From Promethearchaeota archaeon (lineage in GTDB: Archaea; Asgardarchaeota; Heimdallarchaeia; Hodarchaeales; Hodarchaeaceae), in NCBI GenBank assembly GCA_048938105.1, contig JBHLMN010000001.1, positions 1-64,000 of the forward strand: DNA of 64,000 bases, in the 5' to 3' direction. Below the pieces are notes generated by a model. That model did no database searches. It saw only the letters and a list, made by a program, of their open reading frames with translations, and was not told the origin of the DNA. Shown in pieces: positions 1 through 64,000 of the stretch. A program made the position numbers and the translations under genes. The stretch's first letter is position 1. Each line of letters begins with the position of its first letter.

Positions 1-64
1 TCGCTAATAGCCACATTATTCCTGCAATTTGTGCATTGATTTTATAAGATTCAGTTTTATTCAT
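1..64 (-). CDS. 5' end of a membrane protein running off the window (possibly DUF4386-like)
   Basis: ATG at 64-62 with GAGG RBS upstream; reads MNKTESYKINAQIAGIMWLLA. Confidence 0.5.
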   Translation of the reverse strand, partial: MNKTESYKINAQIAGIMWLLA

Positions 65-539
65 TTTAATACCTCTTTTAAAAGTCAAACATTCCATTTA
101 CAAGTAGTTAAACTTTGAAACTTCTTCTCTTTTTTTTAGTACTTGAGATGAAAAAATAGCGTTATTTTTTTAAAATGCGTTTAAACAATTTGCGATCAAA
201 TCTGCGTTTGAAGATATTTGAATTAGCTCTTTCTTTTTTCATAGCTGTTTGAGTGTAAAAGTATTTACCTAGAAATGCATATTTCTTAACTAAATAAATG
301 TCTCATTCTTTTCTCTGAAGAGATTTAAAAAACTTTGAAGCTCTGTACAAAGAATTGCATACTCACTTAGCTTTTTGTCCAAACTTGAGAATGAAATTAG
401 TTTAGAATGCTTTTTAATTACAGAATTGTTCTAAAACCAAAACTAATATATTAAAGAGAAATATGAAGCATTTCGAAAAAAATTATGATCCCAATATTTA
501 TTCTAGATATTCAGACAGCTTATCTATTGAAGTGAAAGA

Positions 540-1625
540 ATGAATTACAGAGAAATTACTCCTTCTACCTTTTCAAAACAGATCTTCTCCTTTTTCCTGC
601 AGTTATTATTTGATTATGATTATGATAATAGCAATAATGAGGATTTTAAGGAATTATGGACTTTTTTCAAAAGGTTATATCAAGGGGGGTATAGTAATTC
701 ATTTGGATTTCCTGATTTATTACCAATTCAACTGAAAGATGAAGAACATAGAAGCAAAAATAAAGAATTAAACAAAGCTCTTGGAAAAGTAAGAAAACCA
801 ATAACTGATTTTTTAAATTTTCTCTATGCAGCGAGTCTTCAGGGAGAAGTTAGTAATAATAATCTCGTAATCCCGACAAATGATTATATAAAATTCATGA
901 AAACGCAAAAAAGAATAAAAGCTAAAATTTTGGATTTTGTGGGATATTTAGGGTTGCACGTCGAACATAAAGAATCCTCTACAGTGATTAAAACAGATGA
1001 AAACAGTAATCTAATTCTATTATTAACTCAGTTTGCTAGGATCTCTGAAAAAACTGGTAAACTAAACCATTATTATTTTAGAAGGTGTGATCTTCGAATT
1101 ATAAATCCAGGATATAAATTTGAAGTTGATGAGATATTTTTAAGACTATTTACAGAGTCAGAATATGCTTACTATGAAATAATTCATTCTTTTCTCTGTA
1201 CTAGTGGGTTTAAATGTGGATTAAGACTTGATAACGATACTTCCTTGGAAATTACTTATACTAACAAAAAAATCAAGAATACACCATTATTTGTTCTAAC
1301 CTATGATGTCTGTTATCTGAATACAGTACGGATGACTGTGAAATTTGTTGCTATGAATAGGATTACATCAATATCGCATATGGTACCTATTCCTGTTCAA
1401 AGACTATTATTTAATACTGCACGACGCTGCAGTGAATGTGGTTTTTGTAAGAAAAACGCAAAAGGAGTGAAAGGACTCTTAAAATCCTCAGTATTAAAGT
1501 TCGATGGTCAAGAAAAAGTCGTTTGTTGGTACAACCAAAGTACTTATCATGTAATTAATGAGGAGTCGTGTGGAGAGATTTTAGATTTTATAAAATTACA
1601 CCAGTATTTAATTCTAGATTCCTAA
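540..1625 (+). CDS. Hypothetical protein with C-terminal Cys cluster (CxxCxxC...C)
   Basis: 361-aa ORF; RCSECGFC...VCWY. Confidence 0.7.
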   Translation: MNYREITPSTFSKQIFSFFLQLLFDYDYDNSNNEDFKELWTFFKRLYQGGYSNSFGFPDLLPIQLKDEEHRSKNKELNKALGKVRKPITDFLNFLYAASLQGEVSNNNLVIPTNDYIKFMKTQKRIKAKILDFVGYLGLHVEHKESSTVIKTDENSNLILLLTQFARISEKTGKLNHYYFRRCDLRIINPGYKFEVDEIFLRLFTESEYAYYEIIHSFLCTSGFKCGLRLDNDTSLEITYTNKKIKNTPLFVLTYDVCYLNTVRMTVKFVAMNRITSISHMVPIPVQRLLFNTARRCSECGFCKKNAKGVKGLLKSSVLKFDGQEKVVCWYNQSTYHVINEESCGEILDFIKLHQYLILDS

Positions 1626-1924
1626 GCGATTCAATCCCCATTATTAGAGAATATTTTATTTTTTGGGGAAAAACATGATTCACGAGACATTCTATTCTTT
1701 GTAGATACAGGAATAGTTGGTGAAGGAGAATAGATGTGCTATTCTCCTAGCTATAACTACTGGTAATGCCAGCTTTAACAATTATAATGTGCGTTTGAAG
1801 ACATTTGAAAGAACTGTCATACATTGTATGTGAAAGAATATTTACATTTAAACTAATTTTAGGCACATTATCTATAAAATATAATTGAGGAACTAAAAAA
1901 TGATTAAAAGGAGGATAATGAATA

Positions 1925-2110
1925 ATGGAATGTACTTTGTGTAAAGAACAAATAAAAAATTATACCTGTGAATTTAATCAACTTGAGATTAATGAATCAA
2001 TTAGTGTTCATATTTGTCAATCATGCGTTAATAAGTTTATTAAATGGCAACAAAGAAAATACGCTAAATTATTTCCTACTAAACAAGCTAAAAAGCTGTT
2101 TAAAGAATAA
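1925..2110 (+). CDS. Small zinc-finger protein
   Basis: CTLC...CQSC; strong GGAGG RBS at ~1909-1915. Confidence 0.75.
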   Translation: MECTLCKEQIKNYTCEFNQLEINESISVHICQSCVNKFIKWQQRKYAKLFPTKQAKKLFKE

Positions 2111-2626
2111 GACCTATAAAAGTCAGCTTTAGCAATTATATTTTGTGTTTGACGACTATAAGTTTAGTTCTTAAATTTGACCTGCAAAATCCTCCACTGT
2201 ATTATACTAGATTTTTGCTAGATGAATATCATGTAAGCGTTTAATAAAACAAATTAATAATAGCATGATACATGAATAAATTACTTGAAATCGAATTCTA
2301 TTGATTATTTAACGCAGGTTGAAAAGGTTAATCTGTCCAATATGTAGAACCTCATGTTCAATAAGGGGGAAAAGAATCCATTCAAACTAGTTTTAACAAA
2401 TATAATTGTAGTTTAACAATGTTAATGAAATATGGTATAACCAACGTTATGCAAACAAAAATCTTTATGTTTTCTTTATATAGTCTGAATGTCGTTTAAC
2501 CTTTGTATATTACTTTAATGAATTTTCCTCGTTTTAAGTTTTTTTAGTCACAGGGCGAATTTCAGTAATTTACGCTACTAGGGACGAGTACAGAAAAAAT
2601 GGGGCAAATAACTAAAAATGTATATT

Positions 2627-2640
2627 TATGCAAATGCATA
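2627..2640. promoter_or_regulatory. Palindromic putative transcription-factor site upstream of the MFS gene
   Basis: TATGCA-aa-TGCATA; another TATGCAT at ~2652-2658. Confidence 0.35.
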
Positions 2641-2708
2641 CTAGCTTGTGTTATGCATCTTTCAGAATATAGTTTTAAAAAATAACCAAATACTCTTCAT
2701 TTACTTAC

Positions 2709-4061
2709 ATGAGCACAACAGAACTTTTAGAAGCAAGTCACAAAGGTAATCGATTTCCTTCAGCGACTTATGTTCTTGGATTATGTAATTATGTTGGATC
2801 TGTGATATTTGATAATTTATACCAATTTTTAGCAATTATGCTTGGAGCTACAGGCATTATTCAAGGTTTTTTAACCTCTTTTCGCCAATTAGGTGCCGCT
2901 CTATTTAATCCCATTTGGGGGTATTTGGCTGATAGATTTGATAGAAGATTGTTTTTATTTGGGGGAAATTTTGTTTTATTTCTCGGTTCTTTCTTGATAC
3001 CATTTTCCACCACTCCCCTAATTGTCCTTTTTTTATTAATATTTCAAACTATTTTGGGTCTTGTAGTGGTTGGACCAGCTTGGTCTGCTTATCTTGCTGA
3101 TTTTACCACACCTAAATCTAGAGGTACAGTATTAGGTCGTATCAGTTCCTTCATAACTTTAATTGGTAATCTTGTTTTATTAGTAGTTACTTTTTTTATG
3201 GATCAAATTGATCCAGTTCGTCAAGATATTCAAACTTTAATCCTCCCATTTTTCATCAGCTCTCTTGGCTATGGTTTTGCGATGTTACTCACATTAACCC
3301 TTCCCAAAAGTCATAATATAATGAGAGTGGAATCCACAAAACTTAAAAGGAACTTCAATCTAAAAGAATTCATTATATCGCTACCAACTCCTTTGAGAAA
3401 ATTCCTTATTGCAGATTTTATATTCACTTTGGCTTGGGGAGCAGGATGGCCCCTATTTCCATATGTTACCTTCGGTCTTTCTCATAATTGGTTTGAAATT
3501 GGTATATTAGCATTTTCATCAGGAATAACGATTGCTTTTAGTCAAAATATTGGAGGATGGTTAACTGATAGGATTGGACGGAAGAAAGTTATTATTGGAT
3601 CACGTGGAGCCTTAATACTTCCTCCATTCTTTGTAATAGCAGCAATATTAACAAATCAGATCTTTTGGATCCTTGTGACTAATATTCTTGTTGGCTTTTT
3701 CTTAGGTGGATCAGTTATTGCTATTCAATCATTGGTCTTTGACATTGCAGAAAGTTCTATTGAAAACTACAATAAAAAAGCTACTTATGTTTCAATGGTG
3801 GGACTAATTGGTGGAGTTAGTGCTTTTATTGGATCTAGTATAACAGGTTTAGCCCTGCAATTTTTAAGTGGTAACCAAAAACCAACATTAAATTTAATTG
3901 GAACACTTATGTTTTTTGTATTATTATTCCGGTTTTTACTTTGGTTTAGCTACTTTACAGTCGAAGATCCGATTGAATTTACAAAAGAGACAGCTTTTCA
4001 TCCACTTCTTTTTATTAGACGTTTTGTAAAAAGCAAATTCAATCTATTTCCAAAAAAATAA
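2709..4061 (+). CDS. MFS transporter
   Basis: ~12 hydrophobic helices; motif A twice (GYLADRFDRR, GWLTDRIGRK). Confidence 0.92.
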   Translation: MSTTELLEASHKGNRFPSATYVLGLCNYVGSVIFDNLYQFLAIMLGATGIIQGFLTSFRQLGAALFNPIWGYLADRFDRRLFLFGGNFVLFLGSFLIPFSTTPLIVLFLLIFQTILGLVVVGPAWSAYLADFTTPKSRGTVLGRISSFITLIGNLVLLVVTFFMDQIDPVRQDIQTLILPFFISSLGYGFAMLLTLTLPKSHNIMRVESTKLKRNFNLKEFIISLPTPLRKFLIADFIFTLAWGAGWPLFPYVTFGLSHNWFEIGILAFSSGITIAFSQNIGGWLTDRIGRKKVIIGSRGALILPPFFVIAAILTNQIFWILVTNILVGFFLGGSVIAIQSLVFDIAESSIENYNKKATYVSMVGLIGGVSAFIGSSITGLALQFLSGNQKPTLNLIGTLMFFVLLFRFLLWFSYFTVEDPIEFTKETAFHPLLFIRRFVKSKFNLFPKK

Positions 4062-4309
4062 ATGTTGTATATCCAACTTTTCTTCAGAACGGTTCTATAA
4101 CTATGGTTTAACACCAACACATATAGCAACAGATCTGTAACATTTTATGAATCCATTTTGACTTAATTTTTTTCCTTAATCAACATTAATAAGTTAGAGA
4201 ACTGATAGGAGTTTTTGACTCTAGTAAGATATTCATTAAATACACCTTTCTAGGGGTAGTCATCTTCTTGTAATTTAATGAAATTATCAAATAAAAGAGA
4301 AATAGAATT

Positions 4310-4723
4310 ATGTTCAACTTGTTTAAGTATATTAAGAAATCATTTATCGAATCTATCGAAAAGAAAAAACGCCCAGGAGCAGGAATAGTATTATATTCTG
4401 TTTGGTACGCCTTATTTTCAATAATTATGATCACAATAACTTACTCTTTCTTTATTCTTCCATCATTAATTATCATAGATATAATCTGGATTTTAACCTC
4501 AGTCATTTTGGTAATAATTTTTTTACCAATGACAGTATATCCATTCGTATTATTAAAGGATCCGATGATATGTAAACTACTAAAAGAAGATTTCAATGAT
4601 TTGAAAAAAAGTTCAGGTAATAATAAAATATTTTTATTTATAACCGAAGGTTTCCTTGGTTTATTGTCATTCCTATTCACGTTAATGTATCTTAACAATA
4701 TTTATTTGGGATTAAACCCCTAA
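4310..4723 (+). CDS. Hypothetical membrane protein (about 3 TM)
   Basis: 137-aa hydrophobic ORF. Confidence 0.55.
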   Translation: MFNLFKYIKKSFIESIEKKKRPGAGIVLYSVWYALFSIIMITITYSFFILPSLIIIDIIWILTSVILVIIFLPMTVYPFVLLKDPMICKLLKEDFNDLKKSSGNNKIFLFITEGFLGLLSFLFTLMYLNNIYLGLNP

Positions 4724-5058
4724 CTCATTCTTCTTTAGTGATTGTCAAACAAAGGTTTTTGATCAGTTATACAAGCGATTATTGAATGATCCCTTTCATT
4801 CCCCTTTAATTTTTTCAAGTATTCTCTCAAAAATTGATTAAGAATAGTTAAAGAAACGCATAGTTAAACACTGGGCTGTTTTAATAAGGATGGAAATTAA
4901 TAAGTATGCTTCTCATGTAAGAGGCATTATTCTTTAAAAAGATGAAGTCATTTTTGAATATAACTAACGTATTGAGATCCAAAATCATAACTGAGACCAA
5001 GTTTCAAAATTTATTATCGAGAAAAGGAATAAAATCTCAAATAATTGATTAATCAATC

Positions 5059-5823
5059 ATGGTAGAACTTACACCTAGGGACATCGGTAGCCAATTAAAA
5101 CTAGCAGGAAGATTAGATTCACAACCATTATGTGCTTATGGAACGGATACTCCTCCTGCTAACTCTATTCCATCTATTGATATGGATCGGTGTATTGCAA
5201 AGGTGATTTACTCAATAGCTACTGAATCGGATAGTCCAATAATCTATATTGGAAGGGACAACACGAAAAAATGTTGTCCAGGGGGTCAAGCATGGTTTGG
5301 TTTTCAACCATTCTTGACTCACTTGAATTCCTTTCTATCTACAGGATCCCATTCTTTTCGGAATGGGCATTCAGAGTTTCTCATAGCAACTCCTGATTTA
5401 GCAGAGAAAAGATTGAAATCTGTTGGGAAAATCACTCCCCTCGGAAAATACATCGTAATTCAACGTAGTGATCAATTATATACAGAGAATCACAAAATAA
5501 AGTTGTTTTTATGTTTTGGAAAGGCTGAACAGATCAGAAATCTCTGTTCGTTAGTATATTTCAGTTCGCAGACTAATCACGAAATCTATATTCCGTGGGG
5601 GCCTTCATGTTCCTCATTTATTTCTTACCCTGCAGGAATGATTGAAAATTCCCCTAGCAATGCTGTTATTGTAGGACCTACAGATCCTACGGGAAATTAT
5701 TGGTTTCCTCAAGATTTTTTATCGATGGGAATTCCTTTTAGTACTGCCAAACAAATGACTGAAGGTTTAGCCTCATCTTTCATCAAGAAGCGACCAAAAG
5801 TAGCCTATCCAACACGAATATAA
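5059..5823 (+). CDS. DUF169 family protein
   Basis: RC...CCPGG, PWGPSC, GPTDP and SMGIP pattern typical of the family. Confidence 0.75.
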   Translation: MVELTPRDIGSQLKLAGRLDSQPLCAYGTDTPPANSIPSIDMDRCIAKVIYSIATESDSPIIYIGRDNTKKCCPGGQAWFGFQPFLTHLNSFLSTGSHSFRNGHSEFLIATPDLAEKRLKSVGKITPLGKYIVIQRSDQLYTENHKIKLFLCFGKAEQIRNLCSLVYFSSQTNHEIYIPWGPSCSSFISYPAGMIENSPSNAVIVGPTDPTGNYWFPQDFLSMGIPFSTAKQMTEGLASSFIKKRPKVAYPTRI

Positions 5824-5896
5824 TAATATTTAATGGAATTCAATGATATAAAGCTTTATCTAGTGATTTTGATGTCCAGAAACAATACCTTTATTA

Positions 5897-5925
5897 GTTC
5901 TATATAGGATCATCCTATATAGAAC
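5897..5925. promoter_or_regulatory. Perfect 14-1-14 palindrome, probable MarR operator, just after a TATA-like TTTATTA
   Basis: GTTCTATATAGGAT-C-ATCCTATATAGAAC, 35 bp upstream of the PNPOx-like/MarR operon. Confidence 0.8.
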
Positions 5926-5960
5926 AATCCATTTTTTTAAGTAAAAGGACGGAAAATGGT

Positions 5961-6422
5961 ATGAATGAAAGAGAAATGAAAGTTTTTTGCAATAAATTCA
6001 TGGAAGAAGAAAAAACTGCATGTTTTACTACAATCGATGAAAATGGCTATCCTCATACAAGAGGAATTTTCAACTTGAGGAATGTTAAACAGTTTCCGAC
6101 TTTATATAAGGTCTTTGAAAAGCATCAAGAAGACCTCACGATTTATATATCAACAAACACCTCATCTAGTAAAGTACAACATATCAAAACAAACAAAAAA
6201 GTATCAGTTTGTATTTTAGATTCAGAAAAGATAACAGGAGTGACTTTTGGAGGAGAGATTGAAATTATTACAGATAAGAAAATTAAAAAAGACCTCTGGC
6301 TTGATTGGTGGGTCCAATACTATCCAAAAGGAGAAAATGATGAAGATTATACAATATTAAGATTAAAACCTAAAACTGTCGAAATATGGTATAAAGGTAA
6401 GTATAAATTTCAACTTGAGTGA
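5961..6422 (+). CDS. Pyridoxamine 5'-phosphate oxidase-like split-barrel protein (general stress protein 26-like)
   Basis: TIDENGYPHTR, STNTSSSKV.HI..NKKVSV, LW..WW..YYP.G..D.DY motifs. Confidence 0.85.
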   Translation: MNEREMKVFCNKFMEEEKTACFTTIDENGYPHTRGIFNLRNVKQFPTLYKVFEKHQEDLTIYISTNTSSSKVQHIKTNKKVSVCILDSEKITGVTFGGEIEIITDKKIKKDLWLDWWVQYYPKGENDEDYTILRLKPKTVEIWYKGKYKFQLE

Positions 6423-6874
6423 CATCAATGAATTCTATGAAGGAACAGCGATCAGCAGGATATCTAATTGCTAAAATCCATCAAATAAGTGGTCGAATAT
6501 TTACAAAAAAACTTAAAAAATATAAGATCTTTGATATTAACCCATCCCAAGGGAGGATTTTATTCGCATTATGGAAAGAAGATGGATTATCAATAGTAGA
6601 ATTAGGAAAGAAGACTGCTCTTAGTAAATCTACTTTAACATCAATGTTAGATAGATTAGAAGAATCTGATCATTTAAAACGAGTACCCTCTGAAGATGAT
6701 CGAAGAAAAATTTTGATCTTTCTTACAGAGAAAAATAAAAAACTCCAAAGTAAATATATTGCAGTTTCGAGAGAAATGACAGATTTATACTATATGGGCT
6801 TTAGTGTAGAAGAAACAGATCAGTTTGAACTTTATCTTCAGCGCCTTCTAAACAATCTCTTACAATTTGAATAG
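6419..6874 (+). CDS. MarR family transcriptional regulator
   Basis: wHTH with LSKSTLTSMLDRLE and DRRKILIFLT; start overlaps upstream stop. Confidence 0.93.
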   Translation: MTSMNSMKEQRSAGYLIAKIHQISGRIFTKKLKKYKIFDINPSQGRILFALWKEDGLSIVELGKKTALSKSTLTSMLDRLEESDHLKRVPSEDDRRKILIFLTEKNKKLQSKYIAVSREMTDLYYMGFSVEETDQFELYLQRLLNNLLQFE

Positions 6875-6956
6875 ATCTTGAATAAAGATACCAGTAATTT
6901 TACAACTCCTGTTAATGGTGTATACATCTCGCTATTTAGAATAAAGAGGATAATTC

Positions 6957-8411
6957 ATGACTACACCCACAAAACATCATCTAGTAATTGGAGACTGCAC
7001 AAAAGCCACGAAAATACTCGATTTCCCAGCTATTGATCTTTTAGTGACCTCACCACCATATTTTAATGCCCCTTTTGATTATAACGAACTTTTTCATAAT
7101 TATGAAACCTTTTTAGATATGATAAATAATTTTGGAGAATTATACTTTAAAGTCTTAACACCTGGGGGAATAGTTGGCCTTAATATTGATGATATGCTCA
7201 TAGAAGGTATCAAATATCCAATTATCTCCGATATTATAAAAATATTCTCTACTTTAGGTTATCACTTGAAAGGAAAAATTATATGGAAAAAACCTGAAGG
7301 ATATATTCGCATTAGTAGGCGAAGTGGGGTTTTATTACAGAATCCTTTTCCAATGTACTATTATCCTGATAACCTCCTAGAAGTAATCCTTATCTTTCAA
7401 AAACCACCGTATAGAAATCTTCCTAGTAATAAAACAGTACATTCTGAGGATATATGGGAGATAACTAATGTTCTACCTTTGAAAGGACGTCTTGAGACCG
7501 ATATTGCCGCATTCCCAGATGAACTGCCTAAAAAGCTCATCAATATGTTTACAACAGAAGGATCGTGGATTTGTGACCCGTTCCTTGGGTCTGGAACCAC
7601 AATGAAGGTTGCACGAGAGTTAAGGCGGCATTCTATAGGAGTAGAAATCTTAGAAAACCTATTACCTATAATCAGAAGAAAATCAGGTTTTACTTCTGAG
7701 AATCTTGCGAGTTATTTTGATTCAGATCAGTTAATAATTGATAATCTCCAGATTGATACAGAACACAAAAAGGATACTATTAAACGTGTTTCAAACCATT
7801 CGTTACTCCCCCAGGCTTTGAAAGAACATATATCCACCAAATGCAAGTTTAAACATCATTTATTACTTTTAGATTGTAGAAATATATCTAAAGATGTTTT
7901 TGATGAATCACTTTCCGAATTGCTAGAGAATTTATATCCTGGCCGTATAATGCTCGTTCTATTCGAATCTTTGAACAATTCAAGTGAAAATTTAGCTCTG
8001 AATCAAATAACTGATCATATTATGCGCCATGGATTACGATTACGTGATAAAATAACCGTCCAACATCAACCAGAGGGGAATTGGGAAGTTACTTCGCGGT
8101 TTAAATCCAAAATTGTATTTTATCATTCTTACTATGAAGTTTTTATATTCCAAAAAGGAAAATTCAATTATAAAAGCAAGTCAAAAATGGAGAAACAGGA
8201 TTGTCTTATTAATAAAGATCGATTTCAAAAAGAAAAATGGTACCTTACTCTTTGGGATTTCAGAAATCAATTAAGAAAAAAATGTGACTCAATTGTCATT
8301 AGTAGACTACTAGAATTATTTCTTTTCAACGATGAAATTGTTTGTACAAATATTAAACAAATATCTTGCTCAAATAGGCGATTTATCATAGAATATATCA
8401 CTCTAATATGA
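6957..8411 (+). CDS. Orphan beta-class N4-C/N6-A DNA methyltransferase fused to a degenerate second MTase-like domain
   Basis: Motif IV TSPPY precedes motif I DPFLGSGTT; C-terminal half repeats LxPG..., GxxLxxKI, ExxxIFQK and WD/E landmarks without the catalytic motifs. Confidence 0.85.
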   Translation: MTTPTKHHLVIGDCTKATKILDFPAIDLLVTSPPYFNAPFDYNELFHNYETFLDMINNFGELYFKVLTPGGIVGLNIDDMLIEGIKYPIISDIIKIFSTLGYHLKGKIIWKKPEGYIRISRRSGVLLQNPFPMYYYPDNLLEVILIFQKPPYRNLPSNKTVHSEDIWEITNVLPLKGRLETDIAAFPDELPKKLINMFTTEGSWICDPFLGSGTTMKVARELRRHSIGVEILENLLPIIRRKSGFTSENLASYFDSDQLIIDNLQIDTEHKKDTIKRVSNHSLLPQALKEHISTKCKFKHHLLLLDCRNISKDVFDESLSELLENLYPGRIMLVLFESLNNSSENLALNQITDHIMRHGLRLRDKITVQHQPEGNWEVTSRFKSKIVFYHSYYEVFIFQKGKFNYKSKSKMEKQDCLINKDRFQKEKWYLTLWDFRNQLRKKCDSIVISRLLELFLFNDEIVCTNIKQISCSNRRFIIEYITLI

Positions 8412-8423
8412 TTTTTCTTTATT

Positions 8424-10274
8424 ATGGCAAGGAGAATACGATTATTGTCAAAAATATGGGATCCACAACTCATCAAAATTGATTTAACAGAAGAGAAAGT
8501 TTCTTCAAAGGAACCAATTGAAACCAGAGTCATTGAAAATTTCCTTGGTGGTCGTGGAATAACTGTTTATCTTGGTTACCATGCAATTCCAACAGATGCC
8601 AGTCCACGAGGCCCTGAAAATGCGGTGATATTAGGAACAGGAGTTTTTACTGGATCATTATTCCCGTCATCAGGCATGGTAGTTGCAACTTTTAAATCTC
8701 CTCAGACAAATACCTTATTTACTTCAGTAGCTACTGGAAAATTTGGTGCAAGTTTGAAACAAGTTGGTATAGACTTTTTACAAATATCTGGATGTGCTAA
8801 AACTCCTAAATATGTTTTAATAGATGAATTTTCTGATGTTACACTTGAGAATGCAGAAAAAATTTGGAAAAAAACTATATCAGAAACAGATACTTGGTTA
8901 CGGGCAAAGTATGGGAATGATGCTAGTATTGCTACAATTGGCCTTTCAGCTGTTAACCAAGTTATATTTGCTGGATTAGCAGTGGATCGTGTACACTTTT
9001 TTCGTCGTGGAGGATTAGGAGCTGTTTTAGCCTCAAAGAACATTAAGGCGATCGTAATCACAGAATCTCCTCAAATTAAGGAGTTAGAAGGGTTATCGTC
9101 AGAATCTATTGACCAATTTAACAAATTTGTTCAACAAACTTCTTGGTATAAAATGCTTCATAACCGTGGAACTTTTTCAACAATATTTCCTGTTATTGAA
9201 AATAAAGTTCTTCCAGCAAAAAATTGTACTCGTCTATTACAGCTAGCTCCTGAAAAAATCTCTTCCTTTCAAGGCTATAAAAACCCATTTCAATGTTGGC
9301 AGTGCCCAATGCAATGTCAACGCAATTCATACCAAGCTTTTGTTGCATTGGGCCCAAACTTGAAAATTGTGGATTTAGAAAACATACAACAAGCCATTGA
9401 AGCCTGTGATAAAGAAGCCTTAGATCCTCTCTCTACTGGAGCTGCTCTTGCTTCATTATTTAATATCCAAGAAGATCGAAGAAAATTGTTGGATATTGAT
9501 CTTGGATTTCAATGGAACAACCCAAAAATCTATTCTTTAATTGAAAAAATAATTGGAAGAGAAGAAATGGGAGATCAGCTATCTCGTGGTGAAAATTACC
9601 TCTACCAACAAACTAGTGAACCTTCTTCTATTATTAAGAATCAGATGGGGGGTATGTATTATTATCCCAATATCCTAGGTCTGAGTCTAGCAACCAGTAT
9701 TTCTCCTTATGGAGCTAATAATTATCACTCAGATTATATGATTTTTCCTGAACTTTTAGGTTCCCCTTTTAAGCTCAGTCCGAGTTCTAAGAGGGGAAAA
9801 GTCAAAACTATTATCTTATTGGAAAATTATATAGCAGCACTAGATTCTCTTATAATCTGTACTAGATACCTTCCTATTTTCTTACAACCACGTAGATGGT
9901 TAAGTTGGTTGTCATTAAGCCTACGGAATCGTCTCTTCAATCTTCTTCCTAGTTTATTAATTGAAGATTTCGGATTAAACCTAAATACTTTATTATCCTC
10001 TATTAAAACGACTTTTGACTCAAAAATGACTTTCAAAAGACTATTAGCAATAGGAAATCGTATAACCCTACTTGAACGAATATTCAACACACGGGCTGGA
10101 ATGACCCAAACTGATGATCATTTTGCTAAATTTCTTAAAAAAAGACCAGATTTTTTTAAGAAGCATGAGGAACTACTTATAGAATATTACTTTCGAAAGG
10201 GTATTACTCCTAAAGGATTGGTTAATAAAAAAACTTTAGAGAAGACAGGTTTACTTGGATTAATTACTGTTTAA
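8424..10274 (+). CDS. Aldehyde:ferredoxin oxidoreductase (AOR) family protein, divergent active site
   Basis: FLGGRG, KSPQT, RGGLGAV.ASKNIKAI, CWQCPMQC, ERIFNTRAG, EYY..KG. Confidence 0.85.
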   Translation: MARRIRLLSKIWDPQLIKIDLTEEKVSSKEPIETRVIENFLGGRGITVYLGYHAIPTDASPRGPENAVILGTGVFTGSLFPSSGMVVATFKSPQTNTLFTSVATGKFGASLKQVGIDFLQISGCAKTPKYVLIDEFSDVTLENAEKIWKKTISETDTWLRAKYGNDASIATIGLSAVNQVIFAGLAVDRVHFFRRGGLGAVLASKNIKAIVITESPQIKELEGLSSESIDQFNKFVQQTSWYKMLHNRGTFSTIFPVIENKVLPAKNCTRLLQLAPEKISSFQGYKNPFQCWQCPMQCQRNSYQAFVALGPNLKIVDLENIQQAIEACDKEALDPLSTGAALASLFNIQEDRRKLLDIDLGFQWNNPKIYSLIEKIIGREEMGDQLSRGENYLYQQTSEPSSIIKNQMGGMYYYPNILGLSLATSISPYGANNYHSDYMIFPELLGSPFKLSPSSKRGKVKTIILLENYIAALDSLIICTRYLPIFLQPRRWLSWLSLSLRNRLFNLLPSLLIEDFGLNLNTLLSSIKTTFDSKMTFKRLLAIGNRITLLERIFNTRAGMTQTDDHFAKFLKKRPDFFKKHEELLIEYYFRKGITPKGLVNKKTLEKTGLLGLITV

Positions 10275-10297
10275 GAATTATCTCTTTAAGAACTCTT

Positions 10298-13200
10298 TCA
10301 TTTAGTCATTAATCGTAGAGATGATCCCTTTAATAAGCTTATAATCCCAGAGAGATAAGAAATAAGCTTATCATCTGTACTAGTAAAACCTAGGGTATCT
10401 GGTAATACTAGAACTGCACTCTCATCTTTAACAGCTAGAAGTCCTGATAATTTCATTGCTTTTGACTTGTAGAAATTAATATTAATTTGTTTTTCAACTT
10501 CTGAAGCCCACTTTTTACCTTTCTTAGTGAAATCAAAGTTTGTAATGATAAAAATGCGTTTTTCTGAAGGAATAGCCTTCAGATCAGCGACAGATAAGAA
10601 AGTAGGATTCGAAGTAACGATTGTTACTTGTTTGGATGATGTCGTAATTATATCTTGTATGAACTCATTTTTTGCTTCATCAGTAGCTAGTTTAATTAAA
10701 CGAATAGTATCTATTGGTTTCACACGGGAAAATTCAGTAGATAAAGCCTGTAAAGATTGAATTTGCTGCTTGTTTGTGTTTGATAAATTATCGAAAAGCT
10801 CATGAGATTTCTCAAGAACCTCAGAGAGTTGATTATCGAGTTCTTCCGTTAAAGCCTGAGTAGTCTGATTGGCCTTTCCTGCGAGCTCAAGCGAATTCTT
10901 ATTAAGATCAGTATTGTAAGAGTCAAGATTTGCATTCAGAGTCTTTCTAAAATCAGAACTTGTATTTTCAGCTGTTTCTGATAGCTCTTCTTTGAATTTC
11001 GTAAGCTGATCTAGTAATTTTGTACTCTGTTCCGAGATTATCGCTGACAACGTAGAAAATAAACTTTGGATCTGCTCCCGTGATTTTTCAACTTCTTTAA
11101 GGGTCATCTGGATGCTATCAGTTAAATCTAAGGATAATGCCTCAATTTCTTCGCTCGTTGATTGGGAAAATTTTCGTAACATTTCATTTATTTCATTTTT
11201 CATATCAGTAAAGTCGAGGTTCTGACTTTCTTCTTTCAGATATTTATGTAACTGACTAGTAAACGTGGTCTGTGAACTAGATATCAAATCTCCTAAATCC
11301 TCGAGATAAGAAGAAAGATCTTCCTCTGTTTGGGTATGAACTGCATCGAATGAAGTGACTAATTCTGGAACCATTTGTTGGTCAAATTGATCCATGTGTG
11401 ATTTTAAGCTATCAGAAATTGCTGATTTTAAACGTTTGTTTGCTAGTTTAACCTTCTCATGTATCTCACGTAAACCAAAAATGTCTTCCTTTGAGCCTTC
11501 AAGATCAAAGATCGTACTAAAAGAATGTATTGCTTGTTCAACGTTTGTTTTAACAATTACTTCTAAATTCTCAAGGTTTGCTTCAATAGATTTGTCAATA
11601 GCATCCGATATATCCTTTATCTTCGTTTTACTTTTTTGCAGCTCTTTATTCCAGCTATTGATAAGTTGAGTTAAACTTTCCTCCGTCTTTTCCTCTAGCT
11701 CATGATTTGAGCGTGAGCGTGCCTGAATCAAATCATCAAAAACCTGAGAAAATTCCTGAGTCAGTTCTGGAATTTTAACTTGGAATTCTTGATCTTGACG
11801 TGCACTAACATCTTTAATTCCAGTACTTAAACCTTTTACAGCTTCATTCAGCTCACTTTTTAAAATTTCTATTTCTTCTCGAACTGTTTTAGCAGAGTTT
11901 TCGATTTCTGACGTGACAAAACCCGTGGTAACACCAATTTGGTTTTCTAGGTCCGTTAAGGAATCTGTATAATATAGATCAATATCTTCTGTTAACTTGT
12001 CAAGACTATTGGTAGCACTTTGTAAAGAATCATTAACTAATATTGAAAGCTTATCTCCACTTTCCTGAACCTGTCGTATTAAATTATTAACTTCCCCAAA
12101 AGTAGACTCTGAATAACCACTATAATAAACTCCAAGTTTCTCCATAGCACCTTTTACTTTTTTATTCTGATTTGAAACTTCGGATTCTATCTGATCAATG
12201 AAAGTAAAAATATCATTAGTTCCTTTCTCTTGATATTTGTCAATACTCGATTGCTGAAGATCAACAACTTCATTTGTCATTCGGTTACTCTCATTGATAA
12301 AATTAGCTACAATTTTCTGACTTTCTTCGATTGTATTGCTTAAATCAGTTTTAAATTTCGAAAACTGTTCCACACTTAGTCCTGAAAATGAATCGATTAT
12401 TGTATTTAGGTTGATTTGCTGATTTTCACTATTCTTATTTATTTGATTAAGCTGATTCTCTAGTTCAATCGTGAATTCAGCTTTTATTTGGCTGAAACCC
12501 TCTTTAATGACATCAAGGGTTCTATCTAGATGACTCTGCAAAGTCGTATCTAGCTGAGTAATATATTCAGCAGAATCCTTTTGATTTTGTGTGAAGATTT
12601 GATCCACATCATTTTTCAATTGAGTGATTGAATTCTGAAGAGACGATTCAACATTTGATGTGATACTCTCAGTAGAAAGCCGTTCAATAATATCTCCAAA
12701 TCCTCCCTCCATTGTGCTTATAACCTGTTGAAAATTACGAGCTATAGCTTCAAGCTCTGTGTTCATAACTTTAGCTCTTTGTTCAAATCTATACTCTACC
12801 TTTTCCAAATATGCCTCTTGAAGATTTGAAACTATATTATTTAATTGTGTCGTGGAACTAATTACTTTCTGAATTTCATTTTGATTTTCTTCCATAATTT
12901 CCTGAAATGAGGTTTCAATTCTTTTCTGAGTACTTGTTAAAGAGCTATAGATATCTTTAATAGGGTCTAAAGATGATTCATTCATTCCTTCCTTAAGTTC
13001 CAAAACAGAATTGTTTAGAGAATTCTTTAACAACGTTTTAAAATGATTAGATTGCATAGGGATAGATATCAGTAAGTTTCCAAGCAATTGTACAATCGAT
13101 TGAGACAATCTTTGGAAGTGACTGACATCCATGTCTTTCCTCGCAATTGATTTTTCAATCATCGTGTGGAATGAAAGGATAAGTTCTTCGAATTCTTTAC

Positions 13201-14470
13201 TCTGTTTGATCAATCTATTTTTTGCAGAACGCCTAATTTCTTCCATGATGTCAGTAGCGGCTTTTTGGACACGACGATAATTTGTTTCTAATGTGTTCAA
13301 ATCTGCTGTTATATGTGCTTGTAATTGTCGCTTAAAAGTATCTGAAACTGTCGTTAATTTTTTCTCTGAGGACAACTTTGTCAGTTCTGTATTTAAAACC
13401 TCTAAAGGGGTTTTCTGTTCCTGAATCAACTCAGAAGAAGTTTCAACGAACTCTTTGAACTCAGTTTTTATTTGGTTTGAACTATTGGTAATCGCATTAT
13501 TAGTTTGATTTTTTACCTCTTCAACTGCTTGGTTAATTTCTGTATCTATTTCTTTGGCTAAATTTTCCACCACATTCTGTAAAGCTTTTGCTATCTCTTC
13601 TCCAAAGGTTATTTGTAATTTTTTAATTTCACTTAGAAATTCTTTTTCCTGTTTCCAAGACTCTTGTAAGCCTGTGTTAAAATTCGTCCTAAAATCCTCT
13701 GCAAAAGACTTTGAATTAGTAAAGAATTCTTGAATGTGATTCGTAGACTCCGCTTCTATTGCTGCAACAACATCAGATAATTGAGATTGTATGGATAATA
13801 TTCTATTTACAGTTATTTTTATGATTTCAGATAATTCTTTCTCATATTTGATAATAGACCCCTTAATAGTTCTTGTTCCTGTTTCAGGGATATTTTGGAA
13901 ACCATCAAGAACTTTAAGCCATTCTTTTTCGAAATTTGTTGACTCAGAAGATAAAGAGGTTTGAAATTCTGTTTGTAAATCAGTTGTACTTGTCGAAAAT
14001 GATGATAACATAGATTCTGTTATCTCTTCCATCCGCTTTAATCTCTGTTGTTCCGCTTCATCAAACTTTTCTTTTAAGGTCGTTTGTAGCATATTACTAG
14101 AATCTTTAAAACCCTCAAACTGTATTTCAAGGGTTTCACGGAGTTTTTTGCAGGTTTCATCAAAAGATTTTCTGTATCCTTGAAATTTTTCAGCTTGATC
14201 CTTTTTGTTTGTTTCAATCCCTATGATATTATCATTCAATAAGGCTAAAACGTTTTCTACTGGAAGAGATTGATAATATACTCCTGAATCTTCATCCAAT
14301 TGAATAAATCCTTTAGTAAGTAAGGTTGTAAGTGCTTGTTCTGCTTTCTCAACGTTTAAATCAGTTGCTAGTATTAATTCCTGCTTTGTCTGGTTACCAA
14401 GCTTTACCAATGATGAAAATACTTTGTTTTCCGTTTTTGATAACGAATATTCATTTTCAGATCCTGACAT
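10298..14470 (-). CDS. TrmB-like wHTH protein with ~1,200-aa alpha-helical insert and C-terminal TrmB effector/PLD-like domain
   Basis: N-terminal LSKTENKVFSSL...LTTLLTKGFI...YQSLP; long Q/E/S/L-rich amphipathic region; C-terminal IQDIITTSSKQVTIVT...LAVKDESAVLV. Confidence 0.7.
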   Translation of the reverse strand: MSGSENEYSLSKTENKVFSSLVKLGNQTKQELILATDLNVEKAEQALTTLLTKGFIQLDEDSGVYYQSLPVENVLALLNDNIIGIETNKKDQAEKFQGYRKSFDETCKKLRETLEIQFEGFKDSSNMLQTTLKEKFDEAEQQRLKRMEEITESMLSSFSTSTTDLQTEFQTSLSSESTNFEKEWLKVLDGFQNIPETGTRTIKGSIIKYEKELSEIIKITVNRILSIQSQLSDVVAAIEAESTNHIQEFFTNSKSFAEDFRTNFNTGLQESWKQEKEFLSEIKKLQITFGEEIAKALQNVVENLAKEIDTEINQAVEEVKNQTNNAITNSSNQIKTEFKEFVETSSELIQEQKTPLEVLNTELTKLSSEKKLTTVSDTFKRQLQAHITADLNTLETNYRRVQKAATDIMEEIRRSAKNRLIKQSKEFEELILSFHTMIEKSIARKDMDVSHFQRLSQSIVQLLGNLLISIPMQSNHFKTLLKNSLNNSVLELKEGMNESSLDPIKDIYSSLTSTQKRIETSFQEIMEENQNEIQKVISSTTQLNNIVSNLQEAYLEKVEYRFEQRAKVMNTELEAIARNFQQVISTMEGGFGDIIERLSTESITSNVESSLQNSITQLKNDVDQIFTQNQKDSAEYITQLDTTLQSHLDRTLDVIKEGFSQIKAEFTIELENQLNQINKNSENQQINLNTIIDSFSGLSVEQFSKFKTDLSNTIEESQKIVANFINESNRMTNEVVDLQQSSIDKYQEKGTNDIFTFIDQIESEVSNQNKKVKGAMEKLGVYYSGYSESTFGEVNNLIRQVQESGDKLSILVNDSLQSATNSLDKLTEDIDLYYTDSLTDLENQIGVTTGFVTSEIENSAKTVREEIEILKSELNEAVKGLSTGIKDVSARQDQEFQVKIPELTQEFSQVFDDLIQARSRSNHELEEKTEESLTQLINSWNKELQKSKTKIKDISDAIDKSIEANLENLEVIVKTNVEQAIHSFSTIFDLEGSKEDIFGLREIHEKVKLANKRLKSAISDSLKSHMDQFDQQMVPELVTSFDAVHTQTEEDLSSYLEDLGDLISSSQTTFTSQLHKYLKEESQNLDFTDMKNEINEMLRKFSQSTSEEIEALSLDLTDSIQMTLKEVEKSREQIQSLFSTLSAIISEQSTKLLDQLTKFKEELSETAENTSSDFRKTLNANLDSYNTDLNKNSLELAGKANQTTQALTEELDNQLSEVLEKSHELFDNLSNTNKQQIQSLQALSTEFSRVKPIDTIRLIKLATDEAKNEFIQDIITTSSKQVTIVTSNPTFLSVADLKAIPSEKRIFIITNFDFTKKGKKWASEVEKQININFYKSKAMKLSGLLAVKDESAVLVLPDTLGFTSTDDKLISYLSGIISLLKGSSLRLMTK

Positions 14471-14528
14471 TAAAAACTACACTCCTGGTTATTTTATTCT
14501 TACATTAATTTGATTAAACATTTGAACA

Positions 14529-15230
14529 CTAATCATATTCTCCAAAAATACGTCTTCCCACTCGAATCATTGTTGATCCTTCTTGAAGGGCTATAATATA
14601 ATCATTGCTCATACCCATTGATAATACTTTCATCTCAATATTCGAAGGAAGCATATCAAATTTCAGTATATTTTCATAAAGTATTCGCATACGTTTAAAG
14701 TAATTACGAGTATCTTCTGGTGAAAGGTAAGGAGCTATTGCCATAAGTCCTTGAATCCTTAAATGGGAAAAAGAACCTATTTCAAGTAAAACATCCTTTA
14801 TCACGTCCTCACTAGGAGAAAAACCAAATTTAGAGCCATTTTGACAAATATCTATTTGTAGGAGGCATTTAACAGTGATGTTTTCATTTGACGCTCGCTT
14901 TTCGATCTCTTCAGCTAAAGACAACCTATCAAGGGAATGTATCAATGAGAATTTCCCAATAATCTTCTTGACTTTATTTCTCTGAAGGTGCCCAATGAAG
15001 TGCCAATTGGCTTTAGTGGCACCACATACTTCTATCTTTTTAAGGGCTTCTTGAACACGATTCTCCCCAATGATTGGTTTATCTAATCGATTTATAATTC
15101 TTGATACTAACTCAGCAGGTTGATCTTTGGTAACCATGACCAATCGGGGGCATTCTTTGCCATGTACATATTTCTGCAACAATGAGAGGATATTATGATA
15201 ATTCTTGATTATTTGGTCTTCTCCAATCAC
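14529..15230 (-). CDS. yggS: YggS family PLP homeostasis protein
   Basis: VTK, GENRVQE, WHFIGHLQRNK, SMGMSNDY, GSTMIRVG. Confidence 0.95.
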   Translation of the reverse strand: MIGEDQIIKNYHNILSLLQKYVHGKECPRLVMVTKDQPAELVSRIINRLDKPIIGENRVQEALKKIEVCGATKANWHFIGHLQRNKVKKIIGKFSLIHSLDRLSLAEEIEKRASNENITVKCLLQIDICQNGSKFGFSPSEDVIKDVLLEIGSFSHLRIQGLMAIAPYLSPEDTRNYFKRMRILYENILKFDMLPSNIEMKVLSMGMSNDYIIALQEGSTMIRVGRRIFGEYD

Positions 15231-15371
15231 GATTGAACCCTACTACTTCAACTAATCAACAATATTTCGGGGGTATACATGAAATTACTTATCAACTGAC
15301 TCATCTCAAAAATAGATAAAGAGTCTTTCAATGTTGCTTATTAAAGAGTTTCTCGACAGGAGAAGAACCCT

Positions 15372-16511
15372 ATGAAATATATCGCACAACCACAAGTTTC
15401 AGAAGAAGAAATTTCCCTAGTCGCACAAACAATCAGATCGAAAAGCTTTGTGGAAGGGGAGAATGCTCGAACACTTGAAAAAGAGTTTGCAGAATTTGTT
15501 GGGGCTAAACATGCCATTTGTACTGTCAATGGGACTGCTGCATTACATTTGGCTATGGAAGGATTGAATATTCCTCCCGGTGCAGAAGTTATTACCTCTG
15601 CTTTTACGTTCATTGCATCCGCTAATGCTATTTGTTTCGGAGGAGGAATCCCAATCTTTGCTGATATTCGTACTTCCAGTTTTAATATCGACCCTGAAAA
15701 GATCCAGGCCCTTATTACTCCCAAAACAAAATGCATAATGCCTGTTCATATTTTTGGTCTACCTGCTGACATGAAAGCTATCTTAGATATAGCAAAAGAT
15801 AATAACCTGGCTATAATTGAAGATGCGTGTCAAGCTCATGGGAGCCGTATAGATGGAAAACATGCTGGTACCTTTGGGGATATTGGTTGTTTTTCCTTTT
15901 ATGCAACGAAAAATATGATCAGTGGTGAGGGAGGTATGATTGTCACTAATAACGACGAAATTGCCACACGAATACGAAGCCTTAAGAATCATGGCCGTGG
16001 GCCGAGTGGAGGATATCATCATCACCTTATTGCTTATAATTATCGGCTTGCAGATCCTTTGGCAGCCATTGGCTTAATTCAGCTCCGAAAACTTCCTAAA
16101 ATGTTGGAACAAAGGCGAAAAAATGCTGAAATGATTAGAAGCACGATAATGGGGCTTGACTCCCTTAGAGTTCAGGAGATCCCTGTAGGAGTTACTCACG
16201 GACATTATGTCTGTGCACCTGTGATCGAAAATCCTAAATTTTCAGTTGATGAAGTTATTAAAAAGTTACAAAATTTAGGTATAGGATCTAGAAGGATCTA
16301 TTCTGTTCCTTGCCATCAACAACCAACATATCTGGATGGAATCAAACGCTGGCGATGGAATAAATTTGTAAATTATCCTGATTACTCTAAGGTCAGTCTT
16401 CCTGTGACTGAAAAGATTGCACGATCTCATTTTGAAGTTCCTATCCATCCTGGAGTAAACTCTGAAGAGATTGTTGTAATTCAAAACGCGTTAGAAAAAA
16501 TCTTCTCATAG
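15372..16511 (+). CDS. DegT/DnrJ/EryC1/StrS family nucleotide-sugar aminotransferase
   Basis: NGTAALH, EDACQAHG, FSFYATKN (PLP lysine), GEGG. Confidence 0.95.
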   Translation: MKYIAQPQVSEEEISLVAQTIRSKSFVEGENARTLEKEFAEFVGAKHAICTVNGTAALHLAMEGLNIPPGAEVITSAFTFIASANAICFGGGIPIFADIRTSSFNIDPEKIQALITPKTKCIMPVHIFGLPADMKAILDIAKDNNLAIIEDACQAHGSRIDGKHAGTFGDIGCFSFYATKNMISGEGGMIVTNNDEIATRIRSLKNHGRGPSGGYHHHLIAYNYRLADPLAAIGLIQLRKLPKMLEQRRKNAEMIRSTIMGLDSLRVQEIPVGVTHGHYVCAPVIENPKFSVDEVIKKLQNLGIGSRRIYSVPCHQQPTYLDGIKRWRWNKFVNYPDYSKVSLPVTEKIARSHFEVPIHPGVNSEEIVVIQNALEKIFS

Positions 16512-16610
16512 AGGACTATTCTATCTGAAAGAAGAAGAAATAGAATACTCTGAAAAAGACAGACTTGTAATGTGAATAGGAAAGTAAAATATTGAAATGA
16601 TTAGTTAAAT

Positions 16611-17666
16611 TCAACTTACATAACCGGGCATCCAATCTAATAAGTAATCTCTTCCGATTTCTCTAAATTCTCGTTTTATTTGATCAATTTTTGTGAAAAA
16701 TCCTTCTCGCATGGACTCGAGTTGAAGATTCGCAAGAATTTTATTTAACTTAGGTTGAATGTTTTTAATGCCTGCAATCATGTTAAAATACTTATCTATC
16801 TTCTTTTCAGTTAATAATTCATTGTTATAGAGCTGAATTTGGGTGGATAATCCACCAGAAAGAATTTTAAGTCCTTCATATTTGTTAAAACTATTTGGAT
16901 CATTACATGAAGCCAATAATTGATCAAAGCATTCTTTATTGGGTAAGAATACATTTCTTGCTAGAACACCACGAAGGTACATCTGTGTGGTTCTTTTTGC
17001 GAGAATGATCGAGAAGGGAATCGAGGTCATGAACTCTGTCATTCGCATCTTTTCGCTATCCAAGATAGAACCTGATACATCTTGAGCTTTCTCATATAGA
17101 TCTAATGGCAAGACAATACCTGTGATTTCACGATAATCGGTTACGATAGATTTTGGTCCTAACTGGAATTTCACCCAGTAGATCCCTAGTCCAGTTATAA
17201 GAAAGAACGGTTCCCCTGTTGTTTCTTCAAACCCCGATAACGCAAGATCAGGTAAAAACACAATTGTATCTTGAAAGATTTTTTGCACTGGTTGATTTAA
17301 ATAAAATCCATTGAAACGCGACCCAAGCAGTTTTCGCCATGAAGGAATAAACAGAAGCTGATCTAAAACCCCAAAGACGGATTCTCGTAGTTCAACAGTT
17401 GATTTATCAATTTCTTTAATACGTTGGTCTATTTTGTCGAAAATAGATTGTTTATTATAAACCCCGACACGATAGGGGTAATCATGATCTTCTTGAAAAC
17501 GTTTGAATTCACGAATTGAGACTCCGGTAATCTCCTCCAAATCAGCATATGATAATTCTCGTTCATAATAAGCTTTGAGTCCCTCAAGGATTCTCTTCTC
17601 GCGTTCAAATTGAGATATTTTCTCTTTGATCTCTTTTTCGCGTTGAGACATACATATTCTTTCCAA
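16611..17666 (-). CDS. Hypothetical protein with N-terminal HTH (UPF0175-like)
   Basis: YYERELSYADLEEITGVSIREF helix-turn-helix pattern. Confidence 0.65.
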   Translation of the reverse strand: MERICMSQREKEIKEKISQFEREKRILEGLKAYYERELSYADLEEITGVSIREFKRFQEDHDYPYRVGVYNKQSIFDKIDQRIKEIDKSTVELRESVFGVLDQLLFIPSWRKLLGSRFNGFYLNQPVQKIFQDTIVFLPDLALSGFEETTGEPFFLITGLGIYWVKFQLGPKSIVTDYREITGIVLPLDLYEKAQDVSGSILDSEKMRMTEFMTSIPFSIILAKRTTQMYLRGVLARNVFLPNKECFDQLLASCNDPNSFNKYEGLKILSGGLSTQIQLYNNELLTEKKIDKYFNMIAGIKNIQPKLNKILANLQLESMREGFFTKIDQIKREFREIGRDYLLDWMPGYVS

Positions 17667-17861
17667 AAACTTAGAGTGTAGGGGGATTTTTTTTTTATTT
17701 ATATCAAGTTGGCTTAATATTGAGACTTATCCATAAGATTAAGGGGTTTCTTTTTAACTAAGTTTAGGATATTCGATTAAACCAAAGCTGTTACTAATTT
17801 TCTTTCTTTTAACCTTATCTAAATTAAAAGACCAGATAAATCAGTCCTATTAGAAATTAAA

Positions 17862-18911
17862 TTATATTAAAACAAAAGCTTTTAATTCTTCCCAAATCTC
17901 TGATGCTCGTTTAGGAGTAGCAACACCACGAATCAATACATTTCCTCCCTTGAAAATCGTTATTAAGATGTTATTTGGCAATAAAAGAGTGAGAGAATGA
18001 GTACCCACTTTTTTTATTTTATAATTTCCTTCCAATTGAGATTTAGTTTGAATTATGTCGAATTTTAAGTTCATTTGAGGAACTAACATGAAATTATTTC
18101 CTCCACAAATATCTAATGGAATCCATCCTTTAATAGGTGTTATAAGTGTATTTTCTGATGTTTCTGAACAAACGGGACAAGTAGGATTTTTTTGAATGGG
18201 AATCTTATCGAAGCTAAGACTCTTTAGATCAACAAATAATAAAGATCCATTTAATGTTGATTCACCATTAAATATTATTTCTACTGCTTCATGAACCTGA
18301 ATACCTGTTAAAATTGGAAGTATTGCGGGATGAATCCCTGTAATATCGCAAGATTCTAATTCATTATCGTTAACCCCATGATATAAACAGGAAAAGCACG
18401 GAGATCGCTTAGTCAAATTAAATACCGTAATATTCCCAGAACGGGCACTAACACCACAAAAAATGAAGGGGATTCCTTTCTGAATACATGCTTTATTGAT
18501 AATGCGTCGAGTTTCAAAATTATCTAGTGCATCAATGACAATGTCAATCCCGTCCAAAAGATCATCAATGTTCGCATTTCCGATATGACATGCATGAGTA
18601 TCAACAGTCATCGATGGATTCAATTGCTTGAGCCGATCTGCTGCAACTTCTACTTTTGCATGGTCTAAATCATTATTAGTATATAATGGCGTTCTATGGA
18701 GATTTGTACGCTCCACAATATCGCGATCGACTATTCTTAAATAGCCAACACCCATTTCAGCTAACAAAAGACTAGAAAACGTCCCTAGGCCACCAACACC
18801 AACCACTAAAATCCGAGCTTGTTTGATTTTTACCTGTCCTATATCACCAAAATCTGTCATAACAATCTGTCTTGCATAACGAAGCTTTTCAATATCTGAT
18901 AGATCGTCCAT
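17862..18911 (-). CDS. ThiF/MoeB/HesA (E1-like) adenylyltransferase
   Basis: RYARQ, GVGGLG, DRD.VE.TNLHR, two CxxC Zn pairs, catalytic-position Cys (SCDITG). Confidence 0.93.
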   Translation of the reverse strand: MDDLSDIEKLRYARQIVMTDFGDIGQVKIKQARILVVGVGGLGTFSSLLLAEMGVGYLRIVDRDIVERTNLHRTPLYTNNDLDHAKVEVAADRLKQLNPSMTVDTHACHIGNANIDDLLDGIDIVIDALDNFETRRIINKACIQKGIPFIFCGVSARSGNITVFNLTKRSPCFSCLYHGVNDNELESCDITGIHPAILPILTGIQVHEAVEIIFNGESTLNGSLLFVDLKSLSFDKIPIQKNPTCPVCSETSENTLITPIKGWIPLDICGGNNFMLVPQMNLKFDIIQTKSQLEGNYKIKKVGTHSLTLLLPNNILITIFKGGNVLIRGVATPKRASEIWEELKAFVLI

Positions 18912-18996
18912 CTTAAACGCTCTTCCACCTTAAGTTTTAACGGGGAATTAAAATAAATCCTTGATGTGGGGGGTCTAAAACTAATATTGAAAAATC

Positions 18997-21432
18997 TTAT
19001 TCTCCTGTTAATAAAGTTGAGTTCGATTCTATTTTCCTCCAAAATTGTGTTACTTCTAGTTCTAGATTGTGACATATTAATTCTTTTGGGTTTTTTTGAT
19101 AATAATATGGAGGGAAATAGTTTGCATAGTGAAGAGAAGCAAAGCGACGGCCAACAAAGATGATTATACCACGATCAGAAGATGTACGAATTAATCTGCC
19201 TGCAGCTTGGAAAGTTCGTGTTAATCCTGGAAACTGATAAGCATAAGCAAAACCATTGCTAAATCTCTCTTCATAGTATTGTTTGAGTAATTCTTGTTCA
19301 AAAGTTACGGTAGGTAAGCTAGGCCCAATTACTATAACTCCATCTAAAATGCCTGGAAAATCAATTCCCTCTGCGAAAATCCCAGCCGTAACAGCTATGG
19401 CTAGTACATAAGGAGAGGTTTCCAATGTATGAATAAAATCTTGACGATCAGTTTCTTGCATCGTGGGATCTTGTCTTAAAATTAATAAATCTGAACTAGG
19501 TGTTAAAAATCTAGCTACTTTTTTTGCAAATTTAAACGAGGGAAAGAAAGCAAAATACTTACCTTTTTTTATTTGCAATACTCTTTGGATTAACTCAGCA
19601 ATTTCCTCGTAATAATACTGCCTTTTTTGATATCGTGTATCAATATTAGGTAACACAATGATTTTACGATTTTTAGGTGAAAAAGGTGATGGAAAACGTT
19701 CATATACAGTTTTATCAATGGGAAATCCCAATAAATCGCGATAAAATGGGAACGGAGTAAGAGTTGCAGATATTGCAATTGATGACTTGAAAAAATTCAA
19801 GCGTTGTTGAAGAAATGGAGAGGCATCTTTACATAGTATTTTAATTTTTCCTTCATTAGAGTAGTACAAGATTGAAAACTCTTCAGCATTTTGTGCTAGT
19901 GCTGCGGTTTCTACAAACTCACGGAGATGATAAAAAAAGCTAAGAACGGGATCATCAGGCCAAAAGAGCTCCTTTTCCACTAAAAACTGCACATACTGGG
20001 TCACCGCTTCTTCAAACTGAAGAATAATCTCCTGAAATGACGTGAGGTTGATGTCCTTTAGAACATGAGTAGAAAAATCAGTACTTTGTTTAGTTCGAAG
20101 ATTTCGAAAAATTCTATCTAATTTCAAGGGGATAAACTCAGGTAATTGAATACCCTTAACCTTCTTTTTCAGTTGCTGCATCGATCGTTTAAAGACGAAT
20201 ACTTCTCCTTGAGTTAAAGCGTGAGAATAATAAGATAAGCTCCTAGACACTAAATTATGAGCTTCATCAATTATTAAATAAAACGAGGATTTTTTCTGGC
20301 GAGGATCCCCAAAAAAACGTTGTAATGATACTCGAGGATGGAATACATAATTATAATCCCCAATAATGATATCTGCTTCTAAAGATATGTCTAAGGATAA
20401 TTCAAAGGGACAAAACGCTTCTGTAGTCAAAGCTTCTCTTTCGATAGATTCTGGATCTATTACACCTCGCTGTTGGATAAATCTTTGTAGAATCTCGTCA
20501 GGATAACGCTGAGTATAATTTTTCAGGAACGGACAATAATCTTCATGGCAGAAATAAATCGAATTCGGACACATCTTTTCTTTTGCCTTTAGTGTTAGAG
20601 CTAGAAACTCTACTCCCTGTTTATAAAACAACTCGAGAGTTTTTTCCACTACATGTCGCTGGGTAGCCTTTGCAGTTAAAAAAAAGATCTTTGTATCCTC
20701 AAGGATGGCTTTAGGAATTAGTGGATAAAGTGAAACCACTGTTTTCCCCAGACCACTAGGAGCTTCCATTAGAAAACATAATTTTTTGTCCACAATTTCC
20801 TTAATATGTTTGACAATTTCTTTTTGATATTTTCGATAATGAAACGGAAAGCGTAAATGAGATAGTGATTCAACCTTTTTCTTAAGACGAAGTTGTTTAT
20901 CCTCTTCAGCAATAATAAGTTGTGCTATTTTCTTGATGATAAATTCAGACATATCTTGATACGGGATAGGGATAACATGTTGTTTATTATCAAAACGATT
21001 AACTAGAATTAACTGTAATGATAACGAAGGATTGCCAGTTTCAATTTGGCTTAGCATCCATGCATAACACTGAAGTTGTAACCTGAATGGTTTGATTCGT
21101 GGGTCGTCAGGGGAACCAGAAAACTGTTTCAAAAAAATTGACTTTATTTCTTCAATTTGAATGGATTCAGATGAACGAACGAGTAGATCTATCCTACCAC
21201 GAATAACAATCTGCCAATCATGAATTGAGAACTGATATTTAATGAAATATTCGGTCTGATAATTAGGGTTTACCCTTTGTTTTTGTGTCTGAATCTCCTG
21301 ATGAATCTCCTGCCCGATCTCTGCATTTTTAAATGAAAATTGAGTTCTAGTTAACCTAGGGATGCCTAGGAATGAAAGGTCTCTTACACTGAGCCGTAGT
21401 TTTTTCTTTTTATAATTAATCTGGATAGTCAA
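18997..21432 (-). CDS. XPD/Rad3/DinG-family Fe-S helicase with N-terminal PD-(D/E)xK (Cas4/RecB-like) nuclease
   Basis: GRIDL...EEIKS, QLQCYA; Walker A APSGLGKT; four Fe-S Cys; DEAH; QAAGRLIR. Confidence 0.9.
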   Translation of the reverse strand: MTIQINYKKKKLRLSVRDLSFLGIPRLTRTQFSFKNAEIGQEIHQEIQTQKQRVNPNYQTEYFIKYQFSIHDWQIVIRGRIDLLVRSSESIQIEEIKSIFLKQFSGSPDDPRIKPFRLQLQCYAWMLSQIETGNPSLSLQLILVNRFDNKQHVIPIPYQDMSEFIIKKIAQLIIAEEDKQLRLKKKVESLSHLRFPFHYRKYQKEIVKHIKEIVDKKLCFLMEAPSGLGKTVVSLYPLIPKAILEDTKIFFLTAKATQRHVVEKTLELFYKQGVEFLALTLKAKEKMCPNSIYFCHEDYCPFLKNYTQRYPDEILQRFIQQRGVIDPESIEREALTTEAFCPFELSLDISLEADIIIGDYNYVFHPRVSLQRFFGDPRQKKSSFYLIIDEAHNLVSRSLSYYSHALTQGEVFVFKRSMQQLKKKVKGIQLPEFIPLKLDRIFRNLRTKQSTDFSTHVLKDINLTSFQEIILQFEEAVTQYVQFLVEKELFWPDDPVLSFFYHLREFVETAALAQNAEEFSILYYSNEGKIKILCKDASPFLQQRLNFFKSSIAISATLTPFPFYRDLLGFPIDKTVYERFPSPFSPKNRKIIVLPNIDTRYQKRQYYYEEIAELIQRVLQIKKGKYFAFFPSFKFAKKVARFLTPSSDLLILRQDPTMQETDRQDFIHTLETSPYVLAIAVTAGIFAEGIDFPGILDGVIVIGPSLPTVTFEQELLKQYYEERFSNGFAYAYQFPGLTRTFQAAGRLIRTSSDRGIIIFVGRRFASLHYANYFPPYYYQKNPKELICHNLELEVTQFWRKIESNSTLLTGE

Positions 21433-21447
21433 GGCAAGATCCCATAG

Positions 21448-21640
21448 ATTGCAGCAAGCATGTGTATGTGAACTACCACCAGCTAAAGCAAGTGGCTTCC
21501 TACGAGTTCGCCAAACCCCTGATGAGGGGAGACTTTCGTTTTACCATTGACTGTGTATCGTAGATTATCAATCTGACTTAAGAAGGATTGATAGCCCGTC
21601 CACAGGGCATTATGTGAGAGAAAGCGCTTCATAATGTTGA
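21448..21640 (-). ncRNA. Predicted omegaRNA/reRNA (overlaps tnpB 3' end and right end; guide from the flank begins ATACACATGCTTGCTGC)
   Basis: Inferred from known TnpB biology: right-end hairpin and TTCAC terminus at 21468; boundaries approximate. Confidence 0.5.
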
Positions 21641-22970
21641 TCGCAGAGTTGTGGTCGCGATCGAGGACGATTTCACACATCTCACAGTGATAAATGCGTT
21701 CAGAAAGAGACATCCGCTCTTTTATATGACCACAGACGGAATAGGTTTTCGTAGTATCCCGCTCATCAATTACTGTTACTCTTTTACCTAACTTTTTAGC
21801 CTTATAGGTCAGTAATTCGATAAAACGACCTAGATGACCAGTGTTATGTACACCACGGTTAACACTCTTCTGATACTTTTTCCTCTTTCCATTGTTTTTA
21901 CTGGCAACCATTTGTTTAGGGGAGAGATCACCCACGACAATGGTTCTGGCTTTAGTATTCCGTAAGAGGTTGAGACTTTGCTTATGTTGCCAGTCCTTCG
22001 TCTGATTTCGACATTTCCGCTTAATGGTTGCCAACCTTTGAGTGAACAATCGGTGTCTACGACTCCCCTGTTTGCAGTGATCTCTTCTTCGCTGCAAGGA
22101 GCGAATCTTCGGTTCCCAATACTTGTCAGGACGCTTGACTGTTGATTCGAGAAACTTACCCTGCAGATTAATGGCTGTATGTTTAGTTGTACCAAGATCA
22201 AACGCTTGGTACAACCCATTGTCAATGAAAGGAGGATCTTCACGTTCAAATGTAACGGTTAAATAGAACCTCTTGTCATAATGATCCTGAAAGATCTCAA
22301 TCTGTTTAATGAGGTGAGTAGAAAAGTCAAACGGGACTGAAAAGATCAATTCTGTCTTACTCGAATGTTTGTGAGAGAATCGAATCGTCTCTTTGGTGAT
22401 GGTGAAACCCGATTGGTTGTAACATAATGTAAAGAAATAATCCTTACCACGGAAGCTGGGTGGTCGAACAGTATGATCTCCGCTCTTGAGTAACCCAAAA
22501 AATGATTTATACGCCGCGTCAAGCTTTTTAAGTGTCATTTGGAGGACTTTGGAGTAGACCTGATTGTACCTAGGGAACAGCTGCTTTAATTGGGGTAAGG
22601 CGTTCTGCTGCTCTCTATAAGTAACACAAAGGTTGTAGGTATCATAAAGATACTTCCTTTCTGCTAGCGCATGGTTGTACAGTAGTCGACACGTCTCTGA
22701 TAATTCCCGTAGGACCTCCTCCTGTTTGTATGTCGGAATGACTGAGAACTTCCATGTGAGTGTGACCATACAACCAACCTGAGCTATTTTGTACCCATTA
22801 CTTTATATAAGTCTTCTTAACCACTTTTTCCAATTTAACCTGCAATCATTTCCCCTTTCACCCTTTCTGATTCGATTGTTTTTTACTTCCCCTTTTTTTT
22901 GTCTTTGAGATAGCTTTTGTCTCACCATTCATCCCCCACCTAAAGCAAGGAGACTTCTGGTAAAGTCAAG
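21468..22970 (-). mobile_element. Non-autonomous IS200/IS605-family element (IS1341-type, tnpB only), ~1.5 kb
   Basis: Related subterminal hairpin motifs at both ends (minus strand AGAAGTCTCCTTGCTTTAGGTGGGGG and GGAAGCCACTTGCTTTAGCTGGTGG); right end finishes TTCAC; left end preceded by TTTAA; no tnpA. Confidence 0.8.
21483..22769 (-). CDS. tnpB: RNA-guided endonuclease TnpB with rearranged RuvC-II
   Basis: N-terminal CRLLYN.AL; RuvC-I AFDLG; VVGDL plus downstream IDER; Zn ribbon YxxC/CxxC; RuvC-III DRDHNSAINI. Confidence 0.93.
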   Translation of the reverse strand: MVTLTWKFSVIPTYKQEEVLRELSETCRLLYNHALAERKYLYDTYNLCVTYREQQNALPQLKQLFPRYNQVYSKVLQMTLKKLDAAYKSFFGLLKSGDHTVRPPSFRGKDYFFTLCYNQSGFTITKETIRFSHKHSSKTELIFSVPFDFSTHLIKQIEIFQDHYDKRFYLTVTFEREDPPFIDNGLYQAFDLGTTKHTAINLQGKFLESTVKRPDKYWEPKIRSLQRRRDHCKQGSRRHRLFTQRLATIKRKCRNQTKDWQHKQSLNLLRNTKARTIVVGDLSPKQMVASKNNGKRKKYQKSVNRGVHNTGHLGRFIELLTYKAKKLGKRVTVIDERDTTKTYSVCGHIKERMSLSERIYHCEMCEIVLDRDHNSAINIMKRFLSHNALWTGYQSFLSQIDNLRYTVNGKTKVSPHQGFGELVGSHLL

Positions 22971-23009
22971 TTAAATATATTATCAATTCTATTCACACGA
23001 GGTTATCAT

Positions 23010-23526
23010 CTAGCTCGTTGCTGTAGTTAGCCTCCATCGTATGGGATGTAATCCGAGAGTCTCTATCCTGACGGCTTTAACAGCGTTCAGGAGTACCTTT
23101 TTGTAGAATGTTATAGGCACCATTCACGTTAGCATTAATAATTATGTCTTTATGAGATTTAAATAACCCTCTAGTCATTCTTTGACCTAAAAGTAGGTTA
23201 TGATGTTTGATTGGCTCGTTATTTACGAAAGAACACTTACTCGAATAACTTTCCTCTTGTTTAATGACCGTTATTCCCTGTTCTGCAGCTTTACAGACCA
23301 ATTGTTGAAGTAGCTTGTAGTACGGAAGAGTGGCAAAATTTTGAGTATTTCTTTTCCCTAGGTGACAGTTTTGTTTCCAATCGGGATTGTACCCGATTAC
23401 AACGGTACTAATGTCATGAAGTACACAATACTCAACAATTTTTCTACTAATCTTGTGGAAATAATTATTTAGTTTTTTATTATGTTTATTGGTCAATTTT
23501 CATATGGCCTTGCCCGTTTTTATTCC
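23010..23526 (-). pseudogene. tnpB: 5'-truncated, frameshifted tnpB remnant of a different subfamily
   Basis: VVIGYN.DWKQ, QEESYSSKCSF, RGLF, INANVNGAYNI (catalytic D to N); in-frame TGA upstream; frameshifted tail ...IETLGLHPIR. Confidence 0.85.
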
Positions 23527-23611
23527 CTAATTTCACTAAAAAGAAGTATTTAATCTTTTAAGTTGAATATATTTTTAGTAATTTTCACAAATCACAACTC
23601 CCATAAACTTT

Positions 23612-24991
23612 ATGAGTTTCTTTTCATTTTTCACAAGTGAAATAAAGGTCGAATGTGACTTGAAAGAACTTGGTAGCAATGATGACTTTCTTTCACGGCT
23701 TAAGAATAAGCCTTTTCTCAAAGAAAACTGGGCGAATCTATTTTTCATAATAATAATTGCTATCCCTTTTTCCATTTTTTTTATCCAAGGGCTTCTCTAT
23801 GGTTTCAATGAATTAGAGCATTCTGCCGTTACAGGTTTGTTTATTTCTGCCTTTTTCTATAATTTATTCATTATCTTAATTATAGTATTCGTTCTTATGA
23901 ATATGAAACTACGTTTAACACCTACACTCCTCTATCTCGGCCTTATCTTTATGGTAATATTTTTTATTCTTTATCTCCCAGGAATGTATGGAGGAGACGT
24001 TAATCAAGTCGTTTACACCGGGGCACAATGTTTATGGGAAGGGAAAAACCCTTATGATCCAAATGAACTGTATATTAAACACGGCAGCCCAACAGGGGCA
24101 GGTGTTTTTCATGAGGGAACCTATCCATATCTTCCAGTGGATTTACTTTCGTACGGATTAATTTTAGGTATTTTTAATTTAATTAGCTCTGTACTAGTCA
24201 ATGGTGATGTCCCAATTTGGTTACCTGGTTTCAATGATGTTGGTCTCACTCTTGCAAACTTAATTTTTACTGCAATAGGTTGTTTATTCACATATTTCTT
24301 ATTCCCTGAAGATCGTTTTCAAGGACCTATTATAGCATTTCTAATGATGATTCCGTTTGTTTGGAGCAGCGCTCCTTTAATGTTGTTATATGCCATCATT
24401 GGATTTTATTTCTATCAATCTTCTTTAAAGTATAAGGATTACTTTGTCATTCTATTCTTTTCATTAAGTGCCCTTAGTAAATACTTTGCTGGGATCTTTT
24501 TAGTTGCTATTTGGATTACTTATTTACATGAAAAATCATGGAAAAAGATAATTGCTGCACCAGGAATTCCTTTTCTTGGATTTCTTATTGTATCCCTCCC
24601 ATTTAATATTTTATGGGTTTTAGAATCAACAGTTCTTTTTTATAATTCAGAAAGACGTCAAATTGAAGATGGTTCCCTAGGTGGAACAATTGTTGCTGAA
24701 TTTGCAAGAGCATTTAACTTGATAGAAATAATTGGAATTTTAACCTTAATTGGTCTGATTTTAATCTTCTTAATAGGAATTTTCATCAAGAAAAATACTG
24801 AATTACGGCTTATTGTTATGTCATTACTATCATTACTCGTAATTAATAGCTTTGCCTTACCATTTCTTGCTATAGCTTTATTTGGGGTGATTCTATTCGA
24901 TTATATCTTGATAACAAGCTCACAAAGGGAGAAATTTGCCATAGTCAAGAAAAAACCAATAGAATTAGTCCCCGAGTCAGATTCAATGTAA
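23612..24991 (+). CDS. Polytopic membrane GT-C glycosyltransferase (GT87/DUF2029-like)
   Basis: GD...G.NPY, YPYLP and LSKYF motifs among many TM helices. Confidence 0.7.
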   Translation: MSFFSFFTSEIKVECDLKELGSNDDFLSRLKNKPFLKENWANLFFIIIIAIPFSIFFIQGLLYGFNELEHSAVTGLFISAFFYNLFIILIIVFVLMNMKLRLTPTLLYLGLIFMVIFFILYLPGMYGGDVNQVVYTGAQCLWEGKNPYDPNELYIKHGSPTGAGVFHEGTYPYLPVDLLSYGLILGIFNLISSVLVNGDVPIWLPGFNDVGLTLANLIFTAIGCLFTYFLFPEDRFQGPIIAFLMMIPFVWSSAPLMLLYAIIGFYFYQSSLKYKDYFVILFFSLSALSKYFAGIFLVAIWITYLHEKSWKKIIAAPGIPFLGFLIVSLPFNILWVLESTVLFYNSERRQIEDGSLGGTIVAEFARAFNLIEIIGILTLIGLILIFLIGIFIKKNTELRLIVMSLLSLLVINSFALPFLAIALFGVILFDYILITSSQREKFAIVKKKPIELVPESDSM

Positions 24992-25001
24992 ATCTGAATT
25001 C

Positions 25002-25745
25002 TCACTTTTTTTGACAAATTAAGGTTAGATTGCTTAAATCTTTTGATTTACTAATGTAAAGATCAGGATCATACCACAAATTAAAATTATATGCATGACG
25101 GTTCATTCTTCGATAGAGTTTACTGCGATGTAGAGACGAAAGAAGTGTAAGCCCCATCTCAGAGAGGGACATCAATAATTTCTTGTAACGCGTTTCCATT
25201 ATAGCATTAATATTACTGAATAGGATTGGTGGATCTTTTCTTCCAGTAAACTTTATTAGGTGAAATTTATTCTTGAATGTTATTTTTAATAATTCGTACG
25301 GGTCAAAGCGGCGTAAATGTCCAGCCAAACTATCGAAATGAGTCCATAACTTTTGGTGAATTGGAGTGGAGAAAATAAAGAACCCATTTTTCTTTAAAAC
25401 TCGCCTGACATCTGAGAAACTTTTGCGAACATTTGGTACATGTTCAATCACTTCTAAAGCAACTACAACATCAAAAGTTTCATCTTTAAAAGGGATATTT
25501 TCTATACTACCAGTTGATGTATTTGCCCCAACTTTTTTCAGATTAGCTGCGCCTGTTATAGTTAACTCGAGAAAGATAGTTTTAGAGATAGGCGATTTAG
25601 GCCAATTACCAGGCCCAATTTCTAGTATTCTACCATTATCTTTTAGGATTTCCCTTATTATAGCGTTTATTGGCCACATTTCAGGATTCCTGATAGAATG
25701 AGTAGACCAACTTTGTTCATATAGTTCTTTCTGAGTTCGATCCAT
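25002..25745 (-). CDS. Class I SAM-dependent methyltransferase
   Basis: ILEIGPG, PFKDETFDVV, EVIEH, RVLKKNG, GHLRRF. Confidence 0.9.
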   Translation of the reverse strand: MDRTQKELYEQSWSTHSIRNPEMWPINAIIREILKDNGRILEIGPGNWPKSPISKTIFLELTITGAANLKKVGANTSTGSIENIPFKDETFDVVVALEVIEHVPNVRKSFSDVRRVLKKNGFFIFSTPIHQKLWTHFDSLAGHLRRFDPYELLKITFKNKFHLIKFTGRKDPPILFSNINAIMETRYKKLLMSLSEMGLTLLSSLHRSKLYRRMNRHAYNFNLWYDPDLYISKSKDLSNLTLICQKK

Positions 25746-25851
25746 ATTATTTCAACGATAAATTCCTTCTGATTTAAAGACACTCAAGAGAGATTGAACA
25801 AGAAAGAAATTTTTGATTGAGTAATTAAAACCATACCCTAAAAGGTTTGGA

Positions 25852-27084
25852 TTATTTCAAGTTTTGTTCAAGAAGAAGGAGTAAATCACTAACAGGTAAA
25901 TCAGAAATACCGATTAAGGTTGTTCTTCCCGCAGATTTTCCGTTTTGATGTCTATTTTGTACTTGTAACTTAATAAGACCTAGCTCAGCAAGATTTTGTA
26001 GATAATTCCAGAACTGAGTTTGTTTTCGCGGTTTTTCTTGTGTTTCTTTACATATTTCATTATATTTATTCCGTAATTCATTGGTTGTAACGAAAGCACG
26101 GTTTTTCTCATGATTAAGTAATAAGGCAAGAGCAAAAAGGACTTTTTTTAGTTGTGAGGCTAAATCTATAATAATAGATTGTTTAATAGGAAATATACTA
26201 ACCTGAGCTTTTCGGATATGTTCAAAATCAATGGATTGAGATTCTTCTTGTTCTGCAACTTTAGCTGAACGCCATAATAACTCAATAGCGTAACGTGCGT
26301 CTCCATTTTCATATGCAAGGTCAGCAATCGCCTTGAGAATATCGTTAGAGTATGTTCTCTCGTGTAATCCTTGATGAGCCCGAAGAGACAATATATCGAA
26401 TAATTGAATGGTAGTATAAGGCTTAAATACAATCACACGTTGTGATAATGAAGATAGGAGGGCGGGATCTAAAAATTTCTGAAAATGGGGATTTCGCGTT
26501 ACTAGAATCAGAGAAATTTGAACCTGTTCGCTTTGATTAACTCCTTCATGATGACGAGTTAACGAGTAGAGCACATCTTGACCCTTAGATTCGGATAAAA
26601 GGTAATCAATCTCATCTAAACAGATTAATAATCCTTGATTTCTCTCCTTAATGATTTTAACTAAGTATGTGAGTAATTCGTCAACACTAAACCCACGAAT
26701 GGGAAAAGCGGGTACTAACTGAGTTAGAATTGATGTTAATATTAAATACCACGACCTCTGACGCCGACAATTCATATGAAAATAGGATAAATTTGCTATA
26801 CTGGCCTCAGACTTAGCATGACAATAGGTTTCAAGAGTAAGGCCAAATTGCTTTACTACTACAGTTTTTCCTAATCCAACAGGTCCTTGAATTATCACTT
26901 GTTTTCCGGGTATCATGCTATTTTTGTAGAGGATTGATTTAAAGTGATTAGCCAAAAGAGTCAACTCATTCTCTCTATGTACCAAACATTCTGGAATGAA
27001 ATTTGGTTCAAAAACTTGGTCATCTTTAATGATAGTATGTTTTTTAGTAAGAAATTTTGTAATATCAAATTTTGATCTATTCAA
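25852..27084 (-). CDS. cdc6: Orc1/Cdc6 replication initiator
   Basis: F.P.F.P..L.HRE, Walker A GPVGLGKT, Walker B LDEID, GDAR.AIELL, C-terminal wHTH. Confidence 0.92.
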   Translation of the reverse strand: MNRSKFDITKFLTKKHTIIKDDQVFEPNFIPECLVHRENELTLLANHFKSILYKNSMIPGKQVIIQGPVGLGKTVVVKQFGLTLETYCHAKSEASIANLSYFHMNCRRQRSWYLILTSILTQLVPAFPIRGFSVDELLTYLVKIIKERNQGLLICLDEIDYLLSESKGQDVLYSLTRHHEGVNQSEQVQISLILVTRNPHFQKFLDPALLSSLSQRVIVFKPYTTIQLFDILSLRAHQGLHERTYSNDILKAIADLAYENGDARYAIELLWRSAKVAEQEESQSIDFEHIRKAQVSIFPIKQSIIIDLASQLKKVLFALALLLNHEKNRAFVTTNELRNKYNEICKETQEKPRKQTQFWNYLQNLAELGLIKLQVQNRHQNGKSAGRTTLIGISDLPVSDLLLLLEQNLK

Positions 27085-27798
27085 TCGTTTTTTTCACCAC
27101 TAAATGCTGTGTGAACGGAATAAATCATAATAGATACCCAACCACAATTAGAAGAAGTCTTGTATTTCAACAAGAAGATCTTTCTGAAATGAGGAGGTTT
27201 TTAATTTACAGCAGAATATTAATTGTATAATATTTTAACCAACTCCATATTAAAAACTAGGATCAATTATTCGCAGTTTTTTTCATGAAGGTTTTCACAG
27301 TTTAATCATAAATTCATAGAAATTTGATGTGTTCCAATTAATTTCATCTTATTGAGATTGGTTCGTATTAGACATTGAATTATTCAAAAAAATCAGGTAA
27401 CAACCTTGTTAAACATTGATTTCTCTTTAATACAACTAGAAAAAACCTGAAACCTCATTGGAGAATCGATTAGACAGTAAAGTGAAAATGACCCAGATGA
27501 TACAAATAGTATCTTACTCATGTTTAAAGAAATATTTCTGTCAAATATCTATTACACACCGACTAAACTGAGAAAAAAATATAAACTCTCATGAACTATG
27601 TTTATAACCAATACTTTATGAGTTATATCTTTTATATCACACCACACGATAAGTGTTTCATTTTCTGGCTTTTTAAAAGAGAAAAGAGTTAGTAATACTT
27701 TAAACACAGATTTTTTTCTTGTAAAAAATAGTGTCCCAGCTATTAGCTTTTAACACAGTATTGACTCTTTCAATTAAAAATATTGACTAGGGCCAAAA

Positions 27799-28818
27799 AT
27801 GCATACATCAAGTGATTTAACAAAAAGAATCTCGTCAAAAGCACCAAAAATCCTGACAACTAATGTGATGGATCTACCAGGTGTAGGACCCGCTTTAGCT
27901 AAAAAACTTCAAGAAACAGGGTTTAAAACTTTAGAATCGGTTGCAACGGTGAGTATCGGAGAGTTAATGGCTTTAGGAGGCCTTGGTGAAAAAACCGCTG
28001 GAAAAATTATTCAAGCAGCGAGAGATAAATTAGGTTATGGATTCATAACAGCAGATGTAATACTCGAATCTCGACGAAACATGCTGCGAGCTACAACAGG
28101 GGCAGAGGCATTAGATGACTTGCTGAATGGTGGGATAGAAACAGGTTCTATAACAGAGTTGTATGGAGAATATCGAACAGGAAAAACTCAACTTGCACAT
28201 CAGCTTTGTGTTACTTGTCAATTGCCTCCTGCTTTGGGAGGATTCAACATGGACGGGAAAAATCCCATTACTTGTATATATATTGATACAGAAGGGACAT
28301 TTCGTCCTGAAAGAATTGTAGCAATGGCAAGTCGCTTTGGAAATGATTTAAATATCCAAACAGTATTGAAACATATCCTCCATGGTCGTGCTTATAATAG
28401 CGACCATCAAATGGTGCTTGTGGAAAATATAATTAAAGATGCTCCATCTAATAACATTAAACTTGTGATTGTGGATTCTCTCATTGCACATTTTCGTGCT
28501 GAATTTGTTGGTAGGGGAACTCTTGCTGCTAGACAACAAAAACTAAATCAACATCTCCATTCACTTCTTAAACTTGCAGAAATATCCAATGTAGCTGTAA
28601 TTGTAACAAACCAAGTTCATTCACAACCAGATATGTTTTTTGGTGATCCTACAGCACCAGTTGGAGGCCACATTTTGGCTCATGTGTCTCATACTCGTAT
28701 TTATCTTCGAAAATCTAAAGGAGAACGCCGTATTGCCCGAATTGTTGACAGTCCTCTTCTTCCTGAAAGTGAAACGGTTTTTGCAATAACAGAAGAAGGA
28801 ATCGTGGATGTAAGTTGA
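27799..28818 (+). CDS. radA: DNA repair and recombination protein RadA
   Basis: N-terminal HhH LPGVGP, GEYRTGKTQ, YIDTEGTFRPER, RQQKL, GGHILAH. Confidence 0.97.
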   Translation: MHTSSDLTKRISSKAPKILTTNVMDLPGVGPALAKKLQETGFKTLESVATVSIGELMALGGLGEKTAGKIIQAARDKLGYGFITADVILESRRNMLRATTGAEALDDLLNGGIETGSITELYGEYRTGKTQLAHQLCVTCQLPPALGGFNMDGKNPITCIYIDTEGTFRPERIVAMASRFGNDLNIQTVLKHILHGRAYNSDHQMVLVENIIKDAPSNNIKLVIVDSLIAHFRAEFVGRGTLAARQQKLNQHLHSLLKLAEISNVAVIVTNQVHSQPDMFFGDPTAPVGGHILAHVSHTRIYLRKSKGERRIARIVDSPLLPESETVFAITEEGIVDVS

Positions 28819-28948
28819 GGCTTTATGACCAAATACCTTTATCTAATTTTTACTCCCAGTTTTTATTGAGTAGAAGTAACCAGCTTTAACAAAGGTAAAA
28901 TACAAAAGCTAAAAAGGGGAGATATGTTTTATATTCTAAAATTCATTA

Positions 28949-29674
28949 ATGGAGATTCTACAAATGGAAGAACCAACAAAAACGATAGAAGAGAAACCTA
29001 AAACGATAAAGGAGTATATTATTGTAAGAGCTTATCCTGAAACATTATTCTTCTACCCTAGCATGATTGTGGCTTTCATTATCTTTCTTTTAGAACTTCT
29101 CATGCTTCCTAATATGGAGGCAGCGGATGCAGAAGTTTTAAGGAATGGTCTTGGAACATTTTTCTTCGCAGTATTTGCCTTTAATTTTATCATCGTTGCA
29201 TTTGATTTCGGTCTAGGGAAAACAGCATTAATTGCTTTTGGTGTAATAATAATCGTTCTTATTTACTTGCTTTTGCGAACGCAAATTCCAGACCTTAGTT
29301 TTGGTCTTGAGTGGCCAACCATTACTGCTTCCATGGAATTCTATTTCTTCTTTGCGGTACTGGTTTTTGTACATCTCCTCATAATATACCTTTATAGTCG
29401 TATTGACTATTGGATTATTTCACCGACTGAAATTTATCACCATCGTGGGATTCTAGGAGATGAAAGACGTTTTGGTAATGCCCAACATGCACACATTGAA
29501 AAAACCACCCCAGATATTTTTGAAAAAATGCTTTTTCTAAGTGGAGATCTATTTATTAAACCCGAAACTGATCCACATATCTATCGGATCGCCAACGTTT
29601 TCAGAGTAAATAAAAAAGAAGAAGAAATTAGGAAAATTCTGTCCTATGTCCCAGATAGACGATTAGAGCTCTGA
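28949..29674 (+). CDS. Membrane protein (4 TM) with probable C-terminal bacterial PH-like domain
   Basis: Four hydrophobic helices then YWIIS...HRGILG...GDLFI pattern. Confidence 0.65.
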   Translation: MEILQMEEPTKTIEEKPKTIKEYIIVRAYPETLFFYPSMIVAFIIFLLELLMLPNMEAADAEVLRNGLGTFFFAVFAFNFIIVAFDFGLGKTALIAFGVIIIVLIYLLLRTQIPDLSFGLEWPTITASMEFYFFFAVLVFVHLLIIYLYSRIDYWIISPTEIYHHRGILGDERRFGNAQHAHIEKTTPDIFEKMLFLSGDLFIKPETDPHIYRIANVFRVNKKEEEIRKILSYVPDRRLEL

Positions 29675-29718
29675 TAATCCCCCTCTCCCATTCCTTTTTT
29701 ATGAATTTATTCTTTATA

Positions 29719-30930
29719 CTATTTTAAGTTCTTACGAATAACTGACCCAGGGGGAATTACCTTATCAGAATCGACCACAACACCAGGTAACATCACAGTA
29801 TTTGAGCCTATTATGGAATGTGGCCCAATAACTGCACCTAATTTACGATATGCCCTTCCCTTTATCATTTTAGTTATTTTTTGGGATTTTGTATCCTGAA
29901 GAACGTTCATGGTTGTGACACCTGCTCCCAGAGTCGCATTTTCTCCGACAACGCTATCACCAACGAATGAAAGACGCCCAATTTTAGTACCATGCTGAAT
30001 GACTGAATTTTTGACTTCAACTGAATAACCAATCTTACAATTCCGTTCTATACAAGAATATTCTCTAATAAGGCTGTTTGTACCAATATAACAGTTTTTA
30101 CCAATAAAGCAAGGGCCAACAATTTCTGCGTTATGATCGATTATAACATTTTCTTCAATTAACGCTAAACCTGAAATATGTGCTGATGGAGATATTTTTG
30201 CTGTTTTATGGATACGTGAATATTCTAAAGTTCTATATGTATCTTTATTTGCTGCTAGCATATCCCAAGGATAACCAACATCTACCCATTCATCTTGCCA
30301 TACGGATGCACAAATTCGACGTTGTTCCTGCAATAATCTTGCTAATGCAGCAGTAAGCTTACGTTCCTCCCTCAAAATTCCAAAGAATTCTCCAGGTAAA
30401 ATCGAAGCACCAGCAAAAATGTAGTTAGCATCGCTCTCTTTCACAGGAGTCTCTGGTAAAATTTCTGTGATAAATCCTCTAGCATCAATAGCAGCTATCC
30501 CAAACTCGGCGGATTTCCCAAGTAATGTCACAGCAATGGCTCCATCTGCAGCTGTATTAATATATGAATTCATCAAATGCTGATAAAAGGTAGAGGGAGC
30601 AAGAATATCTCCATAAGCTAATAAAAATGGATCTTTCTCAGAGAATTGGTCATCCGCGGAGATAATAGCACCTTCTATTCCCAATCGATCCCTTTGATCA
30701 ATAATTTTAATCGGAATCCCCATTTGTCTGTATTTCTCAACAATTGACCGTACTTTGTCTCCTAAATATCCCACAACTACAATAAATTCTTCAATGCTAG
30801 TTTCCATAAGCCCAGTAAATACATATTCTAGAAGATGTTTACCATGAAGAGTCAACATCGTTTTGGGGTAATATTTTGATAAGGGTAGCATTTCCTTCCC
30901 GCTTCCTCCAGCTAACACCAAAGCTTTCAT
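29719..30930 (-). CDS. Sugar-1-phosphate nucleotidylyltransferase with hexapeptide (LbH) domain, GlmU-like
   Basis: LAGGSG...PK, W.DVGYPWD, hexapeptide repeats, VGDSVVG. Confidence 0.9.
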   Translation of the reverse strand: MKALVLAGGSGKEMLPLSKYYPKTMLTLHGKHLLEYVFTGLMETSIEEFIVVVGYLGDKVRSIVEKYRQMGIPIKIIDQRDRLGIEGAIISADDQFSEKDPFLLAYGDILAPSTFYQHLMNSYINTAADGAIAVTLLGKSAEFGIAAIDARGFITEILPETPVKESDANYIFAGASILPGEFFGILREERKLTAALARLLQEQRRICASVWQDEWVDVGYPWDMLAANKDTYRTLEYSRIHKTAKISPSAHISGLALIEENVIIDHNAEIVGPCFIGKNCYIGTNSLIREYSCIERNCKIGYSVEVKNSVIQHGTKIGRLSFVGDSVVGENATLGAGVTTMNVLQDTKSQKITKMIKGRAYRKLGAVIGPHSIIGSNTVMLPGVVVDSDKVIPPGSVIRKNLK

Positions 30931-31220
30931 TTTTATTTAATCACCTCTTCAGAAATAAATCAAGTAACTATAACAATTGAGAATTCATATATTTAATGTC
31001 TATATTAATTTTATTCAGCAATTTTAGGAGAAAAAGAACAATAAACATTGTAAATTGGTAAATGATTATGAATCCAACTTTATTAACAACATTTAATCTA
31101 TAATCTCCAGTTTATCCATCGAAAAATGTGAAAAAACCTAATTTTATTAACAAAAAGGCCTTTTTTAAATCCTTTTTCAAATTTCTCTCTGAAAAGTATA
31201 GAACGACGTGAAATAATTAG

Positions 31221-32876
31221 ATGTCAAATAACCTTAAGAGAACTCCTCCACATTGGATAGATAAGCTAACCACCGATCTAATATCGAACTGGCCTGGGTT
31301 ACAAGCCTTTAATAGCAATTGTGGTATTTCCGTATCAGGTCAACAACACATTGGTCGTCTTCGCGGAGAAATTGTTCTCACTAATGCAGTAGTAAATGAA
31401 CTAAAAAAGCGTGGTTATGATGCCACTCATTCCTTAATTTTGTATACTGCAGATCCTTGGAAAGGAAAAGAAGCTCAATTAAATTGTTTTTCGGATCCAA
31501 CTGAAGCAAAAAAATACATTGATTGGCGATTAATCGATGTACCAGATCCAACCAATCAATATACATCTTGGGTCGATTACTTTTGGAGAGCTTTCGGGGA
31601 TTATCTCCCTAGATTCGGCAGAAATATTGAAATTATTCGTACTCATGAGTTTTACCAAACAGAAGCAATGAAAAATACTATAATCAAATTAATTGAAAAG
31701 AAAGAACAAGTACGGAAAATCCTTAATAAATATCGACAAAAGAACCCATTTCCTGAAGATTGGATTCCTTTTAATCCATTATGCACCCATTGCAACCGTA
31801 TTGGAACAACTAAAGCCTTGGAAGTAGACCTAGACAAATTTCATATCTATTATCACTGCGAGTCGTGTCAAAAAGATGACTGGTCTGATATGAGGGTAGG
31901 AAAACTGACATGGAGACTTGAATGGCTAGCGATTTGGTATACTCTCAATATTCATTTTGAACCATATGGAAAAGATCATGCCACACCTGGTGGGTCACGA
32001 GATAGTTGCATTGAAGTACTTGAGACTGTACTCCAACATCGGGGACCATATGGATTCTGGAACGAATGGGTTGGTTATTCTGAAGGACGAACTGATCTTG
32101 GTGATATGACTAGTTCGGGATTCATTGGATTCACTCCCAAAAAGTGGCTTAAATACGCAGAACCAGAAGTACTGAAATATATTTACCTTAAAACACCTCC
32201 AAAAAGACGAATCGTCTTGGGATTAGACAAAATTCCGAGCTATATAGCTGAATATGACAAAGCTCAGCGAATTTATCACGAATTAGAACCATTTAATGAA
32301 ACTACAGAACTACAAGCTATTAGAAGAAGTTATGAAATTGTTTTTTACAACGATACTCCTCAATATCGTGGATTTCAACTTGACTACTCTCACGCAATAA
32401 TTTTATCACAATTAGTTCCTGATTCACTGGAAGGGACAAAACAAGCAATTCATAAACTACAGGCTACTGAAATTCTAACATCACCGCTTACTAAAGAAAT
32501 AAAAGTACATATCCATGAACGACTATCTAAAGCGCGAAGTTGGGTTCTAGATTATGCACCACCCCACCTTCGGATACAGATCCCTGATCATATCTCAAAT
32601 ACAATAATTGATAAAATAGATAAAAAAACATGTAATTTTGTTCTAGATCTAGCCTCAGAGCTAGCCTTAACGAAATGGACTGAGGAGGAAATCAAGCGAA
32701 AAATGATTTCTTTTCGGGGAAAAGCAGCCCTATCTCGGAAAGAAATGTCGGGACTCTTTCAAGCACTGTATCAGATTCTTCTAGGGAGTTCCCAAGGTCC
32801 GCGTTTTGCACCATTCATAGCTGCACTTGATAAGGAATGGGTAATAGACCGATTAAGAGAGATTCAAAAGCCCTAA
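31221..32876 (+). CDS. lysS: Lysine--tRNA ligase, class I
   Basis: HW, SG..HIGRLRG, two CxxC, KLTWRLEW, EPYGKDH, GPR. Confidence 0.95.
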   Translation: MSNNLKRTPPHWIDKLTTDLISNWPGLQAFNSNCGISVSGQQHIGRLRGEIVLTNAVVNELKKRGYDATHSLILYTADPWKGKEAQLNCFSDPTEAKKYIDWRLIDVPDPTNQYTSWVDYFWRAFGDYLPRFGRNIEIIRTHEFYQTEAMKNTIIKLIEKKEQVRKILNKYRQKNPFPEDWIPFNPLCTHCNRIGTTKALEVDLDKFHIYYHCESCQKDDWSDMRVGKLTWRLEWLAIWYTLNIHFEPYGKDHATPGGSRDSCIEVLETVLQHRGPYGFWNEWVGYSEGRTDLGDMTSSGFIGFTPKKWLKYAEPEVLKYIYLKTPPKRRIVLGLDKIPSYIAEYDKAQRIYHELEPFNETTELQAIRRSYEIVFYNDTPQYRGFQLDYSHAIILSQLVPDSLEGTKQAIHKLQATEILTSPLTKEIKVHIHERLSKARSWVLDYAPPHLRIQIPDHISNTIIDKIDKKTCNFVLDLASELALTKWTEEEIKRKMISFRGKAALSRKEMSGLFQALYQILLGSSQGPRFAPFIAALDKEWVIDRLREIQKP

Positions 32877-32889
32877 TTGGAGATATTCT

Positions 32890-33429
32890 ATGAAATCTAA
32901 CCCCGAAGATCCGAATACTCCCTCATCCCTCTCAGAAAGTAATAATCCATGGAATATTATCATTGGTGTCGTACTAGCACCTTTGAGCAGCTTTCTCATT
33001 GTATTTTGCTTTACTACTGTAATAAATTTCATCCACAATATAGACATTAATGTACTAAATGAATTTCCATTTCTAATGCCATACATCAAATCGCAAACAG
33101 CAATAATTTGGCCTATAGCAATATACGCAGGAGGGATAATAGGAGGAATAATTGGAGGACTCTTAGCATATTGGGAAATAACAATGAAATTGAGGAAAAA
33201 TAGCCCTTTAAAACCAGTTCCCCTTTTTTCTTCAGATATTTTTTATCTAGGATTGTTAATAATATTGACTTATGTATTAGAATTACTTTCAGAGAGTGTA
33301 ATTCTCCAAGGTCTTCTATTTATACTGGAAATTGCCCTTTTCACTGTTATTGGACGATACATTAGCAGAATGGCTGTGAGTATTTCTGAAACTTCAGTGA
33401 ATTCCAATATTACAGATGTGGAGCCATAA
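32890..33429 (+). CDS. Hypothetical membrane protein (4 TM)
   Basis: 179-aa hydrophobic ORF 13 bp after lysS. Confidence 0.7.
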   Translation: MKSNPEDPNTPSSLSESNNPWNIIIGVVLAPLSSFLIVFCFTTVINFIHNIDINVLNEFPFLMPYIKSQTAIIWPIAIYAGGIIGGIIGGLLAYWEITMKLRKNSPLKPVPLFSSDIFYLGLLIILTYVLELLSESVILQGLLFILEIALFTVIGRYISRMAVSISETSVNSNITDVEP

Positions 33430-33589
33430 CGTTAGAGTAAAGCTAGAGTAATAGATCATTCCATATTACAACCAAACACTTTTTTAGAAGTAAGTTGTAA
33501 TACATAGGATCAAAGGCAGTGGACTGTTAGCTTCGAACTCCATTTAAGATGAAACTGGCATTCAAAATTGACCCTGGGTATGGATCAAA

Positions 33590-33994
33590 TTGCAATTTAG
33601 AACCTTTGGTTGGATAGCTCGGCAAAATCCAGACATCCGTATGACAAAAAACAAGATTGAAGACAATAAAAAATTCACATTTCCCGAGCTGTCTGATAAA
33701 AAGATTCAAGTGGCAGTTAAGGATCGAAAGACTTGGTTTAAAAAGGGGGAATTATGGCCAACAATAATTCTTGTCGAGAAGGGATGGGATAAAACTGGCA
33801 CTATAAAGAAAGAAGACGCTTACATCAGAATATTTAGGCATGAGGATGGCGCTATTCTTGATATATTGGTCGGCGAAAGTCTCGATGATGGAACTCTTCT
33901 CGCCGTCGACTACGAGGTACCTTTATTTAGTGTGACTTGTTCACGAAAAGGAACACGAGGTACGGTACAACGGATTCACCTAGATATCATCTGA
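33590..33994 (+). CDS. Hypothetical protein (true start possibly ATG at 33641)
   Basis: 134-aa ORF with no opposing gene. Confidence 0.6.
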   Translation: MQFRTFGWIARQNPDIRMTKNKIEDNKKFTFPELSDKKIQVAVKDRKTWFKKGELWPTIILVEKGWDKTGTIKKEDAYIRIFRHEDGAILDILVGESLDDGTLLAVDYEVPLFSVTCSRKGTRGTVQRIHLDII

Positions 33995-34070
33995 TAGAAA
34001 CTGTTTCCTCTATAATAAGACTTTTTGGTCTGGTATTACCTTTTTAACATCACTATTAGAACATCAAACC

Positions 34071-34337
34071 TCACTCTTCTGAAGACTCATCTTTATGAAG
34101 AAGAAAGGTGAACTTGGTAATGGTAGACATATTTCGTACTCTTCCCTCAGAATCAAGATAGAGTAGTCGAGCATGTGATTGTTCATCATCGATTCCATGT
34201 AAATCAAGAAATAGATCTAAACCCGTCACATCAGGTTGAAGTTGGTTCGCTGGAATACCAAGCGCCAAAGTCTTTTTACAGATAGAGCAAGGTTCAGTTC
34301 GAAGTCTCATAAGGCTAGACAACTTTATACCCTTCAA
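34071..34337 (-). CDS. Small putative Zn-binding protein (CxxC + H...H), last gene of the surface-protein operon
   Basis: PCSIC...HG...HARLLYLD...VR; 35 bp downstream of the previous gene on the same strand. Confidence 0.7.
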   Translation of the reverse strand: MKGIKLSSLMRLRTEPCSICKKTLALGIPANQLQPDVTGLDLFLDLHGIDDEQSHARLLYLDSEGRVRNMSTITKFTFLLHKDESSEE

Positions 34338-34372
34338 TCTATAGTATCATAAGGAAATTCTAGCTAGAAATC

Positions 34373-37300
34373 TTAATCATTCTCAGAGGTACTTTTGGAG
34401 GGGTCAGTTTCATCAGCTTCATCTTTGTCAGAGTCATCATCAGGAAAATCTAAGAATTCAGACTCAAAATCACCCATAATCTCTTCTGAAATCTCATCTG
34501 TCTCTATTTCAATCTCATCTAAAACCTCTAAAGTCCCTGAAATAAACAATCGGAATTCTTGGGCCTTTCTAAGAATAGTATCCTTATCCTCACCAGAACA
34601 GATGAGATCTTTCAACTCTATAATACCATCTTTAATCTCTTCTTGGAAATTATTCGCAGTTTCACCCCACTTTTCACGCATCACCAACATTAACAACAAG
34701 ATGCCTTGTCCACCACCAACAGGCACTTGGTCAAGAGTTAATGCTGATAACCATTGTTGGGGAAGAGTCGAAACAGGATACGCAAATGTAATGGCAGAGC
34801 ATCCAATTTCTTCAATCTTAAAGTCAACAAATGTCACTTGATCTTGAGGTCGGGTTTGCATGATAAAAGCAACATTGTTGTTCGCTTTATCAGTGAGCTC
34901 TTTCAAATACTGATAAAAATGCCCTATTAGTTGGGGTTCCCACATTAAAATGCTAGAAACACCTTCCCTCTGACCGTAAGCTGCTATAAAACCAAACATA
35001 GCCTCTTCTCCAAGATAAGCTAATCGTTCACTCCGACCAAGGGCAGCTTCGAAGCGTCTTCTGCGAAGAGCCTTCAATCGCTGTGATTGAGCGACTTTAA
35101 TTGCTGTGAAAACACTCACGAAAGCTGTTACTATGATAATTTCCATGATTAATAATCCAAGAAAAGTACTAAAAAAGATTTTAGTGGTATATTTACCAAT
35201 AGGTCGATTTTCCTCATTAATTTCATTACCTTCATTATCTACTGCATATACTCTAAATTGAATTTGTTCATTACCCAGCCATCCTGTATAAATTTTTGCA
35301 ATATAGCGATTTCCTTCTTGAGTCATATTTATACGGTTTGTCCATCCATCTTTAGTTCTCTTCTCGAGTATAACTGATTCAATACCACTTCCTAAATCAC
35401 TCGCTTGAACCCGAACTTGTAATAAACCAGGTTGAGAGTATTCTAAGTTTTCAATTCTAACTTTAGGTGCTAATTCATCACGTACTACATAATAATAAGT
35501 CTCGCTATATTCATTAGGATCAGGTGTAGCTTTATCTCGTACAACAACAGTAATTGAATAATTCTCATAGTCCTCGCTAAATGGTAATTGTAATGCTGCT
35601 ACTCCAGCAATTTTACCTAGAACATAAAGACCAGGAGTGGTTGTGTTCTTAAGCAGGACATGAGAATAAGCTTCAAAAATTGAACCATTTTCATAACGAA
35701 CAACGAGATACACCTCGTCAATTTCACCAAAGGGATCTGATGCTCTGACTGTAACATGGGTTCTTTCTTCAACTGTTGAGTTCGGTGTTATTGTGACCAT
35801 ATGAATTTCAGGTAATACTTCATCAGTAACAGCCACAATCCTAACTCCAGGATAAAAATCTGAATTGCCAGCCACAGTATCATTAAAAGATATCCCAAAT
35901 TCAACAGTCTTTCCATAAAATTGACTAATATTAAGGGTGAAAATAGCTTGATAATCTGTTCCACTACCAGTAATACTTATGGGATCTTGAATTTCCCCGT
36001 CAATTGTATAATTAAGTACTAAGGTATCGATTCCATAGCCCCAGTCAGTTATATTAACACTAATGGTTATAAGACCAGTTCCAGTTTGATTGATGACCGT
36101 ACTTTCAATTACAGGAGGACTATAATCTCCAATAATTGTACTCTGAATTTCTGATACAAAACTATTATTTGCATAATCAAATGTGACAAAATAAAATGTG
36201 ATCTCATCACTGAAATTGAAGGGGGTGAAAAATTGCCACTTTGTTTGAATATACCCTGCATTAGTGACATAACTAGGTGGTAGATAATTCAGACTAGAAT
36301 TCAATGTTTTGTTGTATTCAACCCCACTCTGGTTATAGAAAACGGTGACATTTTTTATTGAGCTTTCCCATGTACCTTCAGAGAAATTAGCCCAGAATTC
36401 AAAAATAGAAATATTATTAGTTCTATCAAGGCCCATATCAAGGGGTTGAGGTGGATTATTATCAGGAATGTCGGTTATACCTATAATCCGAATTTCATCA
36501 AACCAAACATCAAAATACTCATTCCAAAACTCTCTCGTGTTTAAATATGCCCCTAGTTCAAGTGTAAAGTTTGATGACTCGGGGTTAACTTGAAAACTAT
36601 ACTTGAAGGTATACCATTCTTCATCTTGAGTAATATTTGATCCCACTCGATAAAAAACAGTCCCATTGGGATTTGTTTCACTGATCGGGTTTCCCACCCA
36701 AAAGGATTTATCGGAATCCATAGGATGTTCTATTCTGCAACGAATCTCTTGAAAATCAGGAGTTCCATCCCTAACAATGACTTTATCACCGTATATAAAT
36801 TCATCGTAATCATCGAAACCGCCATTGGGGGTATCAAAACGCCATTTAAAGCTGATATTAATCATTTTGTATGTGTTTTGAATTGGAAAGTCAGCTTGCC
36901 ACCCTGCGGAAATATTTGATAAACGATACTCAACTAAATCCTCTACTGCTGAAGATTCGTTCTTTATTCCGTAATCATTCCCATTATTTCCTATTCTAGT
37001 GAACAATGAGGCTCCCTGTCCATTACCTGCAGTATTGTAAGGATCAATTAGACAATTTTCATACAAAGAAGAATCATATGAATCTGTACCTAGTAAATCG
37101 GCCCAAATTTTATTTTCATAACTGAAAGAGGTATCCTGTTCATCTAAAGTCTCATATAATAACACATCATACTGTTGTTGAATAGAAAATCGTGGTACAT
37201 GATCCCCTGAATTTAGTTCTCTGTACTGGGAATTGATGGAGTTCACATCAACTAGGGACTCCTGTTCAAAAGGAGAAATTGGAGTCAAAATGGACTTATC

Positions 37301-37450
37301 AGACATTATAAAAGATTCACTTTTTAATCCAGGTAGATTCCTATCTTGAAAGACATAAACCAAACCTGTGTTTGAATTAATCGTGTACATTAAACTTCCA
37401 ATATTCAATATCAGAGCAGTTAATACAATAATATGTCTGTACCTTACCAT
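34373..37450 (-). CDS. Single-pass surface protein C (1,025 aa): signal anchor, jelly-roll-like domain, Ig-like repeats, TM, longin/uDENN-like domain lacking the Arg, acidic tail
   Basis: N-terminal hydrophobic helix; D..xP and V.D.G.G repeats; TM ~35090-35165; cytoplasmic part aligns with paralogs (WEP, LTDK, PVGGGQ, REKWG). Confidence 0.85.
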   Translation of the reverse strand: MVRYRHIIVLTALILNIGSLMYTINSNTGLVYVFQDRNLPGLKSESFIMSDKSILTPISPFEQESLVDVNSINSQYRELNSGDHVPRFSIQQQYDVLLYETLDEQDTSFSYENKIWADLLGTDSYDSSLYENCLIDPYNTAGNGQGASLFTRIGNNGNDYGIKNESSAVEDLVEYRLSNISAGWQADFPIQNTYKMINISFKWRFDTPNGGFDDYDEFIYGDKVIVRDGTPDFQEIRCRIEHPMDSDKSFWVGNPISETNPNGTVFYRVGSNITQDEEWYTFKYSFQVNPESSNFTLELGAYLNTREFWNEYFDVWFDEIRIIGITDIPDNNPPQPLDMGLDRTNNISIFEFWANFSEGTWESSIKNVTVFYNQSGVEYNKTLNSSLNYLPPSYVTNAGYIQTKWQFFTPFNFSDEITFYFVTFDYANNSFVSEIQSTIIGDYSPPVIESTVINQTGTGLITISVNITDWGYGIDTLVLNYTIDGEIQDPISITGSGTDYQAIFTLNISQFYGKTVEFGISFNDTVAGNSDFYPGVRIVAVTDEVLPEIHMVTITPNSTVEERTHVTVRASDPFGEIDEVYLVVRYENGSIFEAYSHVLLKNTTTPGLYVLGKIAGVAALQLPFSEDYENYSITVVVRDKATPDPNEYSETYYYVVRDELAPKVRIENLEYSQPGLLQVRVQASDLGSGIESVILEKRTKDGWTNRINMTQEGNRYIAKIYTGWLGNEQIQFRVYAVDNEGNEINEENRPIGKYTTKIFFSTFLGLLIMEIIIVTAFVSVFTAIKVAQSQRLKALRRRRFEAALGRSERLAYLGEEAMFGFIAAYGQREGVSSILMWEPQLIGHFYQYLKELTDKANNNVAFIMQTRPQDQVTFVDFKIEEIGCSAITFAYPVSTLPQQWLSALTLDQVPVGGGQGILLLMLVMREKWGETANNFQEEIKDGIIELKDLICSGEDKDTILRKAQEFRLFISGTLEVLDEIEIETDEISEEIMGDFESEFLDFPDDDSDKDEADETDPSKSTSEND

Positions 37451-37453
37451 TTT

Positions 37454-40400
37454 TCATTCCACCATAGAATCTGACTCATAATCAATACCTGTATAGAGTT
37501 TATTAAATGAAATCATCAGTCTTGATACAAATTCTCGGAGCTGACGAGCATTTTTCTCAATTTGAGATGAAGATTGTTGACTTTCAACCATCTTACGAAT
37601 TTCACGTAATTTTTCCAGTAATTCATCTTGGAAAACCAATAAATAATCTCCCCACTCTTTCCTCAATAAGAGAACGATTGTTAGATTTTCTTTACCCCCA
37701 CGGGCTTCAGGATTGGGAACAGCAAACGAATATCCCAGAGCAGTACACTCATAACTTCCAGTGGAGAAATCAAAAGTACCACTTCTTTCTGCTTCCTCCA
37801 GCCTTACAAATTCAAGGGTCGAGAAGGATTTATCCGATAAGTCAAGCATTATTTGTTCTTGATCCTCAAGAAGGGGGGGTTCCCAAATAACAGGAACAGG
37901 GCCTTGGATTTGGTCAAAGAAATTGACAGTAACCCCTAATGCAAATTCATCCATTTGAGTGAGAATCACTTCTCGAGAGATCTTTTCACTTTCGTCCAAT
38001 ATCTTTTTCATATCATAACCAACTGTTTTAGAAGTGATTCTAATACCCACGATGATCATTACAACCAAAACTATACCAATAGCGAGAATAACAAAGGGAT
38101 TGATGATTAGAGGGGGAAGTTCAAAATCGCTATCCACCTTCCAAATATCCTTAAGTTCTTGTGGATTATAATCTCCGACATTTCCCACCTTGTCAACAGC
38201 AATAATACTAATTCCATACGATTTTGATCCAATAATATTATCAAACTCTATTTTTGATGAAATAACAGCAGAATATGTGGTTATTGATGAAATCAGCTGC
38301 GCTCCTGTACCTCCAATCTGTGTAAGATTAATTGATTGTGATCCAATTTTTAAGATTATATAGTCTACACCAAGACCTGCTTCTTCAACTTTCACTGTAA
38401 TCCTTATTTTTCTATCAACTGTAATCTCGTAAGTAATCTGGTGTATTCTTGGAGCAACACAATCCTCAATTTCTTCTTCTACTGAGTATGATTTCGTATT
38501 TCCGGCATTATCTGTAACGATAACAGTAAAATGATACATTTCAAAAACAGTGAGATTACCTTGCCATGAAAACCGTAATTCATCACGTTTATTTTCTAGA
38601 ACTCCTATGAGCTCCATATTAATTATCTGTGTCACATTATTTCGGTCTGTAATAACTAGCTGAACAGAATTTTCATTCAGCCCAGACCAAGTACTATCTC
38701 TGGCTACAACAGTGATACTCATGTTACCCTCTCTTATTTTTGTAGGATCTTTAGAATTGTATATAGTTAAGTAAGTTACATTGATTTTCTTGCCTTCTTG
38801 TTCAATGAACTGCGGTTTAAAAGGATCATAATTAGCTGTAATGTTAAATGAAATAATTTTAGAGTGAAACTTTTGTATCGACTGACTAACCTTATCAAAA
38901 TTAGTTCCTGTATCGGTGACATTTACCTGAAAAAGGAGAGTATCATTGAAATCAAATTGAAAGAAATCTTCATTACCCACCCACTCTTCTATCGATTGAT
39001 CATACGAATATGTATAAATATAACGAGATCCTCCAGAAGGTAACTGATAATACGTTGGGGGTCTAGGAAAATATTGTTGAACCGATGAACGAGCATCAAA
39101 TAATTCGACAGATTCAATCCCACTCCCTATCCAAGTTTCACTATCATCTGTTACATCGATAATAATTAATATTGTTCCATTTCCTAGTTCATAAGTGAAG
39201 AGTTCCATAATCCTGGGCTGCTGATCATCAATCCAGAATATTTCTAACCAGTCTTCCTTAGGTTCTGCGTCTGGAATATCTAACCATTGATACCATTGTT
39301 CAAATTGAGTTAGTCCAGTTGCTAAATCAGTCATACTTATAACTTCAATATACTGATACGCAGTCTTTAGACTAAATATGGAGAACTCAGTCCATGAAAT
39401 ATTTGTATATATTGAGCCATTCAGAGAAATGTCGAATCTTATCTTTGATGGGTCAATAGGAATCTCGAAATCAACAAATTCTTTGATGTCAACAGGGATA
39501 CTTTTTAATACTTTATATTCCAATGAAACAGAGATATTTGCCCAGCTACCATGAGGATGTTTTTGGTTTGCTACTAATGTAATTATTATTCTGTCCCACA
39601 ATATGCGTACATCATTTGAATCAGAGTTTGCAATCGAGAAAATTCCAAAACTAGGATCTGAATTTATTTTTAAAACCCGGAATCGAACAGCACGATATGC
39701 TTCAGTTCGATTCCCCTCCCAAGGAGCAATTCCTGCGGTAAACTCAAGAAGATGTGACTCCTGTTTTGTGAAATCATGAAGCGAGGCTGTTCCATTAAAA
39801 GGTGCATTATCATATGTATGGTAAGCATAACAGTATAACGTAGCATTTTGCCCAAAATTCGCAAAAAAGAGTCTAGTACCCCAATCCTGACTTGTTACAT
39901 TCTTTTCGGGGTCATAGGAGTCAGAAAAGGTGAAAACAATATCATCCCAAACAATATCCACAAAGACGATTCGATCGTCAGGTTTGTCATCTATCACATT
40001 CGTAAATTTCGTAATCCCAAATGATGCGTCCTCAATTCGTACAATATAATATCTATAACTGTCAGAACCAGTTTTAACTAACCCTAGCCAACTTCCATCT
40101 CCATCTTCCATATTAATATACTTTTGAATCCCAGATTCAAAGTCTTTAGCAATGATATATCCATTGAAATTGGAATAATCATGCTTCCAATAGGCATTAA
40201 AATTCATATCTACCTCTTTTCCTATTCCAACTCTGGCATCAGAAGGAATCATTTCAATAATTAAATATGTCCAAATAATAGTTAAATTAAAACTTGCCGA
40301 TTCTGCAGTTTTATTTACAAAGAGATATCCTTGAGGATCTATGGGAGACCCACTAATAATTCTACATTCAAAAGATACAGGTTCTGGTAAGTGATGAGAG

Positions 40401-42076
40401 TAAAACAAGAAAAACTTCCCATCTGAATTTATATCCCAACTTGTTCCATCAGTTATATTTTCCCACAAATTCTCTCCAAATCGATACGATATTTGGGCAC
40501 CTTTAGCAGGAGATCTATCAGATTCGTAAAGAACTGACAATGTTAGTGACCAATTTTCATGGATATCTACACCTAATGCTTTTGGTTCAGGATCAGATTT
40601 GGTACCTGTGTCCACACCGTCTTCGTATGTATAGTCATACAATAATTGATCCCAATAAATTACAACTTTAGAGGGATTCTCCATTTGAGAAGATTGATGG
40701 CCTTTCACATATATTAATAAGTCATAACGACCTCCTGCAGTAGTAGCATTAAGAGTCAGGGTTCCGGTACCATCAGCTTCTGATGTATCGGATAGTACTG
40801 CAAAAATATTTTCAGGTTGATTTGGATCTTGAAACCCTATCTCTTGAAGTGATGATTCATTCAATTGTGTAACATTATTGAAGACATAATAGCTAATTGT
40901 TAGGGTATCCCCAACATTTAACCGAAATATCACTTCATCTTGGCTATCGTTTGTCAATTCCTCATGCTTTCGCGCGGGGTATGATCCTACAGCTATTTCA
41001 TCAAGGATCACAAGTAACACGGTTCCTCTAGCTTCGAAATAATCTATTAAACCATAATCAGTAATTCCACGTGGTGATGTAATGGATACTGATAGATTAT
41101 GAAGACCATCAATAAATTTTGAAGCAAGAGTGGCAGTCATTAAGACAGTAAAAAGCCATTGTCCTGGAGTACTATTGTCTCCGAGAAATTCCTTAAAAAT
41201 TAGTTGCCCACTCACTCCTAATTGGGTGTTGAAGATGGTTACATTTGGATTTTGAGGAAGATATGAAACTGATTGAGTATTTTCATATACAGATATTGTT
41301 ATGTTAAAAGATTGATTTCCATCAATCTTATTGTTAAATTGTTGTGGTTCGGGGGCACCTACAAATGAAACTTTTAAATCCACCATCGGGAGAAGAACGG
41401 AATCATTTGAATTAGTACCAGAAACACTCGTATAGATATGTAATTTGTAATCCCCTAATTCAAGCTGAGAGAGAACAGTATTATTCAACTCAAATAAGAG
41501 CGAGTACCTGGCACTTGACATAGGTGTCCAATCTAAATACGAATCATTCGTAATTCGATAAAAATTAGGTTCACCAGTACGTTTGAGCGTTAAATTTTGG
41601 ATAGCTTCATCAGGGCTACTAAGCCACGGTGCATCAGTTATAGTAAAATTCAGTAGGATAGTCATACGAGATCTATTGATTTCCATTGCTTTTGGATAAT
41701 AATCGGTTATATTAACATCATATTGTGCACTAATCTTGAATGTAGGCGGTTTCAAATTATCAGGAACAGAAGGGAATGAGATGGAATTATTCTTTTCATC
41801 AAAGATATTATCTTCAGTCAGAGAACATGAGGAACATTTAATCTTAGAGGAGGTGAACACAGTATTAACTGAAGATGAGAAAGACATGAGTCTTATATCT
41901 TCATGAGAACGGTGAATGTTATTATAATTATCACGGGTCTGATCTATTTGTTTAGTAAAAGCTGTGTAATAATATTCTGATACGAATGAAATGATAAGTA
42001 TTCCTAATAATAAAAGTACATTGATATACTTAGGAGTAATAGATTTTGTCTTCATTTTTGATCCTCCTTTCAACAT
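37454..42076 (-). CDS. Single-pass surface protein B (~1,540 aa; start likely ATG 42055) with cytoplasmic FLCN/SMCR8-like longin/uDENN domain
   Basis: GGAGG RBS before 42055; signal helix; xWD repeats and Ig-like repeats; TM ~38040-38100; FFDQIQGP...YSFAVPNPEARGG. Confidence 0.88.
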   Translation of the reverse strand: MLKGGSKMKTKSITPKYINVLLLLGILIISFVSEYYYTAFTKQIDQTRDNYNNIHRSHEDIRLMSFSSSVNTVFTSSKIKCSSCSLTEDNIFDEKNNSISFPSVPDNLKPPTFKISAQYDVNITDYYPKAMEINRSRMTILLNFTITDAPWLSSPDEAIQNLTLKRTGEPNFYRITNDSYLDWTPMSSARYSLLFELNNTVLSQLELGDYKLHIYTSVSGTNSNDSVLLPMVDLKVSFVGAPEPQQFNNKIDGNQSFNITISVYENTQSVSYLPQNPNVTIFNTQLGVSGQLIFKEFLGDNSTPGQWLFTVLMTATLASKFIDGLHNLSVSITSPRGITDYGLIDYFEARGTVLLVILDEIAVGSYPARKHEELTNDSQDEVIFRLNVGDTLTISYYVFNNVTQLNESSLQEIGFQDPNQPENIFAVLSDTSEADGTGTLTLNATTAGGRYDLLIYVKGHQSSQMENPSKVVIYWDQLLYDYTYEDGVDTGTKSDPEPKALGVDIHENWSLTLSVLYESDRSPAKGAQISYRFGENLWENITDGTSWDINSDGKFFLFYSHHLPEPVSFECRIISGSPIDPQGYLFVNKTAESASFNLTIIWTYLIIEMIPSDARVGIGKEVDMNFNAYWKHDYSNFNGYIIAKDFESGIQKYINMEDGDGSWLGLVKTGSDSYRYYIVRIEDASFGITKFTNVIDDKPDDRIVFVDIVWDDIVFTFSDSYDPEKNVTSQDWGTRLFFANFGQNATLYCYAYHTYDNAPFNGTASLHDFTKQESHLLEFTAGIAPWEGNRTEAYRAVRFRVLKINSDPSFGIFSIANSDSNDVRILWDRIIITLVANQKHPHGSWANISVSLEYKVLKSIPVDIKEFVDFEIPIDPSKIRFDISLNGSIYTNISWTEFSIFSLKTAYQYIEVISMTDLATGLTQFEQWYQWLDIPDAEPKEDWLEIFWIDDQQPRIMELFTYELGNGTILIIIDVTDDSETWIGSGIESVELFDARSSVQQYFPRPPTYYQLPSGGSRYIYTYSYDQSIEEWVGNEDFFQFDFNDTLLFQVNVTDTGTNFDKVSQSIQKFHSKIISFNITANYDPFKPQFIEQEGKKINVTYLTIYNSKDPTKIREGNMSITVVARDSTWSGLNENSVQLVITDRNNVTQIINMELIGVLENKRDELRFSWQGNLTVFEMYHFTVIVTDNAGNTKSYSVEEEIEDCVAPRIHQITYEITVDRKIRITVKVEEAGLGVDYIILKIGSQSINLTQIGGTGAQLISSITTYSAVISSKIEFDNIIGSKSYGISIIAVDKVGNVGDYNPQELKDIWKVDSDFELPPLIINPFVILAIGIVLVVMIIVGIRITSKTVGYDMKKILDESEKISREVILTQMDEFALGVTVNFFDQIQGPVPVIWEPPLLEDQEQIMLDLSDKSFSTLEFVRLEEAERSGTFDFSTGSYECTALGYSFAVPNPEARGGKENLTIVLLLRKEWGDYLLVFQDELLEKLREIRKMVESQQSSSQIEKNARQLREFVSRLMISFNKLYTGIDYESDSMVE

Positions 42077-45000
42077 TATTCAATGAACTCCTGCTTGTAC
42101 TTCCTTCGGAATAATAACATTACTCGTGTAAAAAAGTTACGAGTATTTTCCATTTCCTTTTGCACAACTTTGACATCTGCTTGGCTTGCCATCAATTCAC
42201 GGATCTTTCGTATATTTTCTAGTAATTCGTTTAAGAATTTATTAATATTCTCAAGATTACCAAAGGGAGGTCTAATTACAAAGCAGATTGAAAGATTCTC
42301 TTGACCTCCACGGGCTTCAGGATCAGGAACAGCAAAAGCATACCCAAATACGGTACATCGCTCGCCACCAACTTGAAAGCGGAAAGTGGCATGTTTATCT
42401 TCTTCTGGTTTAGCAACAAATCCTAAGGTTGAAAATGATCTATCTGCAAGCGAAGCAAGCATTGCTTCAGATGTACGCATTTTATCTGGGAAAACAATAA
42501 TTGGTACTGGACCTTTTACTTGATCAAAGAAGTTAGCTACTAAACCAATTGAAATATTGTCATTCTGTTCCCAAACTTCATTATCAGCGACTTTAACCAA
42601 ATCATCCATTATTTTACCCTTGTCAAAGCCGCGAATAGTGCGCAGCCGCTGAACAGTTATGTATGCGAAAGCAAGAAGAATAACAATTATCAATAGAATA
42701 ACAAAAGGATTACTAATAAGCTCAAACGATGCTGGTGGTATGGCAAAACCTTCTGGGGATAAACCCGCTAAGAATTTACTTAATTCTGAATTCGTGATTA
42801 TGCGCTCATTTCCTTCAGAATCTGTTAAACTCAATTTAAACTGAACTGTATTTGAGCTTAAAAAGTCAAGAATGGTGAATTTCTTAGTAAAGGTCTTCTT
42901 ATACAAATAATTTGGACTTTGAAGTAGAGATCCCCCACTCCCACCAGATAAGACTTCATCCAAACTCACTGGTACCCCCTTACCTTTGATATAATAATAA
43001 AGGGTTGCATTATCTATCTGTGCTCCATTGTCTCCTACTTCGATTTCAATGGAAAACTCTCCAAATGGATTATATTTGAAGACACAATCAACTAATTGGG
43101 GACCAGCCTCATCAGTTATTAGAATTGATCCTTTTATTATTCCAGAATTTCCAAAGTTATCAGTTACATTCAGCTGATATTTAACTGTTGCCCCTACATC
43201 AAAGATAGAATTAAACCAAAATTCTCTGGTTGTACCGTTGATTTCACGATAATTCATATTGTGAGGTTCCATCCAAGAGCTAGTAGTAGGATCAAAGAAG
43301 CGAATACTGGCTGTTTCTAGTCCTGACCAGAAATCTGAAGCATTAATTGCAATAGTGAGATTCCCATCACTACTATCGTCATAACGCAATTCAAGAAAAG
43401 CAATTTTAGGAGCAAGACTATCAAAAACTAATTTAGTTGGAAATTCGTAGGAAACAGTATTACCACGTTTATCCTTGATTTGAATTGTATAATTTAACCT
43501 AGCATTATAATAAAAATTGTCACGCACACTAGTTGTATCAGTTGATATAACAATGAAGTAGAATAACCCAGAACTGGTGTTTGTAAAAAGATCCAATGTT
43601 ACTCGCCTCCCTGGGCGGGGGGAGCGCTCAATAGTTAACCATGCAGTAACCTCCTCTATCCCACTACCAAAGTACTTCTCTGGCTTATCATCAGTTACCA
43701 TCACTCCAATACCAAGAGTTCCATCACCAAAATCAATTAATGTTTGTTCTAATAATATTGGCGCTAGAGTATCATACCAGGAAATAGAAACAAATGGATT
43801 AACTTCCTTAATAACAGAGTAGGCTCCTGTCAAACCTGTAATGGGATCATAAGCATCAATAATCTGATACGTATGATTAATAGAATACATCTCATGATCA
43901 GAAAAGAATTTTAATGTTCGATTTACTTCAGCAATCTCTGGTACCATCTCACCGTCCTTCGTTAAGTTGTAGATGAGATTAGTAACGGCTTTATGATCAC
44001 TTTCATATTCAGCAATAAGTGAAATGGTTATTGATTCTCCAGGTTGGAAGATAGTTTCATCGGGGAATTTTATAATAATTCTATCCCAACTAAGACTAAG
44101 GAAGGGAACATCTTCAGTTGTTGATAAAACTTGGAACCCGAGACGTGTCTCATTCACACTAAGACCCCATTTATCAGAAACAATGTCTTCTATCAGAAAA
44201 AGAGCATCCCCAGGTTCATCTTGATAAAGTATTGGGAGGGTAACTGGAACACTTACGTTCCAATATTGTGGTGCTAATGAAATATTCTGATAATAATCAT
44301 GAAGAACTGTAATAACTCCATTAAAGGGTGTATTATCGTATTCATAGTAAGCTTGGATCTGTACAGAACCATGAGTATTTACATTGAAACGTAACAATGA
44401 TCCCCAAGGTTCAGCGAGTGATATGCGGAAGATAACACGATCCCAGATGATCTCAACTCTAATATCTCTAGCTTTTGTAGTTATATGTTCAAAAACTGTT
44501 ATTCCAAATTTCTGATCCTTAAATCCATCTTTTGTAATGTTAAACATGACTTTATTGACAGTATGAGTTATTCCCTCAAATTTAATTCTGTGGTTAACCC
44601 ATACATTATTAGAGGTCTCAGCTGCGGAAACATTATCACGAATAGTAAGTAAAACACCATCCAGTGGAATGGAAAAATCATGTGCGTAAAAAGCTTCAAC
44701 ATGAATTTTACATGAGGTTAGCTGAGGGATGCGAGAATCGGCAGCCCACATACGAACTTGAAACTTAGTCCAAATCACTGTCGCCTTATAATCTGCGTCT
44801 GCAGTCTCATTGATATATGAAAAAACTGATCCAGGATACTCGTATTCCTCTGGATAGGATGAATAGAAGCGATAGGCCTTGTTTGAACCTTCATTCATTT
44901 CATCAGCTATTCTAACATCTAAATTAACTTTAATAACTTCGGAAAATTTGAGTTGAATGTTTATCTGTCCATCAGCGTCATCTATATTTTCCATTTCGTC

Positions 45001-48000
45001 AATGATTTTAATGATTCCAACTTTGGTAGTTCCATTGTGAAAAGTACTAGTTATATTACCACTTCCGTCCGAATGATCAATGGAGAATGGATTTAAGGAG
45101 ACCCATTGACCACCAAGGAACTGCCACAGTTCAATATTAATATTGAAAATTACTCCCCCTGTTTTTACTAATGAAGCTTTGCTAGACCTGTAAATTTGAG
45201 CAGAATATGTCAAATCATACATTCCATTAACATTGAGTACAGAATTGTTATCGTCTTCTGTATTATCATCAACAGCCTCAGTTGTTGCTTGTATTTTGGC
45301 CCATTCAAGGTAAAAACGCCAAGGGGCAAGAGAAAACTGTTTTTCACTATTTCCTTCAGCATAAGCAATGAAGGGACGGCTAGGAGATAATCTATCTGAT
45401 TTTACAGTTATATTTACGAACTCTGACTCATCTGGAGAATACCACAATGTATCTGTAGCATTCCAAGGGGTATGATCCCAGAAGATCGTAACTTTATCAG
45501 TAGTTGGAATTTTTCCAGGAACTTCTAATTTGTAGATTTTGAAACAAACAGTAATTTCATCGCCTACTGAAAGTCGGAAGGTATAATCAAGAGTAGCATT
45601 CACCTCGGTAAAGTTGAATCTACCATAGGGAGTAATAATCCATTCTAATCCTAATAAAGTTACAAAGTCTTTACTTTCCAAGTCAACTTTTGAATTTGTG
45701 ACATTATGTCCAAATTTATCGTTAATTGTAAGAATTAAATTAATGAAATTCAGACCTAGTTCACTGGCTTGAATTGAATCTAACACAAATTCAATAATAT
45801 ACTTACCTGGGGTCGGGGGATCTTGGAAATCGAACCAATCAACTATATTATCCAATGATACATTCTCATTTGCAGATTCCACGTTTATAAGATCCATCCA
45901 AACGAAGTTAGATGCATTTAGGGTGGTAACTGGAGAAATCGTCCCATTGCTATCTTGGACAGTGAAAGTAATATAAAAGGTTGTACGATCATCAGGATCA
46001 AATTCGTGAAGGTCGGAACCAACTCGTGTTGTTTCAATAGTATTAATGGTCATCTGCAAATCATGTCCCTGTATGTATGTTTCACCCCACTCATATAACT
46101 CTGAGATCGGATTCTGGATTCTGAAACGGACAAGGATGTCTCCTACCCAAGATTTCGGAGTAATATCATCAGTAAGAGTAAAATCAAAGAAATAATTACC
46201 TAGTGATGTACTATCATTGTTATCAATCAAATAGGTCAAATCTTGGCCCTTGATGATGAGACACTGCAAATCGGAATTGTCAATAAGATCATAGCTTTTA
46301 TCACCCTTATCCTCAGTTACAGTAAAGTTCACTAAAAAGTAGAAATCACCGTCAACTTCAAATACACGTAAGGATTCTGGTATACTTGCATCTATCACGA
46401 TATCATGATAAATAACAATTCCAGCTGGTTTTTCAGCCGCACTGGTGTTCGATTCGACAACATACTGATAGATACCAGTACCCAATGTCCAAACAAAATC
46501 AAGATCCTTTGAGCCTGTATCAAGATGCTGAGGGAGTTGAATAGTAATGTTATGATATCCATTACCTAAGTGTTCCGCTCCGAGAAAGGTGGCCTGGGTT
46601 TCATTTACCGTGAAAATAATATTTTCTATCGCTAAATTGCCAGTATAAGGAGAATAGTCTTTTTCAAGATACAAGGTGACATTCATAATATCATTGTCTG
46701 TGTTATCAGTTTCAATAATCTCAACATTATCCTCTTCATACTTTATTTCAAGATCATGGTAAATTACGACATCGCTTTTCTGATAGTCAATTTCTACCTC
46801 AATGTTTGAGTCAAGAATAGCCCAAATAAGGCGAAGTTGCTCCCCAAAAGTCGCGCCAATAGTTAAATTTTCTATTGCCGACCTTCCTGGTAAACTAATG
46901 GCTAATGTAAAGTTATGTTCATCAGTAGGAGCCCATATTAAAGAATTAATAGGCATAGAAGTACCAGCAATTTGAACAACGAACTGTGTTTCATTAACCC
47001 GACGATCTATGATGTTATTAGATTTGTTAATTATTTTATTATCATATTCTATCCCAATAATAATATCCCAAACGCCTGGATCGTCAATTTCGACATGTTT
47101 AGGAATATTGTGCTTTAATACAAAGAAACTGAGTGTGTGATAGGTTATTGTCGCATTATACTTAATAGAGTTGTGTACATTATCATAGACCTCTAATTCA
47201 ATAAGGACATTTTGACTGGGAGTGATGTCATTGAATGCAGAATTATTATTCACAGTCCAGTCAGCAAAATCTTCTGATATTATGTTTTGAAAATGATTGC
47301 CTGAAAGGTCTCTAATGGTGATATTTTGTACATCAGAACCAGCATCGAAAGCTTGGCCTGATAAACTAATATTCCCATTCTGATGTAATACCGTATTATC
47401 AAAATATACTGGTTTAGTGTTATCAAATTGAATTGTGATACTTGTTTGATTTGTGTTACCAACGTGGTCATAAGCGGTCAAAGTTAATGTGATAATACCA
47501 TCAGTATCATTTTCTATACCAAAAATAGTACCATCTCCATCCTTACCCAAATCCACTCCCATACGATCAGGACTCCCAGTACTAACCCAATCTAAATACA
47601 CTGTATAAATACCGCTCTTAGGATAGGGACCGTTGGGAAGATCCAAGGGAGCTGATGATATCATGAATCCTGATGTTAAAACACCTTGGTCATACCAATT
47701 ACTATCATTATCCAACTCAGTGCCAATCACATCATAAATGGGATCAGTAACATCAGTAAAGTGGATTGTAGGAGGTGTAGTATCCTTAATCACATGTAAT
47801 CTGACAATATAGGCATTGTAAACATTATCTATTATTGTGAAATCTATGGTGGCTGTAGTATCATCTGAAGTAGACAATGTATAAGTACGTGAATAGTAGA
47901 TTGTTGTGGAAGTAACTTCCTGTACTCCTTCAGTACCAATTCCTGGAAAAGTAATGTTCGCGATTCCTGCAAAAACGGAGCCAGGATCAGTAGCGTTCAA

Positions 48001-51000
48001 TGTAATATTGACAGGAACAGCAGACAATCCCATATTGTCAGAATACCAAAGTTCAGGAATGAAACCATTAGTATTATAGGACTCAAGATCTTGTGTTTCA
48101 TGAACAAATAATGATTCAGGAGTTTCTTCAATGCTGATAATGAATCCTTTGGGTTTGGTGTTGTCTCTTCTCACTTCCAAGGATGTGGAGGCAGAATTAC
48201 CACAATTATCAAAACTCGTGAAAGTCATGAACCCGGAACTAGAACTAGCATTAGAAATATAATAAGTTTGAGTGGGATTGGTCGTATTAAAAACAGTTGT
48301 ATTAAAGAATGTAGGAAATCTTATTCTGTACAGCCCCGAATCAGAGGGAAAAGTACTATCATTTGTAGTGACAGTAATCTGGAAATCAATGTCGAATGGC
48401 ATTCTATTACTGTACCAGAGGATTTGAGTCCCATCTTTCAAATAATGAGTATAATCGGTATGTTCATCAATAGCCATTTTTGCTAAATCAATCTTTGGAG
48501 GATCATTATCACGATGACAAATCAAATTGATTGGGAATGTGTTACCAACGTTGTCATACAAAGTTAATTCTAATTGTCCTTCAGTAGCATAATCAGATTT
48601 CGAAATAAAATAAGTTAACCAGTAATAATCAGAATAATCGTTATCAAAGACACCACTATTATTGAAATCGTCCTCACCCACTATTTTTTGTAAACTAGCC
48701 CCAACCACATTATCTGAAGCTGTGACGCTAATGGAGAAACTAACACTGAAAACCTGATCATTAGAGTAATAGAATTCCCCAGAAGTACTATTGTAATATA
48801 AATGTGGAGATGATTCAACAACTTCTTCTATACTCCCACTAGGCGCCACATTATCTTCAATACAAGTTAAATCAATGGAATTGTTATTTCCAACGCGATC
48901 GTAGAGCCAGATACGAATATAACCATTTGAAACTGGATCACCCAAATCGACAGTATAGTTCAATTGATAATAATTCTGAGGTAAGTAACTAGGGTCACCC
49001 GAAATAGGATCATTGAAATCTGCTTCTCCAGTAGCGTTAAATCGGCCAGCACCACCAGTATCACTACCTGTTATTTGAATAGTGAATTGATCACTCATTG
49101 GTTGATCGTTTGAGAAATAAAACTTTTTAGAACTGTCATTATAGTAGAGATAGGGAGAAGTCTCAACAACTGTATTTATGCTTATAGAAGGTTTTGTATT
49201 ATCTTTCTGTAATGTTAATGTGGTAGATCTAGAGTTCATAACTTGGTCATAGACAGTTATTGTGATCTGGTCTTCAGGGGCAGTTTCATCCTTCATTACA
49301 GTATAATCAACCAAGTAATATCCTTGAGAATAATCTGAGGATGATGGGGAGTCAGTAAATGCCATACTACCATCGACACGCATTAATCCACTAATCAGGT
49401 CATTAGATGTTATATTAATACTGAATTGCTCATCCTGAGAGCTATGCCAATTGGAATAGTATAATGTCGTTCCTGAATAGTAAAGTAAGAAACTATCTTT
49501 AATGATACCCTCAATAGTGACAAATTCTGGTCTATCATCATCGAGAATGCAACTAAGATTTATATTTTTACTGTTTCCTACATTATCAAATACTGTGAGG
49601 GTAATTTTACCACCTGAGGCAGATTCACCCGTACCCACATTATATGTCAAGTTATAGAAACCACCAGATTCTTTAAAACTACTAGCAAATTCATTAAAGT
49701 CAAAACTCCCTGTGACATTCTGAATTCCGCTTGATGATTCAATTGCAGTCAAATAAATGATGAAGGGGTCATTCATTGACTGATCACTTGAATAATACAA
49801 TGTTCCATCATAATACAGATAGTCTGAGAATGAATCGTCAACATTCACAATTGTTAGAGGATCAGGGGGATCATTATCATTAGCAAGGGGTAATGAGTCA
49901 GTAGCGCTGTTTCCAACTAGATCATAACCAGTTATAGTGATGCTAGCTCCCTCTAAATCATCTTTATCTACAAAATAATACAAGCTATAATAACCTGCAG
50001 TATAATCAGTAGAAGAATCAGTTTCAAGGAAGGCAGTTCCAGTCGCGTTGACTCGCCCACTCCCACTTCCATCGTCAACTGTCACACGAACTTCAAACAA
50101 TTCGTGCATTCCTACATGATAATTAGAATAATAGAGCATTGTGTTACCAACATTATATAGAAACTCCGATGACTCAATAACACTCATAATATCAACAACA
50201 GGGTCAGTTACATCTTGTACAACTTGAACAAGAGATTCAACGTTACTAGTGCGATTTGACGCATCAACAGCATAAGCTTGAACCCAAATCCCATTGGTAG
50301 TTAAGCTGTTGACCCAAAAGACAGCTGTGTCAACGACATCTTGACTTGCGACAGCCCCAGAATCAAAATCCTCAAAATGTACAAAACCCCCAGTCATTCC
50401 ACTTCCGCTATCGACTGCATTAACTGTAACGTTAAATCCAGCGTGGGAATTCCCCATCTTGTCACTGAAGTATAATTTTTTGTCAGCTGCATTTGCATAT
50501 ATTGTCCAGCTTAAATTCAATTCAGTAATTGTTGAAAGGGAGATTTCTGGAACATATTCGTCCACAAATAACCACATCTGAGTCCAGCTACTGTACCATT
50601 CTGTACTGTCTTTAGCTCTAATGAAGATGCTACGATTGCCCTCTGTACCGAAATCATAATTTATGAGTTTGTTTGAGAGATAATAATTATTCCCATCATT
50701 TGACCACTGAAGATCAGCGAAATTATATACTTGTATGATAGCATTCTGATCACTATAAATGCTAATTTGATCCAGTGGAGCAACAGATGTATAATTGAAA
50801 TTTAGGATGAAATCTGTTCCATCCCAGTCATAGATAGTAGTATCCGAAATATATTGTTCATTACCTAAAACAGAAGCTGTAGCGATAGCAGGACCGTTCT
50901 TTGTTAGGAGAAAATTGAAACCTGATGTCCCTGGAATATAATTATGAGTGAAAACATTTCCTGCTTCATCTGTTACTCTCAGGTCTATTGTATTCGGACC

Positions 51001-54000
51001 ATTAAAGAGCGTATCAATCCAATTCAATATTTGCCAATCATCAGTAAAATCGATTAAAGATGGATCGGATGAATAATCAAAAATTGTGTACCATCCACTA
51101 CCATCATCTGTCTGATACTCAGCGCTGAAAAGACCACTAAAGAACGATGGTGATCCTAATCCGCTAACATCAAAATCAATATCAAAATAAATACTTGCAT
51201 TGTCATTGATGCTATAATACACATCAGTTGTTTTTCCTGCTTCAAGGAGTTCATCGTCCCCTCCTAGAAATATTATCCAATTATAGGAGATACTAGGATC
51301 AGTATCGTCGTGCCAAACCTGAACACTATACTTATTTCTATTTCCAACTCGATCTGAAACATAAACTGTCAGTGTGACATTTGCATTATCTATGGTTGTT
51401 ATATTGAAGGTATTACGCCATGTATTACCACCAGGAGCTTCATTAACAAATGATTGATTGGGAGAACCGATATAACTGGAAATTACTTCATCAAATTCAG
51501 TAAAAGCATAGGAGTTCGTGTCGATTCCACTTTTATAGGTACCTCCATTATCAAAAACGTTTCCTCCAAATAGCGAGACCCCTCCATCTGTTTTATTCCA
51601 TACTTTACTGTCTGGATATTCAATAGTAATGGTTGGAGGAGTGTTATCCACAATACAGCTGAGATTTATGGTGTTGTAATTTCCTACATGATCAAAAACT
51701 TTGATTACGATTTTCTCATCGTCCCCTACATCTTCATCATAACTTACAATATATGAAAGATTGTATCCATTAGAATAACTAAGATCAAAGCCAAATTCAC
51801 CAAAATCTAAGCTGCCTGTAGCATTTTGAAGCATTGAAATAGGATCACTAGCCAAAATAATGACATAAAACTCCGAATCTAATCCAATAGTATCATTTGA
51901 ATAAAACAAACCTATTCCTGGTTCATAATAGAGATTAACAGCATTTTCTCCAACTGATTCAATAGCTAGACCTGAAGGTGGAGTATTATCCAATGTACAA
52001 GGTAAGCTTGTCGTTTTAGAATTCCCAACACGATCAAAGAAGTAAATTGACACACTTCCTTCGCTTGCATATCCCCCATAATCAACATAATACTCTAATT
52101 CATAATAAGTAGTGTAATCAGTGTCACCAACATCAAAACTGTTAAAATCATCCTCACCAGTGGCATTCAACTTCCCAGCACCACCTGAATCACTACCGAT
52201 GACTCGGATAGTGAATTTCTCATGCATGCCAATGGTATGGTTAGAATAATAAAGGACTCCTCCAGAGTAATGAAGGTATTCACTGTCCTCTATGACTGTC
52301 TGGATAGCAACATAAGGTTCAGTTATATCCAAGAATGCATTAGTTTTGTTGCTTGCGTAGTTTCCAACCTTGTCATAGACGTAGAATCGAATTTCGTTAT
52401 CCGAAGCAGTCTCACCAGAATTAACATAATAAACCAATGAATATCCCCATGATGGAAGGTATTCTGTAGAGTTATGTTGTTCGTTAAAATCAATTGATCC
52501 ATTAACACTTCGTAACCCCGCACCAGTACCGTCAGATGCTGTTATATTAATCCTAACAGGATCATTCATAGGATTTTGGTTATTGTAGAAAAGAGTATTC
52601 GTAGATGTAGCATAATATAGATAATATGAGTTATAAACTTGGACAGAGTCTATATGGATAAACGTTGGGGCAATGTTGTCCTCTATACAGGTTAAATTGA
52701 GTTCAAGATAATTACCAACACGATCATAAAGCTTAATTGTAACATTCTCGTCTGATACGCCGTCATTCTCATCTATTGTATATACTAATTCATAATAGGT
52801 CGAATAATCAGTATCCCCGACTCCTGAGTCTAAAAACTCATATTCTCCAGTTGCATTAAGACGACCTGATTGGTTAATCCCTACGTCAGTACTAGTAACA
52901 CGAATAGTAAAACTATCACTCATGCCTTGATTATTGCTGAAATAGAACCTCTCAGTACCATCATTATAAAACAGGTGAGGGGAGGATTCAATTATTGTAT
53001 CTATATCCCCAGTAGGGGCAGTATTATCTAATCTGCAAACCAAATTAATTGATTCGTTATTACCAACACGATCAAAGATGAATAGCTGGATATATCCCTT
53101 GGTAGCAATGTTTCCTGGATCAACCGTATAATCTAGCTCATAATAATTCCCAGGGAGGTAACTAATGTCACCTGGTTTTGGATCGCCAAAATCGGGTTCA
53201 CCAGTCGCGTTCAATCGGCCAGCATCATCATCAATGCATGTGATTCGAATGGTGAAACTTTCACTCATTGTGGGATTCTGGTTAGAGTAATATAACTCCT
53301 TAGAGGATCCATTGTAATACAAGAAATCAGAGGATTCAATTACATCAAGAATACTCAAGCTATGCGGGCTAAAATTATCTTTGGTGCAATTTACAGGTCT
53401 TGACTCATAATTATTCACATTATCGTAGACTGTTACGCTAAATTGTGTTGGAGAGGTTTCTTCATAAGAAACAGTATAACTAATCAGATAATAGTCATTA
53501 GTATAGTCAGAACTGGATGGTTGTTCCCCAAAAGCCGTACCCCCTTTTACAATCAATCTACCACTTGCTAAATCTTCACAGGTAATATTTACGTTAAAAA
53601 CTTCATTTTGCAAAGTTCTATAGTTTGAATAGAACAGTATAGTCCCATCATAGTAAAGGAATTCACTACTTTCAATAATACCTTCTATCTGAATTTGGGC
53701 TGGAGGATCATCATCTAGAATTGCAGAGAGTTCATAATTATTATTGATATTCCCCACACGATCATAAACAGTGATTATTATCTTATTATCTACCCCCGCA
53801 GTTTCAGACTCACTGACAGTATATTGGATCCAAAACTGGCCTGTGCTATTTGTAGTTGTAAATGGTGTGGTCTCACCAAAGTCACTTGACCCAGTAACAT
53901 TTTTCACACCGCTACTCCGTTCAGTCACATTCAGCTGTAATGTGAATTCATCATTCATGCTTTGGTCAGATGAATAAAAGAAAATCTTCTTAGTCTCATC

Positions 54001-57000
54001 ATAATATAAGTAATCACTATTTTCTTCGAGATGATGTAAGACAACTAAGACTGGAGGATCATTATCTAGGACACTGGTTAAATTAACTGTAGCGCTGTTC
54101 CCTACACGATCATAAACCCATATGATTGTCTCATTGTTCGTTGCATTTTCTGATTGACCAATATTATAATGCAATACATAATTTGAGACATAATCACTAT
54201 CTGATACACCCACGTCTCCAAAATCATTTTCTCCTGTAGCATTGAAAAGCCCTACACCAGACCCGTCATGGGCTGTCACAAAAATACTAAACTGTTCGTT
54301 CATTTCCTGATCATTAGAGTAATAAAGAGTGTGATTTTGTAGCGTTATGTTATAATAGAGGTATTCAGAAGAGTAGGTGTCCACATATTCAATCGTTAAT
54401 GACTTCGGCGGTGTATCATCTAAATTTACTTGAAGAGTATATTCATTACTGTTGTTAACACGGTCGTAAATTGTTATAGTAATACCTCCTGAAGTTCCCT
54501 CACCTGTATCAATAACATAGGGTAATTGATAATAATTTTCGGGTGTATAACTCAAATCAGAAGGAGTTGAGCCAAATTCTAATGATCCTGTCGCCTTGTG
54601 CAAGCCACTTTGAGAATCGCTAGTTGTAATCCTTATAGTGAATGAATCGCTCATTGTTTGGTCACTAGAATACCAAAGTATCTTTGTACTTGAATTATAA
54701 TAGATATTACAAGATGATTCTATGATTCCAATGATAGTAGGTTGTGCGGGAGGAGTTGCATCATTAACACAAGTCAAGTAAAAAGTTTCATTATTTCCTA
54801 CATTATCATATACATTTATAGAAAGAAGGTTATTGCTAGCGCTCTCTCCTGCTTCAATACCATATTGTAAGGAGAAATATCCGTCTGAGGAGGTGGTATT
54901 ATGCTGTTCTCCAAAATCGTAAGACCCATTACCACTAAATAAGCCACTATGAATATCCTTCGCAGAAATCTTTAATGTGAAAATTTGGGGAGATATAATG
55001 CTTGGATCATTGGAGTAGTATAAAGTAGTACCAGTATAATGAATAAAAACACTGTCTTCTGTAAGCTCAGAAAATGCCAGATTCTTTGGACCAGTATTAT
55101 CCAAATACAGGTAGAATGAGGTAGTATTTGAATTCGCAACGTTATCCCACACCTTTATGGTGACTGAACCATTGTGTGCTCCATTCAGGGCTGTATAACT
55201 ATAATTCCAAAAGTCTAATGCATAATTTGTATCATATCCCCCTGAACTAAATCCAGCACCGATATCGGGGAATGAAGCATTACGAAGACCTGCACCCCCA
55301 GTATCAACTGAAGTAACCTTTACCGTAAACTTTCGAGGCCCTTTATCAGTACGAACATTAGAGTACCATAAGATCGCTGTGGTTCCACTAACATAATGGA
55401 GGTATTCAGCTAGCAAATCCTCTGTAATCTCATGAATATTGACACTGGAGGGGCCTTCATTGTCAGATACGTAAGGTACATCAACTTGACGTGAATTATT
55501 AACACGATCAATGAGAAAGATACGAATGAATCCAGTAGTGTATTGTTCTGAGTCTAGAGAATCAATTTCATAATCAAAGCTCCAATATGTCCCATAATTC
55601 GGACTAAATGTACTTCCAAATGCATTTTCGGATATTATCCGATGAACTCCCACTCCTCCGCCATCACTTGCTGTACCATTAATTGTCATGGTTTGCACAG
55701 AAAGCATATTAGCACTAAAGAAGAACTGAGTCCCATCATCATGGAGATAATCACTTTCATGGTCATTAAAGAATAAACTAGTCTTGTGTGGTGGAGTATG
55801 ATCTACATAAATTGGAAGAGAAGTAGAATTTTTATTTCCTACTTTATCATATGTCTCAATTACTATTGAAGTGCCATTAAAAGCAGTATCACCAGGATCA
55901 ATTGAGTAAGTCAATACATATTGATAAGATGTAGTACTAGGAGATTCCCCAAAGTATAAACTACCATTAGCAAGTAATCTTCCCGATTCAGAGGATGGTT
56001 CAGTGTTATTTATGTAAATTGAGAATGTTTCACTTGAAAGGGAAAGTGTACTAACATACAAAGTTAAACTCCCTGAATCATTTTTCAGATAGATATAATT
56101 TGACCCCTCAATAACTTGATCAATAAATACATCCTGAGGGGCTTTATTATCTAAAGTTGCGGTTAAATTAACAGTATTCCAGTTTCCACACAAGTCATAA
56201 ACAGTATAAACCACTTTTCCTTCAGTAGCATAATCAGATTGACTAATTATATAGCTAAGTTCATAATAACCCTTTGGAAGGTAATTAATATCATTAATGT
56301 TGGTATCGTTAAATTCATTTTCTTCTCCTGTAGCGTTTTTCAGTCCCACCTTTGCGTCTGCAGCTGTTATCCTAATAGAAAACGATTCATCCTGAGGTTG
56401 ATCATTACTATAAAACAGAATTTTGCGTGACACATCATAATAGATGAATGGACTTGTTTCAATAACATTTGTAATTAGAAGACTGCTAGGTGGATCATTG
56501 TCTTCTAGACATAATAATTTCACAATTTCGTTATTCCCTACTTGATCAAAGACCCATATTGTGATATTTGTCGTAATCGGCTCTAATTCATTTATATTAA
56601 TCTGATATGTTAAATTGTACCCCTCATCATAAGTGGTATCCAGTCTTACTGTTTCTCCGAATTTAGCTTCTCCAGTAGCGTTTAATAGCCCAGCTCCTGT
56701 CCCATCATCGGCAGTTACTTGAATTGTAAAGTCTGCAAACATAACCTGATCGTCCGAATAATACAGCCTCTTGGTTCCTGTTGAATTATAATAAAGATGT
56801 TCGGTTGTTGTATATACATAATAAATTACTGGAGTGGGAGGATTATTGTCAAGTTTGACTGTTAGATAAGAAGTTTCATTGTTTCCAACTAAATCATACC
56901 CTGTTATTGCTACACTACCTCCTTCGAATTCGTTATAGTCTACCCAATACGTGAGTTGGTAATAATTATTCGAGTAGTCAGAAGAAGTATCTTGATCGTT

Positions 57001-60000
57001 GAAAATTGTGCCATTAGCATGTGAGCGATTACTTTCAGTATCATCTACAGTTACGCGTACTCTAAACAATTCATGCATAGTCAGATGTTTATTGGAGTAG
57101 AATAAAGAAGTACTACTCTCTTTGTAGAGATATTCAGAATCTGGAATAATGATATTGATGACATTTACACTTGGTTTTGTAATATCTAAATGTAGTTTAA
57201 AATCTGCAGAATTCGAGTTGCCCACCTGGTCATAGATTGTTATGGTATAGCTTCCTGTCTTATTTGTTGGCTGAATGGAATATTGCCATTGCCAATAACG
57301 AGCATGAGACGTGCCATTCTTTGTACTAGTATTATCATAATTATCTCCTCCAAAAATTTCAGGGAAAGATGCTTTTTTCACTCCAGAATTGATACTAGGA
57401 ATGGATTCTTCAGCAAGCACAGTTACTGTAAAGAGAGGAGTGCCTGTGCTTTTATTAGAATAATAAAGGAGTGTTTCGTTTACAGGATGCATGTATTCTT
57501 TGATTGCATCTTCTGTAAATCCTATTACTGTTATTGTTGGTTTTATTTTGTCTTTTAAGAAAGTTACAGTTTTTATATCTGTGTTGTTTACTCTATCTAC
57601 TCCAGTAATTATTATATTTGTCTCTGGGTAGGATTGTTCTAAATCATTGGCATGGATAGTATAAGTGGCTTCCCAAACTGGAGTCCCTACATCTTCTGGA
57701 GGGGAATCTCCAAAATGAGTGGTGAAATTTACAGTTAAATAACCAGAGTCCCCATCATTTATAGTTCCATTGATTACTACATCAACTCCACTAGGATCCA
57801 TGAGATTACTAAAGTAGAAGTATGTTCCAATAATATAAAGATAAGGACTTCCTGAGGGATTATCAACTAGATCAATAGCCACATTTGGTGCTGTATTATC
57901 CTCACGAAACTGGAATGTATCTATAAAGGAATTATTCACATTATCAGTGGCTGTATAAGTTATAGTGACATCATCATAAATGATAGAATCTCCTGAATCG
58001 ATCTTATACGTAAATGTCCAAGCATTTAGCGACCCACCTCGAATTGGGTCATTTCCAAATAATGTATTATCAGTAATAGAAAGCAATCCTGATCCGCTCC
58101 CATCACTGGCATCTCCACCCACTATAAAATCAGTTAAAGTCAGTCCCATATTATCGGAATAGAATCCATGATCTGAACTCCCATCATAATAGAGATAATC
58201 TGACAACTCGCTAGTACTTACTGGATTATAGGCAATACTTGGATTGGTGTTATCCTCTCTAAGTTCAAAAGAAGCAATAGCGGTATTTGCCACATTATCG
58301 GTAGCAGTATAAGTCACCGTAAAGGTACCATTCCCAGCATCCCCTTGATCAATGGCATAAGTAAAGATCCAGCTCGCTAAGGTGCCACCACGAGGGAGAT
58401 CATTCCCAAAAGCAGTATCATCCTCTATAGATAAAAGATCCGCTCCTCCATCGCTAGCTGTTCCTCCCACGATGAAATTAGTATCTACAGCACCCATGTT
58501 ATCTGAATAATAACCATGAGCAGAACTCCCATCATAATAGAGATAATTTGAAGACTCGCTAGTAGTTACTGGATTATGGGCAATACTTGGATTGGTGTTA
58601 TCTAATCGAAATTCAAAAGTATCACTAGCATTTATACTTGATGTTTCGACTATGAATGCAGTAAAAGTAATAATAAATGTATTAAAGATTGAATCAGATG
58701 AATTAATGGAATAAGTGAAACTCCATGTGTCACTTGTACCACTTAGGGAATCATTAAGGGGATTATTTCCAAAAGATGTATCATCCCTTACAATGAATAA
58801 AGTTCCTGTTTCTGTACTGACTGTTCCTCCAACAGTGAAATCGACTGAAGTACTTCCCATATTATCCGAATAATAACCAAAATCGGAACTCCCATCATAG
58901 TAAAGGTAGGGGGACGATTCTGATATAAAGGCTGAGTCAATAGTGATGATGATTTGGCCTACAAGCTCAATTGCATCATATTGAAATTCTAAATAGTTAC
59001 CAGCATTATTTATAATCCTAATTATAAATGTACCATTCTTATCTCCCCAATAATTAAAATCTTTAAGGTCAGGTAGCCCACTGGTATCATTTATTGCAAC
59101 TCCAAATGTGTTATTCTTATCCCATTCAATTTTCCAAAACCCACTATTATTAATATCTCCAGTATTAAGAACTGTGACAGTAAAGTAATCATTTTGCTGA
59201 CTATCAAAATAAATTGAAGAGCCATCAAAAAAGGCATTATCAAATGGAGCACCATCAGCTCTATCCCAATCTAAAGTAAAGCCTTCGGGGGAATCAGTAT
59301 CGACAATAACCCATTGTGTTGAATTATCACCTTCATTCCCGACATGATCTATTACTTTAAGGTCAACAGTATGATTTGCTTCAGTCATGGTATATTGTTT
59401 AGTTATCTCTGATTGCCATACAAATGCTGCTCCATCATAGCTAAATCCATAAGGAGAACCAGGTAATCCTGATCCAGTACCATCTGTCGCTGTTCCTCCT
59501 ACTGTAAAGTCAACGGTGGGATCATCATAATAATTAGTATTGGGAGCATAACCAATCGTTTTCGGATCTGCATCTAAAATTAACCAGTAACTACTTGGAT
59601 TAATGATATCACGACTAATAGTTATTGATGTGGTACCAGCATTCCCTAAGAGATCATAAACAGTGATAAGTAAGCTGCCACTCCATGAGTCAGCATTGGT
59701 GATATTGACTACTGGTACGTCATAGGTTCTTCCTGCTTCAGTATCCTCCGTATCATCAGTGCGGTCTTCAGGGGATCCTCCAAGATTAGCGGCTGCAATT
59801 GCATAATTCAACCCAACACCTGTTCCATCATCCGTGTTTACCCCCACAGTAAATTTCGCCTCACTTGAACCCATGTCGTCTCCATACCACCATATTGAAC
59901 CATTCCAATAGATGTAATCCTCTTGACCATTTGCAACTTCGTATTGGTGGGTATAATCTATAGTTGCAGAAGGAGCTGTATCGTCTAAAGTAATGTTATT

Positions 60001-63000
60001 AATTCCTGTAAAAGTGGTATTAGTTCTCCCAGCTTTGTCTCTGATAGTAATTGTAATAAAGGTTACCCCATCAGTATAGCTTGGATCAAGGTTGATAATT
60101 GAATAAAACGGACTAGATTGACCTTGACCTGCGTCACTTGCTTGATCACCGTTTAGATTACAGACCACTTGAATGGAGTATACATTAACTTCATTAAAAC
60201 TAATGCTATAATTTGCAAAACCAGTTTCTCCTTGATCATACCAATTTGGAGAGTAATCTGGTAAAATAAAGTTCGTTGTGATTGATTTAGGATTGATTGT
60301 ATCAACATGTACCTCATAGGAGCGATTAAAGAGGCCATAATTTCCTACTTTATCAACAGCTACAGCCCAAAAAGTGTAATCACCATCATCTCCTATATCG
60401 ACAGGATATACGAAGGGATCATCAGATGAATTATATGCATCAGGCGAATTATCATCAACATCGAAAACCACTGTGTTTATTCCAGAGGCACCATCAGCAA
60501 TCGGGGATGGATTGATTGAGAACCCGCTTCCATCTTGATCCCAACCAGCTACTGGAGATCCATCATTACCAGATGCGGTAATACTCGCCATCGTCGGACC
60601 AGTGGTGTCTGCTGTAGTGATAAGAGTTACTCTCTGACTTAATCCACATTGATTAATTATGTCGACTGTAATACTCCCTATAGCCCCTGTATTAGAATGA
60701 TAATTTTCAGAGAGATCAGTTGAAGAGAAGGGAGGAGACGAATCATTAACAGGTGAAGCAATTCCCCAACCCTCGCTGAATACCACACGCCAGGGTCCGC
60801 TATTTCCCCAGTCACCTGAACTATCCATTGATATACTCCATTCTGTATCACCTCCGTTTCCCAGAAAAAGTTCTCCCGAAGTGATATCAGACGAATCAGA
60901 TATCCAAGCGTAAGAAGGAGCCGCCAAAGTCCATATCCCTGTGCCAATTATATCTATATCCATTCCCGTTGGTGTTTCTGTGGAGTAATATACATCAATA
61001 TTGGGGGAAAATGTAGATGTAGCATTGTTACCTACATTGTCTACAACTTGGTACCAGATAGTATTGATGGTTTCGGCTGTAAGTGGGCACGAAACATTTG
61101 ATCCATCAGTAACAGAATCGCCATAAGTTCCTGTCGTATTAGACTTAATCTTTAGGATATAAATACCAGAGCCATCTTCAGTACGGTATACTGTAGCGTT
61201 AAAGGTTGAATCATCATAAAAAGCTTGTATAGTGGTGTTTCCTTTAGTCGGTAGGTATCCATCACCATTATTATCAGTATTGTCATAATAATCAGCAATC
61301 GATATTGCTGAAGGATCATCATTGTCCTCTCGAAACTCAAAAGTCATTATAGCAGTGTTGTTAACGAGATCGGTGGCTGTGTATTTCACCCTAAATATTC
61401 CATTCCCAAAATCTCCTTGGGTGATGTTATAAGTAAATGTCCAACTTGATAACGTCCCACCCATACCTGGATCTTTTCCAAAAGTAGTATTATCTACTAT
61501 AGATAAAAGACCCGCTCCTCCATCGCTAGCTGTGCCTCCTATGACAAAATCAGTACCTACAGGACCCATATTATCTGAATAATAACCATGAGTAGAACTC
61601 CCATCATAATACAGATAAGCAGAAGCCTCAGTTGTCGTACTGGAACTAAAATCAATCGTTGGGTCAGTATTGTCTTCACGAAACTCAAAGGAAGTGGTAA
61701 AGAAATTTCCCACATTATCAGTCGCATTGTAGGTTACCGAAAAGGTGCCGTTCCCAGCATCCCCTTGATCGATCTCATATGTAAATGTCCAGCTGGTTAA
61801 GGTACCACCACGAGGGAGATCATTCCCAAATGTAGTATCGTCCTCTATAGACAAAAGATCCGCTCCTCCATCGCTAGCTGTGCCTCCCACAACGAAATTA
61901 GTATCAATTGAATCCATGTTATCTGAATAATAACCATGAGTAGAACTACCATCATAATACAGATAGGGAGAATCCTCTGTTGTCGTACTGGTACTGATTC
62001 CAATAGTCGGATCAGTATTATCTTCCCGAAACTCAAAAGTTATGATATTGCTATTGTTCACCCTATCAATGGCTTTATAGGTCACTGTGAATGTCCCATT
62101 GTTCTTATCCCCTTGATCAATGGCATAAGTGAACGTCCAACTCGTAAGGGATCCCCCTCGTGGGGGATTATTCCCAAACGCAGTATCATCTTCGACTGCT
62201 AGCAATCCTACGCCTCCATCACTTGCAGTCCCTCCTATGATGAAATCATTATCCACAGAACCCATATTGTCCGAATAATAACCATAAGCAGCACTTCCCT
62301 CATAGTAGAGATAAGGAGACGATTCACTAGTTGCACCTGGATTATGTGTAATGGCAGGAATTGTATTGTCCTCTTTAAACTCAAAGTAAGCAGGTTTAGT
62401 ATTACCAACACGATCAGTGGCTGTGTACATAATTACGAACGTATGCTGGGCAGAGTCACCTGAAGTAATGCTATAAGTAAAGATCCAGTCCGTTAATGAT
62501 CCACTATTACTTGGATCAGTTCCAAATGTGGTATTATCAATTATTGAGAGTAAACCTGCGCCACCATCGCTTGCTGTGCCACCCACCACAAAATCAGTTG
62601 GCGTACTTCCCATATTATTCGAATAGTATCCATAAGCTGCAACGTTATCATAATAAAGGTAATTAGACGACTCACTTGTTGTACTTGGATCGTGATTATT
62701 AGTTGGATCAGTGTTATCTACACGAAATTCGAATAATGTTGTCCCATTATTACCTACATTATCAGTAGCAGTGTAAATGATGTTAAAGGTTCCTTCAGAG
62801 GAATCATCTGAATCGATGGTGTATGAAAAAGTCCAACTACTTAATGAACCACCTCTACTTGGGTTATCACCAAATGTAGTGGTATTATCGGTAACCAATT
62901 GCATACCTGCATCTGCATCATTAGCTGTTCCCCCAACAATAAACGTTACAGTTGTTAATTCCATGTTATCTGAGTAATACCCATGTGCAGAACTCCCATC

Positions 63001-64000
63001 ATAGTAGAGATATGGTGATGATTCACTCGTTGTACTTGGATTATGGCCAATTGTAGGATTGGTATTGTCTCGACTAATTAGTATTGTACATGAATTGTTA
63101 ATATTCCCAACTTGATCAGTTATAGTCAAAACAAGATTTATATTGGGCCCTATATCGGCTGAATTAATATCTACAACTGGGACATCATATGTTCTTCCTG
63201 CTTGAGTATCCTCTGTTTCATCCGTTCTTTCTGCAAGTGTTCCACCAAGATCGGAAGCAGCGCTTGCATTTTTTAAACCAGCACCAGTTCCATCACTTGC
63301 ATCGATTCCCACTGTAAAATTCGCTTCATTAAGTCCCATGTTTACTCCATACCACCATTTCGAGTTTGAAGCATCCCAATAGAGATATTCACCATATGCA
63401 GTCTCATATTGGTGTGAATAGTCTATTGTGGCCGAAGGGTTATCATTATCTTCTCGAAATTGAAAGGTTACGATATTGCTGTTGTTCACCTTATCAGTCG
63501 CTTTATAGGTCACTGTGAATGTCCCATTGTTCTTATCCCCTTGATCAATTGCATAAGTAAATGTCCAACTCGTAAGAGATCCCCCTCGTGGGGGATTATT
63601 CCCAAAGAAAGTATCATCCTCGATTGCTAATAATCCTACACCTCCATCACTTGCAGTCCCTCCTATGATGAAATTAGTATCTACAGGACCCATATTGTCC
63701 GAATAATAACCATAAGCAGCACTTCCCCCATAAAAGAGATAATCAGATGATTCACTAGTGGCACTCGGATTATGCGTAATAGTAGGATTAGTATTGTCTT
63801 CTCGAAACTGAAAAGAAGTAGTATTAGTATTTCCCACATGATCCTTGGCAGTATAGGTTATTAAAAATGTCCCATTATTCTTATCCCCTTGATCAATCTC
63901 ATAAGTAAAAGTCCAGCTGATTAAGAAACCACCTTGCGGGGGATTATTGCCAAAAGAAGTGTCATCCTCGATTGATAATAACCCCACACCCCCATCATCA
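42076..64000 (-). CDS. Giant repetitive single-pass surface protein A (>7,300 aa, 5' end outside the window) with cytoplasmic FLCN/SMCR8-like longin/uDENN domain
   Basis: Frame open to the window edge; more than 35 Ig-like repeats of ~110-120 aa; TM ~42655-42710; FFDQVKGP...YAFAVPDPEARGG. Confidence 0.9.
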   Translation of the reverse strand, partial: DDGGVGLLSIEDDTSFGNNPPQGGFLISWTFTYEIDQGDKNNGTFLITYTAKDHVGNTNTTSFQFREDNTNPTITHNPSATSESSDYLFYGGSAAYGYYSDNMGPVDTNFIIGGTASDGGVGLLAIEDDTFFGNNPPRGGSLTSWTFTYAIDQGDKNNGTFTVTYKATDKVNNSNIVTFQFREDNDNPSATIDYSHQYETAYGEYLYWDASNSKWWYGVNMGLNEANFTVGIDASDGTGAGLKNASAASDLGGTLAERTDETEDTQAGRTYDVPVVDINSADIGPNINLVLTITDQVGNINNSCTILISRDNTNPTIGHNPSTTSESSPYLYYDGSSAHGYYSDNMELTTVTFIVGGTANDADAGMQLVTDNTTTFGDNPSRGGSLSSWTFSYTIDSDDSSEGTFNIIYTATDNVGNNGTTLFEFRVDNTDPTNNHDPSTTSESSNYLYYDNVAAYGYYSNNMGSTPTDFVVGGTASDGGAGLLSIIDNTTFGTDPSNSGSLTDWIFTYSITSGDSAQHTFVIMYTATDRVGNTKPAYFEFKEDNTIPAITHNPGATSESSPYLYYEGSAAYGYYSDNMGSVDNDFIIGGTASDGGVGLLAVEDDTAFGNNPPRGGSLTSWTFTYAIDQGDKNNGTFTVTYKAIDRVNNSNIITFEFREDNTDPTIGISTSTTTEDSPYLYYDGSSTHGYYSDNMDSIDTNFVVGGTASDGGADLLSIEDDTTFGNDLPRGGTLTSWTFTYEIDQGDAGNGTFSVTYNATDNVGNFFTTSFEFREDNTDPTIDFSSSTTTEASAYLYYDGSSTHGYYSDNMGPVGTDFVIGGTASDGGAGLLSIVDNTTFGKDPGMGGTLSSWTFTYNITQGDFGNGIFRVKYTATDLVNNTAIMTFEFREDNDDPSAISIADYYDNTDNNGDGYLPTKGNTTIQAFYDDSTFNATVYRTEDGSGIYILKIKSNTTGTYGDSVTDGSNVSCPLTAETINTIWYQVVDNVGNNATSTFSPNIDVYYSTETPTGMDIDIIGTGIWTLAAPSYAWISDSSDITSGELFLGNGGDTEWSISMDSSGDWGNSGPWRVVFSEGWGIASPVNDSSPPFSSTDLSENYHSNTGAIGSITVDIINQCGLSQRVTLITTADTTGPTMASITASGNDGSPVAGWDQDGSGFSINPSPIADGASGINTVVFDVDDNSPDAYNSSDDPFVYPVDIGDDGDYTFWAVAVDKVGNYGLFNRSYEVHVDTINPKSITTNFILPDYSPNWYDQGETGFANYSISFNEVNVYSIQVVCNLNGDQASDAGQGQSSPFYSIINLDPSYTDGVTFITITIRDKAGRTNTTFTGINNITLDDTAPSATIDYTHQYEVANGQEDYIYWNGSIWWYGDDMGSSEAKFTVGVNTDDGTGVGLNYAIAAANLGGSPEDRTDDTEDTEAGRTYDVPVVNITNADSWSGSLLITVYDLLGNAGTTSITISRDIINPSSYWLILDADPKTIGYAPNTNYYDDPTVDFTVGGTATDGTGSGLPGSPYGFSYDGAAFVWQSEITKQYTMTEANHTVDLKVIDHVGNEGDNSTQWVIVDTDSPEGFTLDWDRADGAPFDNAFFDGSSIYFDSQQNDYFTVTVLNTGDINNSGFWKIEWDKNNTFGVAINDTSGLPDLKDFNYWGDKNGTFIIRIINNAGNYLEFQYDAIELVGQIIITIDSAFISESSPYLYYDGSSDFGYYSDNMGSTSVDFTVGGTVSTETGTLFIVRDDTSFGNNPLNDSLSGTSDTWSFTYSINSSDSIFNTFIITFTAFIVETSSINASDTFEFRLDNTNPSIAHNPVTTSESSNYLYYDGSSAHGYYSDNMGAVDTNFIVGGTASDGGADLLSIEDDTAFGNDLPRGGTLASWIFTYAIDQGDAGNGTFTVTYTATDNVANTAIASFELREDNTNPSIAYNPVSTSELSDYLYYDGSSDHGFYSDNMGLTLTDFIVGGDASDGSGSGLLSITDNTLFGNDPIRGGSLNAWTFTYKIDSGDSIIYDDVTITYTATDNVNNSFIDTFQFREDNTAPNVAIDLVDNPSGSPYLYIIGTYFYFSNLMDPSGVDVVINGTINDGDSGYLTVNFTTHFGDSPPEDVGTPVWEATYTIHANDLEQSYPETNIIITGVDRVNNTDIKTVTFLKDKIKPTITVIGFTEDAIKEYMHPVNETLLYYSNKSTGTPLFTVTVLAEESIPSINSGVKKASFPEIFGGDNYDNTSTKNGTSHARYWQWQYSIQPTNKTGSYTITIYDQVGNSNSADFKLHLDITKPSVNVINIIIPDSEYLYKESSTSLFYSNKHLTMHELFRVRVTVDDTESNRSHANGTIFNDQDTSSDYSNNYYQLTYWVDYNEFEGGSVAITGYDLVGNNETSYLTVKLDNNPPTPVIYYVYTTTEHLYYNSTGTKRLYYSDDQVMFADFTIQVTADDGTGAGLLNATGEAKFGETVRLDTTYDEGYNLTYQININELEPITTNITIWVFDQVGNNEIVKLLCLEDNDPPSSLLITNVIETSPFIYYDVSRKILFYSNDQPQDESFSIRITAADAKVGLKNATGEENEFNDTNINDINYLPKGYYELSYIISQSDYATEGKVVYTVYDLCGNWNTVNLTATLDNKAPQDVFIDQVIEGSNYIYLKNDSGSLTLYVSTLSLSSETFSIYINNTEPSSESGRLLANGSLYFGESPSTTSYQYVLTYSIDPGDTAFNGTSIVIETYDKVGNKNSTSLPIYVDHTPPHKTSLFFNDHESDYLHDDGTQFFFSANMLSVQTMTINGTASDGGGVGVHRIISENAFGSTFSPNYGTYWSFDYEIDSLDSEQYTTGFIRIFLIDRVNNSRQVDVPYVSDNEGPSSVNIHEITEDLLAEYLHYVSGTTAILWYSNVRTDKGPRKFTVKVTSVDTGGAGLRNASFPDIGAGFSSGGYDTNYALDFWNYSYTALNGAHNGSVTIKVWDNVANSNTTSFYLYLDNTGPKNLAFSELTEDSVFIHYTGTTLYYSNDPSIISPQIFTLKISAKDIHSGLFSGNGSYDFGEQHNTTSSDGYFSLQYGIEAGESASNNLLSINVYDNVGNNETFYLTCVNDATPPAQPTIIGIIESSCNIYYNSSTKILWYSSDQTMSDSFTIRITTSDSQSGLHKATGSLEFGSTPSDLSYTPENYYQLPYVIDTGEGTSGGITITIYDRVNNSNEYTLQVNLDDTPPKSLTIEYVDTYSSEYLYYNITLQNHTLYYSNDQEMNEQFSIFVTAHDGSGVGLFNATGENDFGDVGVSDSDYVSNYVLHYNIGQSENATNNETIIWVYDRVGNSATVNLTSVLDNDPPVLVVLHHLEENSDYLYYDETKKIFFYSSDQSMNDEFTLQLNVTERSSGVKNVTGSSDFGETTPFTTTNSTGQFWIQYTVSESETAGVDNKIIITVYDRVGNINNNYELSAILDDDPPAQIQIEGIIESSEFLYYDGTILFYSNYRTLQNEVFNVNITCEDLASGRLIVKGGTAFGEQPSSSDYTNDYYLISYTVSYEETSPTQFSVTVYDNVNNYESRPVNCTKDNFSPHSLSILDVIESSDFLYYNGSSKELYYSNQNPTMSESFTIRITCIDDDAGRLNATGEPDFGDPKPGDISYLPGNYYELDYTVDPGNIATKGYIQLFIFDRVGNNESINLVCRLDNTAPTGDIDTIIESSPHLFYNDGTERFYFSNNQGMSDSFTIRVTSTDVGINQSGRLNATGEYEFLDSGVGDTDYSTYYELVYTIDENDGVSDENVTIKLYDRVGNYLELNLTCIEDNIAPTFIHIDSVQVYNSYYLYYATSTNTLFYNNQNPMNDPVRINITASDGTGAGLRSVNGSIDFNEQHNSTEYLPSWGYSLVYYVNSGETASDNEIRFYVYDKVGNYASNKTNAFLDITEPYVAIQTVIEDSEYLHYSGGVLYYSNHTIGMHEKFTIRVIGSDSGGAGKLNATGEDDFNSFDVGDTDYTTYYELEYYVDYGGYASEGSVSIYFFDRVGNSKTTSLPCTLDNTPPSGLAIESVGENAVNLYYEPGIGLFYSNDTIGLDSEFYVIILASDPISMLQNATGSLDFGEFGFDLSYSNGYNLSYIVSYDEDVGDDEKIVIKVFDHVGNYNTINLSCIVDNTPPTITIEYPDSKVWNKTDGGVSLFGGNVFDNGGTYKSGIDTNSYAFTEFDEVISSYIGSPNQSFVNEAPGGNTWRNTFNITTIDNANVTLTVYVSDRVGNRNKYSVQVWHDDTDPSISYNWIIFLGGDDELLEAGKTTDVYYSINDNASIYFDIDFDVSGLGSPSFFSGLFSAEYQTDDGSGWYTIFDYSSDPSLIDFTDDWQILNWIDTLFNGPNTIDLRVTDEAGNVFTHNYIPGTSGFNFLLTKNGPAIATASVLGNEQYISDTTIYDWDGTDFILNFNYTSVAPLDQISIYSDQNAIIQVYNFADLQWSNDGNNYYLSNKLINYDFGTEGNRSIFIRAKDSTEWYSSWTQMWLFVDEYVPEISLSTITELNLSWTIYANAADKKLYFSDKMGNSHAGFNVTVNAVDSGSGMTGGFVHFEDFDSGAVASQDVVDTAVFWVNSLTTNGIWVQAYAVDASNRTSNVESLVQVVQDVTDPVVDIMSVIESSEFLYNVGNTMLYYSNYHVGMHELFEVRVTVDDGSGSGRVNATGTAFLETDSSTDYTAGYYSLYYFVDKDDLEGASITITGYDLVGNSATDSLPLANDNDPPDPLTIVNVDDSFSDYLYYDGTLYYSSDQSMNDPFIIYLTAIESSSGIQNVTGSFDFNEFASSFKESGGFYNLTYNVGTGESASGGKITLTVFDNVGNSKNINLSCILDDDRPEFVTIEGIIKDSFLLYYSGTTLYYSNWHSSQDEQFSINITSNDLISGLMRVDGSMAFTDSPSSSDYSQGYYLVDYTVMKDETAPEDQITITVYDQVMNSRSTTLTLQKDNTKPSISINTVVETSPYLYYNDSSKKFYFSNDQPMSDQFTIQITGSDTGGAGRFNATGEADFNDPISGDPSYLPQNYYQLNYTVDLGDPVSNGYIRIWLYDRVGNNNSIDLTCIEDNVAPSGSIEEVVESSPHLYYNSTSGEFYYSNDQVFSVSFSISVTASDNVVGASLQKIVGEDDFNNSGVFDNDYSDYYWLTYFISKSDYATEGQLELTLYDNVGNTFPINLICHRDNDPPKIDLAKMAIDEHTDYTHYLKDGTQILWYSNRMPFDIDFQITVTTNDSTFPSDSGLYRIRFPTFFNTTVFNTTNPTQTYYISNASSSSGFMTFTSFDNCGNSASTSLEVRRDNTKPKGFIISIEETPESLFVHETQDLESYNTNGFIPELWYSDNMGLSAVPVNITLNATDPGSVFAGIANITFPGIGTEGVQEVTSTTIYYSRTYTLSTSDDTTATIDFTIIDNVYNAYIVRLHVIKDTTPPTIHFTDVTDPIYDVIGTELDNDSNWYDQGVLTSGFMISSAPLDLPNGPYPKSGIYTVYLDWVSTGSPDRMGVDLGKDGDGTIFGIENDTDGIITLTLTAYDHVGNTNQTSITIQFDNTKPVYFDNTVLHQNGNISLSGQAFDAGSDVQNITIRDLSGNHFQNIISEDFADWTVNNNSAFNDITPSQNVLIELEVYDNVHNSIKYNATITYHTLSFFVLKHNIPKHVEIDDPGVWDIIIGIEYDNKIINKSNNIIDRRVNETQFVVQIAGTSMPINSLIWAPTDEHNFTLAISLPGRSAIENLTIGATFGEQLRLIWAILDSNIEVEIDYQKSDVVIYHDLEIKYEEDNVEIIETDNTDNDIMNVTLYLEKDYSPYTGNLAIENIIFTVNETQATFLGAEHLGNGYHNITIQLPQHLDTGSKDLDFVWTLGTGIYQYVVESNTSAAEKPAGIVIYHDIVIDASIPESLRVFEVDGDFYFLVNFTVTEDKGDKSYDLIDNSDLQCLIIKGQDLTYLIDNNDSTSLGNYFFDFTLTDDITPKSWVGDILVRFRIQNPISELYEWGETYIQGHDLQMTINTIETTRVGSDLHEFDPDDRTTFYITFTVQDSNGTISPVTTLNASNFVWMDLINVESANENVSLDNIVDWFDFQDPPTPGKYIIEFVLDSIQASELGLNFINLILTINDKFGHNVTNSKVDLESKDFVTLLGLEWIITPYGRFNFTEVNATLDYTFRLSVGDEITVCFKIYKLEVPGKIPTTDKVTIFWDHTPWNATDTLWYSPDESEFVNITVKSDRLSPSRPFIAYAEGNSEKQFSLAPWRFYLEWAKIQATTEAVDDNTEDDNNSVLNVNGMYDLTYSAQIYRSSKASLVKTGGVIFNINIELWQFLGGQWVSLNPFSIDHSDGSGNITSTFHNGTTKVGIIKIIDEMENIDDADGQINIQLKFSEVIKVNLDVRIADEMNEGSNKAYRFYSSYPEEYEYPGSVFSYINETADADYKATVIWTKFQVRMWAADSRIPQLTSCKIHVEAFYAHDFSIPLDGVLLTIRDNVSAAETSNNVWVNHRIKFEGITHTVNKVMFNITKDGFKDQKFGITVFEHITTKARDIRVEIIWDRVIFRISLAEPWGSLLRFNVNTHGSVQIQAYYEYDNTPFNGVITVLHDYYQNISLAPQYWNVSVPVTLPILYQDEPGDALFLIEDIVSDKWGLSVNETRLGFQVLSTTEDVPFLSLSWDRIIIKFPDETIFQPGESITISLIAEYESDHKAVTNLIYNLTKDGEMVPEIAEVNRTLKFFSDHEMYSINHTYQIIDAYDPITGLTGAYSVIKEVNPFVSISWYDTLAPILLEQTLIDFGDGTLGIGVMVTDDKPEKYFGSGIEEVTAWLTIERSPRPGRRVTLDLFTNTSSGLFYFIVISTDTTSVRDNFYYNARLNYTIQIKDKRGNTVSYEFPTKLVFDSLAPKIAFLELRYDDSSDGNLTIAINASDFWSGLETASIRFFDPTTSSWMEPHNMNYREINGTTREFWFNSIFDVGATVKYQLNVTDNFGNSGIIKGSILITDEAGPQLVDCVFKYNPFGEFSIEIEVGDNGAQIDNATLYYYIKGKGVPVSLDEVLSGGSGGSLLQSPNYLYKKTFTKKFTILDFLSSNTVQFKLSLTDSEGNERIITNSELSKFLAGLSPEGFAIPPASFELISNPFVILLIIVILLAFAYITVQRLRTIRGFDKGKIMDDLVKVADNEVWEQNDNISIGLVANFFDQVKGPVPIIVFPDKMRTSEAMLASLADRSFSTLGFVAKPEEDKHATFRFQVGGERCTVFGYAFAVPDPEARGGQENLSICFVIRPPFGNLENINKFLNELLENIRKIRELMASQADVKVVQKEMENTRNFFTRVMLLFRRKYKQEFIE
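47780..57900 (-). repeat. Intragenic type-C repeats (~25 copies of ~110 aa)
   Basis: ESSxxLYY...LYYSNDQ.M...NATG..DF...YxLxY...D.VGN...DNxxP recurs. Confidence 0.85.
57890..64000 (-). repeat. Intragenic type-A repeats (~10 copies of ~119 aa) plus two type-B repeats
   Basis: ESSxYLYYDGSSxHGYYSDNMG...GGTASDGG...WTFTY...EDNTxP; near-identical DNA at ~62044-62290 and ~63470-63728. Confidence 0.9.

Follow-up and report, generated by a model that had tools for sequence, protein, structure and literature searches.

Background

Eukaryotic nutrient signalling to TORC1 centres on Rag GTPases and on the longin proteins that act as their GAPs, FLCN-FNIP and GATOR1; SMCR8-C9orf72 falls in the same GAP class. 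FLCN-FNIP and its yeast equivalent Lst7-Lst4 act as GAP for RagC/D (Gtr2), SMCR8-C9orf72 acts on Arf/Rab GTPases, and NPRL2-NPRL3, as part of GATOR1, on RagA/B. These eukaryotic GAP longins form heterodimers and carry DENN domains; longin domains at large serve as GEF or scaffold modules more often than as GAPs. Among other GAPs, plexins are single-pass eukaryotic receptors with a cytoplasmic GAP for Rap GTPases and ligand-induced dimerisation, and bacterial MglB, the roadblock GAP of MglA, forms a soluble roadblock dimer that lacks the GP/Arg-finger arrangement. Asgard archaea, which include the Heimdallarchaeia, the class of archaea usually placed nearest to eukaryotes, are already known to have soluble FLCN-type longins and Rag-like GTPases.

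In GAP longins, a GP motif opens strand 2 or stands in the loop before it, and this motif together with a loop arginine is specific to the group, being absent in FNIP2, NPRL3, TRAPP, adaptins, and DENND proteins (PMC12290439), while the arginine itself (R147 in SMCR8, R164 in FLCN) lies in the beta4-beta5 loop (10.1101/2020.04.16.045708). The same domain type, with GP motif and Arg finger, occurs in cytosolic, soluble FLCN/SMCR8-type longins of Asgard archaea (PMC12290439). It is also found in the cytosolic FLCN-like longin-DENN proteins of Heimdallarchaeia described by Liu et al., in whose FLCN-like operon the GTPase is not of the Rag family (10.1101/2020.10.19.343400). A further cytosolic relative is the Lokiarchaeota Roadblock-Longin protein of PDB entry 8yqg, for which our literature search found no description of an activity. 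The word "transmembrane" does not occur in PMC12290439 or PMC10933270, and the same search found no description of a surface receptor with a folliculin-like tail, in agreement with an earlier note on this DNA, made from its letters without database searches, which likewise knew of no description of the architecture. Here we describe such putative receptors in a 64,000-nt stretch of the genome of a Hodarchaeales archaeon (Heimdallarchaeia; the window; all coordinates refer to it).

Gene layout and membrane topology

Three co-oriented genes were delineated on the minus strand from the ORF layout: A (34373-37450 (-), 1025 aa), B (37454-42076 (-), 1540 aa), and C, a giant gene of 8856 aa that runs past the window end, with the part 42076-64000 (-) inside the window, the stop codon at 42076-42078 and the start codon outside, at contig position 68646. 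The junction between C and B reads GAATAATGTTG, where the TAA stop of C and the ATG of B have one A in common, and that between B and A reads TGAAAAATG, with a 3-bp gap; both match exactly the tight packing noted before, i.e., a TAATG overlap at 42076 and a 3-bp gap. The C-B-A triad is kept, together with a small downstream gene, at 11/11 congeneric loci, with B orthologues at each of these and A likewise placed by the syntenic loci. This conserved four-gene operon is new here. A search for transcript data turned up DNA from sediment and mangrove metagenomes and no RNA.

Each of the three proteins has a hydrophobic signal-like segment at its N-terminus (MTLKYQEYFLKAILLLLLVLMISSVSM in C), an ectodomain rich in sequons, a single TM helix and a cytoplasmic tail of about 190-240 aa (residues ~784-1025 of A, ~1347-1540 of B and ~8666-8856 of C). 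Hydropathy places the helices at residues ~758-783 of A (35102-35179 (-)), ~1322-1346 of B (38039-38113 (-)) and 8644-8665 of C (42652-42717 (-)), with 5, 3, and 5 K+R residues following the helix in A, B, and C vs. 2, 2, and 0 preceding it. N-x-S/T sequons are in excess in the ectodomains of A (24 vs. 8.8 ± 2.7 in shuffles), B (37 vs. 13.8 ± 3.0), and C (204 vs. 135.6 ± 10.1), and the tails contain 0, 1, and 2 of them, respectively. Because of the positive-inside rule and this excess in the ectodomains, with almost no sequons in the tails, the latter were placed in the cytoplasm. Hydropathy, charge bias and sequon distribution, used here in place of a dedicated topology predictor, thus agree on type I single-pass proteins with the C-terminus inside, as previously proposed, and lend no support to extracellular C-termini. 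The three ectodomains are probably N-glycosylated.

By self-comparison, the ectodomain of C contains about 50 tandem repeats with a period of ~116 aa (protein residues ~1030-7000, in-window part 47647-63999 (-)), whose DNA copies are 71-86% identical. Its summed Pfam scores exceed the Pfam cut-offs for Big_13 (37.4 bits) and Big_3_3 (30 bits) and are borderline for Filamin (26.8 bits), so the repeats are probably Ig-like beta-sandwich units. The Ig-like ectodomain that had been ascribed to all three proteins was therefore recovered directly in C, whereas A and B gave sub-threshold Big_7 and Big_13 matches only.

Fold and motifs of the cytoplasmic tails

The tail of C (42079-42651 (-)) carries a longin domain at residues ~8699-8853, assigned from its predicted structure and its similarity to Pfam Folliculin. 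The AF2 model (pLDDT 92.6, pTM 0.88) shows the longin topology b-b-a-b-b-b-a, in line with the longin fold expected for the cytoplasmic domain. Its best solved match was the Lokiarchaeota protein 8yqg (Z 14.3, VIA-align) and its best eukaryotic one, also the top Foldseek match, was FLCN (8dhb_J Z 12.7; 6nzd_H and 6ulg_L Z 11.8), which matched with an rmsd of 2.7-2.8 Å over 134-139 residues at a sequence identity of ~16-21%. Lst4 (Z 11.4), C9orf72/SMCR8 (11.1), and NPRL2 (9.9) followed, the longins of DENND1A, TRAPP, and Mon1-Ccz1 were also among the matches, SNARE (VAMP7, Ykt6, Sec22) and adaptor longins reached Z 7-8.4, and roadblock domains only ~6-7. A search independent of Foldseek against 48,161 PDB representatives returned the same order, with GAP/GEF-type longins in all of the top nine places. 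PAS/LOV and LuxR-type ligand-binding folds, which had appeared among the Foldseek matches, were rejected at an rmsd > 10 Å or Z ≤ 7.4.

The tail of B (37457-38038 (-)) was assigned to the same fold through its 39% identity to that of C. Both tails contain the two signature motifs, FFDQVKGPVP and PEARGGQENL in C and FFDQIQGPVP and PEARGGKENL in B. In C, the GP motif is G8712-P8713 (42508-42513 (-)) at the start of longin strand 2 (G45-P46 in the model, opening strand 45-52), and the candidate arginine finger, R8779 in PEARGG (42310-42312 (-)), is located in the beta4-beta5 loop, between model strands 95-107 and 115-124. In B, the GP motif is G1392-P1393 and the candidate finger R1459 (37700-37702 (-)). 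These positions agree with the ones published for GAP longins. PDB chains were searched by sequence and by profile with receptor sequences, the C tail among them, and with the soluble FLCN-like protein encoded in the same genome; none of these searches reached FLCN, SMCR8, or NPRL2, and the proposed equivalence to FLCN R164/SMCR8 R147 is therefore based on loop position and motif rather than on a residue-level superposition; it applies to B and C and not to A, where the arginine is absent.

The tail of A (34376-35101 (-)) is a divergent, longin-type domain. Its identity to the C tail is no more than 16-18%, yet it is still homologous (E 2e-12 against a profile built without A-type sequences). 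As the AF2 model of this tail was unusable (pLDDT 39.5, from a shallow alignment of 19 sequences), the longin assignment of A rests on profile homology. Both motifs are missing from the 1025-aa protein: G-[VIS] stands in place of GP, an insertion of 13 aa in the loop has removed the arginine, and the protein ends in a conserved acidic peptide, DDIMxDFExEFLD. The motifs had been attributed to "A and B", which suits the genes transcribed first and second, C and B in our naming.

Against Pfam PF11704 Folliculin (gathering threshold 23.3 bits), the tails of C (22.6-22.8 bits) and B (17 bits) both scored below the threshold and A gave no match, while the genome's own soluble FLCN-like protein scored above it (28.5 bits). 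An hhalign comparison of the tail profile with the latter brought the GP and ARG motifs into register at E 7.9e-6. No DENN domain is present, as the longin sheet is succeeded by two helices and the proteins end 3-10 residues past these.

The tail family across genomes

The tail family comprises 167 clusters, mostly from Heimdallarchaeia, C-terminal and TM-anchored: the longin domain is C-terminal in 144/150 representatives and directly preceded by a TM segment in 121/137. Pfam Folliculin was the only recurrent family among the tails (17/130 at E ≤ 0.01). The glycine and proline of the GP motif and the loop arginine are present in 119/130, 112/130, and 113/130 tails, respectively, and stay near-invariant even across lineages that are only ~25% identical; the receptors linked to Rag genes all keep FDQxxGPxP and [AM]RGGxEN. 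Between orthologues, tails are 70-81% identical vs. 38-42% for ectodomains, and in B the mean column identity is 81% for the tail vs. ~38% for the ectodomain. Weak matches outside the Heimdallarchaeia were also recorded (E 1e-6 to 1e-12), and a close copy in one genome with 9% contamination (G104) could be a mis-binned contig.

Rag-type GTPase neighbourhoods

Twelve distant receptor loci were picked without knowledge of their neighbour genes. Genes of PF04670 (Gtr1_RagA) flank the receptor at 11/12 of them (E 1e-23 to 1e-34), usually as two PF04670 genes plus a divergent Ras-like gene, and two further ones (5e-32, 1e-37) lie directly upstream of a receptor paralogue on another contig (C28) of the same genome. 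This genome has only 9 PF04670 genes in 5.85 Mb, which puts chance adjacency at about 1%, and the adjacency observed in several lineages is ~100-fold above chance. In the genus, at least 14/31 strong Rag-like matches have a receptor tail less than 10 kb away; genomes of one genus, like those of one family, do not count as independent samples. The neighbouring GTPases have intact G1, DxGGQ, and Rag-type HKxD motifs. As for the conserved genes next to the distant receptors, BLAST rejected homology to the LysRS, NTP-transferase, and 241-aa genes of the window; they were Rag- and Ras-like GTPase genes instead. The flanking of the relatives by Rag-family GTPase genes provides independent support for a small-GTPase link, and these sister genes suggest a receptor wired to a eukaryote-style GTPase switch.

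Around the C-B-A operon itself, ~15 kb in each direction, no gene for a GTPase, roadblock, or longin protein is present, and the 11 syntenic loci lack one as well. ThiN, TnpB, a kinase, and an ABC transporter are encoded within ~15 kb upstream, LysRS, a nucleotidyl transferase, RadA, Cdc6, and others downstream, and the nearest Rag-like genes are situated about 28 kb past the start of C. The synteny search and the upstream check for GTPase or roadblock genes that the earlier note had called for thus recovered the operon at all loci and no such gene beside it; its partner GTPase would have to be encoded elsewhere in the genome.

Comparison with described systems

The receptor tails have the longin fold in common with FLCN-FNIP (PDB 8dhb, 6nzd, 6ulg) and resemble FLCN in the position of GP at strand 2, the arginine in the beta4-beta5 loop, a near-threshold PF11704 match that spans the Arg-bearing region, and the genomic tie of the family to Rag-family GTPases. 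In contrast, FLCN is part of a soluble, lysosome-recruited complex with a DENN domain, whereas the tails form the C-terminus of single-pass surface proteins of 1000-8856 aa. SMCR8-C9orf72 and NPRL2-NPRL3 are of the same GAP-longin class (Z 9.8-11.1) and their pairing of an Arg-bearing with an Arg-less subunit may be mirrored by B/C and A in one operon, a pairing that is hypothesised here, although these pairs are soluble multi-domain proteins and the Arg-less A is itself a receptor. Plexins follow a like logic (a large Ig-like/IPT ectodomain, one TM helix, an intracellular GAP), an analogy only, since their RasGAP-like fold has no relation or homology to the tails, and MglB, from bacteria, belongs to the roadblock/longin superfamily as well and serves as the GAP of a small GTPase of the Ras-like kind. 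The soluble longins of Asgard archaea have domain type and motifs in common with the tails; unlike in the FLCN-like operon of Liu et al., the GTPases next to the receptors belong to the Rag family.

Proposed function and alternatives

We consider it rather probable that A, B, and C are type I surface receptors whose GAP-longin tails regulate Rag-like GTPases. On the cytoplasmic side of the cell membrane, the tails of B and C would engage Rag-like small GTPases and stimulate GTP hydrolysis through their loop arginines, R1459 and R8779, respectively. Occupancy or clustering of the ectodomains, by cell contact or by surface or polymer binding, could alter the pairing or presentation of the tails, and this in turn would set the local state of the GTPase; a signalling direction from cell contact to GTPase is pure conjecture. 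By analogy with FNIP, NPRL3, and C9orf72, A is most likely a non-catalytic longin partner or regulator, as it has lost both catalytic motifs and yet is strongly conserved, being encoded in the same conserved operon as the Arg-bearing B and C.

A longin tail next to Rag genes could also be a Ragulator/Ego-like anchor or scaffold, or a GEF-type longin of the Mon1-Ccz1, TRAPP, or DENN kind, in which case the GTPases would be recruited or activated at the membrane and the arginine would have a structural role or another binding partner. Most longin and roadblock domains are GEFs or platforms, the Rag-gene linkage is as compatible with a scaffold as with a GAP, the DENND1A, TRAPP, and Mon1-Ccz1 longins are among the structural matches, and the top one is an Asgard Roadblock-Longin protein with no described activity. 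We nevertheless regard this as unlikely, given that GP plus loop arginine is reported to be specific to GAP longins (PMC12290439) and is near-invariant in the family and that the best eukaryotic match is FLCN rather than a GEF longin. Still less probable is a sorting or assembly module for giant adhesins, comparable to SNARE or adaptor sigma/mu longins, that would act on no GTPase enzymatically and would govern insertion, clustering, turnover, or cytoskeletal linkage, the Rag neighbourhood reflecting a shared pathway. SNARE and adaptor longins do match at Z 7-8.4, no GTPase gene adjoins the C-B-A operon and the acidic-aromatic C-terminal peptide of A resembles a short docking motif; these longins, however, score clearly below the FLCN/FNIP/C9orf72-SMCR8/NPRL2 group, and both the conserved catalytic-type motifs and the roughly hundredfold excess of Rag-gene adjacency in several lineages speak against it. 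It would be surprising indeed if the proteins were structural envelope components or adhesins with an inert cytoplasmic anchor left over from domain shuffling, even though the ectodomains are huge, repetitive, and fast-evolving, like adhesins and S-layer-like proteins, and Asgard signature proteins are reported to have undergone extensive domain shuffling (10.1101/2020.10.19.343400): conservation is by far the highest in the tails, and these keep specific motifs across the class, neither of which is expected of an inert remnant.

The family gives a concrete hypothesis of signalling from outside to inside (or inside to outside) through a Rag-type switch at the membrane, and it bears on the prokaryotic origin and original function of Rag GTPases and longin GAPs. 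More tentatively, cell-surface receptor-GAPs of Heimdallarchaeia might directly control a Rag-like GTPase pair and represent a prokaryotic forerunner of the lysosomal FLCN-Rag, GATOR1-Rag, and SLC38A9 platform, with B/C and A prefiguring FLCN-FNIP. This possibility, which we hold with considerable doubt, follows from the topological equivalence of the lysosomal lumen to the cell exterior, by which a receptor at the cell surface could precede a nutrient-sensing platform at the lysosome surface. For experiments, the family offers recombinant targets of ~190 aa, named arginines and candidate GTPase partners from the same genomes. In this genome, such candidates are the C28 pair beside the paralogue and a Rag-like pair on contig C52 (99753-100775 and 102538-103476 of that contig).

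The small downstream gene

The fourth co-oriented gene of the operon (34071-34322 (-), ~83 aa, TTG start) encodes an invariant CxxC...H...H pattern. It falls inside the range covered by the earlier note, which begins at 34071 and is silent on it. No homologue was detected at the distant receptor loci, and a look-up of a 134-aa neighbour gene in the Atlas returned nothing informative. The Atlas clusters that match the small gene consist of Asgard hypothetical proteins, and its single paralogue in the genome lies elsewhere on the contig, beside no receptor gene. In some relatives, the small gene abuts or overlaps the stop codon of A.

Operon organization and conservation

The three receptor-like genes under study, A, B and C, are transcribed from the minus strand in the order C, B, A and lie closely packed within 34373–64000 of the window, the initial 64 kb of a contig 493 kb long (genome size 5.85 Mb). 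Gene A occupies 34373–37450 (1025 aa) and gene B 37454–42076 (1540 aa); gene C extends from 42076 past the window end to its start at contig position 68646 (8856 aa). The tight packing described in an earlier note was confirmed in the DNA at both junctions: the C stop codon TAA overlaps the B start codon ATG (TAATG), and three bases separate the B stop TGA from the A start ATG. A synteny search, which the same note had called for, found the order of a giant, a ~1550-aa, a ~1000-aa and a ~80-aa gene kept in 11/11 congeneric loci, as were the downstream neighbours of the operon.

The small fourth gene (34071–34322, minus strand, ~80 aa), whose TTG start was deduced from its orthologues, is 55–90% identical in the 11 congeneric loci and carries an invariant CxxC...H...H pattern that, judged by sequence, is possibly zinc-binding. 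In two genomes it directly adjoins the end of A, and its start codon overlaps the final A codon by one base. Its single paralogue in the host genome is located away from any receptor, at 258119–258373 of the contig that carries the window.

Topology and ectodomains

All three proteins start with a signal-like N-terminus (a basic, then a hydrophobic stretch) and, according to hydropathy, have one strongly hydrophobic helix each, 190–240 residues before the C-terminus. N-x-S/T sequons exceed shuffled expectations in the putative ectodomains of A (24 vs. 8.8 ± 2.7), B (37 vs. 13.8 ± 3.0) and C (204 vs. 135.6 ± 10.1), and number 0, 1 and 2 in the respective C-terminal regions (hereafter tails). 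Lys + Arg counts in the 15 residues following the helix are 5, 3 and 5 for A, B and C, as compared to 2, 2 and 0 before it. The sequon excess and the charge bias together point to a type I topology (N-out, C-in), in agreement with the single transmembrane (TM) helix and cytoplasmic tails proposed earlier and with no indication of extracellular C-termini.

Protein C opens with a unique head of ~1030 aa, continues with ~116-aa tandem repeats (residues ~1030–7000), also detectable as repeated DNA, and ends its ectodomain in a unique membrane-proximal part of ~1650 aa. Of the Ig-like ectodomains previously assigned to all three proteins, that of C has direct support, as summed Pfam scores of the repeats surpass the thresholds of Big_13 and Big_3_3 (Filamin being borderline); in A and B, Ig-like matches were sub-threshold only. 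Between orthologues, the ectodomains are 38–42% identical vs. 70–81% for the tails.

Longin fold of the tails

The tails of B and C share 39% identity, those of A and C 16–18%. An AlphaFold2 model of the C tail, computed from an alignment of 130 sequences (pLDDT 92.6, pTM 0.88), is a longin fold with the order two helices, β1 (32–41), β2 (45–52), helix (60–74), β3 (83–92), β4 (95–107), β5 (115–124) and two helices. Its best Foldseek match was FLCN as it occurs in its active GAP complex (8dhb_J). Re-scoring by VIA-align ranked the Lokiarchaeota Roadblock-Longin 8yqg highest (Z 14.3), followed by FLCN (Z 12.7, 11.8, 11.8), Lst4 (Z 11.4), C9orf72/SMCR8 (Z 11.1, 10.6), NPRL2 (Z 9.9) and DENND1A (Z 9.9). 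When 48,161 chains were scanned independently of Foldseek, the picture was the same, with SNARE, TRAPP and adaptor longins at Z 7–8.8 and roadblock and PAS-like folds lower. The suggested similarity to the longins of FLCN, SMCR8, C9orf72 and NPRL2 is supported structurally for the C tail.

Pfam Folliculin (PF11704) was the only recurrent family among the tails (17/130 at E ≤ 0.01), the C tail itself reaching 22.8 bits, below the gathering score of 23.3. The tail profile also aligned (E 7.9e−6) with a soluble FLCN-like protein of the host genome, FFDQVKGP standing opposite VFDEEHGP and PDPEARGG opposite EDPEARGK. This 449-aa protein, which contains FDEEHGP and EDPEARGK and passes the Folliculin threshold (28.5 bits), is encoded ~231 kb beyond the window on the minus strand (contig 295247–296593; 7247–8593 of locus L013). 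Just upstream of it, on the same strand, are roadblock/LC7-like and Zn-ribbon genes with weak, sub-threshold Pfam matches.

Across the family, the glycine and proline of FFDQxxGPxP are present in 119/130 and 112/130 tails, and the arginine of ARGG in 113/130. In the C-tail model, strand 2 begins with GP and the candidate arginine (R8779; R1459 in B) sits in the β4–β5 loop. In published longins the GP motif closes the loop that leads into the second strand and spatially adjoins the arginine finger; it is specific to C9orf72, SMCR8, FLCN and NPRL2, is lacking in FNIP2, NPRL3 and other longins, and occurs with the same arginine motif in soluble Asgard longins (PMC12290439); SMCR8 R147, equivalent to FLCN R164, is found in the longin βL4–βL5 loop (10.1101/2020.04.16.045708). 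The positions of both motifs in the model therefore agree with those of GAP longins, and by loop position and motif the arginine is a candidate for the finger proposed earlier and a possible equivalent of FLCN R164 and SMCR8 R147.

A-type tails (19 sequences, median identity 72%) are homologous to the others (E 2e−12 against a profile built without them), but have G-[VIS] in place of GP and a conserved 13-residue insertion replacing the arginine loop. At their C-terminal end stands a conserved acidic-aromatic peptide, DDIMxDFExEFLD, present in two copies in two orthologues, whose sequence resembles that of short linear docking motifs. The C-terminus of A (34376–34500, minus strand), like those at loci L030 and L036, follows the fuller consensus EIETExDE.SDDIMxDFExEFLD.

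Family distribution

A tail-profile search of 1.84 billion representative proteins recovered 167 clusters at E ≤ 1e−3 (138 at E ≤ 1e−10). Of the 150 representatives listed, 144 have the domain at the very C-terminal end. A TM segment directly precedes it in 121 of the 137 whose upstream sequence is long enough. Sixteen of the 150 are smaller soluble coiled-coil forms; these (P0113–P0118, P0121, P0138 and others) have 230–590 aa, with a coiled-coil-like N-terminal part ahead of the tail-type longin. The profile matched 54/82 genomes of the class and 19/20 of the host's genus (2–11 copies each); matches outside the class were weak, except in one genome with 9% contamination. The host genome encodes three further receptors with the same tail (2580, 1133 and 3552 aa).

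Genomic association with Rag-like GTPases

Twelve receptor loci from other families, picked without knowledge of their neighbours, share homology with A, B and C only in the TM helix and tail. Ten of them, from two families, display a fixed cluster in which one to three receptors in tandem (1440–1620 aa) are joined by a divergent ~240-aa Ras-like gene and a 490–651-aa Gtr1/RagA-family gene, accompanied in 8/10 by an opposite-strand 407-aa gene of the same family (PF04670, E 1e−23 to 1e−34); absent elements coincide with contig ends. The eleventh locus has a 2321-aa receptor between two PF04670 genes, the twelfth a Ras-like gene only. Always found ahead of the receptor–Rag cluster, the ~240-aa gene (L037–L047, other Heimdallarchaeia families) encodes a divergent small GTPase with G1 GDGxTGKT, G3 PGQ, G4 THxD and a weak Pfam Ras match.

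In the host genome, a co-oriented 729-aa PF04670 gene lies immediately upstream of the 2580-aa paralogue, next to a divergent 300-aa one (E 5e−32 and 1e−37 for the pair). Of 31 strong matches to the 300-aa GTPase in the genus, at least 14 have a receptor tail within 10 kb, mostly < 3 kb, on their own contig. As the host genome holds nine PF04670 genes, chance adjacency would be ~1% per locus. The receptor-linked Rag-like GTPases have an intact G1, DxGGQ and a Rag-type HKxD G4, and no Rag-linked receptor lacks either of the catalytic-type motifs. One of the two linked GTPases bears a long C-terminal extension without a Pfam match (490–729 aa in total), for instance at L010 12971–15157 (minus strand) and L037 11990–13459 (plus strand) and its orthologues.

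Around the C-B-A operon itself no GTPase, roadblock or longin gene was found within ~15 kb, and the nearest Rag-like genes are ~28 kb past the C start.

Functional interpretation

There is good support for A, B and C being type I surface proteins whose cytoplasmic part contains a GAP-type longin domain. Considering the fold, motif conservation, purifying selection and the gene neighbourhood of relatives, we infer that the B and C tails would use their loop arginine to return Rag-like GTPases to the off state at the membrane, with A as a non-catalytic partner. The tails might alternatively act as a scaffold or GEF, function in sorting or assembly, or represent an inert anchor.

In fold and motifs the tails correspond to GAP longins, but they score below the Pfam threshold and have no DENN domain, hence we consider them a new architectural variant, probably working like FLCN or SMCR8, and not folliculin orthologues. 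Longin/DENN-like proteins were, as the earlier note stated, already known from Asgard archaea (PMC12290439, 10.1101/2020.10.19.343400), including FLCN-like longin-DENN proteins and a LAMTOR1-like/Rab-like/DENN operon whose GTPase is stated not to belong to the Rag family (10.1101/2020.10.19.343400); Asgard Rag-like GTPases and roadblock proteins have been published as well (PMC10933270). Neither a transmembrane or receptor form nor a linkage to Rag-family gene pairs was found in the literature searched, the coverage of which was incomplete, so that a prior description is possible.

Genomic surroundings

Archaeal genes (RadA, Cdc6/Orc1, class I LysRS, TnpB) surround the operon, and close homologues of the tails carry the NCBI names Hodarchaeales or Hodarchaeota, which together mark the host as an Asgard archaeon of the Heimdall group. 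TnpB/Cas12f-like IS605-family genes flank the region at a distance (21483–22769 of the window and L009 6021–7325, both minus strand). Between LysRS and the operon are two conserved plus-strand genes that match no Pfam family, one of 179 aa (32890–33429) and one of 134 aa (33590–33994); the latter is 56–95% identical among congeners, and its atlas neighbours are weak and phage-like (score 0.87). Further away, at 10298–14470 (minus strand), a 1390-aa protein of unusual architecture combines an N-terminal TrmB-type HTH with long apolipoprotein-like helical repeats.
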